Virus record (IMG/VR): IMGVR_UViG_3300043395_003024
Coordinates: 81,205-145,204 of that record
Origin: a virus
Length of the DNA: 64,000 nt
Strand: one strand, 5' to 3'
Shown: piece by piece, positions 1 through 64,000 of the stretch
How the letters are laid out: each line of letters opens with the position of its first letter
Position numbering within the stretch: position 1 is the first letter of the stretch
The notes under the pieces: model-generated
The model's database searches: none
Told to the model about the DNA's origin: nothing
What the model saw: only the letters and a program-made list of their open reading frames with translations
Translations under genes and position numbers: made by a program

Positions 1-3000
1 GGTAAAAAGGCTGGGAAAATCAAGGGTACAAAGCCTGGCGTTCCAGAAATCGACAGAATTGCTGAAGATGTATCGCTAAAGCTTGCATTTGGTCTGGCTA
101 ATGAGCCCACAAATGAGCAGCGCGACATTATGGCTGTTGCTCTATCGCTTATCCACGGCAATAATCCTGCAATTTTAAGTGTTCTTGCTGGTGCTGGAAC
201 TGGAAAAACGACAACGCTTAAAAGCATCGCGTGGGCTCTTCAGAGAGAATTCGACCTATGGCCGGAAGGTGACCCAAGAAGGGCGGAACAGCTTGCTTAC
301 CTATCGGATAGATATGGAATTGATTTCAGCAAGATAAAACCAGAGAAGATTGCTGATGCAGTAACTGAGTTAGCAAAGAATAATAAAACCGGAAATCTTT
401 ACTATACGGTTTTCAACACAAAAAACCAACTAGAAGCCGAAACAGAATTCCCACGAAATACGGGTATTGCTACTACGGACAAGCTCTGGCAGTGGTCGCT
501 CCGTCTTGGTCAGGGTGACAAAAAGTATGGACCGGGCATGCGCAGAAAAATGGGCATGCTAAACAAGAGCCGAGAGAGCAAAAAGTCCATGCGTAGAAAT
601 CCGGCATGGAAGAGCGAAGAAGAGACGCCAGGCGTCGAAAAAATGATTGGAAAAAATTTCGTCAGAGAAAAATTTGACGGAACAACCGAAACGTTTGTTG
701 GTGAGGACCCTGGTTTTGAGGCTCTTGGCTGGACAATGCTTCAAAAAGGTGACGACTTTGCTGAGCATCTTGGCCTAGAGAAATGGCCAGATGTTGTAAA
801 AAGAAAGAAAATGAAGCCAGACGTGGATGCTTCCGGCAGGCCTATTCGTGATGAAAAAGGAAAAGTAAAGAAGTCAGAAGTAGAAGTAGAGGGTTTTGAA
901 CTTCCAAACGGAACGTTCCTTGAACTTTCCGAAATGGGCGACCTTCTATCTAACGCCCTTAAGCGCTGGGGTCTGTCCAAAGAAGAAAAAGTTACAGCAC
1001 AACACTTCATGCCTCCAAAACAGAGACTTGAAGACATGGATACGCCGCGTGGAAAGGACAATCAACCCACAGGCGTTGACAGCATTCTCACCGAAGAGCA
1101 AATTCCTAAAAAATGGATTGAGGCGGTCCAGTCAATCGTGGACGAGATTGCAGATGGCGACTCTAACCTGCTACCAACAATGGAACTTGTGTCTAAATTC
1201 TGGATGATGACAGACCCTGACCTGAGAACAGACCCAGGTTTAATTACGCACTCTTCAGCTCAAACAAGAGTAAAAGTATCCGTTCCATCATCGCTACGCG
1301 AAGGCGATACATACGTTTATGACGGCGAAGAGTGGGTTGTTACAGGATTAACCAAAAAGGCTGGGAAAACATCAAGTGCTACCTTACGTAAAAAGATGGC
1401 ATCAAAGGAAAATCCCCTCGGTGCATTCTTGCTAGACGAGGTGCAAGACTCAAACGAGGTTCTCGAAACAGTTCTAGATAGGAATAGGGATAAGCTCCCT
1501 ATTATTCTTGTCGGAGACGATAGACAGGCTGTCTATGCATTCCGCGATGCAAAGAATATTCTGGCGTCACTTGATTCAGAGTACTCACAGGACATTACAG
1601 AGTCGTTTAGATATGGCGAAACTGTAGGTCATGCCGCAAACCTGGTTCTTGGAGCACAAAATGTTCATCTGCGTAGACAGGGTGTTAAGCAACAGCCGTG
1701 GAAGCACGTTAAGGGCCAGGCGCAAACTGTTATCAATAGGCAGTTTGACCCACTATTGCCAGAAAAAGATAGGCTCGGCAATAATCCGGTCGATGAAATA
1801 GATGATGCAACACGCCAGATATTGATAGCCGATATAGAGAAAAAATATTCTACTCCAGAGAAGAAGCTTGACCTGCTGTCACTAGATAGACCAGCACAGG
1901 ACAAGGCCTTAAAGGAGCTTAGGGATACGCTTTATGGACCAAAAGCTGGTCAAATAGTAGATAGATATGCAGAGGCCGATAAGGGCAATCTGCCAACGAT
2001 GATTCTCTGTAGAACAAACGGTGAAATAATCAACGAAGCTCTAAAGTTTATAAATATAGTCATAAATAGTAAGGCTGTTGAGCGTGATGAACGAGGCATG
2101 CCAAAACTACCTGAAGTAATTATTCCAGCTAGCAAGTGGGAGCAGCTTCTTACATTTACTAAGCACCTTGACTTCATAATGCGTTCACCTGCAAAGCAGC
2201 AAGAATACATAGCAAGATTTGGTAAGCCAGAGATGTCATCATGGCTCGGACCGATTTGGACACAGGGCACCTTGCAGAAAGCTCTCAATCAGTCAAAGTA
2301 TCAACAGGCGCGCAGCGCATACAAACTGATAATGCAGCCGCCAAAGAGCGACCCAACTGCTCCGCCACTTGGCACTCGCGGCATGCTTGAACTTTTGCAG
2401 GGAACGATAGTTAGAAGCGTTCATGAAAAGGGCAAAGCTAAAGGCAAAGAAAAAATTGAGATAATCCCAGCTGTTTTGTTACCAGAGCGCAAAACGATGG
2501 AGCTTGATAACTGGGCGGTTGGCATCGACCAGGTAAGAGAAATAGCCGGTAGGCAAAAGTCAGCATGGAAGTCTTCGCCAACCCAGAGAGAAAAACTATT
2601 TATTATCCCGAATGTCGATGACACCTACAAGCAGGCTGTATATGCCGCACTTGACATAGAAGGTGGGGACGATAAGAGACCAGGAAAGCCAACTGGAAGA
2701 ATAATAATAACTGGAGACGGAGTCGATACAGGTCGCCCAATCGATATGCCAGATGGGTCGCAGAGGCCCAATACTCCGACTGGTGGTCGCGGTTCGAACA
2801 ACGGTAGATACCGTAGAGACCTCGAGAAAGCAATAATTAAACTTGGCCTGCAGGACAAAGTAAAGCCAATGGCTGAAGCCGAACGCGGTTTTAGAAAAGA
2901 AGGCGAAGCTCAGCGCAGGCTTTATGACGGTTTCGTCATTGAAGGCGCAACGATAGAGGAAAGCACTGAGATTCTAGGACAATTAGCACAAGCGCTTCGA

Positions 3001-5262
3001 GATTCCGCAAAGACCGCAGGTGGAGATGTTGAAATTACAACAATGCAGCTTTCGAAGGGTCGCGAATCTAGATTCGTTGCAGTTGCGGAGGACCTCAGCG
3101 ACCCAATTTCAAATATCCCGGAAAAACTGGCGCAGGGTGAAGCTGGCGTCAGCTATATGGAAGAAGGCAACCTAGTTCACGTTGCATTCTCGCGTGCAAA
3201 AGAACAGCTCGACCCGGGCACTGCCGGATTTGTTTACTGGCTACATGACCAGCGCACAAAAGCGGTGCGAGAAGCCATAACGCAGGCTGTAAAAGATGGA
3301 CATATTCCGCCAGAGCTCGATAAGGGCGCATTTAGCGACGATGGCGGCATTGAGTTGCCGGAATGGTACAAAAAGCTCAACTCTATGTCTCTAGAGGAGC
3401 TAAAGGATGGATTCCCGGCTCGTCCAACAGACAAAAAAGAAGACGAAGACATAACTGTCCCATCACCTGTTGATGGTGGAGAACCCGATGATTTTGAACC
3501 AATCGTTACGGAAATTGACGAAGATGATTACGAAATGGGGGATACTGACGTCCCGAGTGACGAAGGTGAAAAACTACCAACATTCGATGATGATGAAGAA
3601 ATTATGGACGATGGCGAACTTCCGGAAGTCCCAGGCATGCGCCTATCCAGTGGCGCGACTCCTGGTGCGGATAGGCGCATAGCTCGCAGAAATAGGCGCA
3701 TAGCAAAGAGCAATTTGTACTCAAATAGCATGAGTGCACAGCAGCTTGCTGGAATAAGAATTAGCGGCGACCCAAATTCAAGCAAAAATAGACAAGCATT
3801 AGAGTTCGCAATGCAAGCATGGGACGGTGTACGTCGTCGTGGCATAGCTATTGACGTTGACGACGATACGCTTTCGGTAGCAGAGCGTCAGTCTAGGACG
3901 CGCGGTGCCATGCAGAGTGTCGGTGCGGCCATGAGGGGGCGCAAGGATAGGGTCCGCATTGGTAAGGTTAGTGATAATGGAAGAAATGAAAATCCATCGG
4001 CGGAAACATGGATGCTTTCTGTTGACAAGCTTGCTGACACAATAAGGATTCCAACAGAATTTACGTCAAGAGAAAACTCCGAGGGTGGCTCGACAATCCG
4101 CTGGACCCAGTCGCGCCCTGCAACGAGGGAAGAAATTGGTAAATTGCTTGGCCTTAGCCCTGCCGACGCAGAAAAGCTAAAGGACCCAGATGCAGGCATA
4201 AACCATGACGCAGTACGTCTTCTCATTGCGGAACTAGGCAAACAGGAAGACCTTCCAGCATGGAGATACTTTGCTCCTGTTAGCGCCGATGAGGCAAGGC
4301 GCATAACCCCTTCACCCGAAGGCGATATTGCGGAAAATATCCCTCAGGTAGATTTGGCTGCAGAAAATGCTGGCCGTGCAAACATGCGAGATAGGTTTAT
4401 TATCGAAACCTTCGGCAAAGACGCATATCCGCACTGGTTTGACGTCGAGGAAAACCAGTCGATGACGCCAGATGAGTACGTCCAGCTTGGAGAGATAAGT
4501 GAAACGTCTAAATTCCGTGCCTCTGGTCGCTTCTACCCAGATAGCGCAATCAAGGGCGACTCGGAAGCAGAAGTTGACCTTTACGGCGAATCACTTGACG
4601 CGCTTGTACCAGCAGAGGGTGCAGTAGATGCAACAGGCGATGTGCTGAGAAACGACAAGACTTCAATAGAAGATTTCGACCTTGACTCTCTGATTGATTA
4701 TCTAGGAATAGACAAAAAAGAGTGGAAGAAGGGCCTGCAGGAAAGACTTTCTGCAGCTTTTGGCACTGATTCGGTCGGAATCAACGATGAATGGAGAAGA
4801 AAAGGCATCCCAACAGCGACGGTTGCCCACATGATTAGAACGGGCGTTCTGCCAGATGCAGGGTCGGTATGGAAAGAGGCAGATGCCGGGCAAAAATTCG
4901 ACGACGAGATGAAGAGGCCAAAGTATGCGGTCTACGAGGCTTTGACTGAATTTATTGACAAGAGCTTCCCTAATTCCAGACTCAATAACAGAGAAAACAG
5001 AAACAAGATAATTGGCGCCACGGACATGGGGTACACCCTGACCAACGCGGCCAAGAATCGCGGTTCTGTCTGGAGCCCTGGGAAAGGGAACGAGCCACGG
5101 TTCTCTCGCGGAGAAATGCAATCAATGGTTGACAGGTTCAATGAAATATTTGGAACTAACCACACACTTGATGACATCTTCAGCGACGAGCAACTGAGAA
5201 CGGCCAAGGAAAGAGTCGAGTCCGGGAATACCCTTTCGGGCAAGAAAAAGCCAAAGGCTTAA
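1..5262 (+). CDS. Giant protein, 5'-truncated, with a UvrD/Rep-like SF1 helicase, an acidic linker, an LSSG motif and an unknown C-terminal domain
   Basis: Frame is open from base 1 (PTNEQRDIM, Q motif, precedes the track's Met130). Motifs: AGAGTGKTTT (Walker A), FNTKN, LLDEVQD (Walker B), VGDDRQAVYAFR, ITESFRYG, ILCRTN, TMQLSKGRES, HVAFSRAK. Confidence 0.85.
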   Translation, partial: GKKAGKIKGTKPGVPEIDRIAEDVSLKLAFGLANEPTNEQRDIMAVALSLIHGNNPAILSVLAGAGTGKTTTLKSIAWALQREFDLWPEGDPRRAEQLAYLSDRYGIDFSKIKPEKIADAVTELAKNNKTGNLYYTVFNTKNQLEAETEFPRNTGIATTDKLWQWSLRLGQGDKKYGPGMRRKMGMLNKSRESKKSMRRNPAWKSEEETPGVEKMIGKNFVREKFDGTTETFVGEDPGFEALGWTMLQKGDDFAEHLGLEKWPDVVKRKKMKPDVDASGRPIRDEKGKVKKSEVEVEGFELPNGTFLELSEMGDLLSNALKRWGLSKEEKVTAQHFMPPKQRLEDMDTPRGKDNQPTGVDSILTEEQIPKKWIEAVQSIVDEIADGDSNLLPTMELVSKFWMMTDPDLRTDPGLITHSSAQTRVKVSVPSSLREGDTYVYDGEEWVVTGLTKKAGKTSSATLRKKMASKENPLGAFLLDEVQDSNEVLETVLDRNRDKLPIILVGDDRQAVYAFRDAKNILASLDSEYSQDITESFRYGETVGHAANLVLGAQNVHLRRQGVKQQPWKHVKGQAQTVINRQFDPLLPEKDRLGNNPVDEIDDATRQILIADIEKKYSTPEKKLDLLSLDRPAQDKALKELRDTLYGPKAGQIVDRYAEADKGNLPTMILCRTNGEIINEALKFINIVINSKAVERDERGMPKLPEVIIPASKWEQLLTFTKHLDFIMRSPAKQQEYIARFGKPEMSSWLGPIWTQGTLQKALNQSKYQQARSAYKLIMQPPKSDPTAPPLGTRGMLELLQGTIVRSVHEKGKAKGKEKIEIIPAVLLPERKTMELDNWAVGIDQVREIAGRQKSAWKSSPTQREKLFIIPNVDDTYKQAVYAALDIEGGDDKRPGKPTGRIIITGDGVDTGRPIDMPDGSQRPNTPTGGRGSNNGRYRRDLEKAIIKLGLQDKVKPMAEAERGFRKEGEAQRRLYDGFVIEGATIEESTEILGQLAQALRDSAKTAGGDVEITTMQLSKGRESRFVAVAEDLSDPISNIPEKLAQGEAGVSYMEEGNLVHVAFSRAKEQLDPGTAGFVYWLHDQRTKAVREAITQAVKDGHIPPELDKGAFSDDGGIELPEWYKKLNSMSLEELKDGFPARPTDKKEDEDITVPSPVDGGEPDDFEPIVTEIDEDDYEMGDTDVPSDEGEKLPTFDDDEEIMDDGELPEVPGMRLSSGATPGADRRIARRNRRIAKSNLYSNSMSAQQLAGIRISGDPNSSKNRQALEFAMQAWDGVRRRGIAIDVDDDTLSVAERQSRTRGAMQSVGAAMRGRKDRVRIGKVSDNGRNENPSAETWMLSVDKLADTIRIPTEFTSRENSEGGSTIRWTQSRPATREEIGKLLGLSPADAEKLKDPDAGINHDAVRLLIAELGKQEDLPAWRYFAPVSADEARRITPSPEGDIAENIPQVDLAAENAGRANMRDRFIIETFGKDAYPHWFDVEENQSMTPDEYVQLGEISETSKFRASGRFYPDSAIKGDSEAEVDLYGESLDALVPAEGAVDATGDVLRNDKTSIEDFDLDSLIDYLGIDKKEWKKGLQERLSAAFGTDSVGINDEWRRKGIPTATVAHMIRTGVLPDAGSVWKEADAGQKFDDEMKRPKYAVYEALTEFIDKSFPNSRLNNRENRNKIIGATDMGYTLTNAAKNRGSVWSPGKGNEPRFSRGEMQSMVDRFNEIFGTNHTLDDIFSDEQLRTAKERVESGNTLSGKKKPKA

Positions 5263-5300
5263 ACTTAATAAAACGGGCAGAAGTAATAGATGTTGCTAAT

Positions 5301-5330
5301 TCACGCTCCTATAGCGTGATAGGTTATAAT
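5301..5330 (+). promoter_or_regulatory. Palindrome TCACGCT-N5-AGCGTGA followed by a TATAAT -10 box
   Basis: Seen directly in the AT-rich gap upstream of 5391 (RBS GGGAG). Confidence 0.5.
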
Positions 5331-5390
5331 TTAAAGACAATTAATGGTTAATGGTCCATCCGGTCATTTCCCTGCACTCACGGGAGTTGT

Positions 5391-6992
5391 ATGAAGTACG
5401 ACGAGAAAGCTACTGTAAGCATTGACGGCGACGGCAATGTCTTGAAGTGCGCAAAGGGCGCAGCCGCAGCGGATTGTGGTTTCGTCAAAGGTGCAGAGCT
5501 ATGCGCTAAGTGCGGTGCAATGCCTGTAGAGATGAAAATGGTTCCAGCGTCTGATGAGCAGGTAGTGGAAGAGGAAGTTGATGCAGAGGATGCGATGAAT
5601 CCAACTGCGGCGACTAAGACAAAGAAGAAAATGGATGGGAAAAAGCCCGGCCACGCAATGCTCGACATGGCGGACGAGGACGAAGAGCCGGAGATGACAG
5701 AGGAAGAGCTTGCAGCTGTAATGCCGTCAAAGAAGGGCGAAGCCGTCACCATGGGCGAAGACGAAGCCGAAGAGATGATGGATGAAGATGAAATAGACGA
5801 AGAGGACATCCCGGAAGACGAAGAGGACATGGAGTCCGACGAAGAGAAAATGATGGACTCCAACAGTGGAAATAGCGCTCGCATGCAGCGTATGGGTCGT
5901 CGCAGGAAGGGCGCAATGGCCGCCATGGAGGATGAAGAGGAAACTGAGGACGAAGAGGAAGCCGCTACTGAAGCAGAGATGGGCGGAGTCGAAGAGGAAG
6001 ACGAAGAGGAAGAAGACGAGGAGTACGCAGAAATGGGTACAAAGTCTTTTTCACCACAAGACTCCGAATGGGAGCAAATTCGCCGCTCAAGAATCAAGTC
6101 AATGGGTCTCAAAACGTCTGACGTTGGCGCAGCTGGATATGTTTGTGCCATTGAGCGCAAGGCCTACGGCGGTTCTTCGCCTGTTTGCGACGACTGCCCA
6201 GGCGGCTGTGTCGCAGAGAAGGGCATGCCAGGAATTCTTCATGTTGAGGGTCTTGCAGAAAAGATGTTTGATGGCGTTGTTGTAGATTCCGGCTATTCAT
6301 CGGATGCAGACATGTTCGTTGTCGATGTTCAGGTCAAAGACGGCTCAATCAATGAGGTTTTCGTCGATGGCACCTCAGCTGAAATACTTGGATTCCATAA
6401 GCTAGATTCATCCAGTTTCGAACAAAAATCTGATTTCGGTGATTTCCAGCTAATTGATTTCACGGAGGCTGCTGAAATTGCAGTTAAGTCAATTGACGGC
6501 ACGGTAGTGGCTGTTGAGCCAGATGTCTTCGAGGGATTTGATGCGTATGCCGTAGAAATCGAAGGTTTTGACGGCAAGTCGTACGACGTCTTTGTTGCAC
6601 TTGATGGCGAGCTGCTTGGTTACGACAAGTACGAAGCAGATGAGGTTGAGGAAATTGAGGCTGAAGCTGCCGAAATCGCTCTTAAGCGCGCGTTCTCGCA
6701 GGAGCGCAGATTTGACTTAGCCAAGAGCGGCGAGGCAATGCCAGACGGCTCATATCCAATCGTGTCGGAGACCGACCTCCGCAATGCCATTCAGGCTTAT
6801 GGTCGTGCCAAGGATAAAGAAGCCACAAAGAAGCACATCATGAAGCGTGCTCGGGCGTTGAAGCTGGAGAGCCTGATTCCTGGGAACTGGATTGCTGGTG
6901 GAGAAGAGAAGGCCGGCGACGTTAGCGATGCCGAATTCATGGCCTCACTTGTCGAGTTCCAGCTTCTCGAAGACACACTAGACGACAACTGA
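5391..6992 (+). CDS. Acidic head-cluster protein with Cys motifs, two PepSY-like repeats and a C-terminal AMPDGSYPI domain
   Basis: D/E-rich tract; IDFTEAAEIAVKSIDGTVVAVE..YAVEI..YDVFVALDGELLG is PepSY-like; GC3-rich codons as in the capsid gene. Confidence 0.65.
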   Translation: MKYDEKATVSIDGDGNVLKCAKGAAAADCGFVKGAELCAKCGAMPVEMKMVPASDEQVVEEEVDAEDAMNPTAATKTKKKMDGKKPGHAMLDMADEDEEPEMTEEELAAVMPSKKGEAVTMGEDEAEEMMDEDEIDEEDIPEDEEDMESDEEKMMDSNSGNSARMQRMGRRRKGAMAAMEDEEETEDEEEAATEAEMGGVEEEDEEEEDEEYAEMGTKSFSPQDSEWEQIRRSRIKSMGLKTSDVGAAGYVCAIERKAYGGSSPVCDDCPGGCVAEKGMPGILHVEGLAEKMFDGVVVDSGYSSDADMFVVDVQVKDGSINEVFVDGTSAEILGFHKLDSSSFEQKSDFGDFQLIDFTEAAEIAVKSIDGTVVAVEPDVFEGFDAYAVEIEGFDGKSYDVFVALDGELLGYDKYEADEVEEIEAEAAEIALKRAFSQERRFDLAKSGEAMPDGSYPIVSETDLRNAIQAYGRAKDKEATKKHIMKRARALKLESLIPGNWIAGGEEKAGDVSDAEFMASLVEFQLLEDTLDDN

Positions 6993-7006
6993 GAAGGGGA
7001 CGCCAA

Positions 7007-10000
7007 ATGGCGAAGACCCCACAAACGCGGGAAAGAGTAATAGTTTCGGCACGACTAATTGTGCCAACCTCATGCTGCGGTGGCTTTAATGAAAAGGCAG
7101 TCCGATTCAGGACGTCTATCAATTCTTCGGTTTCTAGCGGTCGGCTACAAGCGGAGATGGCTACAAAAGCGATAACTAGTGGATTTGGAATACGTGTTAA
7201 GGCGTACGTTGACACGGACAATAAGAAACGCGAGTTCACTGGCGATTCTCGTCCGGGTGTTGAATCTAACGAATACGGCTACAGGTGGGAAAAGTCGGCT
7301 ACATGGGAACCCGGCTCGAGGCTCGTAATAAGTCCATCATTCAAATCAAGAGAAGGAATGGGCACAGAGCCAAACGTTGGCTGGATTAAGCCAGACAAGA
7401 ATGCTCCGAAGAATTTTGCAGAAACGCTTGAGCGAATCCGCTCAAAGCCGACAATAAAACTGAGCAAGTACAAAGTAAATCCCAAAACCGACGAGGTAAT
7501 CCCCGATTCCGAACAGGTAATTGACCCATTTGGCATCACTGCAGGCCTAAGCTACGAAGAAAAACAAAAAGCTATTCAAAAATATAAGGGAAACCTTATA
7601 GAGAAGAAAATGCTTCCTGGTCGCAGTCTTGAATCTCGTGTACCAGGCGGCTCGCTACTGTCGCGTGCCGCTGCGGTATTTGGCATTCTTCGTGACGAGA
7701 ACAACAAGTTCAGGTGCCCGCCGGGAACTCCAGCCGCAAACCAGTTTACGGATGCGACAGGTTCCAACTGTTTTGGTTTCAGCCCATCCAGGTTTGCTCG
7801 TTTTGCGGCAAGACAGGCTGCAAAACTTACAGCAGAAGGCGAATATCAGGGTCTTCGTAATAACGCGAGGTCATTCTTCAACTTCCTGTATAACGACCAA
7901 TACAGCGCAGAAGCGCGTGGCGTAGCAGACCCAGCACTTCTTGGGAGAAGCGTTTACTGGGACTCAATCAGCGGGGACAGATTCAAACCGCCATCATGGC
8001 GCGAGATTGAAGTGCCAGGAAATCTGCGGATGTTCAAGAATGGTGCTGTTCGCGGGCAGGACGATATTGCGCGACAAAAAGCATCAGTGGCCAGAATTGT
8101 TGAGTCTCTCGGGATAGACCCAGCAGACCCAGACGCATCACTTAAGGCCGCTCAGGCTTTAAGAAAAATGTGGGAGGACACTGGCGGCGCTGCCGGATGG
8201 GACCTTGAGATACTTAATGTTTCAGGTGATGGCGCGGCTTTACTTGATGATTTTGAAATAAAACAGTTCATGGAAGCTCGCCTTCAGTCTGTTCCCGGAT
8301 GGGGAGCGTTGTCTAAAGAAGAACGGGACAGACTGCTCCTTTCAGATATTGGCAGATACAAAGAAACACAAAAAGCAATGTTCGACACGTTGCTTGACCT
8401 ATTTTCAAAAGACCCAGCTGGCATGCGCAGCATAGGCCGTATCGAATACAACTTTTTTTCAGATGACGAAGCCGGAACATCACTATACAGAGATGCACCA
8501 AAACTAGTTCAAGCACTGAACCCGGATGGGACCCCACGACTAGACAGAGATGGCAATCCAGTTATGCGTAAAGTGCCTGGGGAAATGCGCACTGCAATTC
8601 ACATCAATATGGCTGAAATTCTTTCCAATCAGGAATCGATGCTCCCAGACATGCGTCCAGACCAGCGCCTGGCAATATCTGCCGTTGGCGCAAGAAGTGA
8701 AGCGGAGGGGCGTCTTGCTGTCGCTGACTTCCTGATTAATGCCGACTATGCATCTAGGGGAATGGCCGGCTTGCTGGATGGCGTCTATTCATTCTCTAGC
8801 CACATCATGCTCCACGAATCAGCACACCATAAACAAGCGCAACTATTTCAAGAGAAAATAATGTCTGAAATAGCAGACAAGGGATTCATTACTGTCCCCG
8901 TCATTAGGGACGGAGTCAAAATAGGCGAACGCAACGTCGATTCAATTTATAAATTGAGCGGAGATGACCTCATGGCAATCATGACGGATACCGCCGACTC
9001 AATAAATCTTGATTCACTTAATGATGCTATGGAGAGAATCAAGGCAATCGCCCCACTCGCCGGCTCGTATCCACGAGATACATACATAGAGGGTTCAGAG
9101 GTATGGGCGCTTGAGGCCTCAGCCGAGTTATGGGCATTGCGCGAGCGCGGAATCATCTATGGCGAAGATATTGATGCAGCACTTGAGTGGATGGACAGCG
9201 CAAGCTTTGCAGCCGCAGCCCGCGAAAGAGCCTCTGCCGACGATGATTCAGCAATGGATTCCATGGACGACGTGTTCCGTATCCCTACGCCAACCACGGT
9301 TCCAGACGATATGCCGGATGATGTCATTGAGGAGACGCTCGCTGATAGAGACGAGAGACTCGCTTCTGAGTTGCGCGAGGAAATAAAGCGATTTAAGACG
9401 GTATTTGGCGAGCTTCCAGAAGAAGAAATGTTCGATGAAGCTGCAATTATTGCTTCACAAAGAGATAATGCAAAACGCAGGCTAGATGCAGTAAGAGATT
9501 TTGAAATCGACCCGACCCTTCCTGACGACGAGAGAATTTCACTTGAATCCATGAAGGCAGAGGCAATAAAAGATTGCCAACGGGCCCTGGATTATCACAC
9601 TAAAAAATACGACGAAGCATCAAAGATATGGAGAAAAAAATATGGCGTAGGTGCCAGCGGAGAAAAGAAGCGTTTCGAAGACAGTGTCCGAGAGGTTAGG
9701 GAGCGAGAGGGTCTTCTAGATGTCGGGGAGATGGAAGAAATAGCAAGACTTGCGGACCTTGACGACCTGCGCGAGAGCGTAAAGGGAATGCCTGAGAAAA
9801 AGGTTATACGGAAGCTCGCCGACGATGAGGTTCGTCTTTCAACGATGGACCCAGCATCTCCAGAGGCAAGAGACCTCGCAGAGCGTATTGACGTCATAAA
9901 AGACCAACATGCGAAAAATCTAAAAGAGGCTGGCGATACCAGAAGCATCACAGCTGTTAAGAGAGATATCGACAAGAAGGTAAAGGACACAATCAGCCCT

Positions 10001-13000
10001 CCGCCGAAGCCAAGCAAAAAATTTAAGAGTGCAAAAGAAGCATCTGACCATGGCGCGCGCGAGCGCAGACGGGTAAAAGCCACTCCAGAACAGAAAAAGG
10101 CCATGAAAGAGCTAGGCGATGTAGCCGAATCTGACGTTGGCATGCTCCTTGACCCGGCGACACAGACGCGGGCCGGACGCGCAATGAACAAGAGAAATGC
10201 AAGACTAAAGAGGCTAGGCCTAGAGGTTGACCCAATGTCTTCTGATGAAGCGGACACTGTTCAGCAAGTCGAAAAACTTTTGATACCAACAATGGAGGCG
10301 ATTGATGGAACATCTGTTGCCGACCCGTTTGAAATGGAAGCAATTATTGATTTCGAGGCAGGCGTCTTAAAGGGCAAACTAGATGGAAAAGAAGTTGATG
10401 TTGACAAGTTTGTTTCTGGTCGTGTCATAACTAGTAGAACAAAAAAGACAGACATGCCAGAACGCGGCCGGCGAGATGCAAAAACAGGCCGCACTTCTAG
10501 GCGCGTTGTTGTCCAGGTGAGAGAAGGCGACCGTGGATTATTCCCAGCAACAGGCGGAGAGGGCGAACAGAAGTTCGTTGCCCCGCCAGGACGATTGAGA
10601 ATTATCGGCAGGGACTCCGACGGTACAATCAGGGCAGAAATTTCTTATCAAAAAGATGCTGTTGAAGTTGTCGATGGCATGGCGGATAGCTTGTCAAAGA
10701 ATAAAACTGATGCAATATGGGCTCAGAGCCATGCCAAAAAAATACAGGCAGTTGCAGACAAATATGTTTCAAAGAGACGGGCATCTGGGAAAACGTTCCC
10801 AGGCTCGCGAAGCGACTATGACGACGTAGCTGCAAAATCAACATCTGACGTGCTTGATGACGTCATAGACGCCGGTGGCTCATTTGGAGAAGGCATTGAT
10901 GACCTGCCACCAGATGGGCCGTCAGGACGTTCAGGTTCACTGTCATCTGGCGCCGTAAATGGGAAAAGAAGTGCCCTTGGCGTGCCTGCGACACGACAGC
11001 AACGGACTCAATCACGCGAATCGAGAATGTCTTCCGTTACGAGAAATATTAAAACCGCACTTGGCGGTGGACGTGGCGACGGCAGTATTTCTCGGGGAGA
11101 TATTCACCCAGAAGTTGCTGACCTGATAGCCGGACTCCCCGAAGAGGTTCTCATTTCAAGGGCACAGGCAACCGCATACAGAATGCATGAAGGTTTTGAT
11201 AGAAGAGTCAGAGTGCGCGCGACTGACGCTGACATAGAAAGACTTTCATCAGGCCGCGGAATACGCTCTCCGTTCTCGTCCCCATCAGATGAAACTGCAA
11301 GGGCATCGAGAAGGGCTGAACGCCTAGCCGGTATGCCGCCAGAACAGCGTTCTGCAAGACTTTCTTCTGGTAGGACAATTGATTCAAGCGAAAACCTAGC
11401 CGAACGCAGGCGTCAGGAAAAAGACGTTGCCAAACGCGCCCTGTCCGTCTTTGACGACGTTATCAATAGTGGGCAAAACGTAAACGACATGTCTGATGAC
11501 GAGATATCAAAGAGATTTGGTGGGTCGGTTAAGCGGTCTGCAAGAAAGTCAATCAGCGAAAAAGACTCGAACCTTTATGAGGTTGACGATGTTTCTACTG
11601 CCGTAGCGCTCATGATGCTTGGACACCACGTTGAGGTAAGAGACCAAGATATTCGCCTTACGGAGCAGGCACAAAAAGTCTTTGAAAAAGAGGTTAAATC
11701 AGTAGCTAAAAAGCATATTAAAGAAAACCATCCGCGCTGGAGAGCATTTCAAGAGGAATATGCACTCAAAAACCCAGGACTAGATATCGACAACCCGGAT
11801 GTTAGAAAAGCAATGGAAAGCGAGTACGTAGGCAACTATCAGGCTGACCTATGTTCGCTTTATAACCCTGCGAACAACTTAATGTGCTCTGGCCACATAG
11901 GTATCGACAGAGAAAAAATGCCACAGACAAATGGTCGCTCATCTGGTCAAAATACAAAGGCAATAATGGCCCTTAAAGCTGGCGTGGCTGCAGGAAAATG
12001 GGAGCCATCAAAGGACGGAATAACGAGAAATAGGGAACTTGAAATTGAGTTTGCCGAAGAGCTAGACGCAAAAATAGCAAAAATCAATAGGAAGAGGTCA
12101 CAAGAAATACCACCTAAGGATGCTGTTTCTGATGATGAAATTCCAGGAATTCTTTATGAAATAATTGCAGACAAGCACTCGCTGCGCAATGAGCTAAGTG
12201 GCAAAACGCAGCGCGAACATATGGAAGACTCATTTAGTTTGCTTTCAGATAAAGCAAAGCAGTGGCTATATGAAAATACTGACTGGAACGATACAGAGGT
12301 TAACCTAGAAACGCCATTCATAAATTGGCTCAATGGCGTAATAGATGTTGAGGACCCACAGAATGGTGCGGCAGTTCGATTGAGAAAAGTTGACCCTAGC
12401 GAATATGCACCGTCACAGCAACAACTTGTAGCATCAAAAGTTGACTCAACCGCACAAACAATTCAGGAAACTGCGATAAAAATCGCAGAGCAGATAAGGG
12501 CTGCATCGCCAGGAATATCAGATGAAGAATTTAGAGTAAAGTATTTAGAAGAAATGGGTAAAGAATGGTTCATGCAGCCAATCCTTACAACACGAGATAA
12601 GTACATCTTAGATGGTCACCATAGGTGGGCAGGGATAGTTGTCGGCAATAGGTCTCTGCCGCCTGAGCTTCAAATACCACTTTCTGCTAATGAGGTTCAA
12701 ACAGATATCATCGAGGGACTTACGCTTGGAAAAGTATTCCAGGATGCGTTTGGGATTAAGGAAGCGCGTCTTGGTGCAGAGCTTCGCTGGGATGGAAAAC
12801 AAGAAAACATACCTCAGATATCTCCAGATGAATTTGATGCAATATCTACAGACTTAACTGCAAATGCACCAAGGCTAATCGATGAGAAATATAATCAGGG
12901 AGACTATATCCAGCTCGGGTCAGTAGGACTCCGTAATAATCCAGACTATGCACAAGCAGTTGAGTTCAGACAAAGACTTGCACGTACGCGCGGGCAAAGC

Positions 13001-14482
13001 GATATAGCCGCGGCGCGCGAAAGACAACTTGATGAGGCGATAAGAGCGGCAGATATAGAACGTTCCGGCCGCTTATCAAGTGGCAAGAAAGGTTCGCCTG
13101 GTAGACAGAGCGTTGGACGTTTAGCAAAAATGCGCAAATCTAAGGCTGATAAGCGCAAAATTGAGCGCGAGCGTGAGCTACGTAATCTGTATGGCGAAGA
13201 TGTTGGAGATATAACACGTTATTTCAGTGGAATGCTGTCTCGCGACGATGCTGACCTAATGATTTACAATGATTTTGTTGAGGGCGGCGAAAAAATTGAA
13301 AGAGTGGCCCGCAGATATGAGATATCAACTGATGAAGTAAATAGTGCTATCGAGCGATTTAAAAATCTTGATGCAGAAACACAACAGGAACTACGGGATA
13401 GGGCAATAACACGAAATGGCCCATTACCAACAGAAACATCAGGAAGATTATCGTCTGGGAAAACACTCAACAGGTCGTCTGAACAGTATGCACGTGAATA
13501 CTATTCTCGAATAGGTCTTCCAGAATCCGTAAGCAACGACTCTCTGCCAGTAAGCGGATATCTAGTTCACAAGTCGCATCTTGATGCCAAGAGACAGCAA
13601 ATAATGAATTCAAAGAATGGCAACCTAAGGCCGGATGCTGTTTACGAGATAGGGGACGAAGACGTTGTTGGCGATGGACTGACAGCATTTGGCGACATAG
13701 AAATTGTTCTTAGACCATCAGTATCCGAGAGAACTGCTTATGGTCGCGGCAATTCAATATCGTCTGCTCATCGACCTGTCAAGCTAAACTCCCGCAACAG
13801 AGAAGACGTTGCTGATGCTATATTGAACCCAGACGGCATCAACGGAGATAAGCAGGCGCAGGAAGCGTTCCTGCACATGCTTTCGTCGTCAATAAATAAC
13901 GATTTCTCAAACGTAAACGCGTCAAGAGGCTCGAAAGGAACAATGCCAAGTTCCTTTGACAAGAATCTTCCAGATGGTTCATCAAGAGAGCCGTTTGAAG
14001 CGCAGATACTTGGTGGATTTGACATAAATGAAGTCGAACAAGTCAATATCCCATTCAAGAGGCTTCAGTCTGCTGGCGAAAAAGAAAATATTAGCGATGC
14101 GGTCAACGAGCGGTCAATAGCAGAGAAACTGAGGTCTGCTGGGTTCTCTCCAGAAGAGATTCAATATTTTTACTCAATCGGCGGTGGCAAAAATATCAAC
14201 ACGCAAAGCATGGCAATGCTGCGACAGTACAGAGCATCTCAAAAAATAAAAACAGACATGGCCAGCAAGGGTCTTAATAATGTCAAGTTTGCCCATCCAA
14301 CCGGTTTCAACATAGAAGACCCGCGGTCGCACTCCAAGGCAGCAAGGGGAGGAGAGTCGGTCGAGTCCGTCCTGATTAGGGCTATTGGGGATGAAATAGT
14401 CGAAGCTGCGAAAGACATGATGAAAGAAATGAAAAACAGCCGTAAGCCGCAAATAACGTCAACTTCTGGTGGAATGCTATGA
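7007..14482 (+). CDS. Giant multidomain protein, 2491 aa: RCPxG..FTD motif, HExxH zincin, degenerate ART-like segment, ParB/Srx-like domain, DUF3626-like C-terminus; 5 LSSG motifs
   Basis: HESAH at 8813 with downstream EASAELW; PSQQQL..PILTTRDKYILDGHHRW at about 12410-12630; PVSGYL..GDIEIVL..EAQILGG. Confidence 0.75.
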   Translation: MAKTPQTRERVIVSARLIVPTSCCGGFNEKAVRFRTSINSSVSSGRLQAEMATKAITSGFGIRVKAYVDTDNKKREFTGDSRPGVESNEYGYRWEKSATWEPGSRLVISPSFKSREGMGTEPNVGWIKPDKNAPKNFAETLERIRSKPTIKLSKYKVNPKTDEVIPDSEQVIDPFGITAGLSYEEKQKAIQKYKGNLIEKKMLPGRSLESRVPGGSLLSRAAAVFGILRDENNKFRCPPGTPAANQFTDATGSNCFGFSPSRFARFAARQAAKLTAEGEYQGLRNNARSFFNFLYNDQYSAEARGVADPALLGRSVYWDSISGDRFKPPSWREIEVPGNLRMFKNGAVRGQDDIARQKASVARIVESLGIDPADPDASLKAAQALRKMWEDTGGAAGWDLEILNVSGDGAALLDDFEIKQFMEARLQSVPGWGALSKEERDRLLLSDIGRYKETQKAMFDTLLDLFSKDPAGMRSIGRIEYNFFSDDEAGTSLYRDAPKLVQALNPDGTPRLDRDGNPVMRKVPGEMRTAIHINMAEILSNQESMLPDMRPDQRLAISAVGARSEAEGRLAVADFLINADYASRGMAGLLDGVYSFSSHIMLHESAHHKQAQLFQEKIMSEIADKGFITVPVIRDGVKIGERNVDSIYKLSGDDLMAIMTDTADSINLDSLNDAMERIKAIAPLAGSYPRDTYIEGSEVWALEASAELWALRERGIIYGEDIDAALEWMDSASFAAAARERASADDDSAMDSMDDVFRIPTPTTVPDDMPDDVIEETLADRDERLASELREEIKRFKTVFGELPEEEMFDEAAIIASQRDNAKRRLDAVRDFEIDPTLPDDERISLESMKAEAIKDCQRALDYHTKKYDEASKIWRKKYGVGASGEKKRFEDSVREVREREGLLDVGEMEEIARLADLDDLRESVKGMPEKKVIRKLADDEVRLSTMDPASPEARDLAERIDVIKDQHAKNLKEAGDTRSITAVKRDIDKKVKDTISPPPKPSKKFKSAKEASDHGARERRRVKATPEQKKAMKELGDVAESDVGMLLDPATQTRAGRAMNKRNARLKRLGLEVDPMSSDEADTVQQVEKLLIPTMEAIDGTSVADPFEMEAIIDFEAGVLKGKLDGKEVDVDKFVSGRVITSRTKKTDMPERGRRDAKTGRTSRRVVVQVREGDRGLFPATGGEGEQKFVAPPGRLRIIGRDSDGTIRAEISYQKDAVEVVDGMADSLSKNKTDAIWAQSHAKKIQAVADKYVSKRRASGKTFPGSRSDYDDVAAKSTSDVLDDVIDAGGSFGEGIDDLPPDGPSGRSGSLSSGAVNGKRSALGVPATRQQRTQSRESRMSSVTRNIKTALGGGRGDGSISRGDIHPEVADLIAGLPEEVLISRAQATAYRMHEGFDRRVRVRATDADIERLSSGRGIRSPFSSPSDETARASRRAERLAGMPPEQRSARLSSGRTIDSSENLAERRRQEKDVAKRALSVFDDVINSGQNVNDMSDDEISKRFGGSVKRSARKSISEKDSNLYEVDDVSTAVALMMLGHHVEVRDQDIRLTEQAQKVFEKEVKSVAKKHIKENHPRWRAFQEEYALKNPGLDIDNPDVRKAMESEYVGNYQADLCSLYNPANNLMCSGHIGIDREKMPQTNGRSSGQNTKAIMALKAGVAAGKWEPSKDGITRNRELEIEFAEELDAKIAKINRKRSQEIPPKDAVSDDEIPGILYEIIADKHSLRNELSGKTQREHMEDSFSLLSDKAKQWLYENTDWNDTEVNLETPFINWLNGVIDVEDPQNGAAVRLRKVDPSEYAPSQQQLVASKVDSTAQTIQETAIKIAEQIRAASPGISDEEFRVKYLEEMGKEWFMQPILTTRDKYILDGHHRWAGIVVGNRSLPPELQIPLSANEVQTDIIEGLTLGKVFQDAFGIKEARLGAELRWDGKQENIPQISPDEFDAISTDLTANAPRLIDEKYNQGDYIQLGSVGLRNNPDYAQAVEFRQRLARTRGQSDIAAARERQLDEAIRAADIERSGRLSSGKKGSPGRQSVGRLAKMRKSKADKRKIERERELRNLYGEDVGDITRYFSGMLSRDDADLMIYNDFVEGGEKIERVARRYEISTDEVNSAIERFKNLDAETQQELRDRAITRNGPLPTETSGRLSSGKTLNRSSEQYAREYYSRIGLPESVSNDSLPVSGYLVHKSHLDAKRQQIMNSKNGNLRPDAVYEIGDEDVVGDGLTAFGDIEIVLRPSVSERTAYGRGNSISSAHRPVKLNSRNREDVADAILNPDGINGDKQAQEAFLHMLSSSINNDFSNVNASRGSKGTMPSSFDKNLPDGSSREPFEAQILGGFDINEVEQVNIPFKRLQSAGEKENISDAVNERSIAEKLRSAGFSPEEIQYFYSIGGGKNINTQSMAMLRQYRASQKIKTDMASKGLNNVKFAHPTGFNIEDPRSHSKAARGGESVESVLIRAIGDEIVEAAKDMMKEMKNSRKPQITSTSGGML

Positions 14483-14994
14483 AGTCAATACTCGTAGGTC
14501 TCCTCAATGACAGCAGGGTCTACTACAACGCTGAGGCAAAGCCCGGGGAAAAAGACGCAATAATAGAAAAACCAGATGGGACTACTATCAAGGGGTACAT
14601 AATGAGCATTTCAACAACTGCTCGTGACTTCAGGAAGCTTCGTTCAACGCCATTTCAGAGATTTCTATGGGACGCGCCCAAGGACCCGACGTCTGGAGCG
14701 TGGTATGAAACTTTTATTGAAAAAACACGCCCAATAAAAGACTCAATGCTTGACAAGATGCCAGCCAAAAAGTCTGTTGGCAAAAACAAGAAAAAGATTG
14801 ACAAAACTGAAAGGGCTGTCAAATCATTCATTGATAGAGACATCGAACAGAAAATGCTGACGAGCTCATGTTGCGATGAAATGATAAAGTTAGATGTCAA
14901 TATATATAAATTCAAAACGCTGGAAGAGCGTGATTTTGCATGGAAAGCCATGCTTCTTCTTCGCGAACTAGAGGAGAACAATAGTGTCAACTGA
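14479..14994 (+). CDS. Hypothetical protein, head cluster
   Basis: 171 aa ORF, ATGA-coupled to the upstream gene. Confidence 0.7.
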   Translation: MKSILVGLLNDSRVYYNAEAKPGEKDAIIEKPDGTTIKGYIMSISTTARDFRKLRSTPFQRFLWDAPKDPTSGAWYETFIEKTRPIKDSMLDKMPAKKSVGKNKKKIDKTERAVKSFIDRDIEQKMLTSSCCDEMIKLDVNIYKFKTLEERDFAWKAMLLLRELEENNSVN

Positions 14995-15637
14995 TGATTT
15001 TATAAAAGCGGACCCGCTTGGTGGGTTACTTCCTCAAGAGTTAATCACTGGCGACATACTTAAGGGCAGAGGACCGCGACGCGGCAATCTCGAGCGCCTA
15101 CTCCGTTATTGGCGTCCAATAATGAAAAAGCCCGGCGGCTTTCGGCGTTGCAGGCTTATTCTTGCAAACCACCCAGAGCTTTATCCATTAAGCAACATCT
15201 GCGCATGGCTGCACCATGAGACAACCGGCCTTTGGCCAAATGAGGGGTGCCATCACCCTACAATGAAGAATTGCAGAAAAAAGCTGCGCAAGCTAATGAA
15301 CTGGAACGATTCACAGTTTGCCAGAGCCCTGGCTGGCAAGAAGCCAAAGAACACAATTCGTTCCGCTGGTAAATCAATAGAGAACGGATACTCTGACGTT
15401 TTCTTTTACGAATATCCGGACATGGATGTCAAGTCGGACGATAACTACGTCGTAACTGAAGAAGACATAAATCACGCAATAAAGGTTCTTGGTGAATTCT
15501 GCGAGATGGAGCCAGATTTTACAAAATTCCTACAAAACGACGAAAACTGGCAAGTTGAGGGCGAAGACGCGACGGGCCAGAAGGTTTATTCCGTATATGT
15601 GAGCACAAAATCAATAGAAGATGAATGCTGTGGATGA
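14984..15637 (+). CDS. Hypothetical head-associated protein
   Basis: 217 aa; RLLRYW..PGGFRRC..CAWLHHETTGLWP resembles a motif in actinophage head-module proteins. Confidence 0.7.
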   Translation: MSTDDFIKADPLGGLLPQELITGDILKGRGPRRGNLERLLRYWRPIMKKPGGFRRCRLILANHPELYPLSNICAWLHHETTGLWPNEGCHHPTMKNCRKKLRKLMNWNDSQFARALAGKKPKNTIRSAGKSIENGYSDVFFYEYPDMDVKSDDNYVVTEEDINHAIKVLGEFCEMEPDFTKFLQNDENWQVEGEDATGQKVYSVYVSTKSIEDECCG

Positions 15638-17654
15638 TTTTGGACAGTGCTGTGGGGATAGTGAAGTTCTCGTAACGCGAGTACTTCTTTTTAACCCTGC
15701 ACAAAAACAAAACATTGACCACATACGCGGCATTAAGGCATTTTCTCAAGAAGCTACCGACTATAAGGCTCTTTCAAAGCGGTTCGGCAACACCAGGCGC
15801 ACACAGCGAAATGACGTTACGAATGGTATGCAGTTCAAGGCAAATGCAGCGCGTCAAATAGGGAGCACGGTCCTTAGCACAATACTTCCGGGAGATACTG
15901 GACCACTTCGGTCTCCAGTTCGCTCTGCATTTTACCGAACAGTAACTCCTGGATTTGGTGGCGGACGGCGCGGTGGTTCTCTTCCTGGTCAGAATAGGGC
16001 AGCAAGATGTCCCGAGGGCTACCAATTTGGTGGCCGATTTACCGACAACCGCCTGTCAACATGCGGCGCAAAATTGTTTGACATACCGTCAGTTCTTGGG
16101 CTAGCAATCGGAGCAGCAAGACGAGCACTTACATCTGGGATATCTCCACAAACTCGCGGAAGAGATATCACCGGAGCCCCATACGATAGCTCGATAATTC
16201 TTTCAAGGGCTCCGCAAATCCCGAAGGTCACATCGGGAAATCCAAGACTTGCCGCTGGAAGAGTCACCGATGAAATAAATGCCATAGGAAAATTCAATAA
16301 AGAATCTGGCATCAAAGCAAGAAGGATGGTTCGACGAGACGGATTTGTCCTGGAACCAGTAGTTCCAAACAAGGTTCTCCGCGCAATACCTGACAACAGA
16401 GATATGGAGGGCGCGTCATTCCTTATGTCTGCGCTATCCCCCAGGGATATTGGCGGTGAAGAGTTAGGGCTCTTGTCAAACACTGGCGTGAAGTCACTTA
16501 TTTACGTCCTTCCAGGAGGTTCGTCTATCACGCTAGAAAAAGCAAGACCATTGGAAATAGGCGAAAGACGCAAGCTTGGACGCGTCGTTAACCAGGTTGT
16601 GTCAATTGACAATTCACGTGACCCCTCAAAACGTCTCCGTTTCGTGGCTGATGAAATTGGAACCGGCCTTAAGTACTCAGAAAACTTCAAGGGCGTGAAG
16701 AATCCCAACGAAATAATCAAGGGAAGAATTAGTTGGGCCTCCCAGGTATGGGGCGGAAGACTTGCTTCTCAGCCAGAATCTTCGTCAATAAGAAACACGG
16801 AAACATTTGGGCCACGTCGCAAACTGATAAAGAGTGTTGATGAGGCGGTGCAGTTCCTGGTCGATGGTGGGAGCATGTCTGCAATTGACCCATCAATAAT
16901 GCCGAAAGTATTAGCTAAATCTGGTGTAATCCAAAAACAGAGGATGGCTAACAACATCACCGCAATCGCTACGCCATCAGAAAACCTGTTTCTATATGAA
17001 AAGCCAAAAACGTTTCAGCACATTGGCGAAAGATTTGCCTCAGACGTTCAGCAGGCACTGGGGCTCGAGTCTCCTGACGTTATTTTTGCTGGTAAACCCG
17101 GAGACACTAGGCAGTTCCTACGGCAAGAAGTTACATCTGCAATACCTGGTAGTAACTTCAACCCGGATGCAAAATTCAACGAGCTGGAGCCACGTGATGT
17201 GGCAGCGATGCTCGTATCGGATTTCTTAACCGACCAGCGTGAGCGCCCAATGACGTCAATATATACGCTTGACACTCCAGATGCTCGACGTCTGGTTCTT
17301 GGACAGAATTCAACTTCTGGATTAATTGATTTATCAAAGATTGAAATTACCAAGAGAATGAAGCTGAGCCTTGAAGAGTTTTATTCATCGCAATTAACGC
17401 CGTCTTACTCTGATTATTATCAGGCCCTTAAGGCCGAGCAGCGCATTATTTTTATGAAATACCTCTCGGAAATGATTAATCGCGCAAGAAAGTTTAACCC
17501 AAATAACTTTAAAGACTCACTCAACCAGTATGGATTGTCCGAAGGTGAAAAAATCCATCTAAATATTCTTGGCAAACTTTTTGAGTCGCGCCTTGAAGTT
17601 CTAAAGATTCAAAAAAATACTCTAAGGAAGATAGTTACTGGAGCTTCGCAATGA
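15621..17654 (+). CDS. Head-associated protein with RCPEGYQFGGRFTD motif and a C-terminal degenerate HipA/PI3K-like kinase fold
   Basis: ERFASDVQQALGLESPDV and SDFLTDQRER resemble the E..A...LG...P and D.l..n.DR motifs. Confidence 0.55.
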   Translation: MNAVDDFGQCCGDSEVLVTRVLLFNPAQKQNIDHIRGIKAFSQEATDYKALSKRFGNTRRTQRNDVTNGMQFKANAARQIGSTVLSTILPGDTGPLRSPVRSAFYRTVTPGFGGGRRGGSLPGQNRAARCPEGYQFGGRFTDNRLSTCGAKLFDIPSVLGLAIGAARRALTSGISPQTRGRDITGAPYDSSIILSRAPQIPKVTSGNPRLAAGRVTDEINAIGKFNKESGIKARRMVRRDGFVLEPVVPNKVLRAIPDNRDMEGASFLMSALSPRDIGGEELGLLSNTGVKSLIYVLPGGSSITLEKARPLEIGERRKLGRVVNQVVSIDNSRDPSKRLRFVADEIGTGLKYSENFKGVKNPNEIIKGRISWASQVWGGRLASQPESSSIRNTETFGPRRKLIKSVDEAVQFLVDGGSMSAIDPSIMPKVLAKSGVIQKQRMANNITAIATPSENLFLYEKPKTFQHIGERFASDVQQALGLESPDVIFAGKPGDTRQFLRQEVTSAIPGSNFNPDAKFNELEPRDVAAMLVSDFLTDQRERPMTSIYTLDTPDARRLVLGQNSTSGLIDLSKIEITKRMKLSLEEFYSSQLTPSYSDYYQALKAEQRIIFMKYLSEMINRARKFNPNNFKDSLNQYGLSEGEKIHLNILGKLFESRLEVLKIQKNTLRKIVTGASQ

Positions 17655-18331
17655 AAATAGGTTTTATCAAAAATGCATTCGGCAACATGCCGCATGCTGT
17701 GGCGACAGAGGCCGATGGGAAGATTGAAGTAAAGTCAATAACTGAATTTGGCAAGTCAATAATCAACAATTTTGATTTTGATAAAGACAACATATCGAGT
17801 ACTTTGCCGGAAGGATTCGTGTTTACGGGCTTTACGGAAAAAGCCATTCCAGCAGAATTTGAACAATCGCCAGACCATGTCAAAACAAAATCACTTGCAT
17901 ATTCCTGTTCATTTACTGCAGAGCAAATCGGCAAAAAATCAGCAGTTTCTAACATTTCAATCAACAAATTTACAAACAGCGCCGACAAATTAAATGCAAT
18001 TTCATTTAAGGCATCAGCCTTTAAGTCATCAAGCAGACGTGGGGAATTTTTGGCCAGAATAAGTTCTAAAAAAATCTTGTTCGACCAGAGGCTTGCGCGT
18101 GTTTCTAATAACCCCAAATTTGCATTCAGCCATCTGGAAGAAGAGGGTTTAAAGAGTTATTTCAGTGACGGGTTCATGAGAAAGACTGCTCAAAAAACAA
18201 CGCTGAATCGCCGTGCGGCTAGGCGTGCTCGCGTTCTTTCGAGTATGAACGAAGAAGAAAAATCAAAGCCAAAGAAAAACATACTTTCACGTATTAACAC
18301 AGCTCGTAAGGATGTTAAAAATGGCCGCTAA
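17651..18331 (+). CDS. Hypothetical protein, head cluster
   Basis: 226 aa ORF, ATGA-coupled. Confidence 0.65.
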   Translation: MKIGFIKNAFGNMPHAVATEADGKIEVKSITEFGKSIINNFDFDKDNISSTLPEGFVFTGFTEKAIPAEFEQSPDHVKTKSLAYSCSFTAEQIGKKSAVSNISINKFTNSADKLNAISFKASAFKSSSRRGEFLARISSKKILFDQRLARVSNNPKFAFSHLEEEGLKSYFSDGFMRKTAQKTTLNRRAARRARVLSSMNEEEKSKPKKNILSRINTARKDVKNGR

Positions 18332-18977
18332 AAAAGAAGCAGTTAAAAAAGCAGATGCGCTGCGTCTAGCGAAGGAAATTGGATGCTCTGGTGCGCACAA
18401 AGATAAAAAGGGAAATTGGATGCCATGCGCATCTATGGAAGAGCTTGAAAGAATATCTAATGTTGCGGAAACATCAAAGTGGCGCAGTGTTGTACCTGGG
18501 TACAAATCGTCAAAGGTAAGAACAAAGGGCAAAAACAAAAGGCGTCGTGATGATTGGGAAAACCTCAGGGAGGCACCAATCAGAGGTATTGCAACCCTGG
18601 AGGACGGAAGCATAGTTTCTTCACCATCTCTAAGTGGTAAATCACTTGACTGCTGTGGAACAAAGGGGATTGGTCCTGAATTCGTGAGGGACAATGACCC
18701 TGACGTGTTCATGGACGCTGAATCCGCGAGATTTAGGTCTCGGCAGCTTGGGTGCATAGGCATAAGCAGGCGAGTCAGCAAATCTGGAAGAACCGTCTGG
18801 ATGCCATGCACCAATATGAGCGACTACGCAAATAGGGCGGGGTCTACTGATTTAGGCCGCAGAAATATGAATAAGCGGCGTGAAAACGAGACTAGACAGG
18901 CCGTGCGTACAGTCCTGCGCGAAAAGCCAAAAGCAACTCTTAAAAGAAAAACATCTCTTGCCAAAGAGCTGCTTTAA
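18312..18977 (+). CDS. Basic protein with two GCxG...WMPC repeats
   Basis: EIGCSGAHKDKKGNWMPC and QLGCIGISRRVSKSGRTVWMPC; true start may be 18321. Confidence 0.7.
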   Translation: MLKMAAKKEAVKKADALRLAKEIGCSGAHKDKKGNWMPCASMEELERISNVAETSKWRSVVPGYKSSKVRTKGKNKRRRDDWENLREAPIRGIATLEDGSIVSSPSLSGKSLDCCGTKGIGPEFVRDNDPDVFMDAESARFRSRQLGCIGISRRVSKSGRTVWMPCTNMSDYANRAGSTDLGRRNMNKRRENETRQAVRTVLREKPKATLKRKTSLAKELL

Positions 18978-18991
18978 TTAAGCAAATATCT

Positions 18992-19043
18992 ATTTACACA
19001 CTTTAGTTTCAAAATCTTATTAGTTCCACTAAAGAGTGTAAAT
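18992..19043. repeat. 16-bp inverted repeat (1 mismatch, 20-nt spacer) upstream of the capsid gene
   Basis: ATTTACACACTTTAGT (18992-19007) / ACTAAAGAGTGTAAAT (19028-19043). Confidence 0.7.
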
Positions 19044-19138
19044 CATCTGTTATTTTTATTTATACGTAGGGCTGGGTGCTGACCTAAGCCATTGCTAACC
19101 CAACAACCCAAATCACTTTCACAAACAAGGAGAAAGTA

Positions 19139-20497
19139 ATGTCGGAAGACAAAGCCCGTATCGAGGAGCTGCAATCAGCCCTCCGTCAGAAGATGGCAGA
19201 CAATAAGACCATCGCTGACTCATTCAGAGTTGAGGACGGCACCGTTGTCGTTACTCCAGAGCAGAAGAGCGCGTTCGACAAGAACATGCGCGACATCAAG
19301 GAAATCAAGGGCCTTCTCGGCGACCTTGAGACCATGAACTCAGTTGATAGCTGGGGTTCAGAGCCGTCAGGCGATTCAGCAGCCGCCGCTTACGCAGCTG
19401 CTGCCGCAGACATGAACCAACTGTCATCTCGTGAAATCAAGAGCATTGGTCAGATGTTCCTTGAGTCAGCAGAGTTCAAGGCTCTCAACGGTGGCCGTAA
19501 TGGCGCAAACATGGCCGCTCCGTGGCAGGTTGCCGCTTCGCTAACATCTGGCTACAACGTCAAGGACGTGTACTCAGGTCTGCCTACAACAGACGTTACC
19601 GGTAGCCGTCTCGGTTCATTCGGCACGGTTCAGCGTGACCCAATGGTAACACCGCCAATGCGCACAAAGCGCGTTCGCGACCTGTTCCCAACACGCACCA
19701 CAAACGCTGCAGTGATTGAGTACTTCCGTCAACTCGGCTTCACCACGCTTCAGGCTGGTCATGGCACGAACTCGGCTTCTTCGGTCGCTGAGCGCAACGC
19801 CGGCAACACAGCATTCGGTATCAAGCCGCAGTCATCGTTCGCCTTTGTTGGCGAGCAGGCGCCGGTTCGTACGCTCGCCCACTGGGAAGCAGCGCACCGC
19901 AACGTCCTCGCAGATGAGCCGCAGCTGCGTTCAATCATCGACAACGAGCTCATGTATGGTCTCCGTCTCCTTGAGGACAACCAAATCCTCAACGGTGACG
20001 GCGTCGGCGAGAACCTGCTCGGCGTTCTGAACACCCCGAACATCCAGGAGTACGCATGGTCATCCGGTGCCGTTACCCCGGTCCCGGACACAAAGGCTGA
20101 TGCTCTCCGTCGCGCTGCGACCCTCTCATTCTTGGCATACTACGAGCCGTCAGGCATCGTGGTTCACCCGAACGACTGGGAAGACATCGAGCTGACAAAG
20201 GACGCCAATGGTCAGTACCTCATCGCGGTTTCGGTCGCAATGGGTGGCGAGCCACGCGTCTGGAGAATGCCAATCGTGGACACCCCGGCAATGACCGAGG
20301 GTACAGCACTGGTCGGTGCGTTCGGTACCGGCGCACAGCTGTACGACCGCGAGCAGGCGAGCATCCGCATCAGCGAGCAGCACTCGGACTTCTTCGTCCG
20401 CAACGCCATCGTCATCCTCGCGGAGCAGAGACTGGCACTCGCCGTCAAGCGTCCGGAGGCCTTCGTGAAGGTGGACTTCGACAACGCCCCTGACTGA
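19139..20497 (+). CDS. Major capsid protein, HK97 fold with N-terminal delta/scaffold domain
   Basis: VRDLF, KPQSSFAF, VRTLAHW, LADEPQLRSII, EDNQILNGDG, HPNDW..IEL.KD.NGQYL, FVRNAIVILAEQRLALAVKRPEAF; AAGGAG RBS; strongly biased codons. Confidence 0.95.
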   Translation: MSEDKARIEELQSALRQKMADNKTIADSFRVEDGTVVVTPEQKSAFDKNMRDIKEIKGLLGDLETMNSVDSWGSEPSGDSAAAAYAAAAADMNQLSSREIKSIGQMFLESAEFKALNGGRNGANMAAPWQVAASLTSGYNVKDVYSGLPTTDVTGSRLGSFGTVQRDPMVTPPMRTKRVRDLFPTRTTNAAVIEYFRQLGFTTLQAGHGTNSASSVAERNAGNTAFGIKPQSSFAFVGEQAPVRTLAHWEAAHRNVLADEPQLRSIIDNELMYGLRLLEDNQILNGDGVGENLLGVLNTPNIQEYAWSSGAVTPVPDTKADALRRAATLSFLAYYEPSGIVVHPNDWEDIELTKDANGQYLIAVSVAMGGEPRVWRMPIVDTPAMTEGTALVGAFGTGAQLYDREQASIRISEQHSDFFVRNAIVILAEQRLALAVKRPEAFVKVDFDNAPD

Positions 20498-20514
20498 TAG
20501 AGGCTGAGTAGTGG

Positions 20515-20564
20515 GGTAACCCCCGGGAGTAATCGCTCAATGCGGTGAAACCGGGGGTTTTACC
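20515..20564 (+). terminator. Hairpin after the capsid gene, probable terminator
   Basis: AACCCCCGG / CCGGGGGTT stem followed by a T-rich tract; long internal loop. Confidence 0.5.
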
Positions 20565-20598
20565 TTTATGGACGACAATATGTGGGAAGATGGTGTGT

Positions 20599-21414
20599 AT
20601 GACAAATCCTATTGATGACACCGAAAAACTCTATGAAGAGCTACAGTCGGTAGCCGACCATATAGAGACAGAGCTAGAGCTGGAGCGCATCGCCGAGCAG
20701 TCGCTAATAGAGCTAAAGCGGCTAGAGATGATGCCAATTTTTGACGAGTACTATGCGTCTGATTTATTTGCCGACATAGCGGAGAAGGGCACTAAGAGGC
20801 CAGTTTTGAGAGACCCCAAAGGGGGATTAACGGCTGCGGGAAGGGCATACTTCAAAAGGAAAGAGGGGGCCAACCTCAAACCCGGGGTTCGCGGTGCGGC
20901 AAATACGCCTGAAAAAATGCGTCGCAAGGGTTCATTTCTGACAAGATTTTTTACCAATCCATCTGGTCCAATGAAGGATGAAAAGGGACGTTCCACAAGA
21001 TTGGCACTCTCTGCCGCCGCGTGGGGGGAGCCGGTTCCTCAGGACATGGAGGATGCCAGAAAATTGGCTGCCAAGGGGCGGCGAATGCTTGAAAGATATC
21101 AGAATACAAAGAAGAAAAAGAAGTCTGATTCAGAAGTTGACATCTTCAACAAAACAGCAAGCGAGAACTATTTTTCCCATAAGAACGACCCAGACATGGA
21201 AGGCGTGTGGAGCGGAAACATCGTCGATTTAGACGACTTTGATTTTGAAGCAGAAAAGAATATGCGTATTGCAATAAGAAGCAACCTTGCGCATATGGGT
21301 GCATCCAAAAAGTCAATTACCTCATATGTTCCTAGCGACGAAGATACGAAGAGGCGTATACACCATGCCGCTAAAGTGATGAACAAGCGTCGGAATAAGA
21401 AACAAAATGGCTGA
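20599..21414 (+). CDS. Phage protein with a basic DPKGGLTAAGR..NLKPGV..RRKGSF domain (DUF6321-like)
   Basis: ATG 20599 preferred over GTG 20545, which lies inside the hairpin. Confidence 0.65.
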   Translation: MTNPIDDTEKLYEELQSVADHIETELELERIAEQSLIELKRLEMMPIFDEYYASDLFADIAEKGTKRPVLRDPKGGLTAAGRAYFKRKEGANLKPGVRGAANTPEKMRRKGSFLTRFFTNPSGPMKDEKGRSTRLALSAAAWGEPVPQDMEDARKLAAKGRRMLERYQNTKKKKKSDSEVDIFNKTASENYFSHKNDPDMEGVWSGNIVDLDDFDFEAEKNMRIAIRSNLAHMGASKKSITSYVPSDEDTKRRIHHAAKVMNKRRNKKQNG

Positions 21415-21808
21415 GCAATACTGGTACTCCGCAACGGTTCTCAAGGTAATCGATGGCGACACCTTGGACGTGATGATTGACCTTGGATTCAATATTCACC
21501 ACAAAGCAAGGGTCCGGCTATATGGTGTAAATACCCCGGAGTCACGGACAAAGGACCTCGCCGAGAAAGACATGGGCCTTAAGGCAAAGTCGTTCACATC
21601 AGACTGGACTACCCGTCATCAAACTGTGTTTTTGCAGACAATTGCTGGCAAGGATGACAAATACGGGAGAATACTTGCCCAAATATATTCAGATAAAGAC
21701 ATAAAATCAGAGCAGACAGCATGCCTCAATGAGGATATTGTGTCTTCTGGTTACGCTAGGGCCTACTTTGGCGTTGGCGATAAGACATGGGAAGAGTTTA
21801 AGAAATGA
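21407..21808 (+). CDS. Thermonuclease (SNase-like)
   Basis: KVIDGDT, RVRLYGVNTPE, DKYGRILA. Confidence 0.9.
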   Translation: MAEQYWYSATVLKVIDGDTLDVMIDLGFNIHHKARVRLYGVNTPESRTKDLAEKDMGLKAKSFTSDWTTRHQTVFLQTIAGKDDKYGRILAQIYSDKDIKSEQTACLNEDIVSSGYARAYFGVGDKTWEEFKK

Positions 21809-22260
21809 CAGAGACAACATGGGGTTCGTACAGAGGCCCTATTAAGGGAATTCGCATCGAAGTGAAGGCTGATGGCGAGCAGTGCCCAACAGCAACACAG
21901 GACATCGCAGTTAACCTAAAAAATAGAGCAAAAGCCATTGCTGTTGCGGACTATGGACCACTTAACCCAGGCGAAGCAAACGATGGTTACTGGGCAAAGA
22001 TGGCCAAAGAGTGGGATGTAACACCAGAAGAGGCGCAAAAGCAGCGCTGTGGAAACTGTGCAGTCTTCATAGTTAGCCCTAGAATGAAATCCTGCATTGA
22101 GTCTGGCCTTGTCGGGGAGGATAGACCAGACGAGTGGGGAGCAATTGATGCTGCCGGCGAACTTGGGTACTGCGAAGCTTTCGATTTCAAGTGTGCATCA
22201 AAGAGGACATGCCGTGCGTGGGTGACGGGTGGACCGATACGTGAAGAAAAGCCTAAGTAA
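21805..22260 (+). CDS. Cys-rich phage protein
   Basis: RCGNCAVF..GYCEAFDFKCASKRTCRAW. Confidence 0.7.
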   Translation: MTETTWGSYRGPIKGIRIEVKADGEQCPTATQDIAVNLKNRAKAIAVADYGPLNPGEANDGYWAKMAKEWDVTPEEAQKQRCGNCAVFIVSPRMKSCIESGLVGEDRPDEWGAIDAAGELGYCEAFDFKCASKRTCRAWVTGGPIREEKPK

Positions 22261-22366
22261 AGCATTTTCGTGGCTGACCGTAATAGTCGGCTCTTTTGTA
22301 ATTGCTAAAACTGCTGTCGGAATTAAGCGAGCAGTAAACCACCCTAACCCAGAAATGTGGGAATAG
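22241..22366 (+). CDS. Small membrane peptide, 41 aa
   Basis: Manual translation MKKSLSKAFSWLTVIVGSFVIAKTAVG...; fills the gap to the convergent gene. Confidence 0.4.
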   Translation: MKKSLSKAFSWLTVIVGSFVIAKTAVGIKRAVNHPNPEMWE

Positions 22367-22732
22367 CTATCTCTTGTCTTCGTGTTCGTCGCATGAAGTG
22401 TACATGTACCCACCAACGCCCAACCGCCTCCTATAGCCAGGGGCTCCGCATTCTTCACATGTCTCAAGAGACCTCTCTTCAATCGCCATGACAATTGAAT
22501 TAAGGCGACTGTACTGCTTCATATCCGATGGGTTGAAGTAAAACCGCAAGCCCCCAAACTTTTCCTTTATCTGGGCAATTACGTAATTGGGGTCCTGAGC
22601 GAATAGGGCGGCGTCACATTCCCTTATAAGTTCAGCCCAGCCATATCCACAGTCGATTCTCGCCGGGATATCATCGGCAAAACGGTCGAGTATGTTCTGG
22701 AACTCTGGGTCTGATTCTATGTACTCTTTCAT
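22367..22732 (-). CDS. Conserved phage protein with C-terminal zinc ribbon
   Basis: GWAELI, QIKEKFGGLRFY, TCEECGAPG; TAAACT 6 nt before ATG (leaderless). Confidence 0.8.
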   Translation of the reverse strand: MKEYIESDPEFQNILDRFADDIPARIDCGYGWAELIRECDAALFAQDPNYVIAQIKEKFGGLRFYFNPSDMKQYSRLNSIVMAIEERSLETCEECGAPGYRRRLGVGGYMYTSCDEHEDKR

Positions 22733-22753
22733 GACAGCAGTTTATACATAAAA

Positions 22754-22829
<76 letters not shown>

Positions 22830-22835
22830 CTGAGT

Positions 22836-23342
22836 CTACTTTTTCCTACGCTGATATTTTCGTTGATATTCGCGCTGGTATTGCAAGTAGGCCTCTCGTG
22901 TTTCAGGATTCGTCCTCATATTTTTGGCCGCAATGCGCTTGCACTCCCGGCAAATTCTGTCAACTGTTCCGTTCTTTCTTTGTTTCTCATAGACGCCAAA
23001 CTCATCAAACGAATGGCCTCGCCTGCAGTGTGTCCTTTTTCTGGAAGACGAACCATTTCTGTCTTTGGTGAACATGTCGCGGTTATTGTCAGCAGTTGTC
23101 CCCACCCAGAGGTGCTCAGGATTTACGCAATGCCTTACGTCGCACGAATGGCAAACAACCATTCCTGCCGGTATTTCACCTACATACAATTCGTAAGAAA
23201 AGCGATGGGCGCTGACAGATTTGCCGTTGACACCAATGGAGCCATACCCCTGTGAATTGAGTGCCCCCGTCCACAACCAGCACGAATCCGTTTTAGTGGT
23301 TTTCTGAAGAAAACGCCCCTCGAGGGACATATATTTCGCCAT
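22836..23342 (-). CDS. Free-standing HNH homing endonuclease
   Basis: CWLWTG, AHRFSY, VCHSCD..CVNPEHL..DNNRD, THCRRGH..CREC. Confidence 0.9.
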   Translation of the reverse strand: MAKYMSLEGRFLQKTTKTDSCWLWTGALNSQGYGSIGVNGKSVSAHRFSYELYVGEIPAGMVVCHSCDVRHCVNPEHLWVGTTADNNRDMFTKDRNGSSSRKRTHCRRGHSFDEFGVYEKQRKNGTVDRICRECKRIAAKNMRTNPETREAYLQYQREYQRKYQRRKK

Positions 23343-23346
23343 ATGG

Positions 23347-25272
23347 CTACTTTACTGGGCATGCTCCGGTAGCGCAATCATCCATATCGATATCGCCGTT
23401 GAACCTGTCTTGAACAAGCGGGATGGAGAAGTCAATCTTTGACACCATCTTTTCGTATGTCTGCTTGTCGATTTCCTCATACGGAGGGAGAACGAAATTG
23501 TGGTCGCTGTGAAGCAGGAAAGACACTGACTTTACTCCCTTGTCATAGTTCTTCGACAACCAGTCTTTAATGCTGTCTAGCTCTTCTTTACGATAGTACA
23601 CAGTCACGGAAACTGCGTTGTCTGCCCATTCTGTTTGCATCTTCTTGACCCACTCAAGCTGTTGCACTGCAGTCATTTCGCTCGCCATTGTTGAACCCTC
23701 TGGGGACATGCAGGGGAACTCAACAACATAGCGAGTATGGTCTTCTCGGCCGTCGATTCCAATATCCCAAACGACCTTGTATCCGCGCTTGCGGCAAGCG
23801 TCAACGAGCGGGTCGGCAGAGCCGAAACGAACGCGACGAATGTAGTATGGGGCAAATGCCGGGTGGACGCCAGGTGTGACTCCTGGAAGAAGCGAAAGCG
23901 TGCCAGACGGCTGAACAGTTGTCATGCGCACAGACTCTGGGAATCCCTTTTCGGCAGAGTACTCCTTATCGAGGTCGCGAAGGTACTGGTACGTGGCATC
24001 TAGCCATGCAATTTGCTGTTCTGTAGCCTGAAGAACGCCTGTAATGCTCTGACCAAGGCGCGCGTTTGCGCGGACAATTGACGTCGTCTTCTCATAAGGA
24101 TATGGAAGGCGCGTAATCTGCTTTTGTGTCATGTACAAGAGGCGTGAAATCGACAAGAGCTGCGGAAGCGACTCGATGTTCGGCAGGAAAATGGTTGCAA
24201 GATTGCACGACTCACCATCTGCCAAAGCAATTTCCGCGCACGGATTGAAACCCTCGATTGTTGGGTCAGGGCGCTTCTCGCCAAGGCGCCCGTATGTGCG
24301 CGCCAGCTTGCGATTCACGAGACCGTATGGTTCCCCTGAACCGTCATAGCCACGCCACAGTTCCGTGGGCATCTCGTCCCATCCGTCGGCATAGAGGGAG
24401 TTGTTGCTATTTGCACGCCATCCTGGGATATTCCCGGAACCCCAGTTCTTTGCACGAAGGAAAAGAACATCATCCGGGTCTCCCATTGCTATTTGCGCCG
24501 ACCGCCTAGACGAGCCGGAAACAACAATGCGACCAATAATGTTGCAAATATCAAGAACATCAACTGACCTCAACTTCTTGCCGACGCGGTTGTCGAGAAC
24601 TTTACAAATATCGGTGATTCCATCAATGAGTGCGCCAGGACCAGATGCGGTTCCGCCAAATGTCTTGAGAGGCGCACCAAACTCGCGAATAAGAATCGTG
24701 GAGTACGTAAATGACTTACCAGTGTCGAAGTAAGACTTAAGAACGCTGTGCAGTAGACGGCGCCAGCCAGTGCGGCTATCTGGGACGATGATATCAGCAT
24801 CATTGGTTCTTTCATGTGAAATAGAAACACCACTCTTGACCTTCGGTAGGTCGTGAATCTTCGAGCGCTCCACGGAGAAACCAACTCCGCCGCCAAGCAT
24901 CAGATAATCAAAGAGGAACTCAAAGTCTTCAATCTTCTCGATATTTGTGAAGTAACAGTTATTGAGTGACGCACCACCAAAACGCGCGACCATCGACGTG
25001 CCGAGTTGCCATAATGCGCGCCCACTCATTGAGCAGCGGAGGTTATACATGTGGTCGAAAAGTTCTTCAGCTTCGGCACGGGTATAAGGGACGCCGATTT
25101 CTACTGCGCCATTGATAACACGCTGAACTGTTTCTGCCCACGTCTCGATGCTCCCATTGTCTTTCGTGCGGCTATATGTGCGTAGGAAGACAATTTCTCC
25201 CATGCCATTAAATCCCCAGGGAACTGGACGATTGGCGTACGAAGCAACGAATTCATCATCAATGAGGCTCAT
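23347..25272 (-). CDS. nrdJ: Class II (B12-dependent) ribonucleotide reductase
   Basis: RTYSR, LNNC, GGGVG, RRSA, NPCAEI, CNL, TTVQPSGT, C-terminal CATGACP. Confidence 0.92.
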   Translation of the reverse strand: MSLIDDEFVASYANRPVPWGFNGMGEIVFLRTYSRTKDNGSIETWAETVQRVINGAVEIGVPYTRAEAEELFDHMYNLRCSMSGRALWQLGTSMVARFGGASLNNCYFTNIEKIEDFEFLFDYLMLGGGVGFSVERSKIHDLPKVKSGVSISHERTNDADIIVPDSRTGWRRLLHSVLKSYFDTGKSFTYSTILIREFGAPLKTFGGTASGPGALIDGITDICKVLDNRVGKKLRSVDVLDICNIIGRIVVSGSSRRSAQIAMGDPDDVLFLRAKNWGSGNIPGWRANSNNSLYADGWDEMPTELWRGYDGSGEPYGLVNRKLARTYGRLGEKRPDPTIEGFNPCAEIALADGESCNLATIFLPNIESLPQLLSISRLLYMTQKQITRLPYPYEKTTSIVRANARLGQSITGVLQATEQQIAWLDATYQYLRDLDKEYSAEKGFPESVRMTTVQPSGTLSLLPGVTPGVHPAFAPYYIRRVRFGSADPLVDACRKRGYKVVWDIGIDGREDHTRYVVEFPCMSPEGSTMASEMTAVQQLEWVKKMQTEWADNAVSVTVYYRKEELDSIKDWLSKNYDKGVKSVSFLLHSDHNFVLPPYEEIDKQTYEKMVSKIDFSIPLVQDRFNGDIDMDDCATGACPVK

Positions 25273-25359
25273 AATTTCCTTAACGTAGGTTGATTAACAA
25301 CTGGAGGAAAAGAGTGTAGCGCAGATATGAATACAGAAAAAGTCGAGAGTAGATGTGAT

Positions 25360-25695
25360 TTATTGGATTAGGCCAAGACGCTTCGCTTCGCCAAGCGGAA
25401 TACTCTTACCCTTCTTGTGGATAACCACTCGTGTTGTGATTCCAGGCGCAATTTCTCGCTCTTCAATGTAATCATCTTCTAAATAAAAAGTAACAGACTC
25501 ATCTAGTGATGAATTAGTATTGAATCCCCACACCGTTTCCTGCCTCAATGTCTCACTGTCGCCCACACAGTCGCCGGTAGGGTGACCGCATACTGGACAC
25601 GGCATTCTGTCAGCCCTGGCAATTTTAACTTCGCCTGATGGGCTCTCAAAAATCGATACCTCGCCAAAGCCCGGACTCGTATAAAATGGATTCAC
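25360..25695 (-). CDS. Hypothetical protein
   Basis: 111 aa, CPVCGHPTGDC. Confidence 0.65.
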   Translation of the reverse strand: MNPFYTSPGFGEVSIFESPSGEVKIARADRMPCPVCGHPTGDCVGDSETLRQETVWGFNTNSSLDESVTFYLEDDYIEEREIAPGITTRVVIHKKGKSIPLGEAKRLGLIQ

Positions 25696-25708
25696 ATTTA
25701 TATTTTAT

Positions 25709-26347
25709 CTAAATAATGCTCTGCATAACAAAACCTAGATTGACAATATTGGATGCAGCAGCATTGAGTGTTTCATCATTTATTGACTCATCTGGGGACA
25801 TTTGCAGAACACGGCGTAGCATGGCTGGGTATCTTGTTTGTTTCGTGTGCTGTTCGGCCTTCTCGGGATAAACCAGAACTTCTTTCCACTGCACTTTTCT
25901 GCCGACGTTAATTTTGTAGGGGGCGGCAACCATGGAAACTGGGGCTATATGGCCAGTATCTTCATCTATAGAGATATGGCTAATCGTTATACATTCGTAG
26001 ACGGGCAATTTTGGGTCTGCAAAGGCCGTGGCGAGGTCCATGTTGTTTGTCTTGGAGGAGTCGAGCGAGCAGTAACCTTCTGAAACCATCGTTAAAGCCG
26101 TACACCACAGGTCTTTCCTGAGAATCTTGCATAGCTCTTTACATCTATTAAAACGCTCATCGGGGTCCATCTTGCTGGTATCCGCACCCATCTGGCAGAT
26201 TGCGATTAACCCATCATCTACCCATGCGAGAAAGTGAACAGCTATCTCCTCGCCCACGCCATGTTCCTGGACTGCATCATCTTTAGCCATTTGTGCAGAC
26301 GTCAACGCAAGCGCCATTTTACTAAAATCATTGACATACTGTTCCAT
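25709..26347 (-). CDS. Hypothetical protein
   Basis: 212 aa; TAGTAT 6 nt before ATG. Confidence 0.7.
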   Translation of the reverse strand: MEQYVNDFSKMALALTSAQMAKDDAVQEHGVGEEIAVHFLAWVDDGLIAICQMGADTSKMDPDERFNRCKELCKILRKDLWCTALTMVSEGYCSLDSSKTNNMDLATAFADPKLPVYECITISHISIDEDTGHIAPVSMVAAPYKINVGRKVQWKEVLVYPEKAEQHTKQTRYPAMLRRVLQMSPDESINDETLNAAASNIVNLGFVMQSII

Positions 26348-26440
26348 GCATGAATACTAAACAAATATGTCTACATTTTAAGGTAAAGAAATAAACGTCT
26401 TTTCACTCGCGCGCCACACGTATGCGCTAGTGTCTTCGAT

Positions 26441-26878
26441 ATGAGCGATAGCAAGAAAAAGACCCCAGCCAAGAAGCAGCCCGCCAAGAAGGCTCCTGCA
26501 AAGAAGGCAACAGCCAAAAAAGTTCCTGCTAAAAAGCAGGCCGCCAAGAAGGCCCCCGCAAAGAAGGCCCCTGCCAAGAAGGCGCAGCCAACAAAGGCTC
26601 CTGCTAAGAAGAAGAAGACGCCTGTCGAGACTGCTTTTGAGGCGATTGATTCGATTGAAGCACATGAGCTGCATCATGAGGAAATGATGAACGCCCTCAA
26701 CAGCCACATGATGAAGGCTCTCGATGCCGCTGAGACAATAAAGATTGATTTTATCGACGACACTCGCGACAACATTGTTGAGTGGGCCCAGGAGTGGGTT
26801 ACCCCTGACTCGCCATCAACACCGGTGGCAAAAAAGGGATTCTTCAAGCGCTTCATTGCTTCGTTTATTAAGCGCTAA
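26441..26878 (+). CDS. Histone H1/HupB-tail-like PAKK-repeat DNA-binding protein
   Basis: About ten (P/A/T)AKK units, acidic middle, amphipathic C-terminus; TAGTGT 7 nt before ATG. Confidence 0.75.
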   Translation: MSDSKKKTPAKKQPAKKAPAKKATAKKVPAKKQAAKKAPAKKAPAKKAQPTKAPAKKKKTPVETAFEAIDSIEAHELHHEEMMNALNSHMMKALDAAETIKIDFIDDTRDNIVEWAQEWVTPDSPSTPVAKKGFFKRFIASFIKR

Positions 26879-26906
26879 ACGAATTCGGTAAGAGGGGTCT
26901 TGCCGA

Positions 26907-27320
26907 ATGACTACGGAAAGACGAAGAGCGCCAAGGCGCAAAATATTATCTATCGAAAAAATTGGTAGATGGGGACAGCTAACGTACAACCACAAGCTCG
27001 AGTGTGGTCATGTCGATGTTAGAAAAAGAGCTGCGAACTCTGACGAAATAGCATGTATGTGGTGTTTGCGCGCCGAAGAACAAGCAGTAGAACTAAAGAA
27101 GTTAACAGCACCGCCAGTTCAAAGCGTTTTCTATGACGACAACCTCGCAGAAGAGGAGACGCGAATTGAAAAAACGCGAGCGGCAATAGCGGCAAGAATT
27201 GGTGTGCCCATGGAGGCCGTCGATATTGCCGCAGAGGATGTTGGCGGAATTCTTGTAATCCGCAGCGCCGTCGTGTATCTTTCTGCACGTGATGTAAATC
27301 GCATTTCGGGGGACACCTAG
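26907..27320 (+). CDS. Hypothetical protein
   Basis: 137 aa, LECGH..CMWC. Confidence 0.7.
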   Translation: MTTERRRAPRRKILSIEKIGRWGQLTYNHKLECGHVDVRKRAANSDEIACMWCLRAEEQAVELKKLTAPPVQSVFYDDNLAEEETRIEKTRAAIAARIGVPMEAVDIAAEDVGGILVIRSAVVYLSARDVNRISGDT

Positions 27321-27346
27321 CCTCCGGTAATTCATGGGAGGGCCAG

Positions 27347-27682
27347 ATGAAAGCAATTAGTCGCATAGACGAACTTCCACGCGGAGGTGACTGCGCTGGG
27401 CATGACCCCGACATTTGGTTCCCGATGGCCGATAAATCAGAGCCCGGCGAATTCTCCCGAAAAATCCGTGAGGCCAAACTAAACACAGAGATTGCCAAGA
27501 AAATCTGCTCAACTTGCCACATCCGGCAGGAATGTTTGTCCTACTCGCTTTATCACGAAATGTTTGGAATATGGGGTGGGGCGACAGAGCGGGAACGTCA
27601 GAAGATTCGTAAACAGCTGAACATTGTTCCCATACCACGCATACCTGTTAATCTGCTTTTCCTCTCATCGCAGGCAAATTAA
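27347..27682 (+). CDS. whiB: WhiB-family Fe-S transcription factor
   Basis: C..DPDIWFP..AKKICSTCHIRQECL..GIWGG..ERER. Confidence 0.93.
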   Translation: MKAISRIDELPRGGDCAGHDPDIWFPMADKSEPGEFSRKIREAKLNTEIAKKICSTCHIRQECLSYSLYHEMFGIWGGATERERQKIRKQLNIVPIPRIPVNLLFLSSQAN

Positions 27683-29526
27683 TGACAACAGTTCCATCAG
27701 AAGAAACAGAAAATTTTCTCGGCCTGCTTGACGGCGTCAGAAGAGCTGGCTCTGGCTGGGTGGCGCGTTGTCCGTGCAGAAATGACGACTCAAATCCATC
27801 GCTTTCCGTCGGGCAAGGAGCAGATGGCCGAGTCCTTGTTACGTGTCATCGTGGAATGTCCTGCAATGTCGAGGAAATATGTGCGGCTGTTGGTCTTAGC
27901 GTCGCTGACTTGATGCCTAAGAAAGACGATTTTGAACAGACATACAAAACCGACCATAGGCCGCCACCGGCACCAAAAAAGACAGAGCAAAAACATGTAA
28001 CGCCAAAGCAGGTTGAGCCACCAAAAAAACAAACACTTGTAGCCACATATGACTACACGGATGAAAACGGCGTGCTTCTTTTCCAAAAACTGCGATACGT
28101 AGATGAAGACGGAAAGAAAACGTTTCGCCAGCGCAAACCAGACGGGAAAGGCGGATGGGAATACAGTCTTGGTGACGTGCCAAAAGTCCTATACAACTTG
28201 CCAGCTGTTATTTCTGCCAAAACATATAACGCTCCAGTGTGGGTTGTAGAGGGGGAGAAAGATGCAGACACCCTCATAGAGGCTGGATTTATCGCAACGA
28301 CAATGCCAGGCGGAGCTGGGAAATGGCTAGATATCCACACGGAACCACTCGCTGGAAGTCTTGTTGAAATAGTTGCAGACAATGATGAAGTCGGAATCAA
28401 GCATGCTCTTGATGTTCAACAAAAACTAAATGAAGCTGGCTGTGATGCGCAGGTATGGATTTGCCCATCGCACAAAGACATCACAGACCATCTTTCATCA
28501 GGTAAATCCATCGATGAACTTCTTGCCTACGAAGAGCACGCAGAAACATATTCTGCGAACGTTTCTGAAGATGGTTTTAGCGATATTGAGCCAGCAGTAC
28601 ACCGAATTGACGATGAGGCGTCCCCAGAAGGGCTTGCGCTTTTAAAGTTACAGGAGCTGTTAGAGCGCGACGACCTCAATACAAAACAGAAAATTGCAAA
28701 AAGCAATCTCATCCTCTCAACAGCAACTGTGTCATTTACTCTTGATACAGGCCGACTGGTTCATTGGAATGATTTTCTTAAAGAAACAGACGGCGACTCG
28801 TACGAATGGGCAATACCAGGACTAATTGAGAGAGGCGAAAGAGTGATTGTTGTTGCCGCCGAAGGTGTCGGCAAGACAATGCTCGCTAGGCAAGTAGCAC
28901 TCCTGTCTGCCGCCGGAATCCATCCGTTCTCGTTTCAGCCGATGAATCCAATCAAGACACTTACGGTAGACCTTGAAAACCCTGACAGAATTATTCGCCG
29001 AACTGGACGCTCAATCGCGATGCAGGCAATGGCTCATGCCCGGGTTTCAAGACTGAACGCAGAACTACTAACACGCCCATCAGGAATGGACCTGCTTAAA
29101 GCTTCGGATAGGGCAATTCTCGAGGATACCCTCGACAGGGTTAAGCCAGAGTTACTAGTGATTGGGCCTCTTTACAAGGCGTTTCTTGACCCAGGCGGAA
29201 GAACGTCTGAATCAATTGCGCTAGAGGTTGCAAAATACCTTGACACCATTAGAACCATCTACAAGTGCGCCCTATGGATTGAACATCACGCTCCACTGGG
29301 AACCAGCATGACGAGCAGAGACCTTCGGCCCTTTGGTTCGGCAGTCTGGTCGCGCTGGCCAGAATTCGGTATTTCCCTTCAGCCAGACCCCACGGCCCTC
29401 GGGGCATATGTTTACGATGTTCGACATTTCCGTGGTGCTCGTGACGAGCGTCAGTGGCCGACTAAAATGAAAAGAGGCGTCAGATTTCCATTTGAGGTCA
29501 TCGAGTGGTCTAAGGCTGTTAAATGA
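27682..29526 (+). CDS. Primase-helicase (zinc finger, Toprim, RecA-like AAA)
   Basis: CPCRND..CHRG, YDYTDENG, VVEGEKDAD, ADNDEVG, AEGVGKT, DLEN, IEHH, FGS. Confidence 0.88.
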   Translation: MTTVPSEETENFLGLLDGVRRAGSGWVARCPCRNDDSNPSLSVGQGADGRVLVTCHRGMSCNVEEICAAVGLSVADLMPKKDDFEQTYKTDHRPPPAPKKTEQKHVTPKQVEPPKKQTLVATYDYTDENGVLLFQKLRYVDEDGKKTFRQRKPDGKGGWEYSLGDVPKVLYNLPAVISAKTYNAPVWVVEGEKDADTLIEAGFIATTMPGGAGKWLDIHTEPLAGSLVEIVADNDEVGIKHALDVQQKLNEAGCDAQVWICPSHKDITDHLSSGKSIDELLAYEEHAETYSANVSEDGFSDIEPAVHRIDDEASPEGLALLKLQELLERDDLNTKQKIAKSNLILSTATVSFTLDTGRLVHWNDFLKETDGDSYEWAIPGLIERGERVIVVAAEGVGKTMLARQVALLSAAGIHPFSFQPMNPIKTLTVDLENPDRIIRRTGRSIAMQAMAHARVSRLNAELLTRPSGMDLLKASDRAILEDTLDRVKPELLVIGPLYKAFLDPGGRTSESIALEVAKYLDTIRTIYKCALWIEHHAPLGTSMTSRDLRPFGSAVWSRWPEFGISLQPDPTALGAYVYDVRHFRGARDERQWPTKMKRGVRFPFEVIEWSKAVK

Positions 29527-30191
29527 GCGACGAAAAATCAAAACCGATTACTACTAAAGAGTTTCTCAACGAGAGAGACATGCGTATTTTCAAGATGCGC
29601 CAGGCCGGTACGTCTGTCAATGAGATAGCCAGAAGATTCGGCATCTCAACATCGTCTGTTTCACGCTCAATTCAGCGTCAACTGGAAAAGATGAATAAGG
29701 AAGCCATCCTGGCCTACCCAGAGGTGCTCAGAATGGAGTTGGAGCGCCTAGACAACCTCCAGCAGGCTATTTGGCCCATGACGCAGCACAGGCGCGTTGT
29801 AATGGACGACGGTACAGAGATGCAGGTAGAACCAGACCTGAAAGCAATCCAGCAGGTGCTCTCAATTATGGACAGAAGAACGAAACTTCTTGGCATGGAG
29901 CAAACAAATGTCAATGTAAATATTGACGGGAATATCAACTCTCAGGTTCGCGCAACAATTGCTGGCCAGCCTGGAGTTACGACGCCGGCGTCTGGTTTTG
30001 ACGCTGAATCTGAAGCTAAAAAGCTGCTTGAACTCATGGCGATTTCTGGCGTATTGCCGGAGGAAACTGTTTCTTCAATTCTTCGGAAACATCAAGAAGA
30101 TGAAGGTTTGATAATTGATGCTGAAGTAGTATCTGACTCAGAAGAAGAGCCTAGATACAGGGATTTCAGCGACGATGAGCCAGGAAAATAA
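29523..30191 (+). CDS. HTH protein, possible terminase small subunit
   Basis: MRQAGTSVNEIARRFGIS, LERLDNL, IMDRRTKLLG. Confidence 0.6.
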   Translation: MSDEKSKPITTKEFLNERDMRIFKMRQAGTSVNEIARRFGISTSSVSRSIQRQLEKMNKEAILAYPEVLRMELERLDNLQQAIWPMTQHRRVVMDDGTEMQVEPDLKAIQQVLSIMDRRTKLLGMEQTNVNVNIDGNINSQVRATIAGQPGVTTPASGFDAESEAKKLLELMAISGVLPEETVSSILRKHQEDEGLIIDAEVVSDSEEEPRYRDFSDDEPGK

Positions 30192-30498
30192 CCAAGAAGA
30201 GACTGACAACATCCGCTCCGCCATGGACAAGGTGGCGGAAACGTTAACCCCCAGCATTTCCACGTCAATAGATGCTGAAGATGGGCCAGCAGACAAGCAG
30301 GTTCTAATCAGAACTAACGATTATGAACGAAATCGCTGGAAAGAAGCCGCCTCCATTGAGCAGATTTCCCTTTCTGCGTGGATTCGAACAGTCCTCAATT
30401 CTGAAGCAAAGCGCCTCCTGGAATGTGACCATCCAATGAATATGGTCCGCTTCTACCCGTGGTCAAAAATATGCACCAAATGCGGTAAGCGCCTCTAA
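30175..30498 (+). CDS. Ribbon-helix-helix-like protein with C-terminal zinc knuckle
   Basis: QVLIR..WKEAA..SLSAWIR; CTKCG. Confidence 0.6.
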   Translation: MSQENNQEETDNIRSAMDKVAETLTPSISTSIDAEDGPADKQVLIRTNDYERNRWKEAASIEQISLSAWIRTVLNSEAKRLLECDHPMNMVRFYPWSKICTKCGKRL

Positions 30499-30532
30499 TT
30501 GGCCTTTATTTGTAATGGTATTATTTATTTAG

Positions 30533-33500
30533 ATGTCTGCAGATAATCAAGAGTTTCACATTCCCTTTGAGGAATCTCGTCGCGGTGCAAATTCAAGCCC
30601 GGAAAAGAAAGCTGCCCTAGGAAGACTTGGCCGCTATCTTGGCTCAAGAGCTATCGATAGGCCACGAATTGGCGACGGTCACCGTGATAGAAGACGCGGA
30701 AGGGACCATGGATTAAACATAGACCTGCCGACCGGCGGTAGACCGGGAAACAGACGCCCAACCGGTAGCCGCCTAGACCCAGATAATGATGGCTGGGCAG
30801 ACGAGGGGACAACTAAGCCGGTATGGGTTGGCATTGGCGGTGCTGAAAATCGCAATACCCGAGCGTCAGGTACGAGAATGGCGGAAGAGCCAGACACGTC
30901 GAGAACGCTTTCTTCAGGGAAGAAGTATCAGGAGATTGTTGATTCCCAGCCACCCGTGTCTGACGAAAAGAAAAAACTTGCATCTGAGTTTATAGACGAT
31001 ATAAAGCAGGGTGAATTTTTAAAAGAAGACGTATACGAGGAAGAAAAAGGTCCTCGCCCACCACGGCCGCCTGGAATGCCGGAGCCAAAACCGTTAATGG
31101 TAATCCAGGACAATGAAGACAGGAAGCTAGAAAAACAGCGTGTCCGCGATTTGTTGGCTGAGCTTTTTAAAGGTGAAATGACACTTGATGAAGACATTAT
31201 TATTACCACCGACGATGGGAAAAAAATAAATATAGGCAACAGGGTATTGATAGACATTGCTCCTAGCAGTGACTCGAAATACTCTACTTCTGTAAAAGTT
31301 CATAAGGCTAACGATGCGGATATCGCTGATGCCAAAGAGCTATATGGTGATACATTCGAACCGGGCGACATGCTGACCGAGGTTCAGCTTGGGTTTTTGG
31401 TTAGACCGCTTCCAGAGTACGAAAAAGAACTCATCGAATCATTAACGGACGAAAATAAAAAATCATTTCTCTCCTATGAAGATGGACGTTTATCGCTAGC
31501 ACGCGCATATAGAACATATATCAATGTTTCTAATGACGAAAAAAACCTGGGATTAATTTCTCATGATTCATTTTATGTTCTTGGCATGGCTCAGGGCCAG
31601 GGGATAGGTTCGGCGTTTAATGCCAGAAATGAAAAACTATATAACGAGCTTGATGTTGCTTCGATATATACACACGGCCATTCAGGCAAGGGGGCACGCG
31701 GCGCTGTCCATTGGCCCAAGAATGGATTTACGTGGGCTGGAGAAAACGACAAACAGAAGTTCTTATCGATAATCGACAAGGCCATCACGGAGCAACCAGA
31801 AATATTCTCTGCGGAAGATAAAAAGAAAATATCTTCTCTATATAGAAAAAATCCAGATACTGGGCTTTTTGAAACAGAAGCAACAGCCGAGGAGCTTGTC
31901 GACTTCCCCGCCGCATATGAAGTATTTGCGGATGAAGAAGCACAGATAATGTACTCAAGGCCGCTAAAACAGCTCGCAGTGGCATCCTCGGGCCGTCTAT
32001 CGTCCGGCTCAACTAAGCGTAGCTCTCGTGGAGTCCACGTATCAGAGCTGTACGACGGCGACTATGGCACGTGGGAAGAGGGGGCATTGCTCACTCCAGA
32101 ATCACTATACAGACTCATATCTAGAGTGTTTGAAAAAAACGATATAGATGCGTCTTTGCCTAAATACGATGGAGCTCTTGAAAAAATAACTGAGTATAAA
32201 GATTTTGGGTCAGTAATTAATGACTCACTAAGGCTGGGTTACACATTTGATGACCCGCGGTCCCCCAACCTGTACGAATATGCGTCTATGCAGCGGCTCC
32301 TAATGGACAACAGAATAACCGCCGGCATAACGTTGTATAGGTCAATCGCGAATACGCCAGAAATTGCATCGCTTAAAGAGGGTGACACATTTGGCGATAG
32401 GGGCTTCCAGAGCTTTACAGTGATGGCCCCAGGCCAATACTCTGGAATGGGAGACAAAAGGCCAATAGTTCTTCGCTTATTAACAACAAAGAACACGCGT
32501 GGCAGATACATATCTAGACGCCCAAATGACTATAACCTAGAAAACTTTGATACCCGGAAGCCTCTCGACGAAAGATATTTTGGAATAAATGAACACGAAG
32601 TATTGCTGCCTGCTGGTGCAACATACAAGCTGGTTAAGAAGACGCAGACTGATGATGGACGTGAAATCTGGGACGTCAAACTTTCCGGTCAAGGCAAGCT
32701 CAGTTCTGGGGCAAAAGAAGTAGCACTAGATAATGTTGATTCCAATACGCTAAGTAGCGGGAAACCACCACGTCACCCAAGAACGCCAACGCTTGGTGCA
32801 TTTATCGGTACTGCTGATGAAGAATTCGCAGACATAAAATCGTGGGACGAGTTTAAGAAGCTGTACGACGACAAAGAAGTTATATTTTTTGACTATGAAA
32901 CAACCGGATTAGTTTTTGACGAATTCGGGAAAGAGATTAGTAAAGGTGCGCCAGTCCAGTTCGGTGCCGTGAAAATAAAAAACGGCAAAGAGGTCGAAAG
33001 AATAAATCTGTTCATGAATCCTGGAGAGCCACTCGGTGAGTGGTCTAGGAATAATCTCAAAGATAAAGACGGAAATCCACTAACAGATGAATGGCTGGGC
33101 AGCCAGATATCTATAGACGAAGCACATAAGCAGCTGATTGAGTTTGCGGGCCCAGAAGCAATATTTGGCGTTCAGAATGCCACATTTGATAAGGGAGTTC
33201 TTGACGGCGTTCTGGAACAAATGGGTGAAAAGTGGCGCCCATCTGGATACCTGGACACGAGAGAAATAGCTTCCCTAACTCTCCCAAAGTGGACCCCGGA
33301 AACGGATGACGGTCCGTTCATGCTTGACAAAGAAGGAAATAAAAAGCCATCTAGTAGCCTTGCTGCAATAACCGAATATCTCGGAGTAAACCTCGGCGAT
33401 GGCCACCATAACGCTGACTCAGATGCTTTTGCAACAAGCCAAGTAATGCGCCGGATTATTGATGGGGCTATCGAAAAGAATTGGCCGACAGATGCTCTGA

Positions 33501-36500
33501 ATAAACAAAAGCGCGATTCGCTGCATAAGCAAACAGTCGACAAATTTAATGAAGAAGTAGCCCAGTTTGAAAAAGACAAAGCTTCGTATTTCGAATCACT
33601 TTCATCAAATTCTGAGTCGCTTTCATCTGGTCGCAACCGGCCGGTCATTCAAATCAAGCCAACACAGGAACAGAAGCCAACAGAGCCAGGTAAGCGCGCG
33701 GTCAAGGGCTATGGCCAGCCTGATGCATCCGGAAAAGAAGTACGCAGAACCAACACCAAATGGCTAGCTGGGATGACTCCTGACGAAATCGCGCAAGTGG
33801 TTGTCCCAACCAGCGACGAACAGCGTTTTGAAATGTGGGCTGATGACATAGCCGGTGATACTTGGCGCACAAATCGTAAGTGGAGAAAATTCCTAGAAAA
33901 GTATTATTCGGAACTAGGCAAAGCTGACAATTCTCTACCTATTGATTATTCCCCAGAGTCGGTAAAGGCAGCACAAGACCTTGTTCGTGGGCTACTTGAG
34001 TCGTCCCCGCAGATGAGGTGGATGTTCGAGAACCATGGCGCCCCCCTGATAACAGTGTTTTCACGCGAAGCTGTAGATGCTTACGAAAACAACGGGGATA
34101 TGAAACAGCGCATGGAGCAGCTACGGATTCAGCGCGGGGTAGAGAAGACGCCATTCGTTAGTGGGCTCGCAGTGCGCGAATACGGGCTCATTGGATTTAC
34201 ACCGCGAGCAATAATTGATAGGGAGTCGTTAACGACATCCGAAAAGGGCGTATATCCAATTTCACTAAATCCAGACAGGCTCCCAGAACCGCGCGATGCA
34301 CATATGGACAGAAGCCTTGAGGGCACACTAGTGCACGAATATGGCCACTGGCTCCACTATCGCGCCATATGGGATACGGAGACAAATGGGGCATCCGGCA
34401 AGGCGCGTTCGTACTACGGAAATGGCGATTTAAGGGACCCTAAATACACCGCAGCACTCGATGTTGCTGAGGAATATGCAAACCCCGATACGGACAATGA
34501 AGCAATAGAAATATATACGCAGTTTGTTGACCTGACTGGTCGTGACGCCGAGGAAATGTTTAGGGCAAATCCGGACAAAGCGCTAACTGCAACATCTTAT
34601 GGAAATGTCAATAAGCGCGAAGCAATAGCTGAGGCGTTTGTTGCAATAATGCACCCAAACAGAGAAATGGCAAAGCGCGCTTTAAGCAAAAAATTGCGCG
34701 ATGACATTTACACCCTTGCTGGGGTAGATAAAGATGACCTTCCGTGGGATAGACGTGCGGACGGGCGTCCGACAATAAGACTTTCTTCTGGGGCTACGCA
34801 AAAACCAGAGCGCGAGAAGCGCAGGGGACGGATGGCCAGGGCGCTAAGACAGCTCATAGGCGGGGACGAGGCTGCCGAAGAACCAGAGAAGACTCAGGAG
34901 CCATACACATTCGAGGCCCCAGAAAGGCCGGAAGGCCTAGCATCCTTTGCTACAGGACCATCTGAGCGCCTGCGCGCCTCGCTTCCAATACCCTCAGAGG
35001 AGGATTTAACTGCGGAACTAGAACATGACGTGAGGGCAATGATTCTTGACCCAGTTATCGAGGGCCTATCCACACTTGATGTAACAGGGTTTGGCGTAAG
35101 CATGTTTTCATCCGAGGAGGATAGAAAAGCTAGCTCCTCAGCAAAGAGAATGATTGCGTCAAATATTGCAGAAACAGCAAAGATTGAACCGCGTGAATTC
35201 ATTAAATCGTTCTCTGAAGAATCAATTAAAGAAAGCGGTCTAGATTTAGCTGCTCAACGAAGATTTTTCCATGCGGCTGCAAATTTCAGGGCACTAAAAG
35301 GAATATTTGATGCCGTTGACAATCTTCCAGAAAATGCAACTGAAGAAGAAAGGCGTGCTGCCGGAAGGTTTGCTATTGACAGGTCCTCTGGCGCGGTGGT
35401 GTCCGTAGAGAAGCATGACAAAATAATCCAAAAGAGGTTCTGGTTTGACGAAATCATAGATGAGCTGGAAAAACGCTCATACGAGGACCTGTTCGGCGAC
35501 AAATGGAATGAACTAACAAACATTGCGCTAGGCGACGAGAAGTCAATATTGACTCCATACTTGATAACGCGTCTTGGTGGAGACGAAATCAAAAAAGACA
35601 TGCTCAATTTTGGCCTCCAAATAAGGACAATGTTCAACGATTTAATAGCGGAGATGAAGGGCGCTAACGGCGCCGACCGTAAAGACCCGCTAACTGGAAG
35701 ACCATTGAAAGACGGGGATGGATTAGCCCTAATGTTCTCTCCAATGGGCGAGATTGACCCACGCACAGGAAAGCCTGGGATGGCATTGATTTCTAAGGGT
35801 GGCTCAATAAGTGACCAGTACGCAAGGGATTTCAAATCACTTATCCGTGATGGAAAGATTGTTCCAGAGCTAGAAAGAACAGATGAGCAACACAAGGCCT
35901 ACGACAGACTTTACGTAAATTACGGAGCGAAAGATGACTACCTGGAGAGGGTGGCAGCTGCTGGATTATTTGTTGTTGACGCAACAAATGTTGATTCCCC
36001 AGAAACAAAAGAATTATTAAAAAACTTTTTGATAAATAGATTGCGGTTTATTGCCGGCAATGCAGAGGATTATAAAGCGCGTTATGAATACAAGAGCGGT
36101 ATTTCATTTTTCGATATAAATTCTCCGGAAGGGATAAGAGAGGCGCGGTTAGCAATAGTTTCCGACATCATCCATACATGGGCAATTTCTTCCAATAACT
36201 CAAACCCTGTAGCCATGGCAATACAGCACGAAGCACGAAAAATGTTTGGGCTGGACGATGCAGTTGGTTGGTACGGAGGCGTGCGTGGCAAGAGAAATGA
36301 CATTCTCTACGATTCGGCTATACCGATTGAGCGGCGTTCAGAGTTTGGCGACCTTGCTTTTGACGATACCCCAGAACTTAGCGAAAAACAGTCAGAAGTG
36401 ATTCGCTCTGTAGTGAAGGCAATATACGACGCTACGCAGCATTACTACAAGTCAAAAGGAATTACGCATCTTGGTGTATGGCGAGGCATGAAAGCCACGC

Positions 36501-39379
36501 CACAAATGGCAGTCGGAAGAGGAGAGATTGCCGAAAGAGAAGTGGCTATGCGTCCGCTTTCGTCGTGGACAACGAGCAGCACTATGGCCCAGGCTTTTTC
36601 AACATCGCTCGCTGCCGCTAAAAAACCAGGGATAGATGCGCTAGAGGAAGCTCAGGCTGTATTTGATTCAAACGTCCTCATGAAGGCATACATTCCTGTA
36701 GAACAAATATTCTCAAACCCACTAACCGGATTTGGCTGCCTCGGAGAGGACGAGGTTGTAGTGCTTGGTCGTCCAACAAAGACGTTGATGATTACTCCTC
36801 CGGCTAATTTCCTTCCGGAAATGCCATCTGATGGCGAAGGGACGGAAGGTGCTCGCGAAGTCATCCAACAAACACTTGATATTGCTACAAACAGAGACAA
36901 GATTACAAACGCCGCATATAGGGAATTGCGTAGGACGGGATTTGACAAATTCAGCAGTGGTCCAACGCGTAATGATTCAGAAAGACTTTCGTCAGGCGCC
37001 AGACTGTCCCAGGTCACGGAAAAACTACCGATAGAGGGAGAGCTTAGCGTAGCTGAAACGACCGGAGAAACGGAAGGTGGCATATCCAAGATTGCATTTG
37101 GAAAAAGAATTGCCGCAGTACTTGAAAAGACACTTGGAATTACTCTCGATGACTATCAGAGAAAAACAATTCAAGATATAATGCCAAATCTTCTTAAAGC
37201 GCTGAACAAAAGAAGGCTTCAGGAAGTGAAGCCACACCCCGCGTTCAGTGATACAGGAAGACAATTACTAGACTCAATATCGATAAGCATCGCTGCAGAC
37301 GGTATACCCTTCGTGTCGGCTGACCCAATCCCGCAGATAGCGGAACACATACCAAAGAAAATTGATTGGAGAACAGTGGAACTTCCTTCGCGTAGTTCGT
37401 TGCTTCCAATCCTTGACAGGGCAGTGGCCGGTTCGCTGTTGTTTGACGACGAAAAGAAAGAATGGTTAGATGTTTTGGGCAACGCTGTTGCAAGACAAGC
37501 TTCAGTAAATGGTGAATCAGTTCTCCAATATGTAGACGAAGCGGCAAAAGCTAAATTCCCACTTTTGGAAGCTATAGCACCAAAGGGTTATGTACTACCA
37601 TCCGACGCAATAGGGAATAGCGCCCTCCAGCGTGATGTGCTGCCCGGGATATATGGCGAAGCATGGCGTAAACACAGCGAATTTATGATGGAGCTGGCTG
37701 CAAAAGCTGGCGCAGCGATGGGTGACAATTCCCTGTTTGATGGAACGAAAAACAGAAGAGATTCCAGTTCTTTTGTTGAGTCGTACGTCGGAGGAATAGA
37801 GGACCCTATCTACTTCAATATGGGCCTATCTGGAAAGGCGCTTCAGGCCCTCCACGACCTATTCGGACACCTTGGTACTGGCCGCGCATTTGACAGACAC
37901 GGAGAATGGGCAAATGACATTGCCATGATGTCAATGGCGGACCACCCCGACTCTCCGCTATCCGACTTAGAGAAGCTTGCTGTAAAGCATTTGCACTTCC
38001 AGTTATATGCAGCAAGAAGACTTGGACGCTCACGGCGAGATGATTCTGGCGACCCCGGCTTCATACATGCAGTGACGGATACGTTTGGTATAAGGGATGG
38101 CGAGCTCAGGGGGAGGCGGGTTTCGCTTGTTTATGCAGGCGACTTCCGAACGGCAGCCGAGGAGATGGAGAGGGTCTCGATTAACAACAAGCTGTCATCA
38201 GGCAGAAAGAAAATTCAAGATGCGTCAAAAGACGATATAGAGCTAGCCGTAGCCCAGGACATTATCGGCCATAGTGAATCACGAGCCAGGCGATTCAAGC
38301 CAAGCAAATCAACTCGCTTATCTTCTGGGAAGGTTATTAAATATAACCTGATTGAAGCGCGCATGAAGGCCAGCGATATGAGGATTACTTTCAATCGTGA
38401 CCCGGAGAGAGTTGCCGCGGTGAAAGCAACGCTCACCAAGGGCTTTATGGGCGGCTTTACCGTCGAAGTCGACAGGATGGATGACATAAAAGAAGGTATA
38501 GCCATAGCCAGAAATAAGCACGGCATGAAAGTTGACGCCGTAGCAGATTTTGACGCTGAAGGTAATCCGTCTGACGAGCTAGTAGAAACCTTCTTGTCAT
38601 GGATGGACTTCCATGGGCCTAAAACGTTTGCAAACCCAAAGCAGGGGGCAGACAAAACAACAATCGGCGGATGGGTTTCCGATGGGACAGTCTACCTTGA
38701 TGTTGTTGACGTTTATCCAAACAATGAAGAGAACCTTTCCAGGGCTGCCGACATGGGGCTCCAGGAAGACCAAATAGCCGTAACCGACCTGAACAAGCTT
38801 TGGGAATTGCTTGGACGAAATGAAGACCCAAGCCCTGCATTTATTGACTCTGGTGGCACTGGTGGATTCACCCTAGACGAGGAGTCGGTAAGAAAAGTTA
38901 GTGCCGCACTGAGCGAACTTAAGTCAAACAAGTTCAATACTGGCTCTTCGCATCTCAAACGAATTGGTAACACCAGGAAATTTACCGAGGGCCCAATAAC
39001 TGGAGCTCGTAGGGTCAGGAATACAGATTTATCCACAGGTGAAACCAATGATTACTGGGTAATTTCCGGAGCGGACGGAATGGTAAAAGTATTTACGCAT
39101 GAACAGTACATCAAGGTAAGGGACGGAAAAATACAGGGCCTATTTGACAAAATGTCAAATCCTTCTGACATTCTCAGAAGCATGTTCGAGGCTGAGAAGT
39201 TGAAGCCAGCGGCCACGATGTCTTTCGGAAGTAGGCGTACGGTTGGCAAGCCGACGATATCCAAGGAGCATAAGGGTCGCGGTCTGGCTGCGGCGATGGC
39301 AAATCTATATGGATTTGCAAATGGCCTAAATAATGTCGGAGTTCAAATGGGCGACAAGGTTGTCGCGGCTATGGCGTGA
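30533..39379 (+). CDS. Giant multidomain protein, 2948 aa: GNAT, ADP-ribosyltransferase, DEDDh exonuclease, HExxH zincin, second ART-like, HDxxGH domain and C-terminal domain, separated by 10 (L/F)SSG motifs
   Basis: QGQGIGS; LYRS..GFQSFT..EHEVLLP; FFDYETTG..NATFD..HNADSD; HEYGH..EAIAE; VWRG..LSSWTT..EDEVVV; HDLFGH; own TGGTATTAT promoter-like site at 30516. Confidence 0.82.
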   Translation: MSADNQEFHIPFEESRRGANSSPEKKAALGRLGRYLGSRAIDRPRIGDGHRDRRRGRDHGLNIDLPTGGRPGNRRPTGSRLDPDNDGWADEGTTKPVWVGIGGAENRNTRASGTRMAEEPDTSRTLSSGKKYQEIVDSQPPVSDEKKKLASEFIDDIKQGEFLKEDVYEEEKGPRPPRPPGMPEPKPLMVIQDNEDRKLEKQRVRDLLAELFKGEMTLDEDIIITTDDGKKINIGNRVLIDIAPSSDSKYSTSVKVHKANDADIADAKELYGDTFEPGDMLTEVQLGFLVRPLPEYEKELIESLTDENKKSFLSYEDGRLSLARAYRTYINVSNDEKNLGLISHDSFYVLGMAQGQGIGSAFNARNEKLYNELDVASIYTHGHSGKGARGAVHWPKNGFTWAGENDKQKFLSIIDKAITEQPEIFSAEDKKKISSLYRKNPDTGLFETEATAEELVDFPAAYEVFADEEAQIMYSRPLKQLAVASSGRLSSGSTKRSSRGVHVSELYDGDYGTWEEGALLTPESLYRLISRVFEKNDIDASLPKYDGALEKITEYKDFGSVINDSLRLGYTFDDPRSPNLYEYASMQRLLMDNRITAGITLYRSIANTPEIASLKEGDTFGDRGFQSFTVMAPGQYSGMGDKRPIVLRLLTTKNTRGRYISRRPNDYNLENFDTRKPLDERYFGINEHEVLLPAGATYKLVKKTQTDDGREIWDVKLSGQGKLSSGAKEVALDNVDSNTLSSGKPPRHPRTPTLGAFIGTADEEFADIKSWDEFKKLYDDKEVIFFDYETTGLVFDEFGKEISKGAPVQFGAVKIKNGKEVERINLFMNPGEPLGEWSRNNLKDKDGNPLTDEWLGSQISIDEAHKQLIEFAGPEAIFGVQNATFDKGVLDGVLEQMGEKWRPSGYLDTREIASLTLPKWTPETDDGPFMLDKEGNKKPSSSLAAITEYLGVNLGDGHHNADSDAFATSQVMRRIIDGAIEKNWPTDALNKQKRDSLHKQTVDKFNEEVAQFEKDKASYFESLSSNSESLSSGRNRPVIQIKPTQEQKPTEPGKRAVKGYGQPDASGKEVRRTNTKWLAGMTPDEIAQVVVPTSDEQRFEMWADDIAGDTWRTNRKWRKFLEKYYSELGKADNSLPIDYSPESVKAAQDLVRGLLESSPQMRWMFENHGAPLITVFSREAVDAYENNGDMKQRMEQLRIQRGVEKTPFVSGLAVREYGLIGFTPRAIIDRESLTTSEKGVYPISLNPDRLPEPRDAHMDRSLEGTLVHEYGHWLHYRAIWDTETNGASGKARSYYGNGDLRDPKYTAALDVAEEYANPDTDNEAIEIYTQFVDLTGRDAEEMFRANPDKALTATSYGNVNKREAIAEAFVAIMHPNREMAKRALSKKLRDDIYTLAGVDKDDLPWDRRADGRPTIRLSSGATQKPEREKRRGRMARALRQLIGGDEAAEEPEKTQEPYTFEAPERPEGLASFATGPSERLRASLPIPSEEDLTAELEHDVRAMILDPVIEGLSTLDVTGFGVSMFSSEEDRKASSSAKRMIASNIAETAKIEPREFIKSFSEESIKESGLDLAAQRRFFHAAANFRALKGIFDAVDNLPENATEEERRAAGRFAIDRSSGAVVSVEKHDKIIQKRFWFDEIIDELEKRSYEDLFGDKWNELTNIALGDEKSILTPYLITRLGGDEIKKDMLNFGLQIRTMFNDLIAEMKGANGADRKDPLTGRPLKDGDGLALMFSPMGEIDPRTGKPGMALISKGGSISDQYARDFKSLIRDGKIVPELERTDEQHKAYDRLYVNYGAKDDYLERVAAAGLFVVDATNVDSPETKELLKNFLINRLRFIAGNAEDYKARYEYKSGISFFDINSPEGIREARLAIVSDIIHTWAISSNNSNPVAMAIQHEARKMFGLDDAVGWYGGVRGKRNDILYDSAIPIERRSEFGDLAFDDTPELSEKQSEVIRSVVKAIYDATQHYYKSKGITHLGVWRGMKATPQMAVGRGEIAEREVAMRPLSSWTTSSTMAQAFSTSLAAAKKPGIDALEEAQAVFDSNVLMKAYIPVEQIFSNPLTGFGCLGEDEVVVLGRPTKTLMITPPANFLPEMPSDGEGTEGAREVIQQTLDIATNRDKITNAAYRELRRTGFDKFSSGPTRNDSERLSSGARLSQVTEKLPIEGELSVAETTGETEGGISKIAFGKRIAAVLEKTLGITLDDYQRKTIQDIMPNLLKALNKRRLQEVKPHPAFSDTGRQLLDSISISIAADGIPFVSADPIPQIAEHIPKKIDWRTVELPSRSSLLPILDRAVAGSLLFDDEKKEWLDVLGNAVARQASVNGESVLQYVDEAAKAKFPLLEAIAPKGYVLPSDAIGNSALQRDVLPGIYGEAWRKHSEFMMELAAKAGAAMGDNSLFDGTKNRRDSSSFVESYVGGIEDPIYFNMGLSGKALQALHDLFGHLGTGRAFDRHGEWANDIAMMSMADHPDSPLSDLEKLAVKHLHFQLYAARRLGRSRRDDSGDPGFIHAVTDTFGIRDGELRGRRVSLVYAGDFRTAAEEMERVSINNKLSSGRKKIQDASKDDIELAVAQDIIGHSESRARRFKPSKSTRLSSGKVIKYNLIEARMKASDMRITFNRDPERVAAVKATLTKGFMGGFTVEVDRMDDIKEGIAIARNKHGMKVDAVADFDAEGNPSDELVETFLSWMDFHGPKTFANPKQGADKTTIGGWVSDGTVYLDVVDVYPNNEENLSRAADMGLQEDQIAVTDLNKLWELLGRNEDPSPAFIDSGGTGGFTLDEESVRKVSAALSELKSNKFNTGSSHLKRIGNTRKFTEGPITGARRVRNTDLSTGETNDYWVISGADGMVKVFTHEQYIKVRDGKIQGLFDKMSNPSDILRSMFEAEKLKPAATMSFGSRRTVGKPTISKEHKGRGLAAAMANLYGFANGLNNVGVQMGDKVVAAMA

Positions 39380-39645
39380 GGTTAAAGACAATGGCTGAAC
39401 TAATGATTATTGATGATTCACAGGAAAACTGCGATTTTACGAAATTTAGGCAATTGGACATTCCCGGGGTTAGCAACATCTACCAGCTCATGGAGCGTGC
39501 TGGTGTTGAGTATCAGGCGGAAGACGGCGACGAGCAGGTTGTGCGTTTTGCCGAATCTCATCCATGGGTTGACAACATGAACCTAGAGACAGCATGGATA
39601 ATTAATAGCGCCCGCAAGCGGGTAGAGAAGAAAAACAAACCATGA
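39376..39645 (+). CDS. Hypothetical protein
   Basis: Coupled to the giant gene; start 39376 or 39391. Confidence 0.6.
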   Translation: MRLKTMAELMIIDDSQENCDFTKFRQLDIPGVSNIYQLMERAGVEYQAEDGDEQVVRFAESHPWVDNMNLETAWIINSARKRVEKKNKP

Positions 39646-40139
39646 GAGAATATAAAAACTCCATAGAGTCCCCGGCGTGGGTAGAAGATTCGATTATCAA
39701 GTTTGTTGAAGACGCGCCGGGCATGCTTGAGAAGACGGCAAAAATGTCTTATACAAAGCCAGAGCTGCGCGAGAAAATCAAGAATCGTATTATGGCTGGT
39801 TCGCGTGGCGGGAAACCGGGGCAGTGGAGCGCGCGCAAGGCCCAGCTCGTTGCCATGGAATACCGCAAGGCTGGCGGTGGGTACAGGGGCAAGCCGAAGA
39901 AGGCCCAGCGCTCACTGAAGAAGTGGACAAGAGAAAAATGGACTACATCCGATGGAAAACCGGCAATCAGAAAGGGCGGCACGCGGAGATATTTGCCAGC
40001 AAAAGCATGGTCAAAGCTGACACCAGCGCAAAGAGCCGCCACTAATCGTAAGAAGGTAATAGGAAGCCGCAAGGGCAGGCAGTTTGTAGCGAATACAGAA
40101 TCTGCGGCCAGTGCCGGGAAAAAAGTTAGAAATAGCTAA
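39642..40139 (+). CDS. Basic phage protein (DUF5872-like)
   Basis: YTKPELRE..GGKPGQWSARKAQL..GGGY..SLKKWT.EKW. Confidence 0.75.
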   Translation: MREYKNSIESPAWVEDSIIKFVEDAPGMLEKTAKMSYTKPELREKIKNRIMAGSRGGKPGQWSARKAQLVAMEYRKAGGGYRGKPKKAQRSLKKWTREKWTTSDGKPAIRKGGTRRYLPAKAWSKLTPAQRAATNRKKVIGSRKGRQFVANTESAASAGKKVRNS

Positions 40140-40151
40140 AGGACGATTATA

Positions 40152-40337
40152 ATGTCATCACGTTTTGATGAAGACGACGACGAGTATTTAGAGCTTCTGG
40201 CCGAATACGAGCGATATATCCAGCACAGCCCTGGGGCATACGAGGACTTCGACGACTGGCTTGAAGTAGAGTATGGTAACTCACGACGCAAAGCCCTGAA
40301 GAGGAACGTGCGGCGCTCTAAAGAGAAGGACTTTTAG
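40152..40337 (+). CDS. Small hypothetical protein
   Basis: 61 aa, AAGGA RBS. Confidence 0.6.
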   Translation: MSSRFDEDDDEYLELLAEYERYIQHSPGAYEDFDDWLEVEYGNSRRKALKRNVRRSKEKDF

Positions 40338-40338
40338 T

Positions 40339-40539
40339 ATGACATTCCCGGGATTCGATGGAGATATACGTCTTCTGGCAGACATTGCTGCAGTTGACCA
40401 AAAGCGAAATATTCAGGGAGAAGAGCGCGCCCTGGACTTGGTCGCCGCATACGAGCACATGCGTCGCAACATGCGCTACAAGACTGGAGAAAAGGTATTC
40501 CCTGAATTAGAAGACGAGGCTCAGGATGACGGAGAATAG
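40339..40539 (+). CDS. Small hypothetical protein
   Basis: 66 aa, tightly packed. Confidence 0.55.
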   Translation: MTFPGFDGDIRLLADIAAVDQKRNIQGEERALDLVAAYEHMRRNMRYKTGEKVFPELEDEAQDDGE

Positions 40540-40675
40540 ACTTCCCCGAGTGCGACCAATTCCCGACGACATCTTCAACAAATCTGATGAAGAGCGCCGG
40601 GAATGGGCCAAGAGTTTTCTTCGTGATTTCATTCGCCCTGGAGAAACCAAGGACGAACCGCCAACCGAGGACTAA
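40526..40675 (+). CDS. Small hypothetical protein, 49 aa
   Basis: Manual translation MTENRLPRVRPIPDD...; fills the gap. Confidence 0.45.
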   Translation: MTENRLPRVRPIPDDIFNKSDEERREWAKSFLRDFIRPGETKDEPPTED

Positions 40676-40923
40676 GACTTACGAGTCTTCTTTGTCTTCG
40701 GAGCTGCTGTTGTCGCTGACTGCTCCTTGATGAGGTCGTTCATTTCCGTCTCGTAGATTTCGTTGAACTCATCAGCGTGACGAGCCTTGAGAACTAGATG
40801 GGCACGGCGACGAGCCTCTTGGCGAAGCGAGTTGCGAAGCTGCGAAGCAGCCTTTTGCTCAGGGCTATGACGAGGGCGACCTCGATTGATTCCCTTTTCG
40901 CGAAGCTTGTTGTATTCCGACAT
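40672..40923 (-). CDS. Small basic protein (RGRPR AT-hook-like)
   Basis: 83 aa, GGGGAG RBS. Confidence 0.7.
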   Translation of the reverse strand: MSEYNKLREKGINRGRPRHSPEQKAASQLRNSLRQEARRRAHLVLKARHADEFNEIYETEMNDLIKEQSATTAAPKTKKTRKS

Positions 40924-41053
40924 TTCTATCTCCCCGTTTATAAGTAGGTGAATGGGTTGAGCAAATCATAAGGCACTGTTTTTTGTTTGGCAACACTTTC
41001 GCAGAGATTTTTTTGAGATATTTTTTTCTTCAAAAATCACCCCCAAAATGCAG

Positions 41054-41089
41054 AAAACCCGGCCATTCTGGGTTTCCCCAGGGGCCGGG
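41054..41089 (-). terminator. Intrinsic terminator after ssb
   Basis: CCCGGCC/GGCCGGG plus CTGGG/CCCAG stems, then TTTT on the minus strand. Confidence 0.6.
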
Positions 41090-41139
41090 CCTGCTGTCCG
41101 TCTAGGCCTCTCAGGGCCTATTTAACGGCTATTTCGTTC

Positions 41140-41622
41140 TCAGAACGGCTCGTCTGCCTCTGGGTCTTCCAGCATCCCGCCGCCGGCAGGAACCTTTGCG
41201 GTGCTCGGACGGGCACGGCGCGGCTGAGCCGAACCGCCGCGGTTAGCCCCACCATCTGAGTTTTCGCTGCGCTGGCGACGCTCGATTGACTCCAGTGACT
41301 TTGTTGAGATTGCAACATCCTCTGCGACTAGCTCGACAATGGAGCGCTTAACGCCTTCCTTGTCCTCGTAGCTGCGCTGCTCGAGGCGCCCGTACACGAC
41401 AACTCCAATTCCCTTTTCAAGGGTGCGGGCGGAGTTCTCTGCGAGGTACCGCCATGCAGTCACGTTGAAGTAGCTGGTCTTTTCCTGCTTCTCATTGTTT
41501 GCGTCATACCAGATGTGGGTATTTGCAACGGAGAAGCTGAGCTTTGCTTGCCCGTTAGTTGTGTAGGTGAGTTCGGGGTCTGCTGTCAGATTCCCGATGA
41601 TTGTCACTGGTGACAGGTTCAT
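41140..41622 (-). CDS. ssb: Single-stranded DNA-binding protein
   Basis: IIGNLTADPEL, VTAWRYLAEN, GRLEQRSYE, acidic DEPF tail. Confidence 0.95.
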   Translation of the reverse strand: MNLSPVTIIGNLTADPELTYTTNGQAKLSFSVANTHIWYDANNEKQEKTSYFNVTAWRYLAENSARTLEKGIGVVVYGRLEQRSYEDKEGVKRSIVELVAEDVAISTKSLESIERRQRSENSDGGANRGGSAQPRRARPSTAKVPAGGGMLEDPEADEPF

Positions 41623-41695
41623 TGGTTTGTCTCTTTTCTCTTAAGAATGCCATAAGGCATGACCAGACTACATGGTCAGTGCTAGTGTGTCAACC

Positions 41696-41941
41696 ATGAC
41701 AAAGCAGAGCTCGGCAGAACTAAAACTTTCCATAAACGAATTAATAGCAAACACAATTTATAACTTTTTAGATAATGAAAACGCCAGCCCTGAAGACGAT
41801 AGGGAAAACAGGCTCGCTACAGAAGACGCCGCTGACAGCATCCTGGGAATTATCGGATTAACCGTTAACGATGGACCAAACGAAAATGGCGAAATCGAAG
41901 CCACTCTTACTAAGGCCATTCCCCATGAGTTCCGCATTTGA
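41696..41941 (+). CDS. Hypothetical protein
   Basis: Leaderless: TGC-TAGTGT-7 nt-ATG. Confidence 0.6.
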   Translation: MTKQSSAELKLSINELIANTIYNFLDNENASPEDDRENRLATEDAADSILGIIGLTVNDGPNENGEIEATLTKAIPHEFRI

Positions 41942-42374
41942 TATACCGGCACGGAAATTTGATTTCCAAGCAGACCTAGAATTTGGCAAGCAAAGCGAAA
42001 AAGATATATCCGGCTTCCTAGACGACCTATCTGATGGTGCGTTCGAAGTCAAAACAGACCGATACAGAAATGGTCGAATGGTAGTTGAGACAGACCAAAA
42101 CCCGCGAGGAATGCGCGACGAGGATGGACAGCGGGTCTGGACAAAGAGCGGGATAAACGTGACGGAAGCCAAGTGGTGGGTTTACGTTTTCTCACCGGCT
42201 CAGGGTTTTGTAATCGTAGATGTCAGACGCCTTAAGAGGTACCTACGCTTCAACAAAGATAAATTTAATGAGAGCACAAAAATATCACTCGGCGGAGAAG
42301 ACAATCCAGCCAGGGGGTTTTTGCTCATGGCCGACGACGTGAAAGACTTGCTTACTAACGAACTTTATGACTAG
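41925..42374 (+). CDS. PD-(D/E)XK-like nuclease
   Basis: FEVKTDR..GRMVVE..SGINVTEAKWW. Confidence 0.6.
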   Translation: MSSAFDIPARKFDFQADLEFGKQSEKDISGFLDDLSDGAFEVKTDRYRNGRMVVETDQNPRGMRDEDGQRVWTKSGINVTEAKWWVYVFSPAQGFVIVDVRRLKRYLRFNKDKFNESTKISLGGEDNPARGFLLMADDVKDLLTNELYD

Positions 42375-42415
42375 AGTAAATAGATAACTAAACCAACAAC
42401 TAAACGGGAGGGAAA

Positions 42416-42847
42416 ATGCAGACGTTCGTACCGTCTACAGATATTTACGAATGTGGCCACGTGCTAGACAGGGCACGGCTTGGAAAACAGCGAGTTGAAA
42501 CATTGCAGTTGATTCGCTGCAATCTCGACGTGACCCTCGGGTGGAAAAATCACCCTGCAGCAAAGATGTGGGCAGACAACGTAAACGGTCTTATTGCCTA
42601 TGGAATTACCATGTGCGACATTTGGATTGCGCGCGGCTATAAGGATACGTGCCGAGAGAAGATGCTTTCATACGGCGAGCCGGACTTCGAAGACATGCCT
42701 TTATGGTGGGGAGATGAAAGAGTTCATTCTTCACACAGGGCTAACTTGTTGCGTAAAGACATCGTCCACTATTCACAGTTTGGTTGGACAGAAAATCCAG
42801 AGACACCGTATTTCTGGCCTACTGAAGATGTAGTATCTGCGCTATGA
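42416..42847 (+). CDS. Pyrimidine-dimer DNA glycosylase/endonuclease V-like (MSMEG_6728 family)
   Basis: MQTFVP..LDRARLGKQRVE..GWKNHPA..MW..HSSHRANLLRKD. Confidence 0.85.
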   Translation: MQTFVPSTDIYECGHVLDRARLGKQRVETLQLIRCNLDVTLGWKNHPAAKMWADNVNGLIAYGITMCDIWIARGYKDTCREKMLSYGEPDFEDMPLWWGDERVHSSHRANLLRKDIVHYSQFGWTENPETPYFWPTEDVVSAL

Positions 42848-43173
42848 CAATAGAACTAACAGCAGATACTTACGACGAGTTCGTCAACAGTTCAGAAGTT
42901 CCCGTAATTGTGGATTTCTGGGCACCATGGTGTGGTCCATGCAAGATGATTGCACCAATTATTGATGAACTATCCGTGGAGATGGAGGGCGAAGTAGCAT
43001 TTGCAAAGCTCAACATTGAGGAGTTCCCGGAATTCGGCATCAAGTACGACATCAAGTCAATACCTGCGCTAGTCGTCCTCAAGAATGGCTCATACATGGG
43101 CCGAGTTGCCACAGCAAGTGGATTCCAGAAAGGCCGCCTCACCGAGAACATTCGAATAGCCATCGCCGACTAG
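42844..43173 (+). CDS. trxA: Thioredoxin
   Basis: DFWAPWCGPCK, IKSIP. Confidence 0.93.
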   Translation: MTIELTADTYDEFVNSSEVPVIVDFWAPWCGPCKMIAPIIDELSVEMEGEVAFAKLNIEEFPEFGIKYDIKSIPALVVLKNGSYMGRVATASGFQKGRLTENIRIAIAD

Positions 43174-43193
43174 GCATTTCATAGTCAGCGATG

Positions 43194-43269
43194 GCTGGAG
43201 TATCGGCTCACTCTTATAAAGTGTAGAAACCGTAGCGGTGACACGCGGGTTCAAATCCCGCCTCCAGCA
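43194..43269 (+). tRNA. Atypical tRNA-like gene, anticodon TAT (Ile), D-arm absent
   Basis: Perfect acceptor stem GCTGGAG/CTCCAGC, T-arm GCGGG-TTCAAAT-CCCGC, anticodon arm CACT-CTTATAA-AGTG. Confidence 0.6.
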
Positions 43270-43274
43270 CTTTT

Positions 43275-43433
43275 ATGAACGATAAGAATCAATATAAAAA
43301 AGTAGTACTACATCTTTCGCCAGAAATGGTCGAAAGGATGGAGCGTGCGTCCGCAAAGAATAAACTTTCGTTTGGCTCGATAGTGAGAGAAGCGGTAAAG
43401 CGGTATTTAGATGAGTCAGAAAAGGGCAAATAA
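43275..43433 (+). CDS. CopG/RHH DNA-binding protein, 52 aa
   Basis: Manual translation: KVVLHLSPEMVERMERAS..SFGSIVREAVKRYL. Confidence 0.65.
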   Translation: MNDKNQYKKVVLHLSPEMVERMERASAKNKLSFGSIVREAVKRYLDESEKGK

Positions 43434-43435
43434 AC

Positions 43436-43648
43436 ATGAGTCATAGCGACTCTGTCAAGAAATCTCTTCTAAAAACTACGACATGGTATTTCTCTGACCT
43501 CATCCTTACGTTTGCAATCGCATTTGCCGTAACGCGTAATGTGCGCTCATCGATTGCTATTGGAGTTGCTCAACAGACGTGGGAGCTTCTTTTGTATTTC
43601 GTACACGAAAGAATTTGGGTAAGATTCTCAAAACACAGGGGCGCTTAG
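43436..43648 (+). CDS. DUF2061-like small membrane protein
   Basis: SLLKTTTW..YFVHERIW. Confidence 0.7.
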   Translation: MSHSDSVKKSLLKTTTWYFSDLILTFAIAFAVTRNVRSSIAIGVAQQTWELLLYFVHERIWVRFSKHRGA

Positions 43649-43710
43649 CTCAGCGGTAGAGCAACTCGTTTACACCGAGTAGGCCGGGGGTTCGAGACCC
43701 TCAGCGCCCA
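43639..43710 (+). tRNA. tRNA-Val(TAC)
   Basis: Cloverleaf, ACTCG-TTTACAC-CGAGT. Confidence 0.92.
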
Positions 43711-43804
43711 CAAAATGAAAGGACAATATATGACCGTACTCTTGATACTTTGCCTAATAGCAACATTCGGAGTCCTTGACTACATGTTTGGGGATTAGCC
43801 GCAC

Positions 43805-43963
43805 ATGGAAGACGAATGGGATTGTGATACCCCAAGGCCAACCGGGTTTACCTATCACATGAACGTCACAGTATGTGATGAGTGCGGATTAAAATTTCCG
43901 TACTATGACTGTTACTGCGAGTTGGAACATGAATGCGAAAAGGGTAAATACCTCAATGCCTAA
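43805..43963 (+). CDS. Small Cys-rich protein, 52 aa
   Basis: Manual translation; CDECG..DCYC. Confidence 0.45.
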   Translation: MEDEWDCDTPRPTGFTYHMNVTVCDECGLKFPYYDCYCELEHECEKGKYLNA

Positions 43964-44032
43964 GTTCTCACAAAATGAGAATTTAATTTCACATTGTGGA
44001 TAATCGCGGTAATATTTGACACAATAAATCTA

Positions 44033-44105
<73 letters not shown>

Positions 44106-44145
44106 CTATAGTTGCGAAAGCAACTCTTAAAAGAAAGCAAAGTAA

Positions 44146-44541
44146 ATGAAGAAACTAGCGATTACCGCAATTGTGTTGACGGCAGCATCACTATCAGCAT
44201 GCGGAACACGTACTATCGTCGTAGAGAAGGCAGTACCCGATACTGTTGCCGCCACTCAGCAAACAGCAGCTCCAAAGCCTATTGACAGGGAAGAGCAGTT
44301 TCTCAATAACGTTGCAGCCGACTATCCAGCAGAGGTGACACGTCTTGGGAAGGTTGGCGTTCTGAAGATGGGGCGCCTTACGTGTGACGCAATCGATGAG
44401 GGCTCGACACTTGCAGACTTTGTCAATATGGCCCAATCTAGCGGTGTTGACTCCGGCTTTATCGGTACGCTAATTCGCGAAGCAGTGCATAACTTCTGCC
44501 CAGAAAACCAGTGGTTTATTGACTCTGCCCTCAACGCCTAA
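44146..44541 (+). CDS. DUF732-like lipoprotein
   Basis: Lipobox LSAC; FL..G..TCDAIDEG..NFCP. Confidence 0.75.
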   Translation: MKKLAITAIVLTAASLSACGTRTIVVEKAVPDTVAATQQTAAPKPIDREEQFLNNVAADYPAEVTRLGKVGVLKMGRLTCDAIDEGSTLADFVNMAQSSGVDSGFIGTLIREAVHNFCPENQWFIDSALNA

Positions 44542-44586
44542 TACCGGCAAAACGTGTAACATCTACCTACCGTGTGAAGGTAGTTT

Positions 44587-44673
44587 GGAAGAGTGGCAGA
44601 GCGGCCGAATGCACCTGTCTTGAAAACAGGAGTGGGTTTGCGCCCACCGGGGGTTCAAATCCCTCCTCTTCCG
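44587..44673 (+). tRNA. tRNA-Ser(TGA)
   Basis: CCTGT-CTTGAAA-ACAGG, long variable arm, G73. Confidence 0.93.
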
Positions 44674-44698
44674 CTGAATGGTGTAGTATTTGGCTACC

Positions 44699-44866
44699 AT
44701 GGAAACGCACGAAGCTCTTGCTGAGCGCATAATAAAAATGCAACAAGAGATAAATCAATGGCGAGATATCGCGTACCGGTTAACAATGCCGCATCATGAT
44801 GACAATTGCGAATTTGCCGCTCAATGCTCTTATTGCTTAGCAATACAAAAAGCCTCTAAACGGTAA
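44699..44866 (+). CDS. Small hypothetical protein, 55 aa
   Basis: Manual translation METHEALAERII... Confidence 0.45.
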   Translation: METHEALAERIIKMQQEINQWRDIAYRLTMPHHDDNCEFAAQCSYCLAIQKASKR

Positions 44867-44879
44867 TTCCAATCCTCAA

Positions 44880-44961
44880 GGGGATATGGCGGAATAGGCA
44901 TACGCAGGGGACTTAAAATCCCTGGCCGTAAGGCATGTGGGTTCAAGTCCCACTATCCCTA
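44880..44961 (+). tRNA. tRNA-Leu(TAA)
   Basis: GGGGA-CTTAAAA-TCCCT, variable arm. Confidence 0.92.
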
Positions 44962-45605
44962 CTTTTTTGCTCCACAACAGAACCAATTCTGGGTAGCAAC
45001 CTTGCCGACCCGCTCCATGCGCTTCTCAACGTTTCCCCATCTGGTGTAGTTATGTCTCCACCGTTCAGAAACTGGCCATATGAACCAGAAACAATAACCA
45101 GGTCTGCTACGCCAAAAAGCGCAAGAGTAACTCTTTTCCTTCTCCATTTTTCATAAACAAGAATCTGCTGAATCTTTGATGAATCTTTAAACCATTGAAC
45201 AAATCCAACCGTCTCGGATTCTCCTACACCAGAATCCGTTGGAATCTTACCAATTGCTTTAAGTTTTTCGGCAGTGACTATTGTTCCCGAATCAAAGTCC
45301 GGACCGTGCATGGCATATAAGAAAACAAACGGAATTTCTGGCCCACCAGGAAATGGACGGTTAACTTCTTGGACAAAGTACCATAACGGGGGAACAAACC
45401 CCATTACCTCCCCGTCTCTCCAGTTTATAAAAAGATTCTCATTGGCATCAATGGAGCCAAACCAGATTGATTCAGAAATTGTTGGTTTATTTTCGGAAAC
45501 GACAATAGACGGACGCTCGAACTCATCCGTAGAGAATGCATGAACTTCAGCCCATTTGTCTGTTAATTGTCTAGGTTTCCAGAACCATAGTTGTTTAAAA
45601 GCCAT
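44943..45605 (-). CDS. Hypothetical protein, possible GNAT-like C-terminus
   Basis: IQQILVYEKWRRKRVTLAL..TPDG. Confidence 0.6.
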   Translation of the reverse strand: MAFKQLWFWKPRQLTDKWAEVHAFSTDEFERPSIVVSENKPTISESIWFGSIDANENLFINWRDGEVMGFVPPLWYFVQEVNRPFPGGPEIPFVFLYAMHGPDFDSGTIVTAEKLKAIGKIPTDSGVGESETVGFVQWFKDSSKIQQILVYEKWRRKRVTLALFGVADLVIVSGSYGQFLNGGDITTPDGETLRSAWSGSARLLPRIGSVVEQKSRDSGT

Positions 45606-45614
45606 AAGGCCATA

Positions 45615-46295
45615 TTAGTCATTCCACCATGCTGTCCATGGCTTGGGAGAAGCAGAAGAAGCATCTGGGAAAGACATTCCCGTATAGGCAACACAGATTG
45701 TGACCTTTGCGTCATTTTCATAGTCAGTCCAGTCTCCACCAGAGTTGTATACAAACATCTGAAGGAATTCGTCTGTATTCATTACCGCAACGTCAGCCAG
45801 GTATGTCTGCGCGTTGAATTCGCTTTCGTTCCAACTATTATTAAATGCATGAGCCTTGTCAATTGGTTCTGCTGCAGTACTACGAAGGTCAAGTGCGCCG
45901 CTTCCCCAGTATTGCTGCGTAGTCCAAGCACCGACTCTTCCTGCAGCATTATCGGGATTTCCAAGCCACATTGTTGGCTTTAGGTCTTCGTTTACGTCGC
46001 CATAATATGCAACATCCTCAAAACCAAATACCCAATCTGATGGATTATCGTATGTGCGATGCTGCGTCTTTGAATTCTTATTTTTGATTACAGCAAGAGA
46101 TAATTGCCTCTCGGTTGTCTCAATATTGCTAACGCCCTCATAAAGGCCCTGTGTTGAGCCATAAATCTGCTGTGTAGTGAACCATATTTTTTCAATCTTT
46201 ACCCTAAAAGGGAATGAGACGTTTAAGTAGGATGGGTCACTGATTCTGACAGTCCAGTCATAGCTAACTATTGACGGCGGGATAATTCCTGACAT
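45615..46295 (-). CDS. Hypothetical protein
   Basis: 226 aa; GGAAGGA RBS; TATAAT upstream. Confidence 0.7.
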   Translation of the reverse strand: MSGIIPPSIVSYDWTVRISDPSYLNVSFPFRVKIEKIWFTTQQIYGSTQGLYEGVSNIETTERQLSLAVIKNKNSKTQHRTYDNPSDWVFGFEDVAYYGDVNEDLKPTMWLGNPDNAAGRVGAWTTQQYWGSGALDLRSTAAEPIDKAHAFNNSWNESEFNAQTYLADVAVMNTDEFLQMFVYNSGGDWTDYENDAKVTICVAYTGMSFPDASSASPKPWTAWWND

Positions 46296-46414
46296 AATGT
46301 TCCTTCCGGATGGTGCAACGCTAATAATTATACTTTATTTATTATTTCTCAATAAATAGAAAGACCAGAACGTTTGTTTTTTCGCAAGCATCTGTACATA
46401 GAATGTCGTCACAG

Positions 46415-46487
46415 TGGCGAGTAGCTCAGTTGGCAGAGCAAGGGACTGTTAATCCCTGGGTCGCAGGTTCGAGCCCTGCCTCGCCAG
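46415..46487 (+). tRNA. tRNA-Asn(GTT)
   Basis: AGGGA-CTGTTAA-TCCCT. Confidence 0.93.
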
Positions 46488-46491
46488 CTAA

Positions 46492-46563
46492 TGGGGAATG
46501 GTGTAATTGGCAACACGACTGGTTTTGGTCCAGTAGTTCAGGGTTCGAGTCCTTGCTCCCCAA
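46492..46563 (+). tRNA. tRNA-Gln(TTG)
   Basis: ACTGG-TTTTGGT-CCAGT. Confidence 0.9.
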
Positions 46564-46591
46564 CAAAGCAGTTGATATCATTGCGCCACAT

Positions 46592-46671
46592 GGGTTCGTG
46601 GCGGAATTGGCAGACGCGCCAGGTTTAGGTCCTGGTTCTACGGAGTGAGGGTTCGAGTCCCTCCGGACCTA
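46592..46671 (+). tRNA. tRNA-Leu(TAG)
   Basis: CCAGG-TTTAGGT-CCTGG. Confidence 0.9.
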
Positions 46672-46686
46672 CGGAAAGGAATAATT

Positions 46687-47001
46687 ATGACTGATGACAT
46701 TGTGACCCGACTACGGGAGCATTACGCCGACCCTGCCGACTTTACATTTGCGGATTTGAGTGATGCCGCTGATGAGATTGAACGCCTACGCCAGCAAGGG
46801 GCAGTCATGATAAGTCACCTTAAAGAAATGTTTCCTTTCTTTATGAATGACGTCAAACACGGAGTATCCATAGGACCGGCACCTGACGGTCACGTAGATG
46901 ATTCATGCCCAGACTGTCAGTGGTACAAGAGTTCTGTAAATACCGCCGAGCGGGTTATGAATGGCGAGTTTGACTACATTCCGAAACAGGAGAACAGTTG
47001 A
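46687..47001 (+). CDS. Hypothetical protein
   Basis: MTDDIVTRLR..DAADEIERLR; GAAAGGA RBS. Confidence 0.7.
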   Translation: MTDDIVTRLREHYADPADFTFADLSDAADEIERLRQQGAVMISHLKEMFPFFMNDVKHGVSIGPAPDGHVDDSCPDCQWYKSSVNTAERVMNGEFDYIPKQENS

Positions 47002-47218
47002 CATCCCTGGAGCGAAGGGATATTATTCGCTGGTGGACGAAGAATACACAATTGAAAACCTTCATGATGATATGGAGTTTCTCCGTAAAGCTGGACTAAT
47101 TGAAGTTATCGGCGTTAACGAAGACGGTCAATGGCTTTGGGCGGCAACCGACAAAAGTAAAACGATGTCTAGAGAAGAGCTGCTCAAAATAATGGAAGAA
47201 GAAGACGAAATTGACTGA
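46998..47218 (+). CDS. Hypothetical protein
   Basis: Coupled ORF after an AGGAG RBS; start codon uncertain. Confidence 0.5.
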
Positions 47219-47378
47219 TAAGCCAATTTATGCATATTCAGTTAATCAATCGACACCAGATAAATGCACTCTGCTTTGTTCTACGCAAGAGGTAGATGGG
47301 TGGGAAGAGATAGGAACAGTTGATAGGCGATTTGCCCAACTAATCGTCACTGCACTAAACTATTCATCCATTCAATAG
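47211..47378 (+). CDS. Small hypothetical protein, 55 aa
   Basis: TTG start; stop abuts tRNA-Pro. Confidence 0.4.
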   Translation: MTDKPIYAYSVNQSTPDKCTLLCSTQEVDGWEEIGTVDRRFAQLIVTALNYSSIQ

Positions 47379-47452
<74 letters not shown>

Positions 47453-47558
47453 CGAAGCTGGTACCCATCCACGAGAGGTGAAAAAGTCCTCAGGGTGACG
47501 ACCCATCGCGGGGAAGGCTAAGAGGCGGGCCGCACTGCCAGCATTTCAGGGGAGAAAA

Positions 47559-47807
47559 ATGGAAAGCATTACGCACACTCTTGTCGGTGGGCAAATACTT
47601 ATAGGTGTACATAGCAAGTCAAAGTGCACTGGAGAGTATTGCGTAATACATAACATGAGCGACCACCACATGAAGGAGTGGCCACAAAACTGGCGACCGG
47701 ATAGACAAATGATGGAAAGAATTTGTCCACACGGAGTTGGGCATCCAGACCCAGATGAGATATCAAATGATAGAGTGCATGGGTGCGACGGATGCTGCTC
47801 ACATTGA
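47559..47807 (+). CDS. His/Cys-rich phage protein
   Basis: CVIHN.SDHHM..ERICPHGVGHPDPD..HGCDGCC. Confidence 0.75.
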   Translation: MESITHTLVGGQILIGVHSKSKCTGEYCVIHNMSDHHMKEWPQNWRPDRQMMERICPHGVGHPDPDEISNDRVHGCDGCCSH

Positions 47808-48091
47808 GAACGTTTTTTTCCAAGATAGTCAACGCCGTTAGGAGTATGTCCCGGCGCTCCTACTGGAATCGCGCCAACTCCGTCGAGGCTTGGGGTTTTG
47901 CCACAAAGATTGCAATTATTTTTCCGGGGCTGCTTTTCGGACAGCAATTCTGGTGGCTCTACATTTTTGCAATATTTTCCAGCATTGCCCTCATATGGTC
48001 GTCAACAGTAAAGACACTGCCAACAATTATCATCTTTAATGTCTTATGGGTGATTCTTGCTTCTGCTGCGATAATAAAACATTTTATTTAA
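47804..48091 (+). CDS. Small membrane protein
   Basis: Three hydrophobic segments; start uncertain. Confidence 0.6.
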   Translation: MRTFFSKIVNAVRSMSRRSYWNRANSVEAWGFATKIAIIFPGLLFGQQFWWLYIFAIFSSIALIWSSTVKTLPTIIIFNVLWVILASAAIIKHFI

Positions 48092-48097
48092 ACATCC

Positions 48098-48170
48098 GCG
48101 CCTTTAGCTCAGTCGGTAGAGCAGCGGACTTTTAATCCGTGGGTCCTGGGTTCGAGCCCCAGAGGGCGCA
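48098..48170 (+). tRNA. tRNA-Lys(TTT)
   Basis: GCGGA-CTTTTAA-TCCGT. Confidence 0.93.
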
Positions 48171-48219
48171 CTGTGCTGCTAGTTTTGGAATTAGCAAATA
48201 GACAAAGCAGGAGTGGATT

Positions 48220-48927
48220 TTGGGGAACCTGATTGAAGTAATGCCGGAAACTGGCGGTTTTGTCAGGCTTGACGCTCATATGGCCGACGATATGTCTGTA
48301 GTGAATGCAGCACGTGTATCTTTCGCTCAGCATTCGTCGGAGCTGCACGATGAGCTTTCCGGCAAAGATAAGGGGCTTGTCGGTTTCCTGATGAGGGAGC
48401 GGCACGGAACGCCGTTTGAGCACAACGCATTTAGATTCCACATCAAGTGCCCGCTCTTTGTCGCCCGCGAGTGGTTCCGTCATAGAATCGGCTCGTTCAA
48501 TGAATTTTCTGCACGGTACTCGGAGGTGCCCGACGAGTTTCACGTTCCCAAAGAGGAGCACATACGTACCCAGATTGGCAAGCCGGGAGCATACACATTC
48601 GAAATTCTTGACAAACGTGATGCGCGCGTATCGATGGCGATGACAGCAATTAATTCAAATAACATTGCGTCATACAGGCTTTATCGCGACATGATTGAGT
48701 CAGGTATTGCTAAAGAAGTTGCACGCATGGTTCTCCCTGTTTCCATGTTTACGCAGTTCTACTGGACAGTAAATGCTCGGGCATTGATGAATTTCCTATC
48801 TCTCCGTACAGACATAAATGCACAACTAGAAATCCGCGAATATGCCGCTGCTGTTGAGGAATTGTTCAAAAATACAATGCCGGTTACGTATCAAGCATGG
48901 ATAGACAACGGGAAGGTTGCACCATGA
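48220..48927 (+). CDS. thyX: FAD-dependent thymidylate synthase
   Basis: AARVS, HGTPFEH, RHRIGSFNEFSARY, AQLEIR. Confidence 0.95.
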   Translation: MGNLIEVMPETGGFVRLDAHMADDMSVVNAARVSFAQHSSELHDELSGKDKGLVGFLMRERHGTPFEHNAFRFHIKCPLFVAREWFRHRIGSFNEFSARYSEVPDEFHVPKEEHIRTQIGKPGAYTFEILDKRDARVSMAMTAINSNNIASYRLYRDMIESGIAKEVARMVLPVSMFTQFYWTVNARALMNFLSLRTDINAQLEIREYAAAVEELFKNTMPVTYQAWIDNGKVAP

Positions 48928-49994
48928 GTATCAAGGGTTTGATACTTTCTGGAGGCAACGGTACGCGGCTAAGGCCTATTACCTATACCGGAGCAAAACA
49001 GCTTGTGCCGATTGCAAACAAGCCAATTTTGTTTTACGGCATCGAATCAATGGTTGACGCCGGCATTGTAAATATCGGCATTGTGGTTGGCTCTACCGCA
49101 GATGAAATAAAGACGGCGGTTGGAGACGGCTCAAAGTTCGGAGCACAAGTTACATACATTGAGCAAGCAACACCGCTTGGCCTTGCTCACTGTGTTTCCA
49201 TCTCACGCAATTTTCTTGGCGATGATGATTTCATCATGTACCTTGGCGACAACATGCTGCAGCAGAGCATTCATGAATTTCACGAAATGTTTGCTCACAC
49301 AACAAGTAAGCCATCGGCTTCAATTCTCGTAAAAGAAGTACCTAATCCGGAAAGCTTTGGCGTAGTCGAGCTTGAAAACGGAAAACCAATACGGCTTGTA
49401 GAAAAACCCGATTCTCCAAATTCAAACATGGCAATGGTAGGTGTCTACTTCTTCACGAAAGACATCCATGAAGCAATTCAGAACATCAAAGCATCTCGCA
49501 GGGGAGAGCTTGAGATAACCGACGCAATACAGTGGCTGATTGACGCCGGCAAGAGCGTTACATGCCACACACTCGAAGGATGGTGGCTTGATACGGGTAA
49601 AAAAGACCCGCTGCTTGAATGCAACCGCCTCGTCCTTGACAAGATTGAGCGAAATATTTATGAGAAGTCGCTCAACGAGTTCACTGCGGATGGGCGTGTC
49701 CAGATTGGAAATTCGCAAATCTATAACTCGCGCATTATTGGTCCTGTCGCCATAGGGGATTGGTGCGTCATACGGGATGCATTTATAGGCCCATATACGT
49801 CAATAGGAAATAACTGCATAGTTGAAAATACCGAGGTACAAAACTCAGTACTTTTAGGGAATAATGTTGTTCGTGACGTACCGCGTATTAGCGACTCGCT
49901 TATCGGCAGTGGCGCAAGGATAAGTCGTTCATCTGGAAAGCCGGCAGCACTAAAACTGATGATAAGCGACCAGAGTATTGTGGAGATTGAGTAA
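48924..49994 (+). CDS. rmlA: Glucose-1-phosphate thymidylyltransferase (long form)
   Basis: LSGGNGTRLRPIT..KQLVP, LVEKP, RGELEITD, WLDTG, hexapeptide tail. Confidence 0.92.
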   Translation: MSIKGLILSGGNGTRLRPITYTGAKQLVPIANKPILFYGIESMVDAGIVNIGIVVGSTADEIKTAVGDGSKFGAQVTYIEQATPLGLAHCVSISRNFLGDDDFIMYLGDNMLQQSIHEFHEMFAHTTSKPSASILVKEVPNPESFGVVELENGKPIRLVEKPDSPNSNMAMVGVYFFTKDIHEAIQNIKASRRGELEITDAIQWLIDAGKSVTCHTLEGWWLDTGKKDPLLECNRLVLDKIERNIYEKSLNEFTADGRVQIGNSQIYNSRIIGPVAIGDWCVIRDAFIGPYTSIGNNCIVENTEVQNSVLLGNNVVRDVPRISDSLIGSGARISRSSGKPAALKLMISDQSIVEIE

Positions 49995-50560
49995 TGCCCA
50001 TAATTGAAGAATGCAATGAAATAAAAGACGTTTTGATAGTTAACCCAGATGTACATGGTGACGAAAGGGGCAACTTCATCGAGACATACCGTCGGTCGTG
50101 GTTCCCGCTAGGGCGTGAGATGATACAGGGCAACAGGGGAGACCGAGCTCTAGGTTCTCTCGTAGGGCTTCACTACCATCTACATCAGGCTGATTATTGG
50201 TATGTTCCTTTTGGTATATGCAGAATTGTTTTGCACGACATTCGCGCAGGTTCGCCTACACAGGGAAATACGTATGTAACCGATGTGGGTGATACTAGTT
50301 ATGATGGCTTCGACCACAGAGGAATATTTATCCCGCCAGGCGTAGCGCATGGATTCTTGGCAGTAACAAACATGACGATTACTTACATGGTAGACAGCTA
50401 CTACAACAAAAATGATGAACTTGGCGTCCTCTGGTCGGACCCGGCAATAAAAGCCGACTGGGGAGATGGCGAAAAAATCGTTTCTTCTCGCGATATGGCA
50501 AATCCATTAATTGCCGACATCCCGCAGGCACTGATACCGACATATGGATTACGAACATGA
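49994..50560 (+). CDS. rmlC: dTDP-4-dehydrorhamnose 3,5-epimerase
   Basis: DERGNFIE, GLHYH, DIRAGSPT, IPPGVAHGF, WSDP. Confidence 0.92.
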   Translation: MPIIEECNEIKDVLIVNPDVHGDERGNFIETYRRSWFPLGREMIQGNRGDRALGSLVGLHYHLHQADYWYVPFGICRIVLHDIRAGSPTQGNTYVTDVGDTSYDGFDHRGIFIPPGVAHGFLAVTNMTITYMVDSYYNKNDELGVLWSDPAIKADWGDGEKIVSSRDMANPLIADIPQALIPTYGLRT

Positions 50561-51522
50561 ATAAAGTGCAGTTTGTAACTGGCGGAGCTGGATTTATAGG
50601 CTCTAATTATGTTCGTTATGTATTAGCAAATACTGACGACAGTATTGTTATATACGACTCCCTCACCTATGCCGGCAGAATGCAAACAATGCATGATTTT
50701 CTCGATTCAACTCGAGTTAAATTTATCAAGGGCGATATCTGTGATAAAGATTCATTGCTGTCTGCAATGAAGGGCTCTGATTACGTTGTTCACTTTGCCG
50801 CAGAAAGTCATGTAGACCGCTCAATTGCCCTTTCAGACACATTTGTACGTACCAACTGCCTCGGAACCGATGCAGTAATGGACGTAGCCCGACATGTGGA
50901 CATAGAGCGCATAGTCCACATAGGCACGGATGAGGTATATGGCTCTGTAGAAGTCGGCTCATCGCTAGAGTCAGACCCACTAGAGCCGCGTTCACCATAT
51001 TCGGCGTCAAAGGCTGGTTCTGACCTGCTGGCGCTGGCGCATTACACAACGCATGGGCTCCCAGTTTCTGTTACGAGATGCACCAACAATTTCGGACCAT
51101 ACCAGTTCCCTGAAAAAGCCATTCCGCTGTTTATCACCAATATCTTTCAGGGTAGGAAGATACCCCTGTATGGAGATGGCCTGAATCAGCGCGACTGGAT
51201 ACACGTGGAAGACCACTGCTCTGGCGTATACAAGGTCTTAACTAACGGAAAAGACGGAGAAATTTACAATATCGGCGCCGGGAATGAAACCCCCAATGTC
51301 GAGATTGTCCATATGATTCTCGAGTACATGGAGCTTGAATTCGATGAACATGTCGAATATGTTCCTGACAGAAAAGGCCATGACCGTAGATACTCGGTAA
51401 GTGTGGACAAAATAGCAGCGCTTAATTGGAGAAGAAAACACAACCTTGTCGACGACATCTGGTATGTCATATCTTGGTATAGGTCTAATCGCTGGTGGTG
51501 GGAGCCACTAAAGAATGCCTAA
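50557..51522 (+). CDS. rmlB: dTDP-glucose 4,6-dehydratase
   Basis: GGAGFIG, FAAESHVDRS, TDEVYG, YSASK, NNFGPYQFPEK, GHDRRY. Confidence 0.95.
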   Translation: MNKVQFVTGGAGFIGSNYVRYVLANTDDSIVIYDSLTYAGRMQTMHDFLDSTRVKFIKGDICDKDSLLSAMKGSDYVVHFAAESHVDRSIALSDTFVRTNCLGTDAVMDVARHVDIERIVHIGTDEVYGSVEVGSSLESDPLEPRSPYSASKAGSDLLALAHYTTHGLPVSVTRCTNNFGPYQFPEKAIPLFITNIFQGRKIPLYGDGLNQRDWIHVEDHCSGVYKVLTNGKDGEIYNIGAGNETPNVEIVHMILEYMELEFDEHVEYVPDRKGHDRRYSVSVDKIAALNWRRKHNLVDDIWYVISWYRSNRWWWEPLKNA

Positions 51523-52360
51523 AATTCTCGTCACTGGCGCGACTGGCCAGCTTGGCTCGGAAATTGTCCAACGAGCAGACGAGCATGCATACGAAGTTGT
51601 TGCGCTAAGTCACAAACTTCTCGATATCTGTGATGAAGCAGCGGTTACAGAGGCAATCCACGTCCACGAGCCAACACATATTATTCACTGTGCTGCCTGG
51701 ACGGATGTAGATGCTTGCGAGCGCAATCAAATCAAAGCTGAAAGAATCAACGCTGATGGAACAAGGTACATAGTCCTGGCGGCTGGCGATGTTGGTGCCC
51801 ATGTCACGTACATATCCACGGACTACATCTTTGACGGTAAGAAAGAATCTCCATACGAAGAGTACGACTCACCATCACCGTTGTCGGCGTACGGTCTCAC
51901 GAAACTCCAGGGAGAAACGTGCATGCGCCCGACAGATGCCATTATTCGCGTCTCTTCCGTATGCGGAAAGACCGGAAAAAACATTCTCAAAACAATTTTA
52001 AAAATAGCCAAAGAATCGTCGGAGCTTTCATTCGTTGATGACCAGTTCAGCAACCCGACTTTTGCAGATGACGCATCGTTGAAAATACTTGAGCTCGCAA
52101 TCAATAACAGCGGCGGCATTTGGCACGTCACGAACCAGGGCTCCACGTCATGGTACGACTTTGCCAAGAATGTTATAGATTTCGCCGGCATCGACGTACC
52201 TATAAATCCTATAAAAAGCGCAACAATCCGCAACCAGCGACCCGCAATACGCCCACTCAACTCAATTCTCCGCAATAAAAGAATGGAGGACAGTGGATTA
52301 GAACTCCTAGACCACCATCTCGTACCTATGGAGCGCCTAGTACGTCAATTACTAGCTTGA
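51515..52360 (+). CDS. rmlD: dTDP-4-dehydrorhamnose reductase
   Basis: GATGQLG, AAWTDVD, ISTDYIFDG, YGLTK, DDQ..PT. Confidence 0.93.
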   Translation: MPKILVTGATGQLGSEIVQRADEHAYEVVALSHKLLDICDEAAVTEAIHVHEPTHIIHCAAWTDVDACERNQIKAERINADGTRYIVLAAGDVGAHVTYISTDYIFDGKKESPYEEYDSPSPLSAYGLTKLQGETCMRPTDAIIRVSSVCGKTGKNILKTILKIAKESSELSFVDDQFSNPTFADDASLKILELAINNSGGIWHVTNQGSTSWYDFAKNVIDFAGIDVPINPIKSATIRNQRPAIRPLNSILRNKRMEDSGLELLDHHLVPMERLVRQLLA

Positions 52361-53569
52361 GTATCTGCCAGAGGTTGCTTTCCAGTGATGCATGCCGCCG
52401 TCTTCGTACAGATATTTAGCTACAGCCAGATTGCACGATGGATTTAGCAATACGGACATGTCACCCCACTTTGATTTACAAGCCTGTGAAGTAACCGTAG
52501 TCCACGAACTATTAATTTGCAGCAATCCGCTGTCGTAAGACCGCACGGCCTTACACCTTTTATACACATCAGCGGGGGCGAGTTTGCAGCTCCAATGACC
52601 CATGCCACTTCTATAGTTCCAGCCAATGGCTTTTGGCTGACACCTACTCTCGCGCCACATGATGTACGAAAACTCCTTAACAGGAAGCCCGTAGTCCTTG
52701 AGCATCTTTTCCCACTTGGGGCACCTCTTGACTTCTTCTGTGCTGGCAGGCGTTGCGCTTACGCCCATGGCCCTTACCGGTGAAACCTCAACAGCCCTCG
52801 CCATCCCCGGCACACCAGTCAACGGAAGATTATGTTTCCGCAGATATTTAATATGCGCGCGCTTAGTCTTCGGGCCATAGCTACTATCTACCTTTAAGCC
52901 AAGGAATACCTGAAGGTCATGGACAGCCTTGCTATGTTCGTTAAATTTAAACGAAAATAAAACAACATCCTCGTAATTTTCGTAGTAGTACATTTTTGGC
53001 TTAGCCATTCTGTACTTACCCGTAGATTTGGACTTATAGCAACCCCACCCCGTGAACCCAACAGGACGCTGGTCCCATACGTACTCGGCTGGAATCCCTT
53101 GGCGACGAGCCCAGTCAGGGTCTCGCTGGACAAGCTTCTTGTAGCCCTCCACCGAAATACGGTTCGCTACAGTTATCTGTTCTTCTCTGGTCGCCTTATC
53201 GGGGGACGGGGCAAACTCCTCACCGCCGAAGCGCTCCCAGGTGCCCATCGCAGCCTTCGGGAAGCGGCTGTTGTTCATAATGCCAAGACCGCCGGCGTAC
53301 CTGCCGCCGTTATCCCATTCCTGGGCAGTCTCGCACTGCGCTAGCTCATCCCAAAATTCATCAGTGGCATAAGCATGGTTGCGCGCAACGGACGATTGTC
53401 GAAGGTCAAAAACTGAGTGTGCTGCAGGAATAGTTCCTGCTTGTACTGTAAGCGCCGACCGACTGACCACCTCCTCTACTGTTCCCCCCAATGGGGCAGC
53501 CTGGGCCTGGTGAACAGACCCCAAAGCTAGGGCAAACAATGCAGTGGCAATCAGTCGGTTTGGTTTCAC
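52352..53569 (-). CDS. Secreted muralytic protein: Rpf-like transglycosylase, PG-binding-like segment and SLT domain
   Basis: Signal peptide ending AQA; WDELAQCET..GGLG..TW..FGG..ATREEQI.VA; LQVFLGL.VD..YGPKT; MWRESRC..DSGLLQIN..NL.VA. Confidence 0.85.
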   Translation of the reverse strand: MKPNRLIATALFALALGSVHQAQAAPLGGTVEEVVSRSALTVQAGTIPAAHSVFDLRQSSVARNHAYATDEFWDELAQCETAQEWDNGGRYAGGLGIMNNSRFPKAAMGTWERFGGEEFAPSPDKATREEQITVANRISVEGYKKLVQRDPDWARRQGIPAEYVWDQRPVGFTGWGCYKSKSTGKYRMAKPKMYYYENYEDVVLFSFKFNEHSKAVHDLQVFLGLKVDSSYGPKTKRAHIKYLRKHNLPLTGVPGMARAVEVSPVRAMGVSATPASTEEVKRCPKWEKMLKDYGLPVKEFSYIMWRESRCQPKAIGWNYRSGMGHWSCKLAPADVYKRCKAVRSYDSGLLQINSSWTTVTSQACKSKWGDMSVLLNPSCNLAVAKYLYEDGGMHHWKATSGRYSS

Positions 53570-53755
53570 TATTCGTGCTCCATTACTCGGCGGATACGGA
53601 CGGCCCTGTTAGTAGCGGACCCATTTTCGGCAGTGATTAATTCTACCATTTACACACCCTATCCTCCAAACGCGCCCCCCGCAACCGCCACCCCGGAGGA
53701 CTCCAGTAAACAGAAAAATGACAGACTTGCGCGATTTTTTTTCTGGGACCCCCTA

Positions 53756-53772
53756 TTTCAGATAAATTTATC
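53756..53772. repeat. 17-bp repeat, left copy (TTTCAGATAAATTTATC)
   Basis: 16/17 match to 61193-61209; palindromic core GATAAATTTATC. Confidence 0.6.
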
Positions 53773-53905
53773 CCAGTGGCGGCCAAGACCTCAAAATTTA
53801 TAGGGGTGCCGTGTTTTTGGGCTAGGAAAAATTACGGACGCGCTTTTCTTCCTTCACGGAGATGGCGAAAACAGCTAGATGGACATCCAATTGGAGATTG
53901 ATTGC

Positions 53906-54136
53906 TTATTTGCTGTCAGAAGGGGGAGATTGCGGTACACGCTTCATCAGGAAACACCCCTGATGCCAGTACTCCACATGGTCAGGCTTACCTAAGGGGC
54001 GAAACTCAATCATATGGCGAGCATTAGACCATTCACCACAATGTGGACACTGCTTCTCGTCAAAGAATTTGTCCAGATAGGCCGAGAGTGACCAAAACAC
54101 CCCCAAAGACACCACCAAAAGAATCAATAATTCCAT
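53906..54136 (-). CDS. Small membrane-anchored zinc-finger protein
   Basis: N-terminal TM, CPHCG..H..C. Confidence 0.6.
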   Translation of the reverse strand: MELLILLVVSLGVFWSLSAYLDKFFDEKQCPHCGEWSNARHMIEFRPLGKPDHVEYWHQGCFLMKRVPQSPPSDSK

Positions 54137-54157
54137 ATTGCCCCCTACATGTCCCTA

Positions 54158-54416
54158 TTACTCGCCAGACAAGACCTTGGCGTTCATCTCGTTCCACAGG
54201 TCCTCAACATGGACGTGGATGTCTGGATGGACGTCATCTTTGTGAAAAGGGTCATATTTGGTGGCCCGAATGGCATTAGCGATGCTCGGACGGAACTCCC
54301 ACAGGCAGTTGAAATACGTCTGCCCCAAGCGGATGGTGGGGTCGCCGGCCTTGAGCTGCCCATGCTCTTGAGCAACAAAAACCAGGAACTCGTTGTAGCT
54401 GTAAATAGTACTCATG
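54158..54416 (-). CDS. Hypothetical protein
   Basis: Leaderless TG-TATGAT-6 nt-ATG; IRLGQTYFN..DPFH; start about 54415. Confidence 0.65.
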
Positions 54417-54589
54417 ACGCCATCATACATACACACGCCGGCCGACACAAGCGGTTTGGATAAATTAAAATAAAAAAAGACGACCATAAAATTTTGATTT
54501 TTAGCTCCCCCCTGCTGTGGGGACGCGCTCGAAAGTTCGCGGGGCTCTCTGACCACCCCATTTCCCCACCACCACATCGGCGCATTTCT

Positions 54590-54910
54590 GACGCACGCAC
54601 ACGCATGAACACACGCACACACACGCACACACACGCACACACACGCACGCAGGCGCACGCAGGCGGGGGGCACGGCAGGTACATTCATGTTCCGGTTCGG
54701 GTACGCACACGCAATGCGAAGTGCGAAGCGAAGTGCGAAGCATCAAGCGATGAAGTGAACGCAACGCAGTGCGACACGCAACGCACACACAGTGACGCAA
54801 TGCGATACGACACGCACACGCAGTGCGACGCACACGCAGTGCGCATTGACCAACGCACACGCAGTGCGACAGTCACGCGCGCACGACGATGACACACGCA
54901 AGCACCACGC
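54590..54910. repeat. Low-complexity alternating purine-pyrimidine tract (CACACG, GCGAAGT and ACGCAGTGCG units)
   Basis: Seen directly. Confidence 0.8.
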
Positions 54911-54927
54911 GAGGTACACTTGTCGTC

Positions 54928-55098
54928 ATGCGAAAGCGCAAGCACATAGCCCAACCGAAATGGTCAGACGACGAGCGTCAATCGTTCGCCGATGGCGTGC
55001 GCATGCGAGCAAGCACCGTGCCCGACGCACGCAAGGCACAGAGCAAAGAGGCGTGTCGTCATGCGTACCGTCATGCGAGTGCGAGCGAGGGCGAGTAG
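54928..55098 (+). CDS. Small basic protein, 56 aa
   Basis: Leaderless TACACT-7 nt-ATG; MRKRKHIAQPKWSDDERQSFADG. Confidence 0.6.
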   Translation: MRKRKHIAQPKWSDDERQSFADGVRMRASTVPDARKAQSKEACRHAYRHASASEGE

Positions 55099-55637
55099 CA
55101 CGCACGCACCGACGCATCACGCCGAGAGGCGCGCGAGGTATGACGAGGGGCGACGAGGTGTAGGTAAGGCGAAGCGAATCGCTAGGTGCCACGGGTAGTG
55201 TGGCACATCACTAGACACGCCCGATAGAGAGCAATACCATGACCCCCATGACTAGGCATGTGATGGCAATGGTCAGCGCAACAGGTTCGAGCCCAATGCC
55301 ATCGACCCATCTCGACCACCTCACCCATTGACCCTCGCACCATTGGCACCATGATGACCACCCTCTCATCAGAGGTGAGCGAGAGCGTGAAGGTTTGCGA
55401 GGTGCCACGGGTGTCATACGGGTAACCCTACCCTCACGCATACACCTAGCCACCATGTATCACATGTCTAGCCCTATGTGTGTGGCTACCCATTGACATG
55501 CTGTCGCCATGACCGAGTGCCTACCCCATTGAGTATCCCGCCTATGACCCACTCCCACCCCTACCCCCTATTGACACATTGACCCAATGTCATCACACCC
55601 ACTTGACATGTACCACCCCTCATGTAGTGTCGTACCC

Positions 55638-55847
55638 ATGAACACATCAGACCTACTGACCTCATCCATCAACGACCTCTCATCAGAGGGGACAGTCACT
55701 CATGTCAATGCCATTGGAGATGACGTGGAGGTGTGGTTGTCCGTGCCCACTGACGAGGGGACACGACACATCATCAGACGCATCCCATGTCAGACCCCCG
55801 AGCAGGCGCAGAGTGTTGCGCGACTGTGGAAGGCTGTATGGTATTGA
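55638..55847 (+). CDS. Hypothetical protein
   Basis: TTGACA-16-TAGTGT-7 nt-ATG leaderless promoter. Confidence 0.65.
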   Translation: MNTSDLLTSSINDLSSEGTVTHVNAIGDDVEVWLSVPTDEGTRHIIRRIPCQTPEQAQSVARLWKAVWY

Positions 55848-55849
55848 GC

Positions 55850-56023
55850 ATGGACACATACCGAATCACCGTGTCAGTGCGTAAGCGCAATGACCTAGAA
55901 GCACCCAACAACATTGACGAAGCACTAGTCATGGTGCGTCAGCTGCTTACAAGGGGCTCCATGATTGACCTCATTGACATCGAGCCAGAGGACAAGCAGA
56001 CCAAAGAGGTGAAGTGGGGGTAG
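55850..56023 (+). CDS. Hypothetical protein
   Basis: Starts 2 nt after the previous stop. Confidence 0.55.
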   Translation: MDTYRITVSVRKRNDLEAPNNIDEALVMVRQLLTRGSMIDLIDIEPEDKQTKEVKWG

Positions 56024-56059
56024 AGGGCGCGCTCACCTAGTGAGTGATACCCTTGCCCT

Positions 56060-56425
56060 ATGTCAGGCATCTATGTACCACGACGCAAGGTACATCAAGC
56101 GATTCGTGTGTCATGTCTGACCAATGACTACCTCACTGACGAGGGCGAACTAGAACAGATGCTCGCATGTGCCATGTTCATGACGAAGGTGTTTCAGGCG
56201 TGCCGTGACGCAGGCGTGACGACGCGCAGTGCCACGGGTAGTGAGGTGAACCTAGTGTCCCTGATGATAGAGACCGAGATGGAACTAGGTATCTATCGTT
56301 CGCCTGCCGACCTTGACATGCTCAACAGGTTCCACCGCTATCAGGTGGAGTGGGAGACGACACGACGCAGGCGATACTGCTATGCCGTCATGTACCGCAT
56401 GACATCAGGTGTCATCGTTCAGTAG
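56060..56425 (+). CDS. Hypothetical protein
   Basis: TGA-TACCCT-6 nt-ATG. Confidence 0.6.
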   Translation: MSGIYVPRRKVHQAIRVSCLTNDYLTDEGELEQMLACAMFMTKVFQACRDAGVTTRSATGSEVNLVSLMIETEMELGIYRSPADLDMLNRFHRYQVEWETTRRRRYCYAVMYRMTSGVIVQ

Positions 56426-56485
56426 CCCAACCCACCCGAAGGCGCAGGTGCCACGGGTGCCCTACGGGTAGTGGTGTAGGTAGGT

Positions 56486-56512
56486 GGAAGTCTGTCCCCG
56501 TGATAGTACGCT
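56486..56512 (+). promoter_or_regulatory. Island promoter 1: GGAAGTCTGTCC-N9-TACGCT
   Basis: One of five aligned copies; ATG 7 nt downstream. Confidence 0.75.
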
Positions 56513-56519
56513 CATGTCC

Positions 56520-57005
56520 ATGAGTGACACATCAGAGACAAGCACCACCCCCGAGTTCACACCGTTCTTCCGTCAGTACAAGCACGCAACATGCTCTGCC
56601 TGTCGTGGAAGTTTCGTGTGTACCCAGCAAGAGCACTACCCCGACAACGGTTGGGTGTTGCCGTTCGACACATTCGGCTACTACGGCGGATTCGATGACA
56701 ATGTTGGCGTTCTCACAGGGAGCCGTCGCAGTCGTGAGTGGATTCTCTGCCATGACTGTGTTGTGAAGTTCCTTGACACATTCCCCCTGCTCGCACAGGA
56801 CATTGGTCAGAACTGCCATCCAGCAGGACGCGATGACACATTGCCATGCTGTCGTCACGCTTGGCAAGGGACAGACATCTTTGGCAAGAACATCGACGGT
56901 GTTCACACTCGCACCGCATGGCCTGACGGACTGTGGCATGACGATGAGCCACACAACCCCTATGCTCGTCATGACGAAAGGAAGCACGATGCCACTCAAC
57001 CTTGA
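56520..57005 (+). CDS. Cys-rich hypothetical protein
   Basis: CSAC..GYYGGFDD..LCHDC. Confidence 0.7.
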   Translation: MSDTSETSTTPEFTPFFRQYKHATCSACRGSFVCTQQEHYPDNGWVLPFDTFGYYGGFDDNVGVLTGSRRSREWILCHDCVVKFLDTFPLLAQDIGQNCHPAGRDDTLPCCRHAWQGTDIFGKNIDGVHTRTAWPDGLWHDDEPHNPYARHDERKHDATQP

Positions 57006-57246
57006 CCTGACCCTCGCCGACTGGCTCGTCTGCCAGTGCGGTAACGAACCCGACCTCGACGGTTTCTTCACCTGTTCACCAACAGGCACTATGGTTTCGC
57101 CAGAGGCCACGGGTAGTTGGGATGGACATTCGTACCTCTGCTTGCGGTGCGGTGCCATCTATGACATCACCACGTTCGAGCAGACAGGAGAGGCGACCAC
57201 GGAAGTGATGCGCGCGAACTACCTACGAGGCGATGCCGAGGTGTAG
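56989..57246 (+). CDS. Zinc-ribbon hypothetical protein
   Basis: GAAAGGA RBS; CQCGN..DGF..CLRCG. Confidence 0.65.
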   Translation: MPLNLDLTLADWLVCQCGNEPDLDGFFTCSPTGTMVSPEATGSWDGHSYLCLRCGAIYDITTFEQTGEATTEVMRANYLRGDAEV

Positions 57247-57373
57247 GTAACACCTAACGCAGCCGAACATCTCTGTATCGGAACACCAACAACTGCGGGG
57301 CTCCCACCGGAACGCACACACACGCCACCTGTATGGCACGGGGTTGGATAGCAGGTAGGTGTAGGTAAGTTGC

Positions 57374-57400
57374 GGAAGTCTGTCCCGTGCGTGGTACGCT
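57374..57400 (+). promoter_or_regulatory. Island promoter 2: GGAAGTCTGTCC-N9-TACGCT
   Basis: Aligned copy with TGG extension. Confidence 0.75.
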
Positions 57401-57433
57401 TCGTGTTGCCAACATCTACGGAAAGGGATTCAC

Positions 57434-57748
57434 ATGGCAAGCATTATCAACACTCTTGACCGCGCAGACGCACGGGTCACAAACTGGTTGGATGACAAGT
57501 ATCCGACATTCATCTACCGATACGTCGTCGGTATGTTCACATTCGCACTGCTCACGGGTGTGTTCGCTATCGCTAAGGCGTACATCACGCGCAACGCGTT
57601 TGACCTGTTCTTCGGAATCCTGCTGACAGTTGGTTCGGCTATCGGCGGAACGCTCGCAACCTTGTGGGCGTGTAACGCAATCGCTTCGCTTCGTGACAAG
57701 GGGCGACGCGTTCACCCGTCATACCCCTACAAAGGTGTAGGTAAGTGA
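57434..57748 (+). CDS. Two-TM membrane protein
   Basis: GAAAGGGA RBS; two hydrophobic helices. Confidence 0.7.
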   Translation: MASIINTLDRADARVTNWLDDKYPTFIYRYVVGMFTFALLTGVFAIAKAYITRNAFDLFFGILLTVGSAIGGTLATLWACNAIASLRDKGRRVHPSYPYKGVGK

Positions 57749-57749
57749 C

Positions 57750-58454
57750 ATGGACACGCTGACACGCACACGCGAGGTCATCGCGGAAATGCTCACGGAG
57801 AACACGGGTCGTCACATACTGGACAGTGGCGGTGCGTATGGGCGACACTGGGAACGCAACGCAGGGCGCACACTCGCAGAGTGGAACGCGCAACCGCGCG
57901 CATGGGCTGACCGTTGGGGCGTGACGCTCTCGGTCTATCACTATCTCGCAGAACGCTTGGAGTACGCGCCGACACTTGACGCAGAGTTCCGCGCTTTCTG
58001 TTCGGAGAATCCCGATGACGGTTGGCTCTCGCTCGCGGAGTCGTTCGCGTTCGAGAAGGATGCCAGCGCGCACACATGGAACACCTACAACGGTGAGGAC
58101 TCGCTCGCGCAGACGCTACAAGGCGTGACATTCTCCCATGACGGGGAAGTGTTCACCCTCTTACAGATTCACGGGGGGTGCGATGTTCGCGGTGGCTACA
58201 CATCACCGCGCGCGTTCCGTGTCACGGTAGACATGGCAGAGTCGTTCCCGTACGACAATGCGAACTACTCGCTCGTGTGTCTGAACGATGAAGAACACTC
58301 GGTGGAGTGCGTCTACGGAGAGTTGCTCTCACTCGTTCACGGGTTCTCCCTCGCAGATGATGAGAAACCGCTATTCGGAGAGAAGGACTCTGACGCCCCA
58401 CTCTGTTGCGTGTGTCGCACCGCGATGACGGTAGACGCGCCGTACGCATACTGA
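57750..58454 (+). CDS. Conserved-looking phage hypothetical protein
   Basis: MLTENTG..LDSGGAYGRHW..LQIHGGCDVRGGYT. Confidence 0.75.
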   Translation: MDTLTRTREVIAEMLTENTGRHILDSGGAYGRHWERNAGRTLAEWNAQPRAWADRWGVTLSVYHYLAERLEYAPTLDAEFRAFCSENPDDGWLSLAESFAFEKDASAHTWNTYNGEDSLAQTLQGVTFSHDGEVFTLLQIHGGCDVRGGYTSPRAFRVTVDMAESFPYDNANYSLVCLNDEEHSVECVYGELLSLVHGFSLADDEKPLFGEKDSDAPLCCVCRTAMTVDAPYAY

Positions 58455-58634
58455 CTCGGTACACGACGCGCACCGTGTCGGCACTCATCTACTTAGGTGT
58501 AGGTAAGTGTCGGCACGGTGTTTCGCGCTTACCTACACACATTCCGCGCGACACTCACCATCGGAGTTGAGGACAACCGAACGCAGTGAGGGCGTCAGGA
58601 GCGGGGCTCCTGCCATAGCGCACAACACCACTCG

Positions 58635-58661
58635 GGAAGTCTGTCCGATGTGTGGTACTGT
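58635..58661 (+). promoter_or_regulatory. Island promoter 3: GGAAGTCTGTCC-N9-TACTGT
   Basis: Aligned copy. Confidence 0.75.
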
Positions 58662-58691
58662 GTGGCCGTTGCCGAACGAAAGGGGTTCACA

Positions 58692-58883
58692 GTGGCATCA
58701 ACAACATTCATCATCAAGCGCGTGGCGCGTCTCACGGGTGGCGGTATCAGCCGTACCGTTCTCAATGAGACGTTCGCTTCCAAGCGCGACGCAGAGAAGT
58801 TCCTCGGCCTCGCGCTCTACTTCCCTGCCCCGAACATCGGAGAGGACACGGTGGAATACTCCATCGTCGCACAGCGCGCCTGA
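58692..58883 (+). CDS. Small hypothetical protein, 63 aa
   Basis: GAAAGGGG RBS then GTG; leader resembles that of 57434. Confidence 0.6.
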   Translation: MASTTFIIKRVARLTGGGISRTVLNETFASKRDAEKFLGLALYFPAPNIGEDTVEYSIVAQRA

Positions 58884-58948
58884 CACCGCTTCGGACTTAC
58901 CTACACCTAGTAGCGCGCCTGCTACGGGTGTAGGTAAGGCCACGGGTG

Positions 58949-60151
58949 CTAGCGGTCTACCTTGATGACGCGAGGCCGTGCGGTCACTTCATCGCCAGCG
59001 TTGCCACCGCGACGGTGTGCGCGAATCCACTTCGCACGGTGTTGCTTCTGCGACGGATACCACTGGTTGCGCCAGTGGCCACGGACAAGGTGCGCGAGTG
59101 TCACCTTGTTACCTACACCTGTTCCATCGCTCTCATCGTCAAGCGCGCGACGCAGGGAGAGAATCGTCACGTTCCGTAGGTCACCACCGCGACCCACACG
59201 CGAGGCACGACGGCCGTGCGCGCGATGGAGAGGGGACTTACCTACATCTACATACTCTTCCATGAGACGGAACAGAGCGACGAGAAAGCGACGAACGGTG
59301 TTCTTCCTGTCAAGCGACGCGGAGAGCATCTCATCGGTCACGCGGTCTTTCTCGTAGTAGTCCTTCTCCTCGCGCAGTCCATCTTCGTCGTAGAAGAACG
59401 CGTAGATGTCCATCAGTCGCAGGTCGCGACCCATCTCGGGAATCTCCACCGTCAGGCCGTCTACGGTCGTTCCAGTCATCGTGCCGTACACGCGAACATA
59501 CACGCCCTTCTCCGCATCGGATGCGAAGAGCAACTTCTCGGCCAGCGCGTACTCGGCCGACTTGCGCCCAAACCTCTTCTCAACATCGGCCAGCGCGTCG
59601 GGCTTGATGCTGTCAATGTCTCCCCATGCGAACGCGCGAACATCCCAATGCTCTGCGCCGACGTAATCGCCGAACTCGTCGGGTGCGGTGTTGAGTCGCG
59701 TTCCCTTCACGCTTCCACCTCGCGCGACGATGAGGTCAAGCAGTGAGTCGTATTCGTGCGCCTTCATACGCGAGAGAACATCCATCGTGATGGGTGTCTC
59801 CATGACGACGAATCCGCACGGTGTGTAAATGTCCGTCGCGAACAGAACCTCGTCGGGCATCGTGGCCTCGGCCGTGTTCACCAACTCGCGCAGGTCGTCG
59901 GTCAGGAACACGGTGTCGGCACGGGTGAGTATCGCGTCGTCAAGTGTGCGCGAGACTTCGTGATACGCGTGGCTCTCCTTCATTGCGGATTCCAACGTCG
60001 CGCGCGAGAGCGTGTCGTCCACGGGTGCGCCCACGAACGCGCGGTAGTAGCCGTGGTGTAGCAGGCGGTCGGCCGTGGGGTGGCCGTTGCGGAACTCAAC
60101 CAACTTCGTGTGGAGGTCAAAGGCGAGTGAGGCAGACGAGATTTCTTCCAT
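58949..60151 (-). CDS. Phage protein with C-terminal HxVRGHWR motif
   Basis: 400 aa; HLVRGHWRNQW..WI..H.RG; leaderless. Confidence 0.8.
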   Translation of the reverse strand: MEEISSASLAFDLHTKLVEFRNGHPTADRLLHHGYYRAFVGAPVDDTLSRATLESAMKESHAYHEVSRTLDDAILTRADTVFLTDDLRELVNTAEATMPDEVLFATDIYTPCGFVVMETPITMDVLSRMKAHEYDSLLDLIVARGGSVKGTRLNTAPDEFGDYVGAEHWDVRAFAWGDIDSIKPDALADVEKRFGRKSAEYALAEKLLFASDAEKGVYVRVYGTMTGTTVDGLTVEIPEMGRDLRLMDIYAFFYDEDGLREEKDYYEKDRVTDEMLSASLDRKNTVRRFLVALFRLMEEYVDVGKSPLHRAHGRRASRVGRGGDLRNVTILSLRRALDDESDGTGVGNKVTLAHLVRGHWRNQWYPSQKQHRAKWIRAHRRGGNAGDEVTARPRVIKVDR

Positions 60152-60157
60152 GCCCCG

Positions 60158-60184
60158 AATGTACCACCAGCAGGACAGACTTCC
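60158..60184 (-). promoter_or_regulatory. Island promoter 4: GGAAGTCTGTCC-N9-TACATT
   Basis: ATG 6 nt downstream. Confidence 0.75.
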
Positions 60185-60432
60185 AACTCCGCTACCTGCC
60201 GTTCACACCCGTGCGCGCAGGCCGTGCCTGCCCTCCCTCCGGGAGCCCCGTTTCGCTTCTTGTCGCTCCCGCCTCGCTTCGCTCGTTGGGCTGGCGCACC
60301 GTGCTTCGCACGGTTTGCCCTCTGCCTGTGTGGCGTGGGTTGCCGTGGGTGTTCGGGCGTGTGGCGTGGCGTGTGGTTGTGCGCCTGTGGTGGGTGTGGT
60401 TCCCCTCTTTCGGGGTTACCTACACCTTCCCG

Positions 60433-60993
60433 TCACCAGTCCCTGTGTTCGGTCGGGTTCTCGTTCTCCCGAATCTGTGCGTCGTACGCCAGCCAGCCTC
60501 GGGTCGTCTCGTACGCCTCCAATGCCTGCCACTCGTCCCACGAGATGCTTCCGCAGTAGGTCGTGGGCGAGAGCGAGTAGTCGCTGATGCCGTGGCGGTC
60601 GTCAGAGCCTTCCAGCCTCTCTCGGGTGAGCAGGACTCCGACGACGATGCGGTCGCCCTTCTTCGCCTCCGTCTCGGGGAGGGTCAGGGTGACTTCTGCG
60701 CCAGCACCGTGCCAGCCCCAGTCGTCGTACGGGAACTCGTCCACGAGGCAGGTGGCGCACTCGCAGGCGAGCGTGTTCGTCCACTCGCCGTTCTCGTCGC
60801 ACGGCACGGGCTTGCCCTCGTACAGGCACGGGGTGTCCAGCACCAGCGCACGGGCGGTGTTGCGGTCCCACCAGTCGGGGCGGAACCAGCCCGTGACGGA
60901 CTCGCCGTCCACGCTGTCCACCGTGAGGACGACCTCACCCTCGTACAGGACGCGCCCGTCCCTCAACTCGCACTCCGTCTCAATCCTGAGCAT
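60433..60993 (-). CDS. Acidic hypothetical protein
   Basis: GAAAGGGGAG RBS before ATG 60993; CECATC. Confidence 0.65.
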   Translation of the reverse strand: MLRIETECELRDGRVLYEGEVVLTVDSVDGESVTGWFRPDWWDRNTARALVLDTPCLYEGKPVPCDENGEWTNTLACECATCLVDEFPYDDWGWHGAGAEVTLTLPETEAKKGDRIVVGVLLTRERLEGSDDRHGISDYSLSPTTYCGSISWDEWQALEAYETTRGWLAYDAQIRENENPTEHRDW

Positions 60994-61036
60994 GGCTCCC
61001 CTTTCGTCGGGGGAGACCGTCCCCCCCGACACCGCC

Positions 61037-61063
61037 AGCGTACCACGGGTGGGGCAGGCTTCC
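61037..61063 (-). promoter_or_regulatory. Island promoter 5: GGAAGCCTGCCC-N9-TACGCT
   Basis: Variant copy with identical spacing. Confidence 0.7.
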
Positions 61064-61192
61064 CGTTGTGGCTTACCTACACCGTACCTGCCGTGCCTCC
61101 CCGTTGCGTGGGGGCGCGTGGGGGTCTTCTCCCTGCGGGAGCCCCGCTATCTCCGGCATGACCTACCTACACCTTCCCCTACGGACAGCACC

Positions 61193-61209
61193 TTTCAGAT
61201 AGATTTATC
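61193..61209. repeat. 17-bp repeat, right copy (TTTCAGATAGATTTATC)
   Basis: 16/17 match to 53756-53772. Confidence 0.6.
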
Positions 61210-61234
61210 TACGAGATAGAGAGACGGAGACACA

Positions 61235-62260
61235 ATGGCTCACCAACTAGAAATCAACGAAGATGGCACAGTGCGCATGGCGTATGCGGATAGAGAAATC
61301 CCGTGGCACAGACTCGGGAAACCCATGAAAGGGCTACAAACCGCAGAGGCAATGCTCAATGCGGCGCAAGCTGATTTTGATGTGGTGACGACACGAGTCG
61401 CCGTGTGTGACGACAACGGTGAACCAATCCGTCAGCCTGACGGAACACCGATTCTCGTTCCCGATTCACGGGCAACAGTACGAGTGAACGCAGACGGTTC
61501 GTTCGACGGACTCGCTACTGTCGGCACACGCTATGTCGTTCAGCAAAACAAGGAATGTCTTGACTATGCGCTCGACATCGTTGGTGCGTCAGGCGGTGAC
61601 GCAGTTGTGGACACTTGTGGAGTTCTACACAGTGGGCGTGAGTTTTTCGCATCTATTGACATGGGTGCGCTCGTTATTGACCCGTATGGAATCAACGACT
61701 CAATCGAGCGTTATCTGCTCGTTCACAACGGACATGACGGAAAGACGGCAATCACATTCGCAAACACGAGTATTCGTGCCGTGTGTAAGAACACTGTAAT
61801 CGCAGGCGTTTCATCTGCTAAGCGAGTATTCACTGCTCGTCACACACGAAACGCAGACAGAGCAATCGAGCAAGCGAATGAAGTTCTCAACATTTCGAGC
61901 GCATGGGCTCGTGAGTTCGCACGAACGGCAGAACAACTGTTGTCAATCAAAGTTCCTGCGTCATCTCCGATTCTCGACAAGACACTTGACGCAGTGTTTC
62001 CGTTAGCAAAAGACGCAACAGAGCGTCAGCAAAAGAACCGTGAAGAAGTAGTCGCGCTCGTTCGTGCTGTGTACGCAAACGACAACAATGCGAAGAACTA
62101 CGGGTACAACGGCTGGTCGCTCGTCAATGCTGTCGGCGAGTATCTCGACCACTATCGTGACGCAACACTGACAGAACGAGCACTTGCGTCTATGAGTGCG
62201 AACTCGTGGGTATCAAGAGCAAAGGTAAAGGCGCAGGACTATCTCTTGTCAGCAGTATGA
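61235..62260 (+). CDS. DUF932 (LGT_TIGR03299-like) phage/plasmid protein
   Basis: MAH..PWHRLG..Y..QN..HDG..IRAVCKNT..RHT..W..NAV.EY.DH. Confidence 0.88.
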   Translation: MAHQLEINEDGTVRMAYADREIPWHRLGKPMKGLQTAEAMLNAAQADFDVVTTRVAVCDDNGEPIRQPDGTPILVPDSRATVRVNADGSFDGLATVGTRYVVQQNKECLDYALDIVGASGGDAVVDTCGVLHSGREFFASIDMGALVIDPYGINDSIERYLLVHNGHDGKTAITFANTSIRAVCKNTVIAGVSSAKRVFTARHTRNADRAIEQANEVLNISSAWAREFARTAEQLLSIKVPASSPILDKTLDAVFPLAKDATERQQKNREEVVALVRAVYANDNNAKNYGYNGWSLVNAVGEYLDHYRDATLTERALASMSANSWVSRAKVKAQDYLLSAV

Positions 62261-62313
62261 TGTCCACTGCTGTTATCATTTGTGTACAGTTCTAGCAGTG
62301 AGGGAGAGACGTC

Positions 62314-62766
62314 ATGAACGATGACGGAGATGACGAAGATTTCATCGACTCTGCCTATGACGACGGACAAGAGCGTTCGAGCGCAGAACTAGCAGTATGG
62401 CTATCAGAGTTCATGTCGCAGTCACAGAAGGCACAAAGGTTGTACAGAAGTCACTTTTGTAACATCGTTGTCAATCGACTCTACGATGAGTTTGGTGTCG
62501 AGGGAATGTGCGAGTTGATGATGGCTATTGACAACCGTGCTGGCTGGATTTCCGACATTCTCATCGAGGACACAGAACTACATGACGCACTGTTTAACAT
62601 TCATGGCGTGTTCGATGATGACGCAATCATCAAAGCTCGCATGAGCAAGGAACTAATCGAGATGAATCGCAAGATTTGGCGTCTGCGTCGCAAGTACGCC
62701 AAGTTGATTGCTCAGGAAATCATCACTGGTATCGAGACGGAAGATACGACACAGACAAACGACTAG
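62314..62766 (+). CDS. Hypothetical protein
   Basis: 150 aa, GAGGGAG RBS. Confidence 0.7.
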   Translation: MNDDGDDEDFIDSAYDDGQERSSAELAVWLSEFMSQSQKAQRLYRSHFCNIVVNRLYDEFGVEGMCELMMAIDNRAGWISDILIEDTELHDALFNIHGVFDDDAIIKARMSKELIEMNRKIWRLRRKYAKLIAQEIITGIETEDTTQTND

Positions 62767-64000
62767 AACAGTTTGTCGAGCATTCCCATAATCATCTTTG
62801 TAGACAAATCAGAGTTACCTACACTTCCACCTTCGACTGCGGCGTCTACCACTGACCTCTTTGCCTCAATGATGTCGTAGATTTCTTCGTCTATCGTTCC
62901 CGAAGTAAGCATGTAGGTAGCGGTGACGCTTCCTTTTTGTCCAATACGATGAAGGCGACTGTATGTTTGGTCTACATCGGCGGGTGTCCACGGTAGTTCT
63001 AAGAACAAACACTCCTCTGCGGCTGTCAGGGTGTGTCCCGTCTTTGCCGCTTGTATTGACAGAACCATGACAGGCGCGCTCTCCACGCTCTCGTTCTGAA
63101 AACGAGCCTTATTCGCTTCCACTTCCTCGACCGCCATGCCACCCTGAATGCGAAGATTGCCGTATTTACGAGCGAGTTCATCAACGATGTCACGGTGGTG
63201 AGCAGCGACAACAACTTTCTTGCCGTTTTCGATTCGAGCATTTATCCACTCCTCTGCTACTTCCATCTTTGCTTTGGCGGCAATCTTGCGAAGCACTGAC
63301 AGGCGAACGAGGTGTTCATTTGCCTCTGCCCTAATCATGGCGGCTATTGCTGCCCCGTATGAAGGCTTGCCTTGCTCTATTGCGAGTTGTCGTGCTCGTT
63401 CTGCGATGTACAGCAGAATGTCTTTCTCCGCCTTGACATACTCTTTCATCGTCGTCGAGTTCCCCTCGACAAGTACCTTGCTGTGTATCACGGGTGGTAG
63501 TTCGGCGAGAACTTGGTCTTTGGTTCGCCTGATGTAGCACGTGCCACGCAAGCGCTCATTGAGTTCGTCTAGGTGCGAGTGCCCACTGATGTTCCACTGT
63601 CCAAAGTTGTCTTGATACGCCGCGCAATAACGCCGATAGAAACCCCACAGTCCACCGAAGTCTTTGAGACGACCGAGAATCTCCAACTGCGATGCGTATT
63701 CATTTGGGCGATTAGTCACGGGTGTTCCGGTGAGACACAGGACTAGTCCGTCTTTGTGAGCAGACTTCGCCATTTTCACCGCCGCCTTTGTGCGCTGGGC
63801 GGTTGGTGTCTTTGCGTAATGCGACTCATCAAAGATGTACGAGCGATGACCAGCAAGTCGTTTCTCCCAATGAGCAATGTTGCTGTATCCGATGACAACA
63901 ACATCGTACGAACCACGTTCAGGGAAGTCCTTGCGATTGGTGACGTGCGCAATACGCCTATCAGGAAGCCAGCGATTCCACTCTGATACCCAGTTCAGCA
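62763..64000 (-). CDS. SNF2/HARP-like SF2 helicase, start lies beyond the window
   Basis: Frame open to the window end with FDESH; LTGTPVTN, IRRTK.QV..ELP, WTP..DQ..R.HRIGQ. Confidence 0.9.
   Translation of the reverse strand, partial: LNWVSEWNRWLPDRRIAHVTNRKDFPERGSYDVVVIGYSNIAHWEKRLAGHRSYIFDESHYAKTPTAQRTKAAVKMAKSAHKDGLVLCLTGTPVTNRPNEYASQLEILGRLKDFGGLWGFYRRYCAAYQDNFGQWNISGHSHLDELNERLRGTCYIRRTKDQVLAELPPVIHSKVLVEGNSTTMKEYVKAEKDILLYIAERARQLAIEQGKPSYGAAIAAMIRAEANEHLVRLSVLRKIAAKAKMEVAEEWINARIENGKKVVVAAHHRDIVDELARKYGNLRIQGGMAVEEVEANKARFQNESVESAPVMVLSIQAAKTGHTLTAAEECLFLELPWTPADVDQTYSRLHRIGQKGSVTATYMLTSGTIDEEIYDIIEAKRSVVDAAVEGGSVGNSDLSTKMIMGMLDKLF

What the first reader, a model, noticed from the sequence alone, without database searches (positions are those of the whole stretch)
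3643..38329. LSSG-punctuated giant polyproteins: a candidate cleave-and-deliver effector system
Seen: the three giant ORFs contain 15 LSSG plus 1 FSSG, often as (R/K)LSSG(R/K/A). Positions: 3643; 10940, 11243, 11360, 13073, 13448; 30908, 31997, 32699, 32750, 33620, 34781, 36950 (FSSG), 36986, 38192, 38318. Rough chance expectation in about 7200 aa is well under one copy. Codons differ between copies (ctt tct tca ggg, cta tcg tcc ggc, ctc agt tct ggg, tta tca agt ggc), so selection acts on the peptide, not on a DNA repeat. Most copies lie in flexible linkers at domain borders, several as close pairs. Known: T4 Alt and phiKZ-like head proteins are protease-processed and injected; polyvalent proteins string such domains together. 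Inference: LSSG is a dedicated cleavage or sorting signal that releases single enzymes from head-packaged polyproteins. I do not know of this motif being described.
Basis: partly seen in the sequence, partly recalled or inferred. Interest (0 to 1): 0.93.

Follow-up and report, generated by a model that had tools for sequence, protein, structure and literature searches.

The report
Junction-peptide code in phage polyproteins
The giant proteins of this uncultured 145-kb phage are divided into enzyme-sized modules by a short peptide (Arg/Lys-Leu-Ser-Ser-Gly) that related phages replace with their own version, which looks like a cutting code for a phage protease, although no cutting has been measured.

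Summary
All 15 LSSG and the one FSSG lie at the stated coordinates. LSSG is the commonest 4-mer in the phage's four giant proteins: 20 copies against 0.32 expected, P about 4e-29. L[SA]SG is 25-87 times denser there than in the rest of the proteome in three complete relatives.

The motif persists in variable, indel-rich linkers and flanks folded domains. It also marks the breakpoints where modules are reshuffled between relatives.

New here:
- The tape measure protein, a tail protein, carries the motif too.
- Sister clades use other "dialects" (RFSSG, SGRM, STRS, and others), and these change together in the head-module giants, the protease-bearing protein and the tape measure protein. That implies one trans-acting reader per lineage.

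A protease is the most likely reader, but cleavage is inferred, not shown. Its identity is open. Candidates are the S78 prohead protease fused to giant A and three zincin modules, one of which has a confident fold resembling the M34 peptidase family (anthrax lethal factor, Pro-Pro endopeptidases).

"Head-packaged" is only partly right, because of the tape measure sites and because giant C sits beside replication genes.

This scan has already noted the same phenomenon on other DNA (LSSG, GMRS and [IV]SGxM dialects). I found no published description.

The parts
1..5262 (+). C-terminal 1753 aa of giant A (whole protein 2943 aa, starts 3569 nt before the window). Domain order: S78 prohead protease, leader-like segment, ArdC (ssDNA-binding domain plus MPTase zincin), SF1/UvrD helicase, C-terminal module.
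   Evidence: Pfam Peptidase_S78 36-179, ArdcN 808-899, MPTase-PolyVal 957-1080. PDB ArdC 6sna E 8e-39 over residues 804-1097. UvrD hit.
3643..3654 (+). LSSG junction, A residue 2405, between the helicase module and the last module.
   Evidence: invariant in 6 homologues while the flanks have indels.
7007..14482 (+). Giant B (2491 aa) in the head module. It has a 1311-aa motif-free N-terminal module followed by five junctions.
8813..8827 (+). HESAH in the B N-terminal module, a candidate zincin active site. A downstream E-x-x-A-E is also invariant.
   Evidence: HExxH and ExxAE align in five genomes down to 23% identity, including the SGRM-dialect genome. The fold was not tested.
10940..10951 (+). 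LSSG junction, B residue 1312.
   Evidence: Kept in all homologues inside an indel-rich linker.
11243..11254 (+). LSSG junction, B residue 1413 (LASG in some relatives).
11360..11371 (+). LSSG junction, B residue 1452.
   Evidence: invariant R-LSSGR.
13073..13084 (+). LSSG junction, B residue 2023.
13448..13459 (+). LSSG junction, B residue 2148, on an insertion specific to this genome.
30533..39379 (+). Giant C (2948 aa), next to primase, with ten modules delimited by nine junctions.
30533..30907 (+). C leader (residues 1-125). Residues 24-57 resemble A residues 554-584. The same leader heads many metagenomic polyproteins.
   Evidence: BLASTP 65% identity, E 9e-5. Sequences.
30908..30919 (+). 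LSSG junction, C residue 126.
31997..32008 (+). LSSG junction, C residue 489.
32000..32698 (+). ADP-ribosyltransferase module (C residues 490-722), bounded exactly by two junctions.
   Evidence: Pfam ADPrib_exo_Tox E 8.7e-8, above the curated cut-off.
32699..32710 (+). LSSG junction, C residue 723.
   Evidence: Lies in a stretch with pLDDT below 50.
32750..32761 (+). LSSG junction, C residue 740.
   Evidence: Lies in a stretch with pLDDT below 50. Also a module breakpoint.
32882..33445 (+). DnaQ/RNase T-like exonuclease domain (C residues 784-971).
   Evidence: Pfam RNase_T E 1.4e-7. Confident AF2 domain spanning 751-1014.
33620..33631 (+). LSSG junction, C residue 1030.
   Evidence: Low-pLDDT linker 1015-1054. 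Module breakpoint. In a relative, an extra 110-aa cassette with its own motif is inserted here.
33632..34780 (+). Zincin module (C residues 1034-1416) with an intact HEYGH...Y...E...AE signature.
   Evidence: Invariant H1268 E1269 H1272 Y1356 E1363 A1366 E1367 in 27 sequences. AF2 mean pLDDT 91.4. Best structural matches are the anthrax LF catalytic domain (Z 8.8) and the Pro-Pro endopeptidases PPEP-3 and PPEP-2 (Z 6.8 and 6.2).
34781..34792 (+). LSSG junction, C residue 1417.
36950..36961 (+). FSSG, C residue 2140. Probably not a true site.
   Evidence: FNSA in the nearest relative.
36986..36997 (+). LSSG junction, C residue 2152.
   Evidence: Module breakpoint in two relatives.
38192..38203 (+). 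LSSG junction, C residue 2554.
38318..38329 (+). LSSG junction, C residue 2596.
   Evidence: Module breakpoint.
19139..20497 (+). Major capsid protein (context). It has LTSG at residue 135, near the expected maturation site, but this is not conserved.
   Evidence: phrog_10 and Pfam Phage_capsid. Alignments.

Best explanation
S-x-[R/K]-L-[S/A]-S-G-[K/R/A] is the local 'dialect' of a junction signal read by one trans-acting, phage-encoded factor. That factor is most likely an endopeptidase. It would cut the giant polyvalent proteins A, B and C into their separate modules: ArdC, helicase, ADP-ribosyltransferase, exonuclease, zincin and unknown modules. It would also trim the tape measure protein.

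Shown here:
- extreme enrichment of the motif, confined to these proteins;
- conservation of the motif inside otherwise variable linkers;
- its position between folded domains;
- module reshuffling whose breakpoints fall at the motif;
- co-ordinated change of the motif in unlinked proteins of sister clades.

Inferred: that the signal is cut, by which enzyme, and when.

On the enzyme, I lean slightly towards a zincin-type protease carried by the polyproteins themselves. The fast-evolving HExxH...ExxAE module at the start of B is the only such module present in every dialect. Zincins also usually place a hydrophobic residue at P1'. That would put the cut just before the Leu, Phe or Met that nearly every dialect contains. 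The S78 prohead protease fused to A is nearly as likely.

Cutting could happen in the cytoplasm, in the prohead, or after ejection into the next host.
For: Enrichment and specificity.

Conservation: the motif is kept in indel-rich linkers of homologues at 58-83% identity.

Domain borders:
- ArdC spans 804-1097, between junctions at 784 and 1188.
- The ADP-ribosyltransferase Pfam domain lies inside 490-722.
- In the AF2 model, C motifs 723, 740, 1030 and 1417 sit in pLDDT<50 linkers around a confident exonuclease domain.
- The zincin module folds as one compact domain that fills the interval between junctions 1030 and 1417.

Module shuffling: BLASTP blocks between C and its homologues in two relatives are in a different order, and most block ends fall within 3-13 residues of a motif. 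Sequence conservation runs right up to the C-terminal side of the motif, while the N-terminal side is variable.

Dialects: giants of sister clades (capsid protein 70-86% identical) are punctuated by RFSSG, SISGRM, GGLTGA, PTASMG, EAGMS or STRS instead.

Co-variation:
- The N-terminal site of the tape measure protein reads KLSSGR in LSSG genomes. It reads KLSSGA in G007 and KFSSGR in G019, both [LF]SSG genomes. It reads ISTRSL in the STRS genome and LAGRMG/LNGRMG in SGRM genomes.
- The S78-bearing protein of the SGRM clade carries ASGRMG just after the protease.

Candidate proteases with intact active sites: S78; ArdC MPTase, PF18818 E 8e-41; the C zincin; the B HExxH...ExxAE module, which aligns in five genomes.

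Precedent: Iyer et al. 2017 predicted that polyvalent proteins are processed by MPTase or assemblin-like peptidases, without naming a site (PMC5512222).
Against: There are no protein-level data, so cleavage is wholly inferred. No candidate protease fits cleanly.
- The C-type zincin is absent from a complete genome (G019) that keeps the [LF]SSG dialect in its S78 giant (15 copies), its B-like giant and its tape measure protein.
- The ArdC MPTase and the C-type zincin are both absent from the complete SGRM genome.
- Calling the B module a zincin rests on motifs only. Profile comparison with the C zincin gave 3.5% probability, and Pfam and PDB gave nothing.
- S78 is 66-80% identical between dialects, with invariant catalytic blocks.
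- The capsid protein, the expected S78 substrate, has no conserved dialect motif.

The tape measure sites are awkward for any protease that works only inside the prohead.
Confidence: 0.6

Rival explanations
1. A narrower, T4/phiKZ-like version. The S78 prohead protease fused to giant A is the reader and cuts the cargo inside the prohead, as gp21, gp175 and gp245 do at their consensus motifs. This is nested within the cleavage reading, and its odds are part of the 0.6 above.
For: S78 is the only recognised protease found in every genome examined, whatever its dialect. It has an intact His/Ser signature. The dialect motif follows the protease in S78-bearing proteins of three clades: residue 660 in A, 604 in the FSSG genome and 326 in the SGRM genome. 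That fits self-release, as reported for SPN3US gp245 (PMC10052503). About ten S78 columns separate the [LF]SSG genomes from the IxGxM-type genomes, one of them next to the catalytic His. The window's capsid protein has LTSG where maturation cleavage is expected. The delta domain of HK97 gp5, which its S78 protease degrades, contains KLASGA; that is an anecdote.
Against: The catalytic blocks are invariant across dialects, and S78 diverges no faster than the capsid protein. The capsid LTSG is not conserved even among close relatives, and no dialect motif appears in capsid proteins of other clades. The tape measure protein assembles outside the head yet carries co-varying sites. Known prohead-protease motifs are stable over far larger evolutionary distances (my knowledge of T4-like and phiKZ-like phages).
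Confidence: 0.25
2. The motif is a docking or sorting signal that is never cut. It would be a short linear motif bound repeatedly by a chaperone, the capsid interior, the portal or an ejection factor. Its role would be to keep long proteins threaded for packaging or for ejection through the tail.
For: All motif carriers are long proteins that are known or inferred to leave the virion through the tail (tape measure protein, head-module giants). The motif sits in accessible linkers. Co-variation needs only a co-evolving binder, not a protease.
Against: One copy would be enough to sort a protein. Here there is close to one copy per module junction, often in redundant pairs 7-40 residues apart. 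Modules move between proteins together with their junction. A stand-alone version of one module exists in the FSSG clade. All of this is more natural if the modules work as separate proteins.
Confidence: 0.15
3. The motif is a post-translational modification site, for example Ser phosphorylation or Arg/Ser ADP-ribosylation by the ADP-ribosyltransferase modules the polyproteins carry.
For: R-x-S-S resembles basophilic kinase sites (my knowledge). C carries at least one ADP-ribosyltransferase. Modification sites are often in disordered regions.
Against: Nothing explains why modification sites should coincide with module junctions and recombination breakpoints. Some dialects (GGLTGA, EAGMS) lack the Arg or the Ser pair.
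Confidence: 0.07
4. The motif is a passive leftover of cassette exchange, a linker that spreads with modules, and nothing reads it.
For: Modules are clearly exchanged at these points.
Against: Codons differ between copies. The four residues are invariant while the neighbouring residues drift. The motif changes in concert in unlinked genes, including the tape measure protein. Hitch-hiking cannot produce that.
Confidence: 0.03

Closest known systems
Polyvalent proteins of phages and conjugative elements (Iyer, Burroughs, Anand, de Souza, Aravind 2017, PMC5512222)
   Same: Giant multi-enzyme proteins of a phage with ArdC-N, an MPTase zincin, helicase, ADP-ribosyltransferase and nuclease domains. 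They lie partly in the head-morphogenesis module. Processing by a zincin or an assemblin-like peptidase was predicted.
   Different: That work names no processing site (no hit for 'linker' and no motif in the passages read). It reports the assemblin-like peptidase at the C-terminus, whereas here S78 is N-terminal. The junction peptide, its dialects, its presence in the tape measure protein and the breakpoints at junctions are additions.
Prohead-protease processing of head and ejection proteins in T4 (gp21, L/I-x-E) and in phiKZ/SPN3US (gp175/gp245, A/S/G-x-E)
   Same: One short consensus motif marks many substrates. The cargo carries a targeting leader that is cut off. The protease cuts itself at the same motif (PMC10052503).
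   Different: In those phages the capsid protein and scaffold share the motif, only head proteins are cut, and the motif is stable across distant relatives. Here the capsid protein lacks the motif, a tail protein has it, and it changes between phages whose capsid proteins are 70-86% identical.
Polyprotein processing in eukaryotic RNA viruses and in ASFV/adenovirus (protease-specific junction motifs such as LxGG, GG-x)
   Same: Beads-on-a-string enzymes separated by a virus-specific junction peptide in flexible linkers, with the protease encoded within the polyprotein.
   Different: This is a DNA phage with several polyproteins plus a structural tail protein. No homology is implied; it is an analogy of design only.
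M34 zinc endopeptidases (anthrax lethal factor catalytic domain; Pro-Pro endopeptidases PPEP-1/2/3)
   Same: The C module 1034-1416 has HExxH, then a Tyr and a Glu seven residues apart (the spacing I recall for lethal factor Y728/E735). Its best structural matches are LF (Z 8.8) and PPEP-3 and PPEP-2 (Z 6.8 and 6.2). Those enzymes are strictly sequence-specific endopeptidases.
   Different: There is no Pfam or sequence match to M34. The Z-scores are moderate, and there is a long insert between HExxH and the Tyr. The module is absent from one genome that keeps the dialect, so it is not the indispensable reader.

Membership tests
Polyvalent proteins (Iyer et al. 2017) | Several unrelated effector or enzyme domains in one phage or plasmid polypeptide | tested here: met
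   A: S78, ArdC-N, MPTase, UvrD helicase. C: ADP-ribosyltransferase, RNase T-like exonuclease, zincin.
Polyvalent proteins (Iyer et al. 2017) | MPTase-PolyVal zincin hub domain | tested here: met
   PF18818, E 8.4e-41, 139 bits against a cut-off of 27.5, A residues 957-1080.
Polyvalent proteins (Iyer et al. 2017) | Delivered with the DNA (packaged in the virion) | not testable with these tools
   Synteny only. A and B lie between the portal and capsid genes. C lies beside primase. A related case, phi24B gp47, was detected in virions by proteomics (bioRxiv 10.64898/2026.04.10.717836).
T4/phiKZ-type prohead-protease motif systems | A prohead protease of the assemblin/HK97 fold is encoded | tested here: met
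   Peptidase_S78 E 4.4e-12 (46.9 bits, cut-off 21) and phrog_80 E 1.4e-28.
T4/phiKZ-type prohead-protease motif systems | The same motif marks the maturation site of the major capsid protein or scaffold | tested here: not met
   LTSG at capsid residue 135 occurs in this genome only. Relatives read SLTS-Y, SLTSHNG or SLTTQG, and other clades show no dialect motif.
T4/phiKZ-type prohead-protease motif systems | Substrates are head proteins only | tested here: not met
   The protein at the tape-measure position (sheath, tube, chaperone, then D) carries conserved and co-varying sites.
T4/phiKZ-type prohead-protease motif systems | Cleavage at the motif shown by mass spectrometry or N-terminal sequencing | not testable with these tools
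   No protein data exist for this uncultured phage.
Peptidase family M34 (lethal factor / PPEP) | HExxH plus a downstream catalytic Tyr and a Glu zinc ligand | tested here: met
   H1268, E1269, H1272, Y1356 and E1363 are invariant in 27 sequences down to 17% identity.
Peptidase family M34 (lethal factor / PPEP) | Fold of the catalytic domain | tested here: inconclusive
   Model pLDDT 91.4. LF Z 8.8 over 184 residues at rmsd 5.1; PPEP-3 Z 6.8. Foldseek E 0.014.
Peptidase family M34 (lethal factor / PPEP) | Sequence-profile match to the family (Pfam ATLF / Peptidase_M34) | tested here: not met
   No Pfam hit on C at E<=0.01. PDB phmmer gave only PolC exonuclease. ATLF appeared only as a weak lead in the ESM Atlas protein look-alike search.

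The most novel reading that the evidence does not exclude
A lineage-specific 'junction-peptide code'. Each phage lineage has its own 4-7-residue dialect, read by a co-evolving protease that the polyproteins carry themselves. The giants and the tape measure protein would travel through the tail as uncut strings and be cut only after ejection. This would release a timed set of counter-defence and takeover enzymes inside the new host. If the cut falls before the Leu, Phe or Met, each released enzyme would start with an N-degron residue that limits its lifetime.
Probability: 0.15. Interest if true: 0.9.

Novelty: new variant of a known kind. Interest (0 to 1): 0.72.

Why it matters
Polyvalent proteins are thought to be a main way for phages and plasmids to deliver counter-defence enzymes, but how a 3000-residue string becomes working enzymes is unknown. 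An explicit, easily recognised junction code makes the processing hypothesis directly testable, using reporter linkers, N-terminomics and dialect swaps.

The code would also give an annotation rule that splits thousands of unannotated giant metagenomic ORFs into their real functional units. More than 560 relatives of the protease-fused giant exist in IMG/VR alone, and dozens of 2-7-kaa proteins carry the same layout.

The co-variation with the tape measure protein links head cargo and tail proteins to one processing system, which no studied phage shows. Orthogonal protease and site pairs with different dialects could also be useful as tools.

Tried and rejected
- **S78 and linker complex.** Complex prediction of the S78 domain with a 37-residue LSSG linker gave no answer (score 0.00, controls not run). 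It counts neither for nor against.
- **Capsid LTSG as the matching maturation site.** Rejected, because it is not conserved.
- **RLSSG just after the capsid gene's double stop (window 20504).** It overlaps a terminator-like hairpin and is taken as chance.
- **C-type zincin as the necessary reader.** It looked promising at first. It was present in 10 of 10 [LF]SSG genomes checked and absent from the other dialects. Among 75 metagenomic giants it also associated with the motif (Fisher P 6e-6). It was rejected as indispensable once the complete genome G019 proved to have the dialect without the module. The only HMM hit there is a 321-aa ORF with no HExxH.
- **B-type versus C-type zincin by hhalign.** Only the HExxH turn aligns, at 3.5% probability.
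- **Searches that found nothing.** PDB phmmer of B found nothing. Pfam and PHROGs found nothing for the B modules or for D.
- **Stand-alone relatives of the zincin module.** The search for homologous proteins gave one fragmentary hit.
- **ESM Atlas protein look-alike search.** Feature scores were below 0.9, so they are leads only.
- **'GLHTAPR' in genome G018.** It is a tandem-repeat protein, not a junction dialect. That genome's giants show I-x-G-x-M instead.
- **GenBank phages.** They hold no relative of B or C. The capsid protein is at most 49% identical to Brevibacterium and Gordonia phages.
- **Literature searches.** Searches for LSSG, for polyvalent-protein cleavage sites and for HK97 protease specificity found no description of such a motif.


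Full report
**Setting.** The window is the last 64 kb of a single 145,204-bp viral contig. Gene order around the finding is: large terminase, portal, giant A, a 533-aa acidic protein, giant B, five small or medium ORFs, then the major capsid protein. Giant C lies further on, after ribonucleotide reductase, primase-helicase and a small DNA-binding protein. The phage is a myovirus. Sheath, tube and tail-assembly-chaperone genes are followed by a 1604-aa ORF (D) at the tape-measure position, then by baseplate genes. GenBank phages hold no near relative; the capsid protein is at most 49% identical to Brevibacterium and Gordonia phages. IMG/VR holds hundreds of relatives.

**Observation.** ORF A continues upstream of the window. 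The complete protein has 2943 aa, with 4 LSSG and 1 LASG, and D has 2 LSSG. The four giants hold 20 LSSG against 0.32 expected from composition (P about 4e-29), and LSSG is their commonest 4-mer. In three complete related genomes, L[SA]SG occurs 21-23 times in the four giants and 1-3 times in all other ORFs. That is a 25-87-fold difference in density. The extended consensus is S-x-[RK]-L-S-S-G-[KRA].

**Selection on the peptide.** Homologues of A, B, C and D from IMG/VR are 58-83% identical overall. They keep the four residues at nearly every site, while the surrounding linker changes by substitutions and indels. In several linkers the motif has "moved" within the indels but is still present. 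A few sites switch to LASG or sit on lineage-specific insertions. The one FSSG of the finding is not conserved.

**Domain borders.**
- In A, the solved ArdC structure aligns to residues 804-1097, between junctions at 784 and 1188. The helicase lies between junctions 1188 and 2405.
- In C, the piece 490-722 taken alone matches the ADP-ribosyltransferase exoenzyme family above its curated threshold.
- An AlphaFold model of C 700-1450 gives a confident exonuclease domain (751-1014). Stretches with pLDDT below 50 flank it and contain motifs 723, 740 and 1030. Motif 1417 also lies in a low-confidence stretch.
- With a 27-sequence alignment, the interval 1034-1416 folds as one compact domain (mean pLDDT 91.4), with only its first 20 or so and last 13 or so residues uncertain.

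**Modules are units of evolution.** The C homologues of two relatives contain the same blocks in a different order. The ends of the BLASTP blocks mostly lie within 3-13 residues of a motif in both partners. One relative has an extra 110-aa cassette inserted at junction 1030, with a motif on each side. Among 167 junctions in 17 diverse polyproteins, conservation runs right up to the C-terminal side of the motif (50-76% identity at +5 to +12). The 20 residues before it are at 13-33% identity. The motif therefore behaves as the N-terminal cap of the following module.

**Dialects.** Eighty loci around related capsid genes show that the closest clade uses LSSG. Other clades have other over-represented peptides in the equivalent giants:
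- RFSSG;
- S-I-S-G-R-M and G-V-S-G-x-M;
- G-G-L-T-G-A;
- P-T-A-S-M-G;
- E-A-G-M-S;
- S-T-R-S.

In the complete SGRM-type genome G009, SG[RK]M occurs 14 times in the giants and once elsewhere. That one copy lies just after the S78 and DUF6321 domains of the protease protein. In the complete FSSG-type genome G007 the count is 26 in the giants against 2 elsewhere.

A search of 1.8 billion representative proteins with C 1421-2600 returned dozens of 2-7-kaa metagenomic proteins. Many have the same N-terminal leader as C and about 3 [LF]SSG per 1000 residues. Others are punctuated by GFAS[RS], GLAS, GLSSR, GMRS, GLRS or STRS. More distant ones carry quite different recurring peptides. Nearly all dialects contain a hydrophobic residue (L, F, M, I or V) followed by small residues.

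**Co-variation across unlinked genes.** The tape measure protein keeps K-L-S-S-G-R at residue 36 in four LSSG genomes. It also keeps one L[SA]SG that wanders within a hypervariable Gly/Pro-rich stretch. In the equivalent N-terminal region it reads:
- KLSSGA in the FSSG genome G007, with RFSSGA at an internal site;
- KFSSGR in G019;
- ISTRSL in the STRS genome, with DSTRSA internally;
- LAGRMG/LNGRMG in the SGRM genomes, with GISGKM internally.

Concerted change in proteins encoded tens of kilobases apart requires a common reader. It excludes hitch-hiking of a linker.

**Who reads it?** Four candidate proteases have intact catalytic signatures.

1. *S78 prohead protease at the N-terminus of A*. 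It is present in every dialect at 66-80% identity, with invariant catalytic blocks. About ten of its columns still separate [LF]SSG genomes from IxGxM-type genomes.
2. *The ArdC MPTase of A.* It was found in the four [LF]SSG genomes checked (G000, G001, G007, G019) but not in G008-G011.
3. *The zincin of C.* HExxH, Tyr and Glu are invariant in 27 sequences. Its best structural matches are the lethal-factor catalytic domain and Pro-Pro endopeptidases, all highly sequence-specific enzymes. It co-occurs with Phi-x-S-type dialects in metagenomic giants (Fisher P 6e-6). It was present in 10 of 10 [LF]SSG genomes first examined, and is a stand-alone 363-aa gene in the FSSG clade. But the complete genome G019 keeps the dialect in its S78 giant, B-like giant and tape measure protein without this module. 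It is therefore not indispensable.
4. *The motif-free N-terminal module of B.* Its HExxH and downstream E-x-x-A-E align in all five genomes compared, including the SGRM genome. It is among the fastest-diverging parts of the head module: 32% identity between the LSSG and FSSG clades, and barely alignable to the SGRM clade. Its fold is untested, and profile comparison with the C zincin was negative.

The capsid protein carries no conserved dialect motif. That, together with the tape measure sites, separates this system from the T4/phiKZ paradigm. I therefore regard cleavage as likely (about 0.6) and the enzyme as unresolved, with a zincin slightly ahead of S78. A complex prediction for S78 with a linker gave no answer.

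**Packaging.** A and B lie in the head module. Residues 24-57 of the C leader resemble A residues 554-584, at the end of A's first, protease-bearing fragment. From my knowledge of HK97, the C-terminal tail of that phage's protease targets it into the prohead. By analogy, the shared segment may be a capsid-targeting peptide that C borrows. This is inference only. Related large polyvalent proteins have been detected in virions (phi24B gp47).

**Comparison with what is known.** The proteins are members of the polyvalent-protein class, for which processing by MPTase or assemblin-like peptidases was predicted but no site was given. The design resembles T4/phiKZ/SPN3US cargo processing and eukaryotic viral polyproteins. 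It differs in four ways: the fast-changing dialects, the absence of the motif from the capsid protein, the involvement of the tape measure protein, and the cassette shuffling at junctions. I found no paper that describes such a motif. Earlier notes of this scan describe the same phenomenon on other genomes, with the LSSG, G-[ML]-R-S and [IV]-S-G-x-M dialects. I met all three dialects independently here. So the finding is a further, well-documented member of a class that the scan has met repeatedly but the literature has not.

**Verdict.** Novelty: a new variant of a known kind. Interest: 0.72.

Noticed in passing
window 30602-30703 (C residues 24-57) and A residues 554-584 (upstream of the window, genome 79294-79386): A shared 30-residue segment ([E]xKAAxxRLGRxxGSRxIDRPxIG). 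It heads C and many metagenomic polyproteins, and in A it sits at the end of the protease-bearing first fragment. It may be a capsid-targeting peptide.
   Followed up: partly
window 20498-20560: Directly after the capsid gene's TGA-TAG double stop, the same frame reads RLSSGVTPGSNR. This resembles RLSSGATPGADR at A residue 2405. It overlaps a GC-rich hairpin followed by a T run, so it is probably a terminator and a chance match.
   Followed up: partly
window 5391-6992: A 533-aa protein between giants A and B. Its N-terminal half is extremely acidic (runs of E and D), and it has Cys pairs. It has no family match. It could be a scaffold-like or DNA-mimic protein.
   Followed up: no
window 15621-17654: A 677-aa head-module protein of unknown family. 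It has PRLAAGR at residue 210, which reads PRLASGR in a relative. This may be a weak extra site of the same code.
   Followed up: no
window 20545-21414; L143:7255-9621: The DUF6321 domain stands in a separate ORF just after the capsid gene here. In the SGRM-dialect clade it is fused directly behind the S78 protease.
   Followed up: no
G007:C1:95813-96904 (locus L155): In the FSSG clade, the M34-like zincin is a stand-alone 363-aa gene. It sits next to primase, at the position where this genome has polyprotein C.
   Followed up: partly
proteins P0010, P0019, P0041: More distant giant proteins (2.6-7 kaa) with the same ADP-ribosyltransferase-like domain are punctuated by quite different peptides: KHGTGDQSPHGNW, KGDVxGHxFHGNQW and PSQNREG. 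The junction-code principle may therefore be much wider than this phage group.
   Followed up: no
L256:1029-2183 (HK97 gp5): The HK97 capsid delta domain, which its S78 protease degrades, contains KLASGA (residues 63-68). The protein ends in FSSGS. This is a single anecdote that fits the L[SA]SG pattern.
   Followed up: partly
window 52000-64000: G+C rises from about 0.47 to 0.53-0.58, and the GC skew changes sign over the last 12 kb of the contig. The composition differs from the rest of the phage.
   Followed up: no
window 36098-36787 (C residues 1856-2085): A second ADP-ribosyltransferase-like signature (VWRGM ... LSSWT ... GEDEVV), read by eye only. It is the most widespread block in the representative search, found in hundreds of proteins. 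It has no Pfam match.
   Followed up: partly

Follow-up and report, generated by a model that had tools for sequence, protein, structure and literature searches.

A single gene in the 64,000-nucleotide stretch of viral DNA analysed here (the window) encodes a giant protein, PP3 (P0001), and raises the question of whether this protein works as one molecule or is a store of separate enzymes that are cut apart before use. The source phage, with a genome of 145 kb, is uncultured, comes from fresh water and is known from metagenomes alone; among the public runs listed for it there is no RNA data set. Among GenBank phages, megablast gave no match and tblastn gave generic exonuclease matches only. 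A preliminary description had presented PP3 as a single 2948-aa protein with a cassette layout. We find indeed one intact ORF with LSSG-separated segments, and the segment borders proposed earlier agree to within a few codons with those found here (Table 1). In our opinion, PP3 is fairly probably a capsid-targeted polyprotein that is cut at [LF]SSG into effectors. A trivial explanation, that the long ORF results from a chimeric assembly or is non-coding, has next to no probability and was discarded: no point supporting it was found, the intact ORF has several Pfam or profile matches, full-length homologues are present on many independent contigs of 130–165 kb, and contigs at least 99% identical occur in sequencing runs of other studies.

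Table 1. Positions in the window of PP3, its modules, motif sites and spacers, and of related genes
Feature	Positions	Strand	Remark
PP3 (P0001), 2948-aa polyprotein ORF	30533..39379	+	intact; 78–79 homologue clusters
M3 leader (RLGRYLGSRAIDRP..., DxDGDGWADEG), residues 1–129, ends at first LSSG	30533..30919	+	conserved
M4, residues 130–492, possibly divergent GNAT in C-terminal half (QGQGIGS)	30920..32008	+	
M33 R-S-E ADP-ribosyltransferase (LYRS, FQSFT, EHEVLL), residues 493–726	32009..32710	+	
M2 DEDDh (RNase T / DnaQ-like) 3'-5' exonuclease, residues 744–1033	32762..33631	+	PF00929, phrog_192
M1 anthrax-LF-like gluzincin (HEYGH, TSYG, EAIAE), residues 1034–1420	33632..34792	+	
M54+M5, residues 1421–2143, N-terminal part without assignment and C-terminal ART-like domain	34793..36961	+	
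ART-like domain of M5 (VWRG, SSWTT, EDEVVV), residues about 1925–2110	about 36305–36862	+	
M7 HDLFGH...DRHGEWAN domain, residues 2156–2557	36998..38203	+	confident model
M8 C-terminal module, residues 2600–2948	38330..39379	+	
LSSG site 1 (TLSSGK)	30908..30919	+	motif count, codon comparison
LSSG site 2 (RLSSGS)	31997..32008	+	motif count, codon comparison
LSSG site 3 (KLSSGA)	32699..32710	+	motif count, codon comparison
LSSG site 4 (TLSSGK)	32750..32761	+	motif count, codon comparison
LSSG site 5 (SLSSGR)	33620..33631	+	motif count, codon comparison
LSSG site 6 (RLSSGA)	34781..34792	+	motif count, codon comparison
FSSG site (KFSSGP)	36950..36961	+	motif count, codon comparison
LSSG site 7 (RLSSGA)	36986..36997	+	motif count, codon comparison
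LSSG site 8 (KLSSGR)	38192..38203	+	motif count, codon comparison
LSSG site 9 (RLSSGK)	38318..38329	+	motif count, codon comparison
17-aa spacer, two LSSG sites either side	32711..32761	+	
12-aa spacer, FSSG to LSSG	36962..36997	+	
M55, 42-aa spacer, two LSSG sites either side	38204..38329	+	
PP1, C-terminal part (2943 aa, starts 3.6 kb before the window)	1..5262	+	candidate processing protease
PP2, 2491-aa giant protein, 5 LSSG sites	7007..14482	+	
Major capsid protein (HK97 fold family), without LSSG site	19139..20497	+	

LSSG is present nine times in PP3, for a chance expectation of 0.09 and a maximum of two in 2000 shuffles. One FSSG (residue 2140) is found in addition, F being the second commonest residue at the first motif position after L. 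The sites share the context [S/G-rich]-[RK]-[LF]-S-S-G-[KAR], and two other giant proteins of the same phage, PP1 and PP2, are punctuated by the same motif. Together the three giant ORFs have 19 sites, and the codons used there are highly varied, with Ser encoded by both TCN and AGY, so that selection acts at the peptide level. Most PP3 homologues carry the motif (5–17 sites each), and lineages of the same superfamily have other words instead, namely FSSG, [DE]GFAS.G, GLAS.S, GMxS, PVLKHG and GPSPKEE. Such lineage-specific replacement is the expected outcome of co-evolving protease-site pairs. The repeated [LF]SSG probably marks the cut points of a phage protease; a search of the literature on LSSG in phages returned nothing related. 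Three further occurrences were not counted. ASSG 484 and RSSG 1617 of PP3 are doubtful, relatives having no site at the position of the latter, and an RLSSG at 20504, which is preceded by both stop codons of the capsid gene and belongs to no ORF, was taken as chance.

Could the motif rather be a conserved linker, docking or modification motif that marks permissive shuffling joints in a giant protein working intact, with the N4 virion RNA polymerase or DarB as models? Ser-rich, Gly-containing linkers are common, and the N4 vRNAP, ArdC and TraC1 are polyvalent proteins known to stay uncut (PMC5512222). However, an exact four-residue motif that is written with varied codons and retained across hundreds of sites is too specific for a linker. 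Paired sites 12–42 aa apart, releasing only short spacers, also make little sense for a linker, and when the motif differs between lineages it does so as an entire set, as if a partner that recognises it evolved along with it. We judge it quite unlikely that the motif has such a role in an uncut protein.

Modules were defined by cutting at xSSG, and the resulting segments were grouped into families when similarity spanned at least 60% of the length. Several of the enzymes that the preliminary description had read in PP3 are well supported. In M2, Pfam RNase_T (PF00929) matches residues 784–971 above its curated cut-off (32.6 bits versus 24), and the DYETTG, NATFD and HNADSD of the translation correspond to Exo I (DxE), Exo II (D) and Exo III (Hx4D) of a DEDDh exonuclease. 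For the first ADP-ribosyltransferase (ART), M33, PF03496 (ADPrib_exo_Tox) gives no match on PP3 itself at E <= 1. A 67%-identical homologous module in the protein P0009 passes this model with 38.2 bits versus a cut-off of 23.4 (E 1.3e-9), and R, S-x-[ST] and E-x-E are invariant in the M33 alignment (5 rows). The zincin, M1, can be specified as anthrax-LF-like. In its alignment (22 rows) H235, E236, H239, E330 and E334 are invariant and Y323 is conserved in at least 90%, and its profile aligns the HExxH and the downstream TSYG..E..AE residues to the LF catalytic domain 2l0r with E 0.004; Pfam ATLF (MEROPS M34 family) gives no match on PP3. M1 is also the most widespread module (58 of the 79 homologues).

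The GNAT that had been placed at residues 130–487 is a possible one. The M4 profile finds acetyltransferases in the PDB at weak E-values of 0.77 and 1.4. Two of 11 M4 members match Acetyltransf_1 (best E 0.039) and one matches Acetyltransf_7 (E 0.0059), these matches being weak too, and 20% of the members of the Atlas lead for M4 carry PF00583. On the other side, hhalign against true GNAT modules gives 6% only, although local hhalign between module profiles is uninformative, as two true GNAT modules reach only 54% together. M4 is known solely from inside giant proteins, and no stand-alone homologue was found among proteins of 196–627 aa.

In the C-terminal half, a second ART-like domain had been noticed at the end of M54+M5. 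Its protein-language-model features match DRAT (PF07357; score 0.95, 184 shared), but Pfam, PDB and hhalign gave no match; the language-model features thus partly support a DRAT-like second ART in PP3. The AF2 model of M5, from a 5-row alignment and with a pLDDT of 50, was set aside. The HDLFGH domain of M7 is real, conserved and well folded in its model, which is confident (pLDDT 86) and compact, so that at least this one segment forms an independent domain. No convincing fold neighbour of M7 was found in Foldseek PDB, VIA-align wide, ESM Atlas or BFVD, which does not prove a new fold. Its best BFVD row, a weak one, is a MuF head-morphogenesis giant protein. A metagenome scan with the M7 alignment gave three confirmed loci. 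The C-terminal module M8 is the last module in 17 homologues. The GNAT-like reading of its HKGRGLA found no support, none of five members matching Pfam or PDB (shallow alignment), and PDB profile searches with M5, M7 and M8 gave nothing significant.

The modules are exchanged as cassettes, as the preliminary description had supposed. There is no fixed order in the homologues, with 78 different module orders among 79 homologue clusters. BLAST break points lie at most 5 aa from xSSG in 32% of cases versus 3.8% at random, and their median distance to xSSG is 12.5 aa versus 87.5 aa. The ART cassette M33 is 98% identical at the amino acid level and 95% at the nucleotide level to that of the relative L002, while the flanking modules are 54–56% identical; judging from these identities, the cassette has been swapped recently between xSSG borders. 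The leader is the first module in 42 of the 79 homologues and always comes first where it is present, M1 always precedes M5, and M54+M5 always follows M1. With the leader in front and M1 ahead of M5, there is a conserved backbone, and the freedom of the array is limited. The stretch 30668–31669 is uncovered in one sample. It was not accepted as a further cassette difference, the contigs of the four freshwater/river runs being short and of low depth.

A candidate for the processing enzyme is encoded by the phage itself. Residues 32–175 of PP1 are a Peptidase_S78 (HK97-type prohead protease), and PP1 follows directly after the portal gene, the canonical place for such a protease. It also contains a leader-like segment, LSSG sites, ArdC-N, MPTase-PolyVal and a UvrD helicase. 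PP1-type relatives have S78 together with 12–14 LSSG sites, and PP1 and PP2 are both located between the portal and capsid genes, in the head module. In this genome the leader HMM matches only PP3 1–129 and PP1 553–587 (E 2.7e-7); in PP1-type relatives it matches at about 548–640 (E 1e-30 to 1e-34), and the first LSSG follows this match closely in every case. At the sequence level, the PP3 leader is homologous to the segment after the PP1 protease domain. This homology of the leader, together with the enzyme types, suggests that PP3 may be a payload modifying host proteins or nucleic acids at entry, as initially presumed.

We propose that PP3 is a chain of effector modules, each with its own fold. 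A targeting leader is followed by a possible GNAT, an ART and a DEDDh exonuclease; then come an LF-like zinc peptidase, a large module with the second ART-like domain at its end, a new HD..H..DRHGE domain and the C-terminal module. Exposed linkers with [RK]-[LF]-S-S-G-[KAR] would join them. The N-terminal leader would bring PP3 into the procapsid, and the S78 prohead protease, first module of PP1, would cut all three giant proteins at the motif, possibly after L-S-S by analogy with assemblin-fold proteases. The freed enzymes would be ejected with the DNA and act on proteins and/or nucleic acids of the likely actinobacterial host. Cleavage, scissile bond, protease identity, packaging, ejection and targets are all predicted steps of this scheme. 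With each module having its own standard joint, recombination could add, drop or swap cassettes and leave the rest unharmed.

Several observations point against this mechanism, among them the limited freedom of the module array, the placement of PP3 outside the head module and the major capsid protein without LSSG, which means that the motif is absent from a classical prohead protease substrate. PP3 is flanked by the primase/helicase-HTH genes on one side and SSB on the other, its neighbours being the replication genes WhiB, primase/helicase, HTH and SSB. The analysis bears out its reported location among replication genes, with the major capsid gene 10 kb away, and the synteny is conserved in relatives, which fits early or middle expression. 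The promoter-like site attributed to the gene was not recovered: a sigma-70 scan gave no + strand site just upstream of PP3, and the sigma-70 promoter count was at or below the shuffle mean. A perfect KLSSGR is present at residue 42 of a 1604-aa protein, on the opposite strand and outside the head module. If real, this site may not be explained by a protease confined to proheads. The phage also encodes two zincins, MPTase-PolyVal in PP1 and the LF-like M1 in PP3, as alternative processing enzymes. PP3 could then be a cytoplasmic polyprotein, made with the replication genes, cut in the cell by M1 or by the PP1 MPTase and never packaged, its enzymes being active within that one infection. The conserved placement, the wide distribution of M1 and the consensus site in the non-head protein would agree with this, and embedded metallopeptidases have been proposed as processing enzymes by Iyer et al. 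(PMC5512222). It is unlikely in our view, since the leader is homologous solely to a segment attached to the prohead protease and the same sites occur in PP1 and PP2, set between portal and capsid genes. Moreover, the polyproteins of other lineages have their own punctuation and only the exonuclease, not M1, in common with PP3, and the weak best structural row of M7 is a head-morphogenesis protein.

The capsid-targeted polyprotein that we favour has parallels in several known systems. Iyer, Burroughs, Anand, de Souza and Aravind described in 2017 the polyvalent proteins, giant proteins of phages and conjugative elements that combine 2–15 effector domains of unrelated kinds such as ARTs, GNATs, nucleases and zincins. 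Transfer along with the DNA and release through peptidases contained in the chain were predicted for them (PMC5512222). Like these, PP3 has several unrelated effector domains (RNase_T, ART, LF-like zincin and more), and PP1 carries the signature ArdC-N and MPTase-PolyVal. Unlike them, PP3 has no PolyVal-specific Pfam domains at E <= 1 (MPTase-PolyVal, ArdC-N, ART-PolyVal and others), and it is located among replication genes instead of virion or packaging neighbours, PP1 and PP2 being in the head module. The available part of that paper defines no cleavage motif, whereas in this phage a fixed peptide is present at every module border, is common to three proteins and is replaced as a set in other lineages, and the prohead protease itself is fused to one polyprotein. 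We rate PP3 as a variant of the polyvalent proteins.

Processing of head-internal cargo is well documented in other phages. The T4 prohead protease gp21 cuts at I/L-x-E (PMC12991175), and ejection proteins of SPN3US are cut by its own prohead protease (PMC10052503, PMC7411985). IPI-III and Alt of T4 are cut by gp21 and the phiKZ/SPN3US ejection proteins by gp175/gp245 (PMC12991175, PMC10052503, PMC7411985). Alt is a packaged ART (PMC12991175, PMC10052503, PMC7411985, PMC5512222). As in these phages, a phage protease is predicted here to cut head-internal, later ejected proteins at a short motif that recurs; an N-terminal targeting peptide is removed there, and the PP3 leader is a candidate for such a peptide. 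The required prohead protease is encoded, as the Peptidase_S78 of PP1. However, each cargo of T4, phiKZ and SPN3US comes from a gene of its own and is trimmed of a propeptide, whereas PP3 has 8 or more enzymes in one chain, and their proteases are of the S77 or phiKZ type with another motif. [quoted passage not shown] It differs in that the virus is a dsDNA phage with otherwise ordinary genes, that the modules are accessory effectors and not a replication/structural core, and that their order is highly variable. MuF / SPP1 gp7 fusions are head-packaged carriers with exchangeable C-terminal toxin domains, and the weak BFVD row of M7 is such a protein; PP3, in which no MuF domain was detected, has many cassettes versus one C-terminal toxin.

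Should the motif prove to be cleaved, this would be the first phage effector system with a processing rule readable from sequence, and the product boundaries of hundreds of giant 'dark' proteins in metagenomes would become predictable. A single protease and a single peptide suffice to put the 2017 prediction on the processing of polyvalent proteins directly to the test. As a tentative generalisation, to which we give slightly less than an even chance, large freshwater actinophage-like viruses may share a 'punctuated polyprotein' code, with a lineage-specific cleavage word co-evolving with a prohead protease fused as first polyprotein module. The capsid would deliver a combinatorial arsenal drawn from more than a hundred module families, some of them, like M7, with domains of no known fold. 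Recombination could swap cassettes freely thanks to the standard joints, a model of the modular evolution of viral arsenals. The cassette families provide candidates for domains active in host takeover or counter-defence, among them ARTs, an LF-like peptidase, exonucleases, GNATs, pentapeptide-repeat proteins and new folds.

The tetrapeptide LSSG occurs nine times in the giant protein PP3, against a mean of 0.09 and a maximum of 2 in 2000 shuffles of the PP3 sequence. A single FSSG (residue 2140) matches the family consensus, [S/G-rich]-[RK]-[LF]-S-S-G-[KAR], taken over 640 distinct sites across the homologues; ASSG 484 and RSSG 1617 are off this consensus and were not counted as sites. Nearly all leucine codons, and serine codons from both families, are used at the 19 sites of PP3 and its sister giant proteins PP1 and PP2. 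The conserved entity is therefore the peptide and not a DNA recombination signal.

Among 5.8 billion clustered proteins, 78 giant homologues, 1.7-4.7 thousand residues long, were found, most with 5-17 LSSG each. The 79 proteins were cut at xSSG and the pieces were clustered into module families (M-numbers) with a mutual coverage of at least 60%. PP3 then reads 3-4-33-2-1-54-5-7-55-8, and 78 distinct architectures are present among the 79 proteins. Relative to the zincin M1, the exonuclease M2 is N-terminal in 36 proteins and C-terminal in 15; M7 is ahead of M1 in 17 and behind it in 4. Some positions are constrained: the leader M3 comes first in 42 of the 79, M1 precedes M5 without exception (35:0), and the chain is usually closed by M8 or M10. 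When whole, uncut proteins were compared by BLAST, 32% of alignment ends fell within 5 aa of an xSSG versus 3.8% of random positions (median distance 12.5 versus 87.5 aa); since the protein pairs are not independent, these figures are descriptive and carry no P value. The ART cassette of PP3 is a recent swap between site pairs. It shares 98% protein and 95% DNA identity with the closest relative, P0002, whereas the modules flanking it are 54-56% identical and the remainder 76-89%; the high-identity block (about residues 477-746) runs from one site pair to the next. P0002 also has an extra 111-aa insert immediately behind a site and ending in LASG. The preliminary description had read PP3 as an array of exchangeable cassettes, a view that a fixed order with breakpoints unrelated to LSSG would contradict. 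It stands, because module order varies, breakpoints cluster at xSSG and the ART cassette has been swapped. Relatives also carry other cassettes, among them true GNATs, pentapeptide-repeat domains, HTH arrays and NUDIX.

Of the enzymes first proposed for PP3, the DEDDh exonuclease, the R-S-E ART and the zincin are all borne out by profile matches (see table). The catalytic R, S and ExE are invariant in the M33 alignment, and in the 22-row M1 profile HExxH and the ..TSYG..E..AE.. helix align to anthrax LF, with residues invariant or nearly so. For the proposed second ART, the residue pattern is present and the nearest language-model cluster is DRAT (0.95, 184 shared features); profile searches gave no match there, and the AF2 model was too poor to use. 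The N-terminal GNAT is retained only as a possibility, and no stand-alone homologue of M4 was found. For the GNAT-like assignment of the C-terminal M8, profile searches gave no support.

Features of PP3, its sister proteins and their surroundings
Feature	Position	Assignment	Basis or remark
PP3	window 30533-39379 (+)	giant protein	2948 codons, one unbroken ORF
M4	residues 130-487	possibly GNAT	weak hints
M33	residues 493-726	R-S-E ART	homologous P0009 module passes PF03496 (E 1.3e-9)
M2	residues 744-1033	DEDDh exonuclease	Pfam above threshold; phrog_192
M1	residues 1034-1420	anthrax-LF-type gluzincin	profile against LF catalytic domain, E 0.004
M5 C-terminus	residues ~1925-2110	ART-like	R / S-x-T / ExE pattern
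M7	residues 2156-2557	new domain, function not assigned	
M8	residues 2600-2948	function not assigned	no match found in searches
PP1	window 1-5262, start 3.6 kb upstream; locus L005 4636-13467	giant protein, 2943 aa	one ORF
PP1	residues 32-175	Peptidase_S78 (prohead protease)	
PP1	residues 804-895	ArdC-N	
PP1	residues 953-1076	MPTase-PolyVal	
PP1		UvrD-type helicase	same ORF as protease
PP2	window 7007-14482	giant protein, 2491 aa	head module; 5 LSSG
Terminase and portal genes	shortly before window		followed by PP1
Capsid gene	window 19139-20497		
RNR, WhiB, primase/helicase, HTH/sigma-r4-like gene, PP3, SSB	PP3 10 kb beyond capsid gene		in this order
Lineage words	P0042-48, P0064, P0066-68, P0070, P0071, P0079; loci L066-L073	FSSG, [DE]GFAS.G, GLAS.S, GMRS/GMSS, GLRS, GSKS, LSGSM, PVLKHG, GPSPKEE	

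M7, previously noted for its HDLFGH word, is rare: 1.84 billion representative proteins yielded only 47 clusters that contain it, nearly all of them giant proteins. Its model (pLDDT 85.7, pTM 0.86, from a 19-row alignment) has no neighbour in the PDB (Foldseek TM at most 0.17; VIA-align Z at most 4.4, N-terminal helices only), the ESM Atlas (TM at most 0.27) or BFVD, where the best, weak row (E 0.043) is a MuF 'head morphogenesis' giant protein. H286, H291, D299, R300, H301 and E303 are invariant and D287 is present in at least 90% of rows; together these residues suggest a metal site. In other lineages (L067, L068, L070, L071) M7 occurs in tandem, with 2 or 3 copies per polyprotein.

The motif is taken as a cleavage site because a linker would not need such specificity and because paired sites in PP3 lie 12-42 aa apart, so that cutting would free short spacers only. 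The homologue P0054 (1743 aa) ends exactly in ...LSSG, which hints that each module may carry the motif at its C-terminal end. LSSG is absent from more distant superfamily members, which instead repeat words of their own, similarly spaced; many of these words share a hydrophobic-small-Ser core. A parallel may be drawn here with assemblin-fold proteases, whose sites have a hydrophobic P3 and a small P1 residue; one of them, T4 gp21, cleaves at I/L-x-E (PMC12991175). The prohead protease is itself fused as the first module of PP1, a carrier of the sites (4 LSSG and 1 LASG), and S78 occurs together with 12-14 LSSG in PP1-type relatives. Two zincins could process the proteins instead of S78, and Iyer et al. 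(PMC5512222) proposed embedded peptidases as processing enzymes of polyvalent proteins, predicted to release their domains.

An HMM of the PP3 leader gave two matches only in the whole genome, the PP3 N-terminus and PP1 553-587; in 7 PP1-type relatives it matched at about 548-640 (E 1e-30 to 1e-34), always immediately ahead of the first LSSG. PP3 thus starts with the piece attached behind the protease domain in PP1. In the simplest reading the leader would be a shared procapsid-targeting module that directs PP3 into the procapsid and is removed at the first LSSG, as the capsid-targeting sequence of T4 is cut off. Against the capsid reading count the conserved position of PP3 among replication genes and the capsid protein, which has no LSSG site. 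A 1604-aa protein outside the window and the head module (genome 56024-60856, -; locus L065 25-4839), with no PHROG match, likewise counts against it, carrying a perfect KLSSGR (residue 42) and ALSSGG (586); if these sites are real, the protease also cuts a protein outside the head module. With these points weighed, cleavage of the motif seems probable, packaging of PP3 in the capsid somewhat favoured, and S78 as the cleaving enzyme just the better guess.

The closest known concept is the polyvalent protein (PMC5512222), which its authors likened to RNA-virus polyproteins. New here are an explicit joint word at each module border, common to three proteins and exchanged as a set across lineages; the fusion of a prohead protease to one polyprotein, plus a leader common to PP1 and PP3; and direct evidence that cassettes were exchanged at these joints.

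PP2 is nearly without recognisable domains: its sole match, around residue 2080, is weak and Mor-like. Its VSSG at residue 42 possibly delimits a short propeptide. In the frame of the capsid gene, RLSSG is also encoded just past its two stop codons (window 20504-20515), outside any ORF, and was taken as chance. A DUF3721 protein lies just 5' of the capsid gene (window 18312-18977) and, in another lineage, just 5' of a polyprotein gene (L070 1-100); it is possibly a scaffold or partner.

The window covers the final 64 kb of one freshwater-metagenome contig of 145,204 bp; contigs at least 99% identical occur in runs from other studies, those carrying relatives measure 130-165 kb, and 50,697 GenBank phage records gave no match. 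The gene order around PP3 is conserved in 2 distant relatives. A WhiB gene upstream of PP3 suggests an actinobacterial host because of the known distribution of WhiB. Two ORFs 5' of PP3, a sigma-70 region 4 / GerE / Mor-like HTH gene (window 29523-30191) could encode a transcription activator timing PP3 expression. Both contig ends (window 54000-64000; genome 1-10000) have 55-60% GC versus about 47% elsewhere, encode DUF932, an SNF2-type helicase and unknown proteins, and show no terminal overlap; they may be phage early regions or flanking DNA. Sugar-nucleotide genes, including an NDP-sugar dehydratase/epimerase, occupy window 48897-52360, with NTP_transferase and dTDP-sugar isomerase in addition in relatives, and are followed by a two-domain transglycosylase (52352-53569).

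Follow-up and report, generated by a model that had tools for sequence, protein, structure and literature searches.

A lineage-specific asymmetric word at promoters and gene ends in the early block of an actinobacterial phage: a putative operator- or stoperator-like site

Results

A repeated word at 55157-61173

The sequence comes from an uncultured actinobacterial phage represented by a 145-kb contig that is 91% complete (G000), and the window analyzed here is a 64,000-nucleotide stretch of that contig. We compared it with a complete relative of 158 kb (G001) and with the further relatives G002 and G003; profiles for recombinases and transposases were run on five genomes. In the examined 6-kb part of the window, GGTGTAGGTAAG occurs in seven exact copies (55157+, 57358+, 57734+, 58496+, 58896-, 58927+, and 61072-) and seven copies with one mismatch (56473+, 57240+, 58528-, 59108-, 59237-, 60415-, and 61162-). 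All 14 copies announced by the original prediction were thus recovered at their positions, and no exact copy appeared in 100 dinucleotide-preserving shuffles. However, the predicted 12-mer is only the core of the true word, which measures 13 to 15 nt, (a)GGTGTAGGTAAGT(c). This word lacks dyad symmetry and self-complementarity, and it contains stop codons in two frames. The features of this part are as follows, in window coordinates.

55157..55168, +: exact word, intergenic; first copy, at the left edge of the early block's right-hand part; aligned word identical in G001, none in G002
56473..56484, +: one-mismatch word (GGTGTAGGTAGG) separated by 1 nt from the downstream promoter at 56486-56512; the aligned positions of G001 and G002 lack a word, and G002 carries one of its own within a few nt, likewise ahead of this promoter
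56486..56512, +: promoter in the early class GGAAGTCTGnnCC-N6-(T)GnTACnnT, read from the sequence; a leader and ORF 56520-57005 lie downstream
57240..57251, +: one-mismatch word (..AAC) that supplies, with its TAG at 57244-57246, the stop codon to ORF 56989-57246; aligned position GGTGTAGGTAAC in G001, GTAGTAGATAAC in G002
57358..57369, +: exact word, with 4 nt between it and the downstream promoter at 57374-57400
57374..57400, +: early promoter GGAAGTCTGTCCCGTGCGTGGTACGCT; leader with the ribosome-binding site GGAAAGGG, ATG at 57434
57734..57745, +: exact word forming the last four codons of ORF 57434-57748 (GGT GTA GGT AAG, then TGA) and stopping 4 nt short of the ATG at 57750; aligned position GGTGTAGGTAAG in G001, GAAGTAGATAAG in G002
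58496..58539, no strand: inverted word pair (58496+, 58528-), 41 nt past the stop of ORF 57750-58454
58635..58661, +: early promoter of ORF 58692-58883, with no word directly upstream
58896..58938, no strand: inverted word pair (58896-, 58927+) where ORFs 58692-58883 (+) and 58949-60151 (-) converge; kept in G001 (42892/42923) and in G002
59108..59119, -: one-mismatch match inside the 400-aa ORF 58949-60151 (-); aligned places GGTGCAGGAGCG in G001 and GGTGTCGGCCAC in G002, neither of them a word
59237..59248, -: word with one mismatch, in sense within the 400-aa ORF, read in the one frame of the word that has no stop, as GAT GTA GGT AAG (D V G K)
60158..60184, -: early promoter of the 400-aa ORF; its upstream element is a degenerate word, CGGCAGGTAGC, at the site where G002 has the full word GTAGATAAGT
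60415..60426, -: word with one mismatch (..AAC), 6 nt past the stop of ORF 60433-61032 (-)
61037..61063, -: early promoter GGAAGCCTGCCCCACCCGTGGTACGCT of ORF 60433-61032 (-)
61072..61083, -: exact word, separated by 8 nt from the promoter at 61037-61063, on its upstream side; the intergenic region is divergent, and no minus-strand gene precedes the word; G002 reads GTAGATAAGT there
61162..61173, -: one-mismatch word (GGTGTAGGTAGG) preceding the promoter at 61037-61063 by about 100 nt, in that divergent region and by the start of the DUF932 gene; aligned place AGTGTAGGTAAG in G001, no word in G002

These positions bear out most of the predicted placements. The copies said to lie beside promoters (56473, 57358, and 61072) are each 1 to 8 nt upstream of a repeated promoter, those said to overlap gene ends (57240 and 57734) cover a TAG stop codon and the last four codons, respectively, and the members of both inverted pairs do have opposite orientations. 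The two copies described as lying inside a coding sequence are within the 400-aa ORF, but the one at 59108 is probably a chance match, since it has no counterpart in either close relative.

Distribution and polarity of the word

The word had been thought to be confined to 6 kb. In contrast, a scan of the whole contig at up to one mismatch gave 46 copies, located at both contig ends, 30 of them in the first 13 kb. All but 2 of the 46 fall inside the early block (44 copies). In G001, 74 of 75 copies lie within 11.8-46.5 kb, a GC-rich block of small early-type genes; this block of about 35 kb corresponds to about 22% of the genome, and the two contig ends of G000 belong to one such larger block that is contiguous in the complete relative. 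Early and anti-defense-type genes (DUF3846, DUF1281_C, and DUF932) are encoded there. Reversed-word controls gave 0 to 1 copies.

The predicted co-orientation with local transcription was confirmed for 36 of the 44 in-block copies (about 80%), the other 8 being mostly partners of inverted pairs. Across ten related loci, 336 copies are on the early-gene strand versus 83 on the opposite strand. Moreover, the in-gene copies that are kept in relatives are all in sense, although the antisense orientation is stop-free in every frame. Fourteen of the 44 copies lie on a co-oriented stop codon or within 10 nt past it, and 7 lie 1 to 19 nt upstream of a promoter. In five genomes, 36 to 53% of words were found at the sense-strand end of an open frame of at least 60 codons, compared to 7 to 14% of random nearby positions. 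The spacing of tandem copies clusters at 19 to 22 bp, about two helical turns.

Lineage-specific spelling of the word

At the same positions, the relatives carry other spellings, among them GAGTAGATAAGT, GGTAGATAAGT, ACTAGATAAGT, and AATAGATAAGT; eight spellings were counted in all. About 35 of 46 orthologous sites read GGTGTAGGTAAG in G001 and G(G/A)AGTAGATAAG in G002. Respelling between this phage and G002 occurs even within DNA that is 97 to 100% identical (window 60289-61060), as at 60415, where G002 reads GA-GTAGATAAC. The copy at 59237 has no word as its counterpart in G001; in G002, it has that phage's own spelling, GAA GTA GAT AAG (E V D K instead of D V G K), indicating that the residues changed with the word. 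Such respelling is seen inside two genes and replaces Gly with Asp. Peptide conservation as an explanation of the motif is excluded, because the two conserved in-gene copies altered their residues to follow the word. Judging from these alignments, selection acts on the DNA letters of the word.

Relation to early promoters

The repeated promoter, GGAAGTCTGnnCC-N6-TGGTACnnT, is of the extended -10 type. This contig has 10 copies of it, G001 has 19, and G002 has 20, and a word directly precedes most of them. The hexamer of the word shows two preferred spacings to the -10 element, 18 nt and 27 nt. Discrete spacing of this kind is more typical of activators and speaks against a repressor.

The word could be a positive promoter element, namely, the site of an activator or sigma-remodeling factor comparable to the T4 MotA box, or a -35 or UP-like module, by which host RNA polymerase would be recruited to the early block; any copy elsewhere than at a promoter would then be a spare or decayed promoter half. 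This is a possible explanation, which we nevertheless judge to be rather unlikely. It is consistent with the arrangement in G003, where the -35 part of at least 12 promoters is the word itself: 12 of them read TAGATAAGTCTGAACC-N6-TGGTACAGT, with the word hexamer TAGATA, which matches TTGACA at 4 of 6 positions, located 18 nt from a TGn-extended -10. In this phage, G001, and G002, the -35 part belonging to the promoter itself, TTGGGAAGTCTG, can be aligned with TAGATAAGTCTG (the word plus CTG), and the true word lies about one helical turn further upstream, at 27 nt rather than 18 nt. However, most words are away from promoters, and no enrichment of -10-like hexamers was detected downstream of them. 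Many lie between a stop and the next start (57734; genome position 5182) or within genes (59237; genome position 8229), where half a promoter would be useless, and decayed halves would not track the lineage spelling so faithfully.

RNA folding

The inverted pairs fold strongly. The pair at 58496/58528 forms a hairpin with a 13-bp stem (-23.4 kcal/mol, z = -3.5), and the pair at 58896/58927 forms one on either strand (-34.4 and -33.4 kcal/mol, z = -3.8 and -4.2). Single words showed no RNA structure (z = -0.3 to -0.9), and no T tract was found 3' of the inverted-pair hairpins. We thus rejected intrinsic terminators as an identity for the word.

The T4 proteins RegB and RegA inactivate early messages. 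The word might likewise act in RNA, as the target of an endoribonuclease or a translational repressor at gene junctions, or it might provide terminator-hairpin arms only. The sense orientation of the junction copies, their restriction to early genes, and the folding of the pairs fit such a role, which we nevertheless consider unlikely. The copies at 61072 and 61162 and those close to promoters are upstream of transcription starts, in the former case in a divergent region through which no gene reads, which argues for an action on DNA. Single words are unstructured, and the hairpins of the pairs are devoid of a T tract. Moreover, the fixed spacing to the -10 and the 19- to 22-bp spacing of tandem copies are DNA-level features.

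Gene replacement and other proposals

A further proposal, improbable in our view, is that the words are junction linkers for module exchange between co-infecting relatives, with recombination keeping the spelling uniform. ORF 60433-61032 (-) is about 97% identical in G002 and is replaced by an unrelated gene in G001, where homology runs through the promoter and leader and returns at the word on the other side. In addition, several BLASTN blocks shared by G000 and G001 end a few bases from a word (genome positions 1204/1208, 2079/2078, and 10984/10983), and the stop codons in two frames of the word would suit such a linker. The cassette recombination that had been suggested for the motif is thus partly right as a consequence, one gene having been replaced between a promoter and a word; gene order is otherwise collinear. 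As for a mechanism, no tyrosine or serine recombinase, integrase, resolvase, or Y1 transposase (PF01797) was found in the five genomes. In each of G000 and G002, the near-identical cassette lies between words in that phage's spelling, and one word inside the identical stretch is respelled, whereas a shared crossover site would predict the reverse. The in-gene copies, the tandem arrays, and the promoter spacing would also be left unexplained. Two specific element types were rejected, both having been set against single words that are not palindromic: an integron-like cassette array, on account of the missing recombinase, and REP/RAYT elements, on account of the missing PF01797 (Y1/HUH transposase) match.

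The 12-nt ops element (GGCGGTAGnnTG) recruits RfaH. An RfaH-like reading, in which an elongation factor would be loaded or paused by the word in single-stranded form, on the non-template strand of the transcription bubble, appears very improbable: the strict strand dependence and the 12- to 13-nt length agree with it, and GGTGTAG loosely resembles GGCGGTAG of ops, but ops occurs once or twice per operon leader and not at each junction, and no bubble ever opens at the copies upstream of promoters. Finally, we give hardly any credence to DNA-end or DNA-entry signals, whether staged-injection stops as in T5 (an alternative of the original prediction) or Chi-like protection of the entering end, since the clustering in a single block of early and anti-defense-type genes with one strand predominant is countered by an orientation that flips locally with gene direction (58949-61173) and by copies on stop codons and next to promoters, and since the "terminal repeat" of the relatives is a 121-bp assembly overlap and no guide to physical genome ends.

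Candidate reader proteins and lifestyle

Three helix-turn-helix (HTH) proteins are common to all relatives: a Cro-like protein of 73 aa, a winged-helix protein of 162 aa, and a sigma-r4/KorA-like protein of 124 aa. The original prediction had named HTH, RHH, and WhiB proteins for binding tests with the motif; no RHH protein was identified. No reader emerged among the three HTH proteins, both WhiB proteins, and a TrmB-like winged-helix protein, the DNA-reading parts of which are invariant across all spellings, and no DNA-binding candidate came out of a screen for proteins whose grouping follows the spelling. The 162-aa protein is predicted to combine a variable helical N-terminal domain with an invariant C-terminal winged helix (pLDDT 86); a Foldseek search against the PDB returned weak winged-helix matches only (E of at least 0.1).

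Three of 5 relatives encode a ParA-like ATPase; the gene downstream of it is not conserved among these three, and no ParB partner was recognized next to it. A search of 185,579 species genomes yielded no prophage copy, the only matches being three short MAG contigs. With no integrase and a ParA-like gene in only three relatives, there is no evidence of lysogeny, and nothing among integrases, recombinases, and prophage copies pointed to an immunity repressor.

Discussion

The word lies at promoters and gene ends, is oriented with the genes, and is spelled differently in each relative, which suggests a docking site for a regulator. We therefore favor, at about an even chance of being right, an operator- or stoperator-like site through which a putative lineage-specific, fast-changing regulator would govern transcription of the ~35-kb early block. 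At about 20 early promoters the word abuts the -35 (in G003, it is the -35), and a putative bound protein would thus control initiation, most simply by occluding RNA polymerase. At junctions within operons, the same protein may act on elongating polymerase in an orientation-dependent manner, as a stoperator-like roadblock, and the inverted pairs at operon ends could additionally yield strong hairpins. One protein could in this way switch off the entire block, for instance, at the early-to-middle switch of a lytic cycle. Binding, the repressing or roadblock effect, and its timing are what we infer from the arrangement; given the lack of any sign of lysogeny, the biological role of such a silencing system is an assumption.

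Among known systems, integron attC sites and REP/RAYT elements are repeats at gene 3' ends, partly as inverted doublets. The word resembles them in these respects, in its lineage-specific sequences, and in the one cassette-like gene replacement, but a single word is non-palindromic and gene order is conserved here. T4 RegB cleaves early mRNA at GGAG in intergenic regions, a 4-nt motif within ribosome-binding sites. Both signals are short and lie on the sense strand at early-gene junctions, where that of RegB serves early shut-off; however, RegB acts on RNA and on 4 nt, whereas the word has 13 to 15 nt and is present also in untranscribed DNA upstream of promoters. T4 MotA boxes are phage-specific asymmetric boxes that replace the -35 before a normal -10, similarly to the word-fused promoters of G003. 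In contrast to MotA boxes, which occur at promoters only, most words mark gene ends or operon interiors, and the word of this genome stands upstream of the -35 part instead of replacing it.

The closest comparison is with the stoperators of Cluster A phages (L5 with its repressor gp71, Bxb1, and TipsytheTRex). Cluster A repressors bind as monomers to asymmetric sites of 13 to 14 bp; each genome has 20 to 30 of these, which follow the direction of transcription and mostly occupy short intergenic spaces, with some in promoters, and the motifs vary between lineages even with an identical HTH (PMC9283540, PMC6550527). Here, the words are two to three times as numerous (46 in the partial contig and 75 in the complete relative) and occupy one ~35-kb block of a ~158-kb genome, whereas Cluster A sites are spread over a ~50-kb genome. 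This limitation to one block, set against the genome-wide sites of L5, speaks against a stoperator reading. Tandem arrays and inverted pairs are common for the word, unlike in Cluster A. The Cluster A repressor has an HTH and a second, "Stoperator" DNA-binding domain and keeps lysogeny in temperate phages (with integrase or parABS); in this phage, by comparison, we recognized no gp71-like repressor, no conserved HTH that tracks the spelling, no integrase, and no evidence of lysogeny, and only the 162-aa protein is a predicted two-domain candidate. The stoperator analogy, raised by the original prediction, thus falls short in its reader protein and in signs of lysogeny and stands in its anatomy: like Cluster A sites, the words are asymmetric, present in dozens of copies, and oriented with transcription (about 80%), with some overlapping or adjoining the -35 of early promoters, most falling within very short gaps between genes or on start and stop codons, and a consensus that differs among related phages.

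The word marks a single GC-rich block of early-type genes

The asymmetric 12-mer GGTGTAGGTAAG (here called the word; with its flanks, the full unit is (a)GGTGTAGGTAAGT(c)) occurs seven times as an exact match in the window and was absent from shuffled sequence. Allowing one mismatch gave 14 copies, all within 55157-61173, and every copy listed in the original prediction was recovered at its position. The proposed confinement of the word to 6 kb was not upheld, however: a scan of the whole IMG/VR virus contig (145,204 bp, CheckV completeness of 91%, with the window as its right-hand 64 kb) at the same tolerance gave 46 copies. The first 13 kb held 30 of these, window 55157-61173 held 14, and the remaining two were one-mismatch matches in the intervening 123 kb. 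The reversed word, used as a control, had no match over the whole contig. G+C content reaches 56-60% at both word clusters versus approximately 47% genome-wide.

G001, a complete relative with the same spelling of the word (158,021 bp), is collinear with the contig of the lake-derived phage under study (G000) at roughly 65-83% nucleotide identity and carries 75 words, 74 of which lie within 11.8-46.5 kb. Since the two contig ends correspond to G001 positions 23,620 and 37,936, the contig must have broken inside the block. The word clusters are a single block of approximately 35 kb. About 14.3 kb of it is absent from the G000 contig and present in G001 (23.6-37.9 kb) and in a second relative, G002 (108.9-122.2 kb); this segment carries a ParA-like ATPase and approximately 10 further early promoters. 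A word-free, low-GC segment containing a DUF932 gene and a helicase-like gene interrupts the block (window 61235 onward; approximately 37-40.7 kb in G001).

The block genes are small and mostly lack a family match in Pfam and PHROGs. Those recognized encode DUF3846, a DUF1281_C/Api92-like protein, an AAA_5 ATPase with a 582-aa neighbor, DUF932, a Cro-like helix-turn-helix (HTH) protein, a sigma-r4-like HTH protein and, in relatives, the ParA-like ATPase. A nucleotide search of phage records returned no match to the block, and elsewhere tRNA genes alone. In the literature, the word was found only within unrelated PCR primers, and a sequence search of four block proteins against solved structures gave nothing significant. 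The host is an actinobacterium, as indicated by two WhiB genes, an Rpf-like transglycosylase domain (PF06737) and GAAAGGGG-type ribosome-binding sites.

Two sequence oddities were observed near the right-hand part of the block. Approximately 550 nt at window 54580-55160 consist almost solely of CA, CG and GC steps (cacacgcacacacacgca...), with no convincing open reading frame (ORF); the tract is preceded by A/T-rich sequence and, at about 54670-54705, by a degenerate early-type promoter. Moreover, a near-palindromic 17-nt repeat, TTTCAGATA(A/G)ATTTATC, flanks this part of the block at 53757-53775 and 61194-61212. The latter copy (61197-61212) is kept in G001 and G002, adjoins the start of the DUF932 gene and includes TAGATAAA, which is similar to the word of relatives.

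Words follow gene orientation and lie at gene ends and early promoters

Using a gene set curated by conservation with G001, we found 36 of the 44 in-block copies to be co-oriented with local genes, and most of the others complete an inverted pair. Within the window, plus-strand copies (55157-58496 and 58927) go with plus-strand genes and minus-strand copies (58896-61162) with both minus-strand genes; 58528 and 58927 each pair with another copy in a hairpin. Fourteen in-block copies lie on a co-oriented stop codon or at most 10 nt past it, and in seven of these the stop codon is the TAG at word positions 5-7. Seven copies precede a repeated promoter at a distance of 1-19 nt. In-gene copies comprise four co-oriented ones and an antisense one (genome 10646) that looks like a chance match; the copy at window 59108, which has no counterpart in either relative, is probably also a chance match.

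This anatomy was matched by an ORF-free check of five genomes, in which open frames of at least 60 codons ending at a word were counted. Sense-strand frames ended at 36-53% of words versus 7-14% of random nearby positions; for antisense-direction frames the value was 6-27%. When ten related loci were oriented by one early gene, 336 copies lay on the strand of that gene versus 83 on the opposite strand. The spacing of tandem copies clusters at 19-22 bp. The hairpins formed by inverted pairs have energies between -23 and -34 kcal/mol (z from -3.5 to -4.2) and no T tract after them; single words showed no folding.

The repeated early promoter, GGAAGTCTG(A/T)(A/C)CC-N6-TGGTACnnT (also written GGAAGTCTGnnCC-N6-TGGTACnnT), has an extended -10 element, followed by a conserved leader of 25-45 nt and a GAAAGGGG ribosome-binding site. 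It is found only in the block, with 10 copies in the contig, 19 in G001 and 20 in G002.

Early promoters in the window
56486-56512, plus strand, early promoter
57374-57400, plus strand, early promoter
58635-58661, plus strand, early promoter
60158-60184, minus strand, early promoter
61037-61063, minus strand, early promoter

Directly upstream of most early promoters is a word or a degenerate word (e.g., CGGCAGGTAAGT). In G003, a relative with another spelling, the word is built into the promoter (TAGATAAGTCTGAACC-N6-TGGTACAGT, at least 12 cases), with TAGATA 18 nt from the -10 element and matching TTGACA at four of six positions. Alignment anchored on the -10 element showed that the -35 part of the G000-type promoter (TTGGGAAGTCTG) is a degenerate word copy plus CTG. 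The preferred spacing from word hexamer to -10 element is 18 nt in G003 and G004 (a further relative) or 27 nt in G000 to G002. The word thus corresponds to a -35-like hexamer extended on both sides. It is not a stand-alone sigma-70-type promoter, since no -10 enrichment was seen behind non-promoter copies.

Three further repeats were noted. A CGGGGCTCC / GGGAGCCCCG box lies between words and promoters (window 57296-57304, 58602-58610, 60241-60250 and 61137-61146) and is among the commonest 8-mers of many distant relatives. A TGACGGTGGTGGAAG box lies upstream of words or promoters (whole-contig coordinates, L174: approximately 1425-1440, 3232-3247, 10047-10062 and 10560-10572) and is conserved more widely than any other repeat in distant relatives without a TAGATAA-type word. 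The third, GCCACGGGT(A/G), is limited to the plus-strand portion of the right-hand block (approximate starts at window 55188, 55402, 56232, 56449, 57106 and 58939).

The word is respelled between lineages

About 100 related loci were gathered via a neighboring 234-aa protein and the 162-aa block protein. They contain eight spellings with a common core, TAG(G/A)TAA(G/C)T, and a divergent 5' part, GAGTAGATAAGT being an alternative to GGTGTAGGTAAGT. Distant relatives have unrelated polar words, such as GTGATACAAT (15 plus, 2 minus) and TTGTCGGTCAGGGGTGG (11 plus, 0 minus).

Spellings of the word among related loci
aGGTG-TAGGTAAGT, G000 and G001
ggAG-TAGATAAGT, G002
AGAG-TAGATAACT, other loci
aGAG-TAGATAAGTC, other loci
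aGG-TAGATAAGT, G003
ACT.AC-TAGATAAGT, G004 group
gtAA-TAGATAAGT, other loci
cTAA-TAGATAACT, other loci

Among the relatives, G002 stands nearest to G000, with approximately 80% nucleotide identity in the block. About 35 of 46 orthologous sites read G(G/A)AGTAGATAAG in G002 versus GGTGTAGGTAAG in G000 and G001. Over window 60289-61060, G000 and G002 share 97-100% identity. The word at 60415 within this stretch is nonetheless respelled or missing in G002, as are the words at 61072 and 61162 just outside it. Two in-gene copies, at window 59237 and genome 8229, have GAT/GGT GTA GGT AAG in G000 versus GAA/GGA GTA GAT AAG in G002, indicating that the change from Gly to Asp tracks the word. Respelling within near-identical DNA, together with these amino acid changes, is unusually clean evidence that selection acts on the DNA letters. 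Peptide conservation was rejected as an explanation, since most copies fall between genes or span a stop codon and the two in-gene copies kept in relatives altered their residues (G to D) with the word.

The ORF at 60433-61032 (minus strand; 199 aa, GC3 of 0.90) shares approximately 97% DNA identity with G002 versus a background of approximately 80%. Its slot in G001 holds an unrelated gene; homology to G001 extends across leader and promoter on one side and picks up again at the 3' word on the other. These limits, promoter/leader and 3' word, appear to enclose a recently exchanged cassette. We read such replacement as probable recombination in conserved regulatory DNA, that is, as a consequence of the architecture and not its purpose.

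No tyrosine recombinase, serine recombinase or Y1 transposase was found in the five genomes, and mobile-element readings were rejected for lack of an integrase, resolvase or Y1 transposase. Three relatives carry the ParA-like ATPase within their block, with a downstream neighbor that is not conserved among the three. A search of 185,579 species genomes for the 162-aa protein family gave just three short MAG contigs. We thus see no evidence of lysogeny or prophages.

Search for a protein that reads the word

Cluster A mycobacteriophage repressors are monomeric and combine an HTH with a second, more variable DNA-binding domain, and their motifs may differ despite an identical HTH (PMC9283540, PMC6550527). 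We therefore looked for a conserved HTH fused to a variable domain. All relatives share three block HTH proteins: a 73-aa Cro-like protein, the 162-aa protein (L174:5913-6401, plus strand) and a sigma-r4/KorA-like protein of 124 aa encoded on the opposite strand (L174:10083-10457, minus strand). The 162-aa protein combines a helical N-terminal domain that is variable with an invariant winged helix at the C terminus; its AF2 model (pLDDT of 86) gave weak winged-helix matches only in Foldseek. The recognition helices (DRKTVNRIENG, GFSYQTTL and LSRQRVHQI) are identical across the eight spellings and also constant in relatives with unrelated words; those of the 124-aa and 162-aa proteins are invariant in approximately 80 related loci. 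This constancy rules out these helices as the source of the spellings. They more likely read widely conserved intergenic boxes (GACGGTGGTGGAAG, CGGGGCTCC) or the promoter, and the TGACGGTGGTGGAAG box may be the target of one invariant HTH protein.

The two WhiB proteins were excluded as readers, as was a winged-helix protein of TrmB-like type, their reading parts being invariant over the eight spellings and also in relatives with unrelated words. A fast-evolving 154-aa winged-helix-like protein was discarded because it differs even between the same-spelling G000 and G001, and a ParA partner because the gene 3' of ParA is not conserved among relatives. We also screened for proteins closer between G000 and G001 than to G002, though G002 is the closer relative. 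This screen gave no DNA-binding candidate; it yielded small acidic proteins, an HNH protein and a basic 226-aa protein. The last (window 17651-18331, plus strand; pI 10) is fast-evolving, and its gene sits two genes ahead of that for the major head protein (19139-20497); it probably serves as a scaffold or as an internal protein of the head. The reader could be a variable domain of the HTH, WhiB or TrmB-like proteins, a module of one of the three giant virion proteins or a host factor.

Interpretation and comparison with stoperators

We favor, with moderate confidence, the view that the word is a lineage-specific protein-binding site. A candidate reader bound at early promoters would make it an operator, and the same reader bound at gene junctions would make it a polar, stoperator-like site. 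The main rival, to which the discrete distance between word and -10 element lends weight, holds that the word is a positive promoter element resembling a MotA box; we think this unlikely. Readings of the word as an RNA-level signal, a recombination linker, an ops-like element or a DNA-entry signal are weaker.

The protein-binding view can be extended, speculatively, to a fast-diverging "address code" of the block, which we regard as a doubtful proposition. One protein would turn approximately 70 promoter and junction sites on or off jointly and would also silence the early block of incoming relatives with the same spelling; conflict during co-infection would lie behind the eight related spellings and the unrelated distant words. 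Were this true, stoperator-type silencing would be a general phage-phage exclusion device outside lysogeny. If the reader protein is found, it would explain the timing or shut-off of approximately 70 early genes and provide natural, mutually orthogonal operator-regulator pairs for actinobacteria, and competition-driven co-evolution of regulator and site would become directly testable.

The original prediction likened the words to the stoperators of phage L5, and our best explanation stays close to that analogy. It departs from the Cluster A system in three respects: no repressor was found among the conserved HTH, WhiB and TrmB-like proteins or by the spelling-grouping screen, the words occupy a single block, and, unlike in the temperate Cluster A phages, signs of lysogeny are absent. 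To our knowledge, stoperator-type control has been described solely in temperate Cluster A mycobacteriophages. A stoperator-like layout is now seen in a different and much larger group, uncultured and apparently lytic actinobacterial phages, where it occupies the early block only and carries a clear record of respelling under selection.
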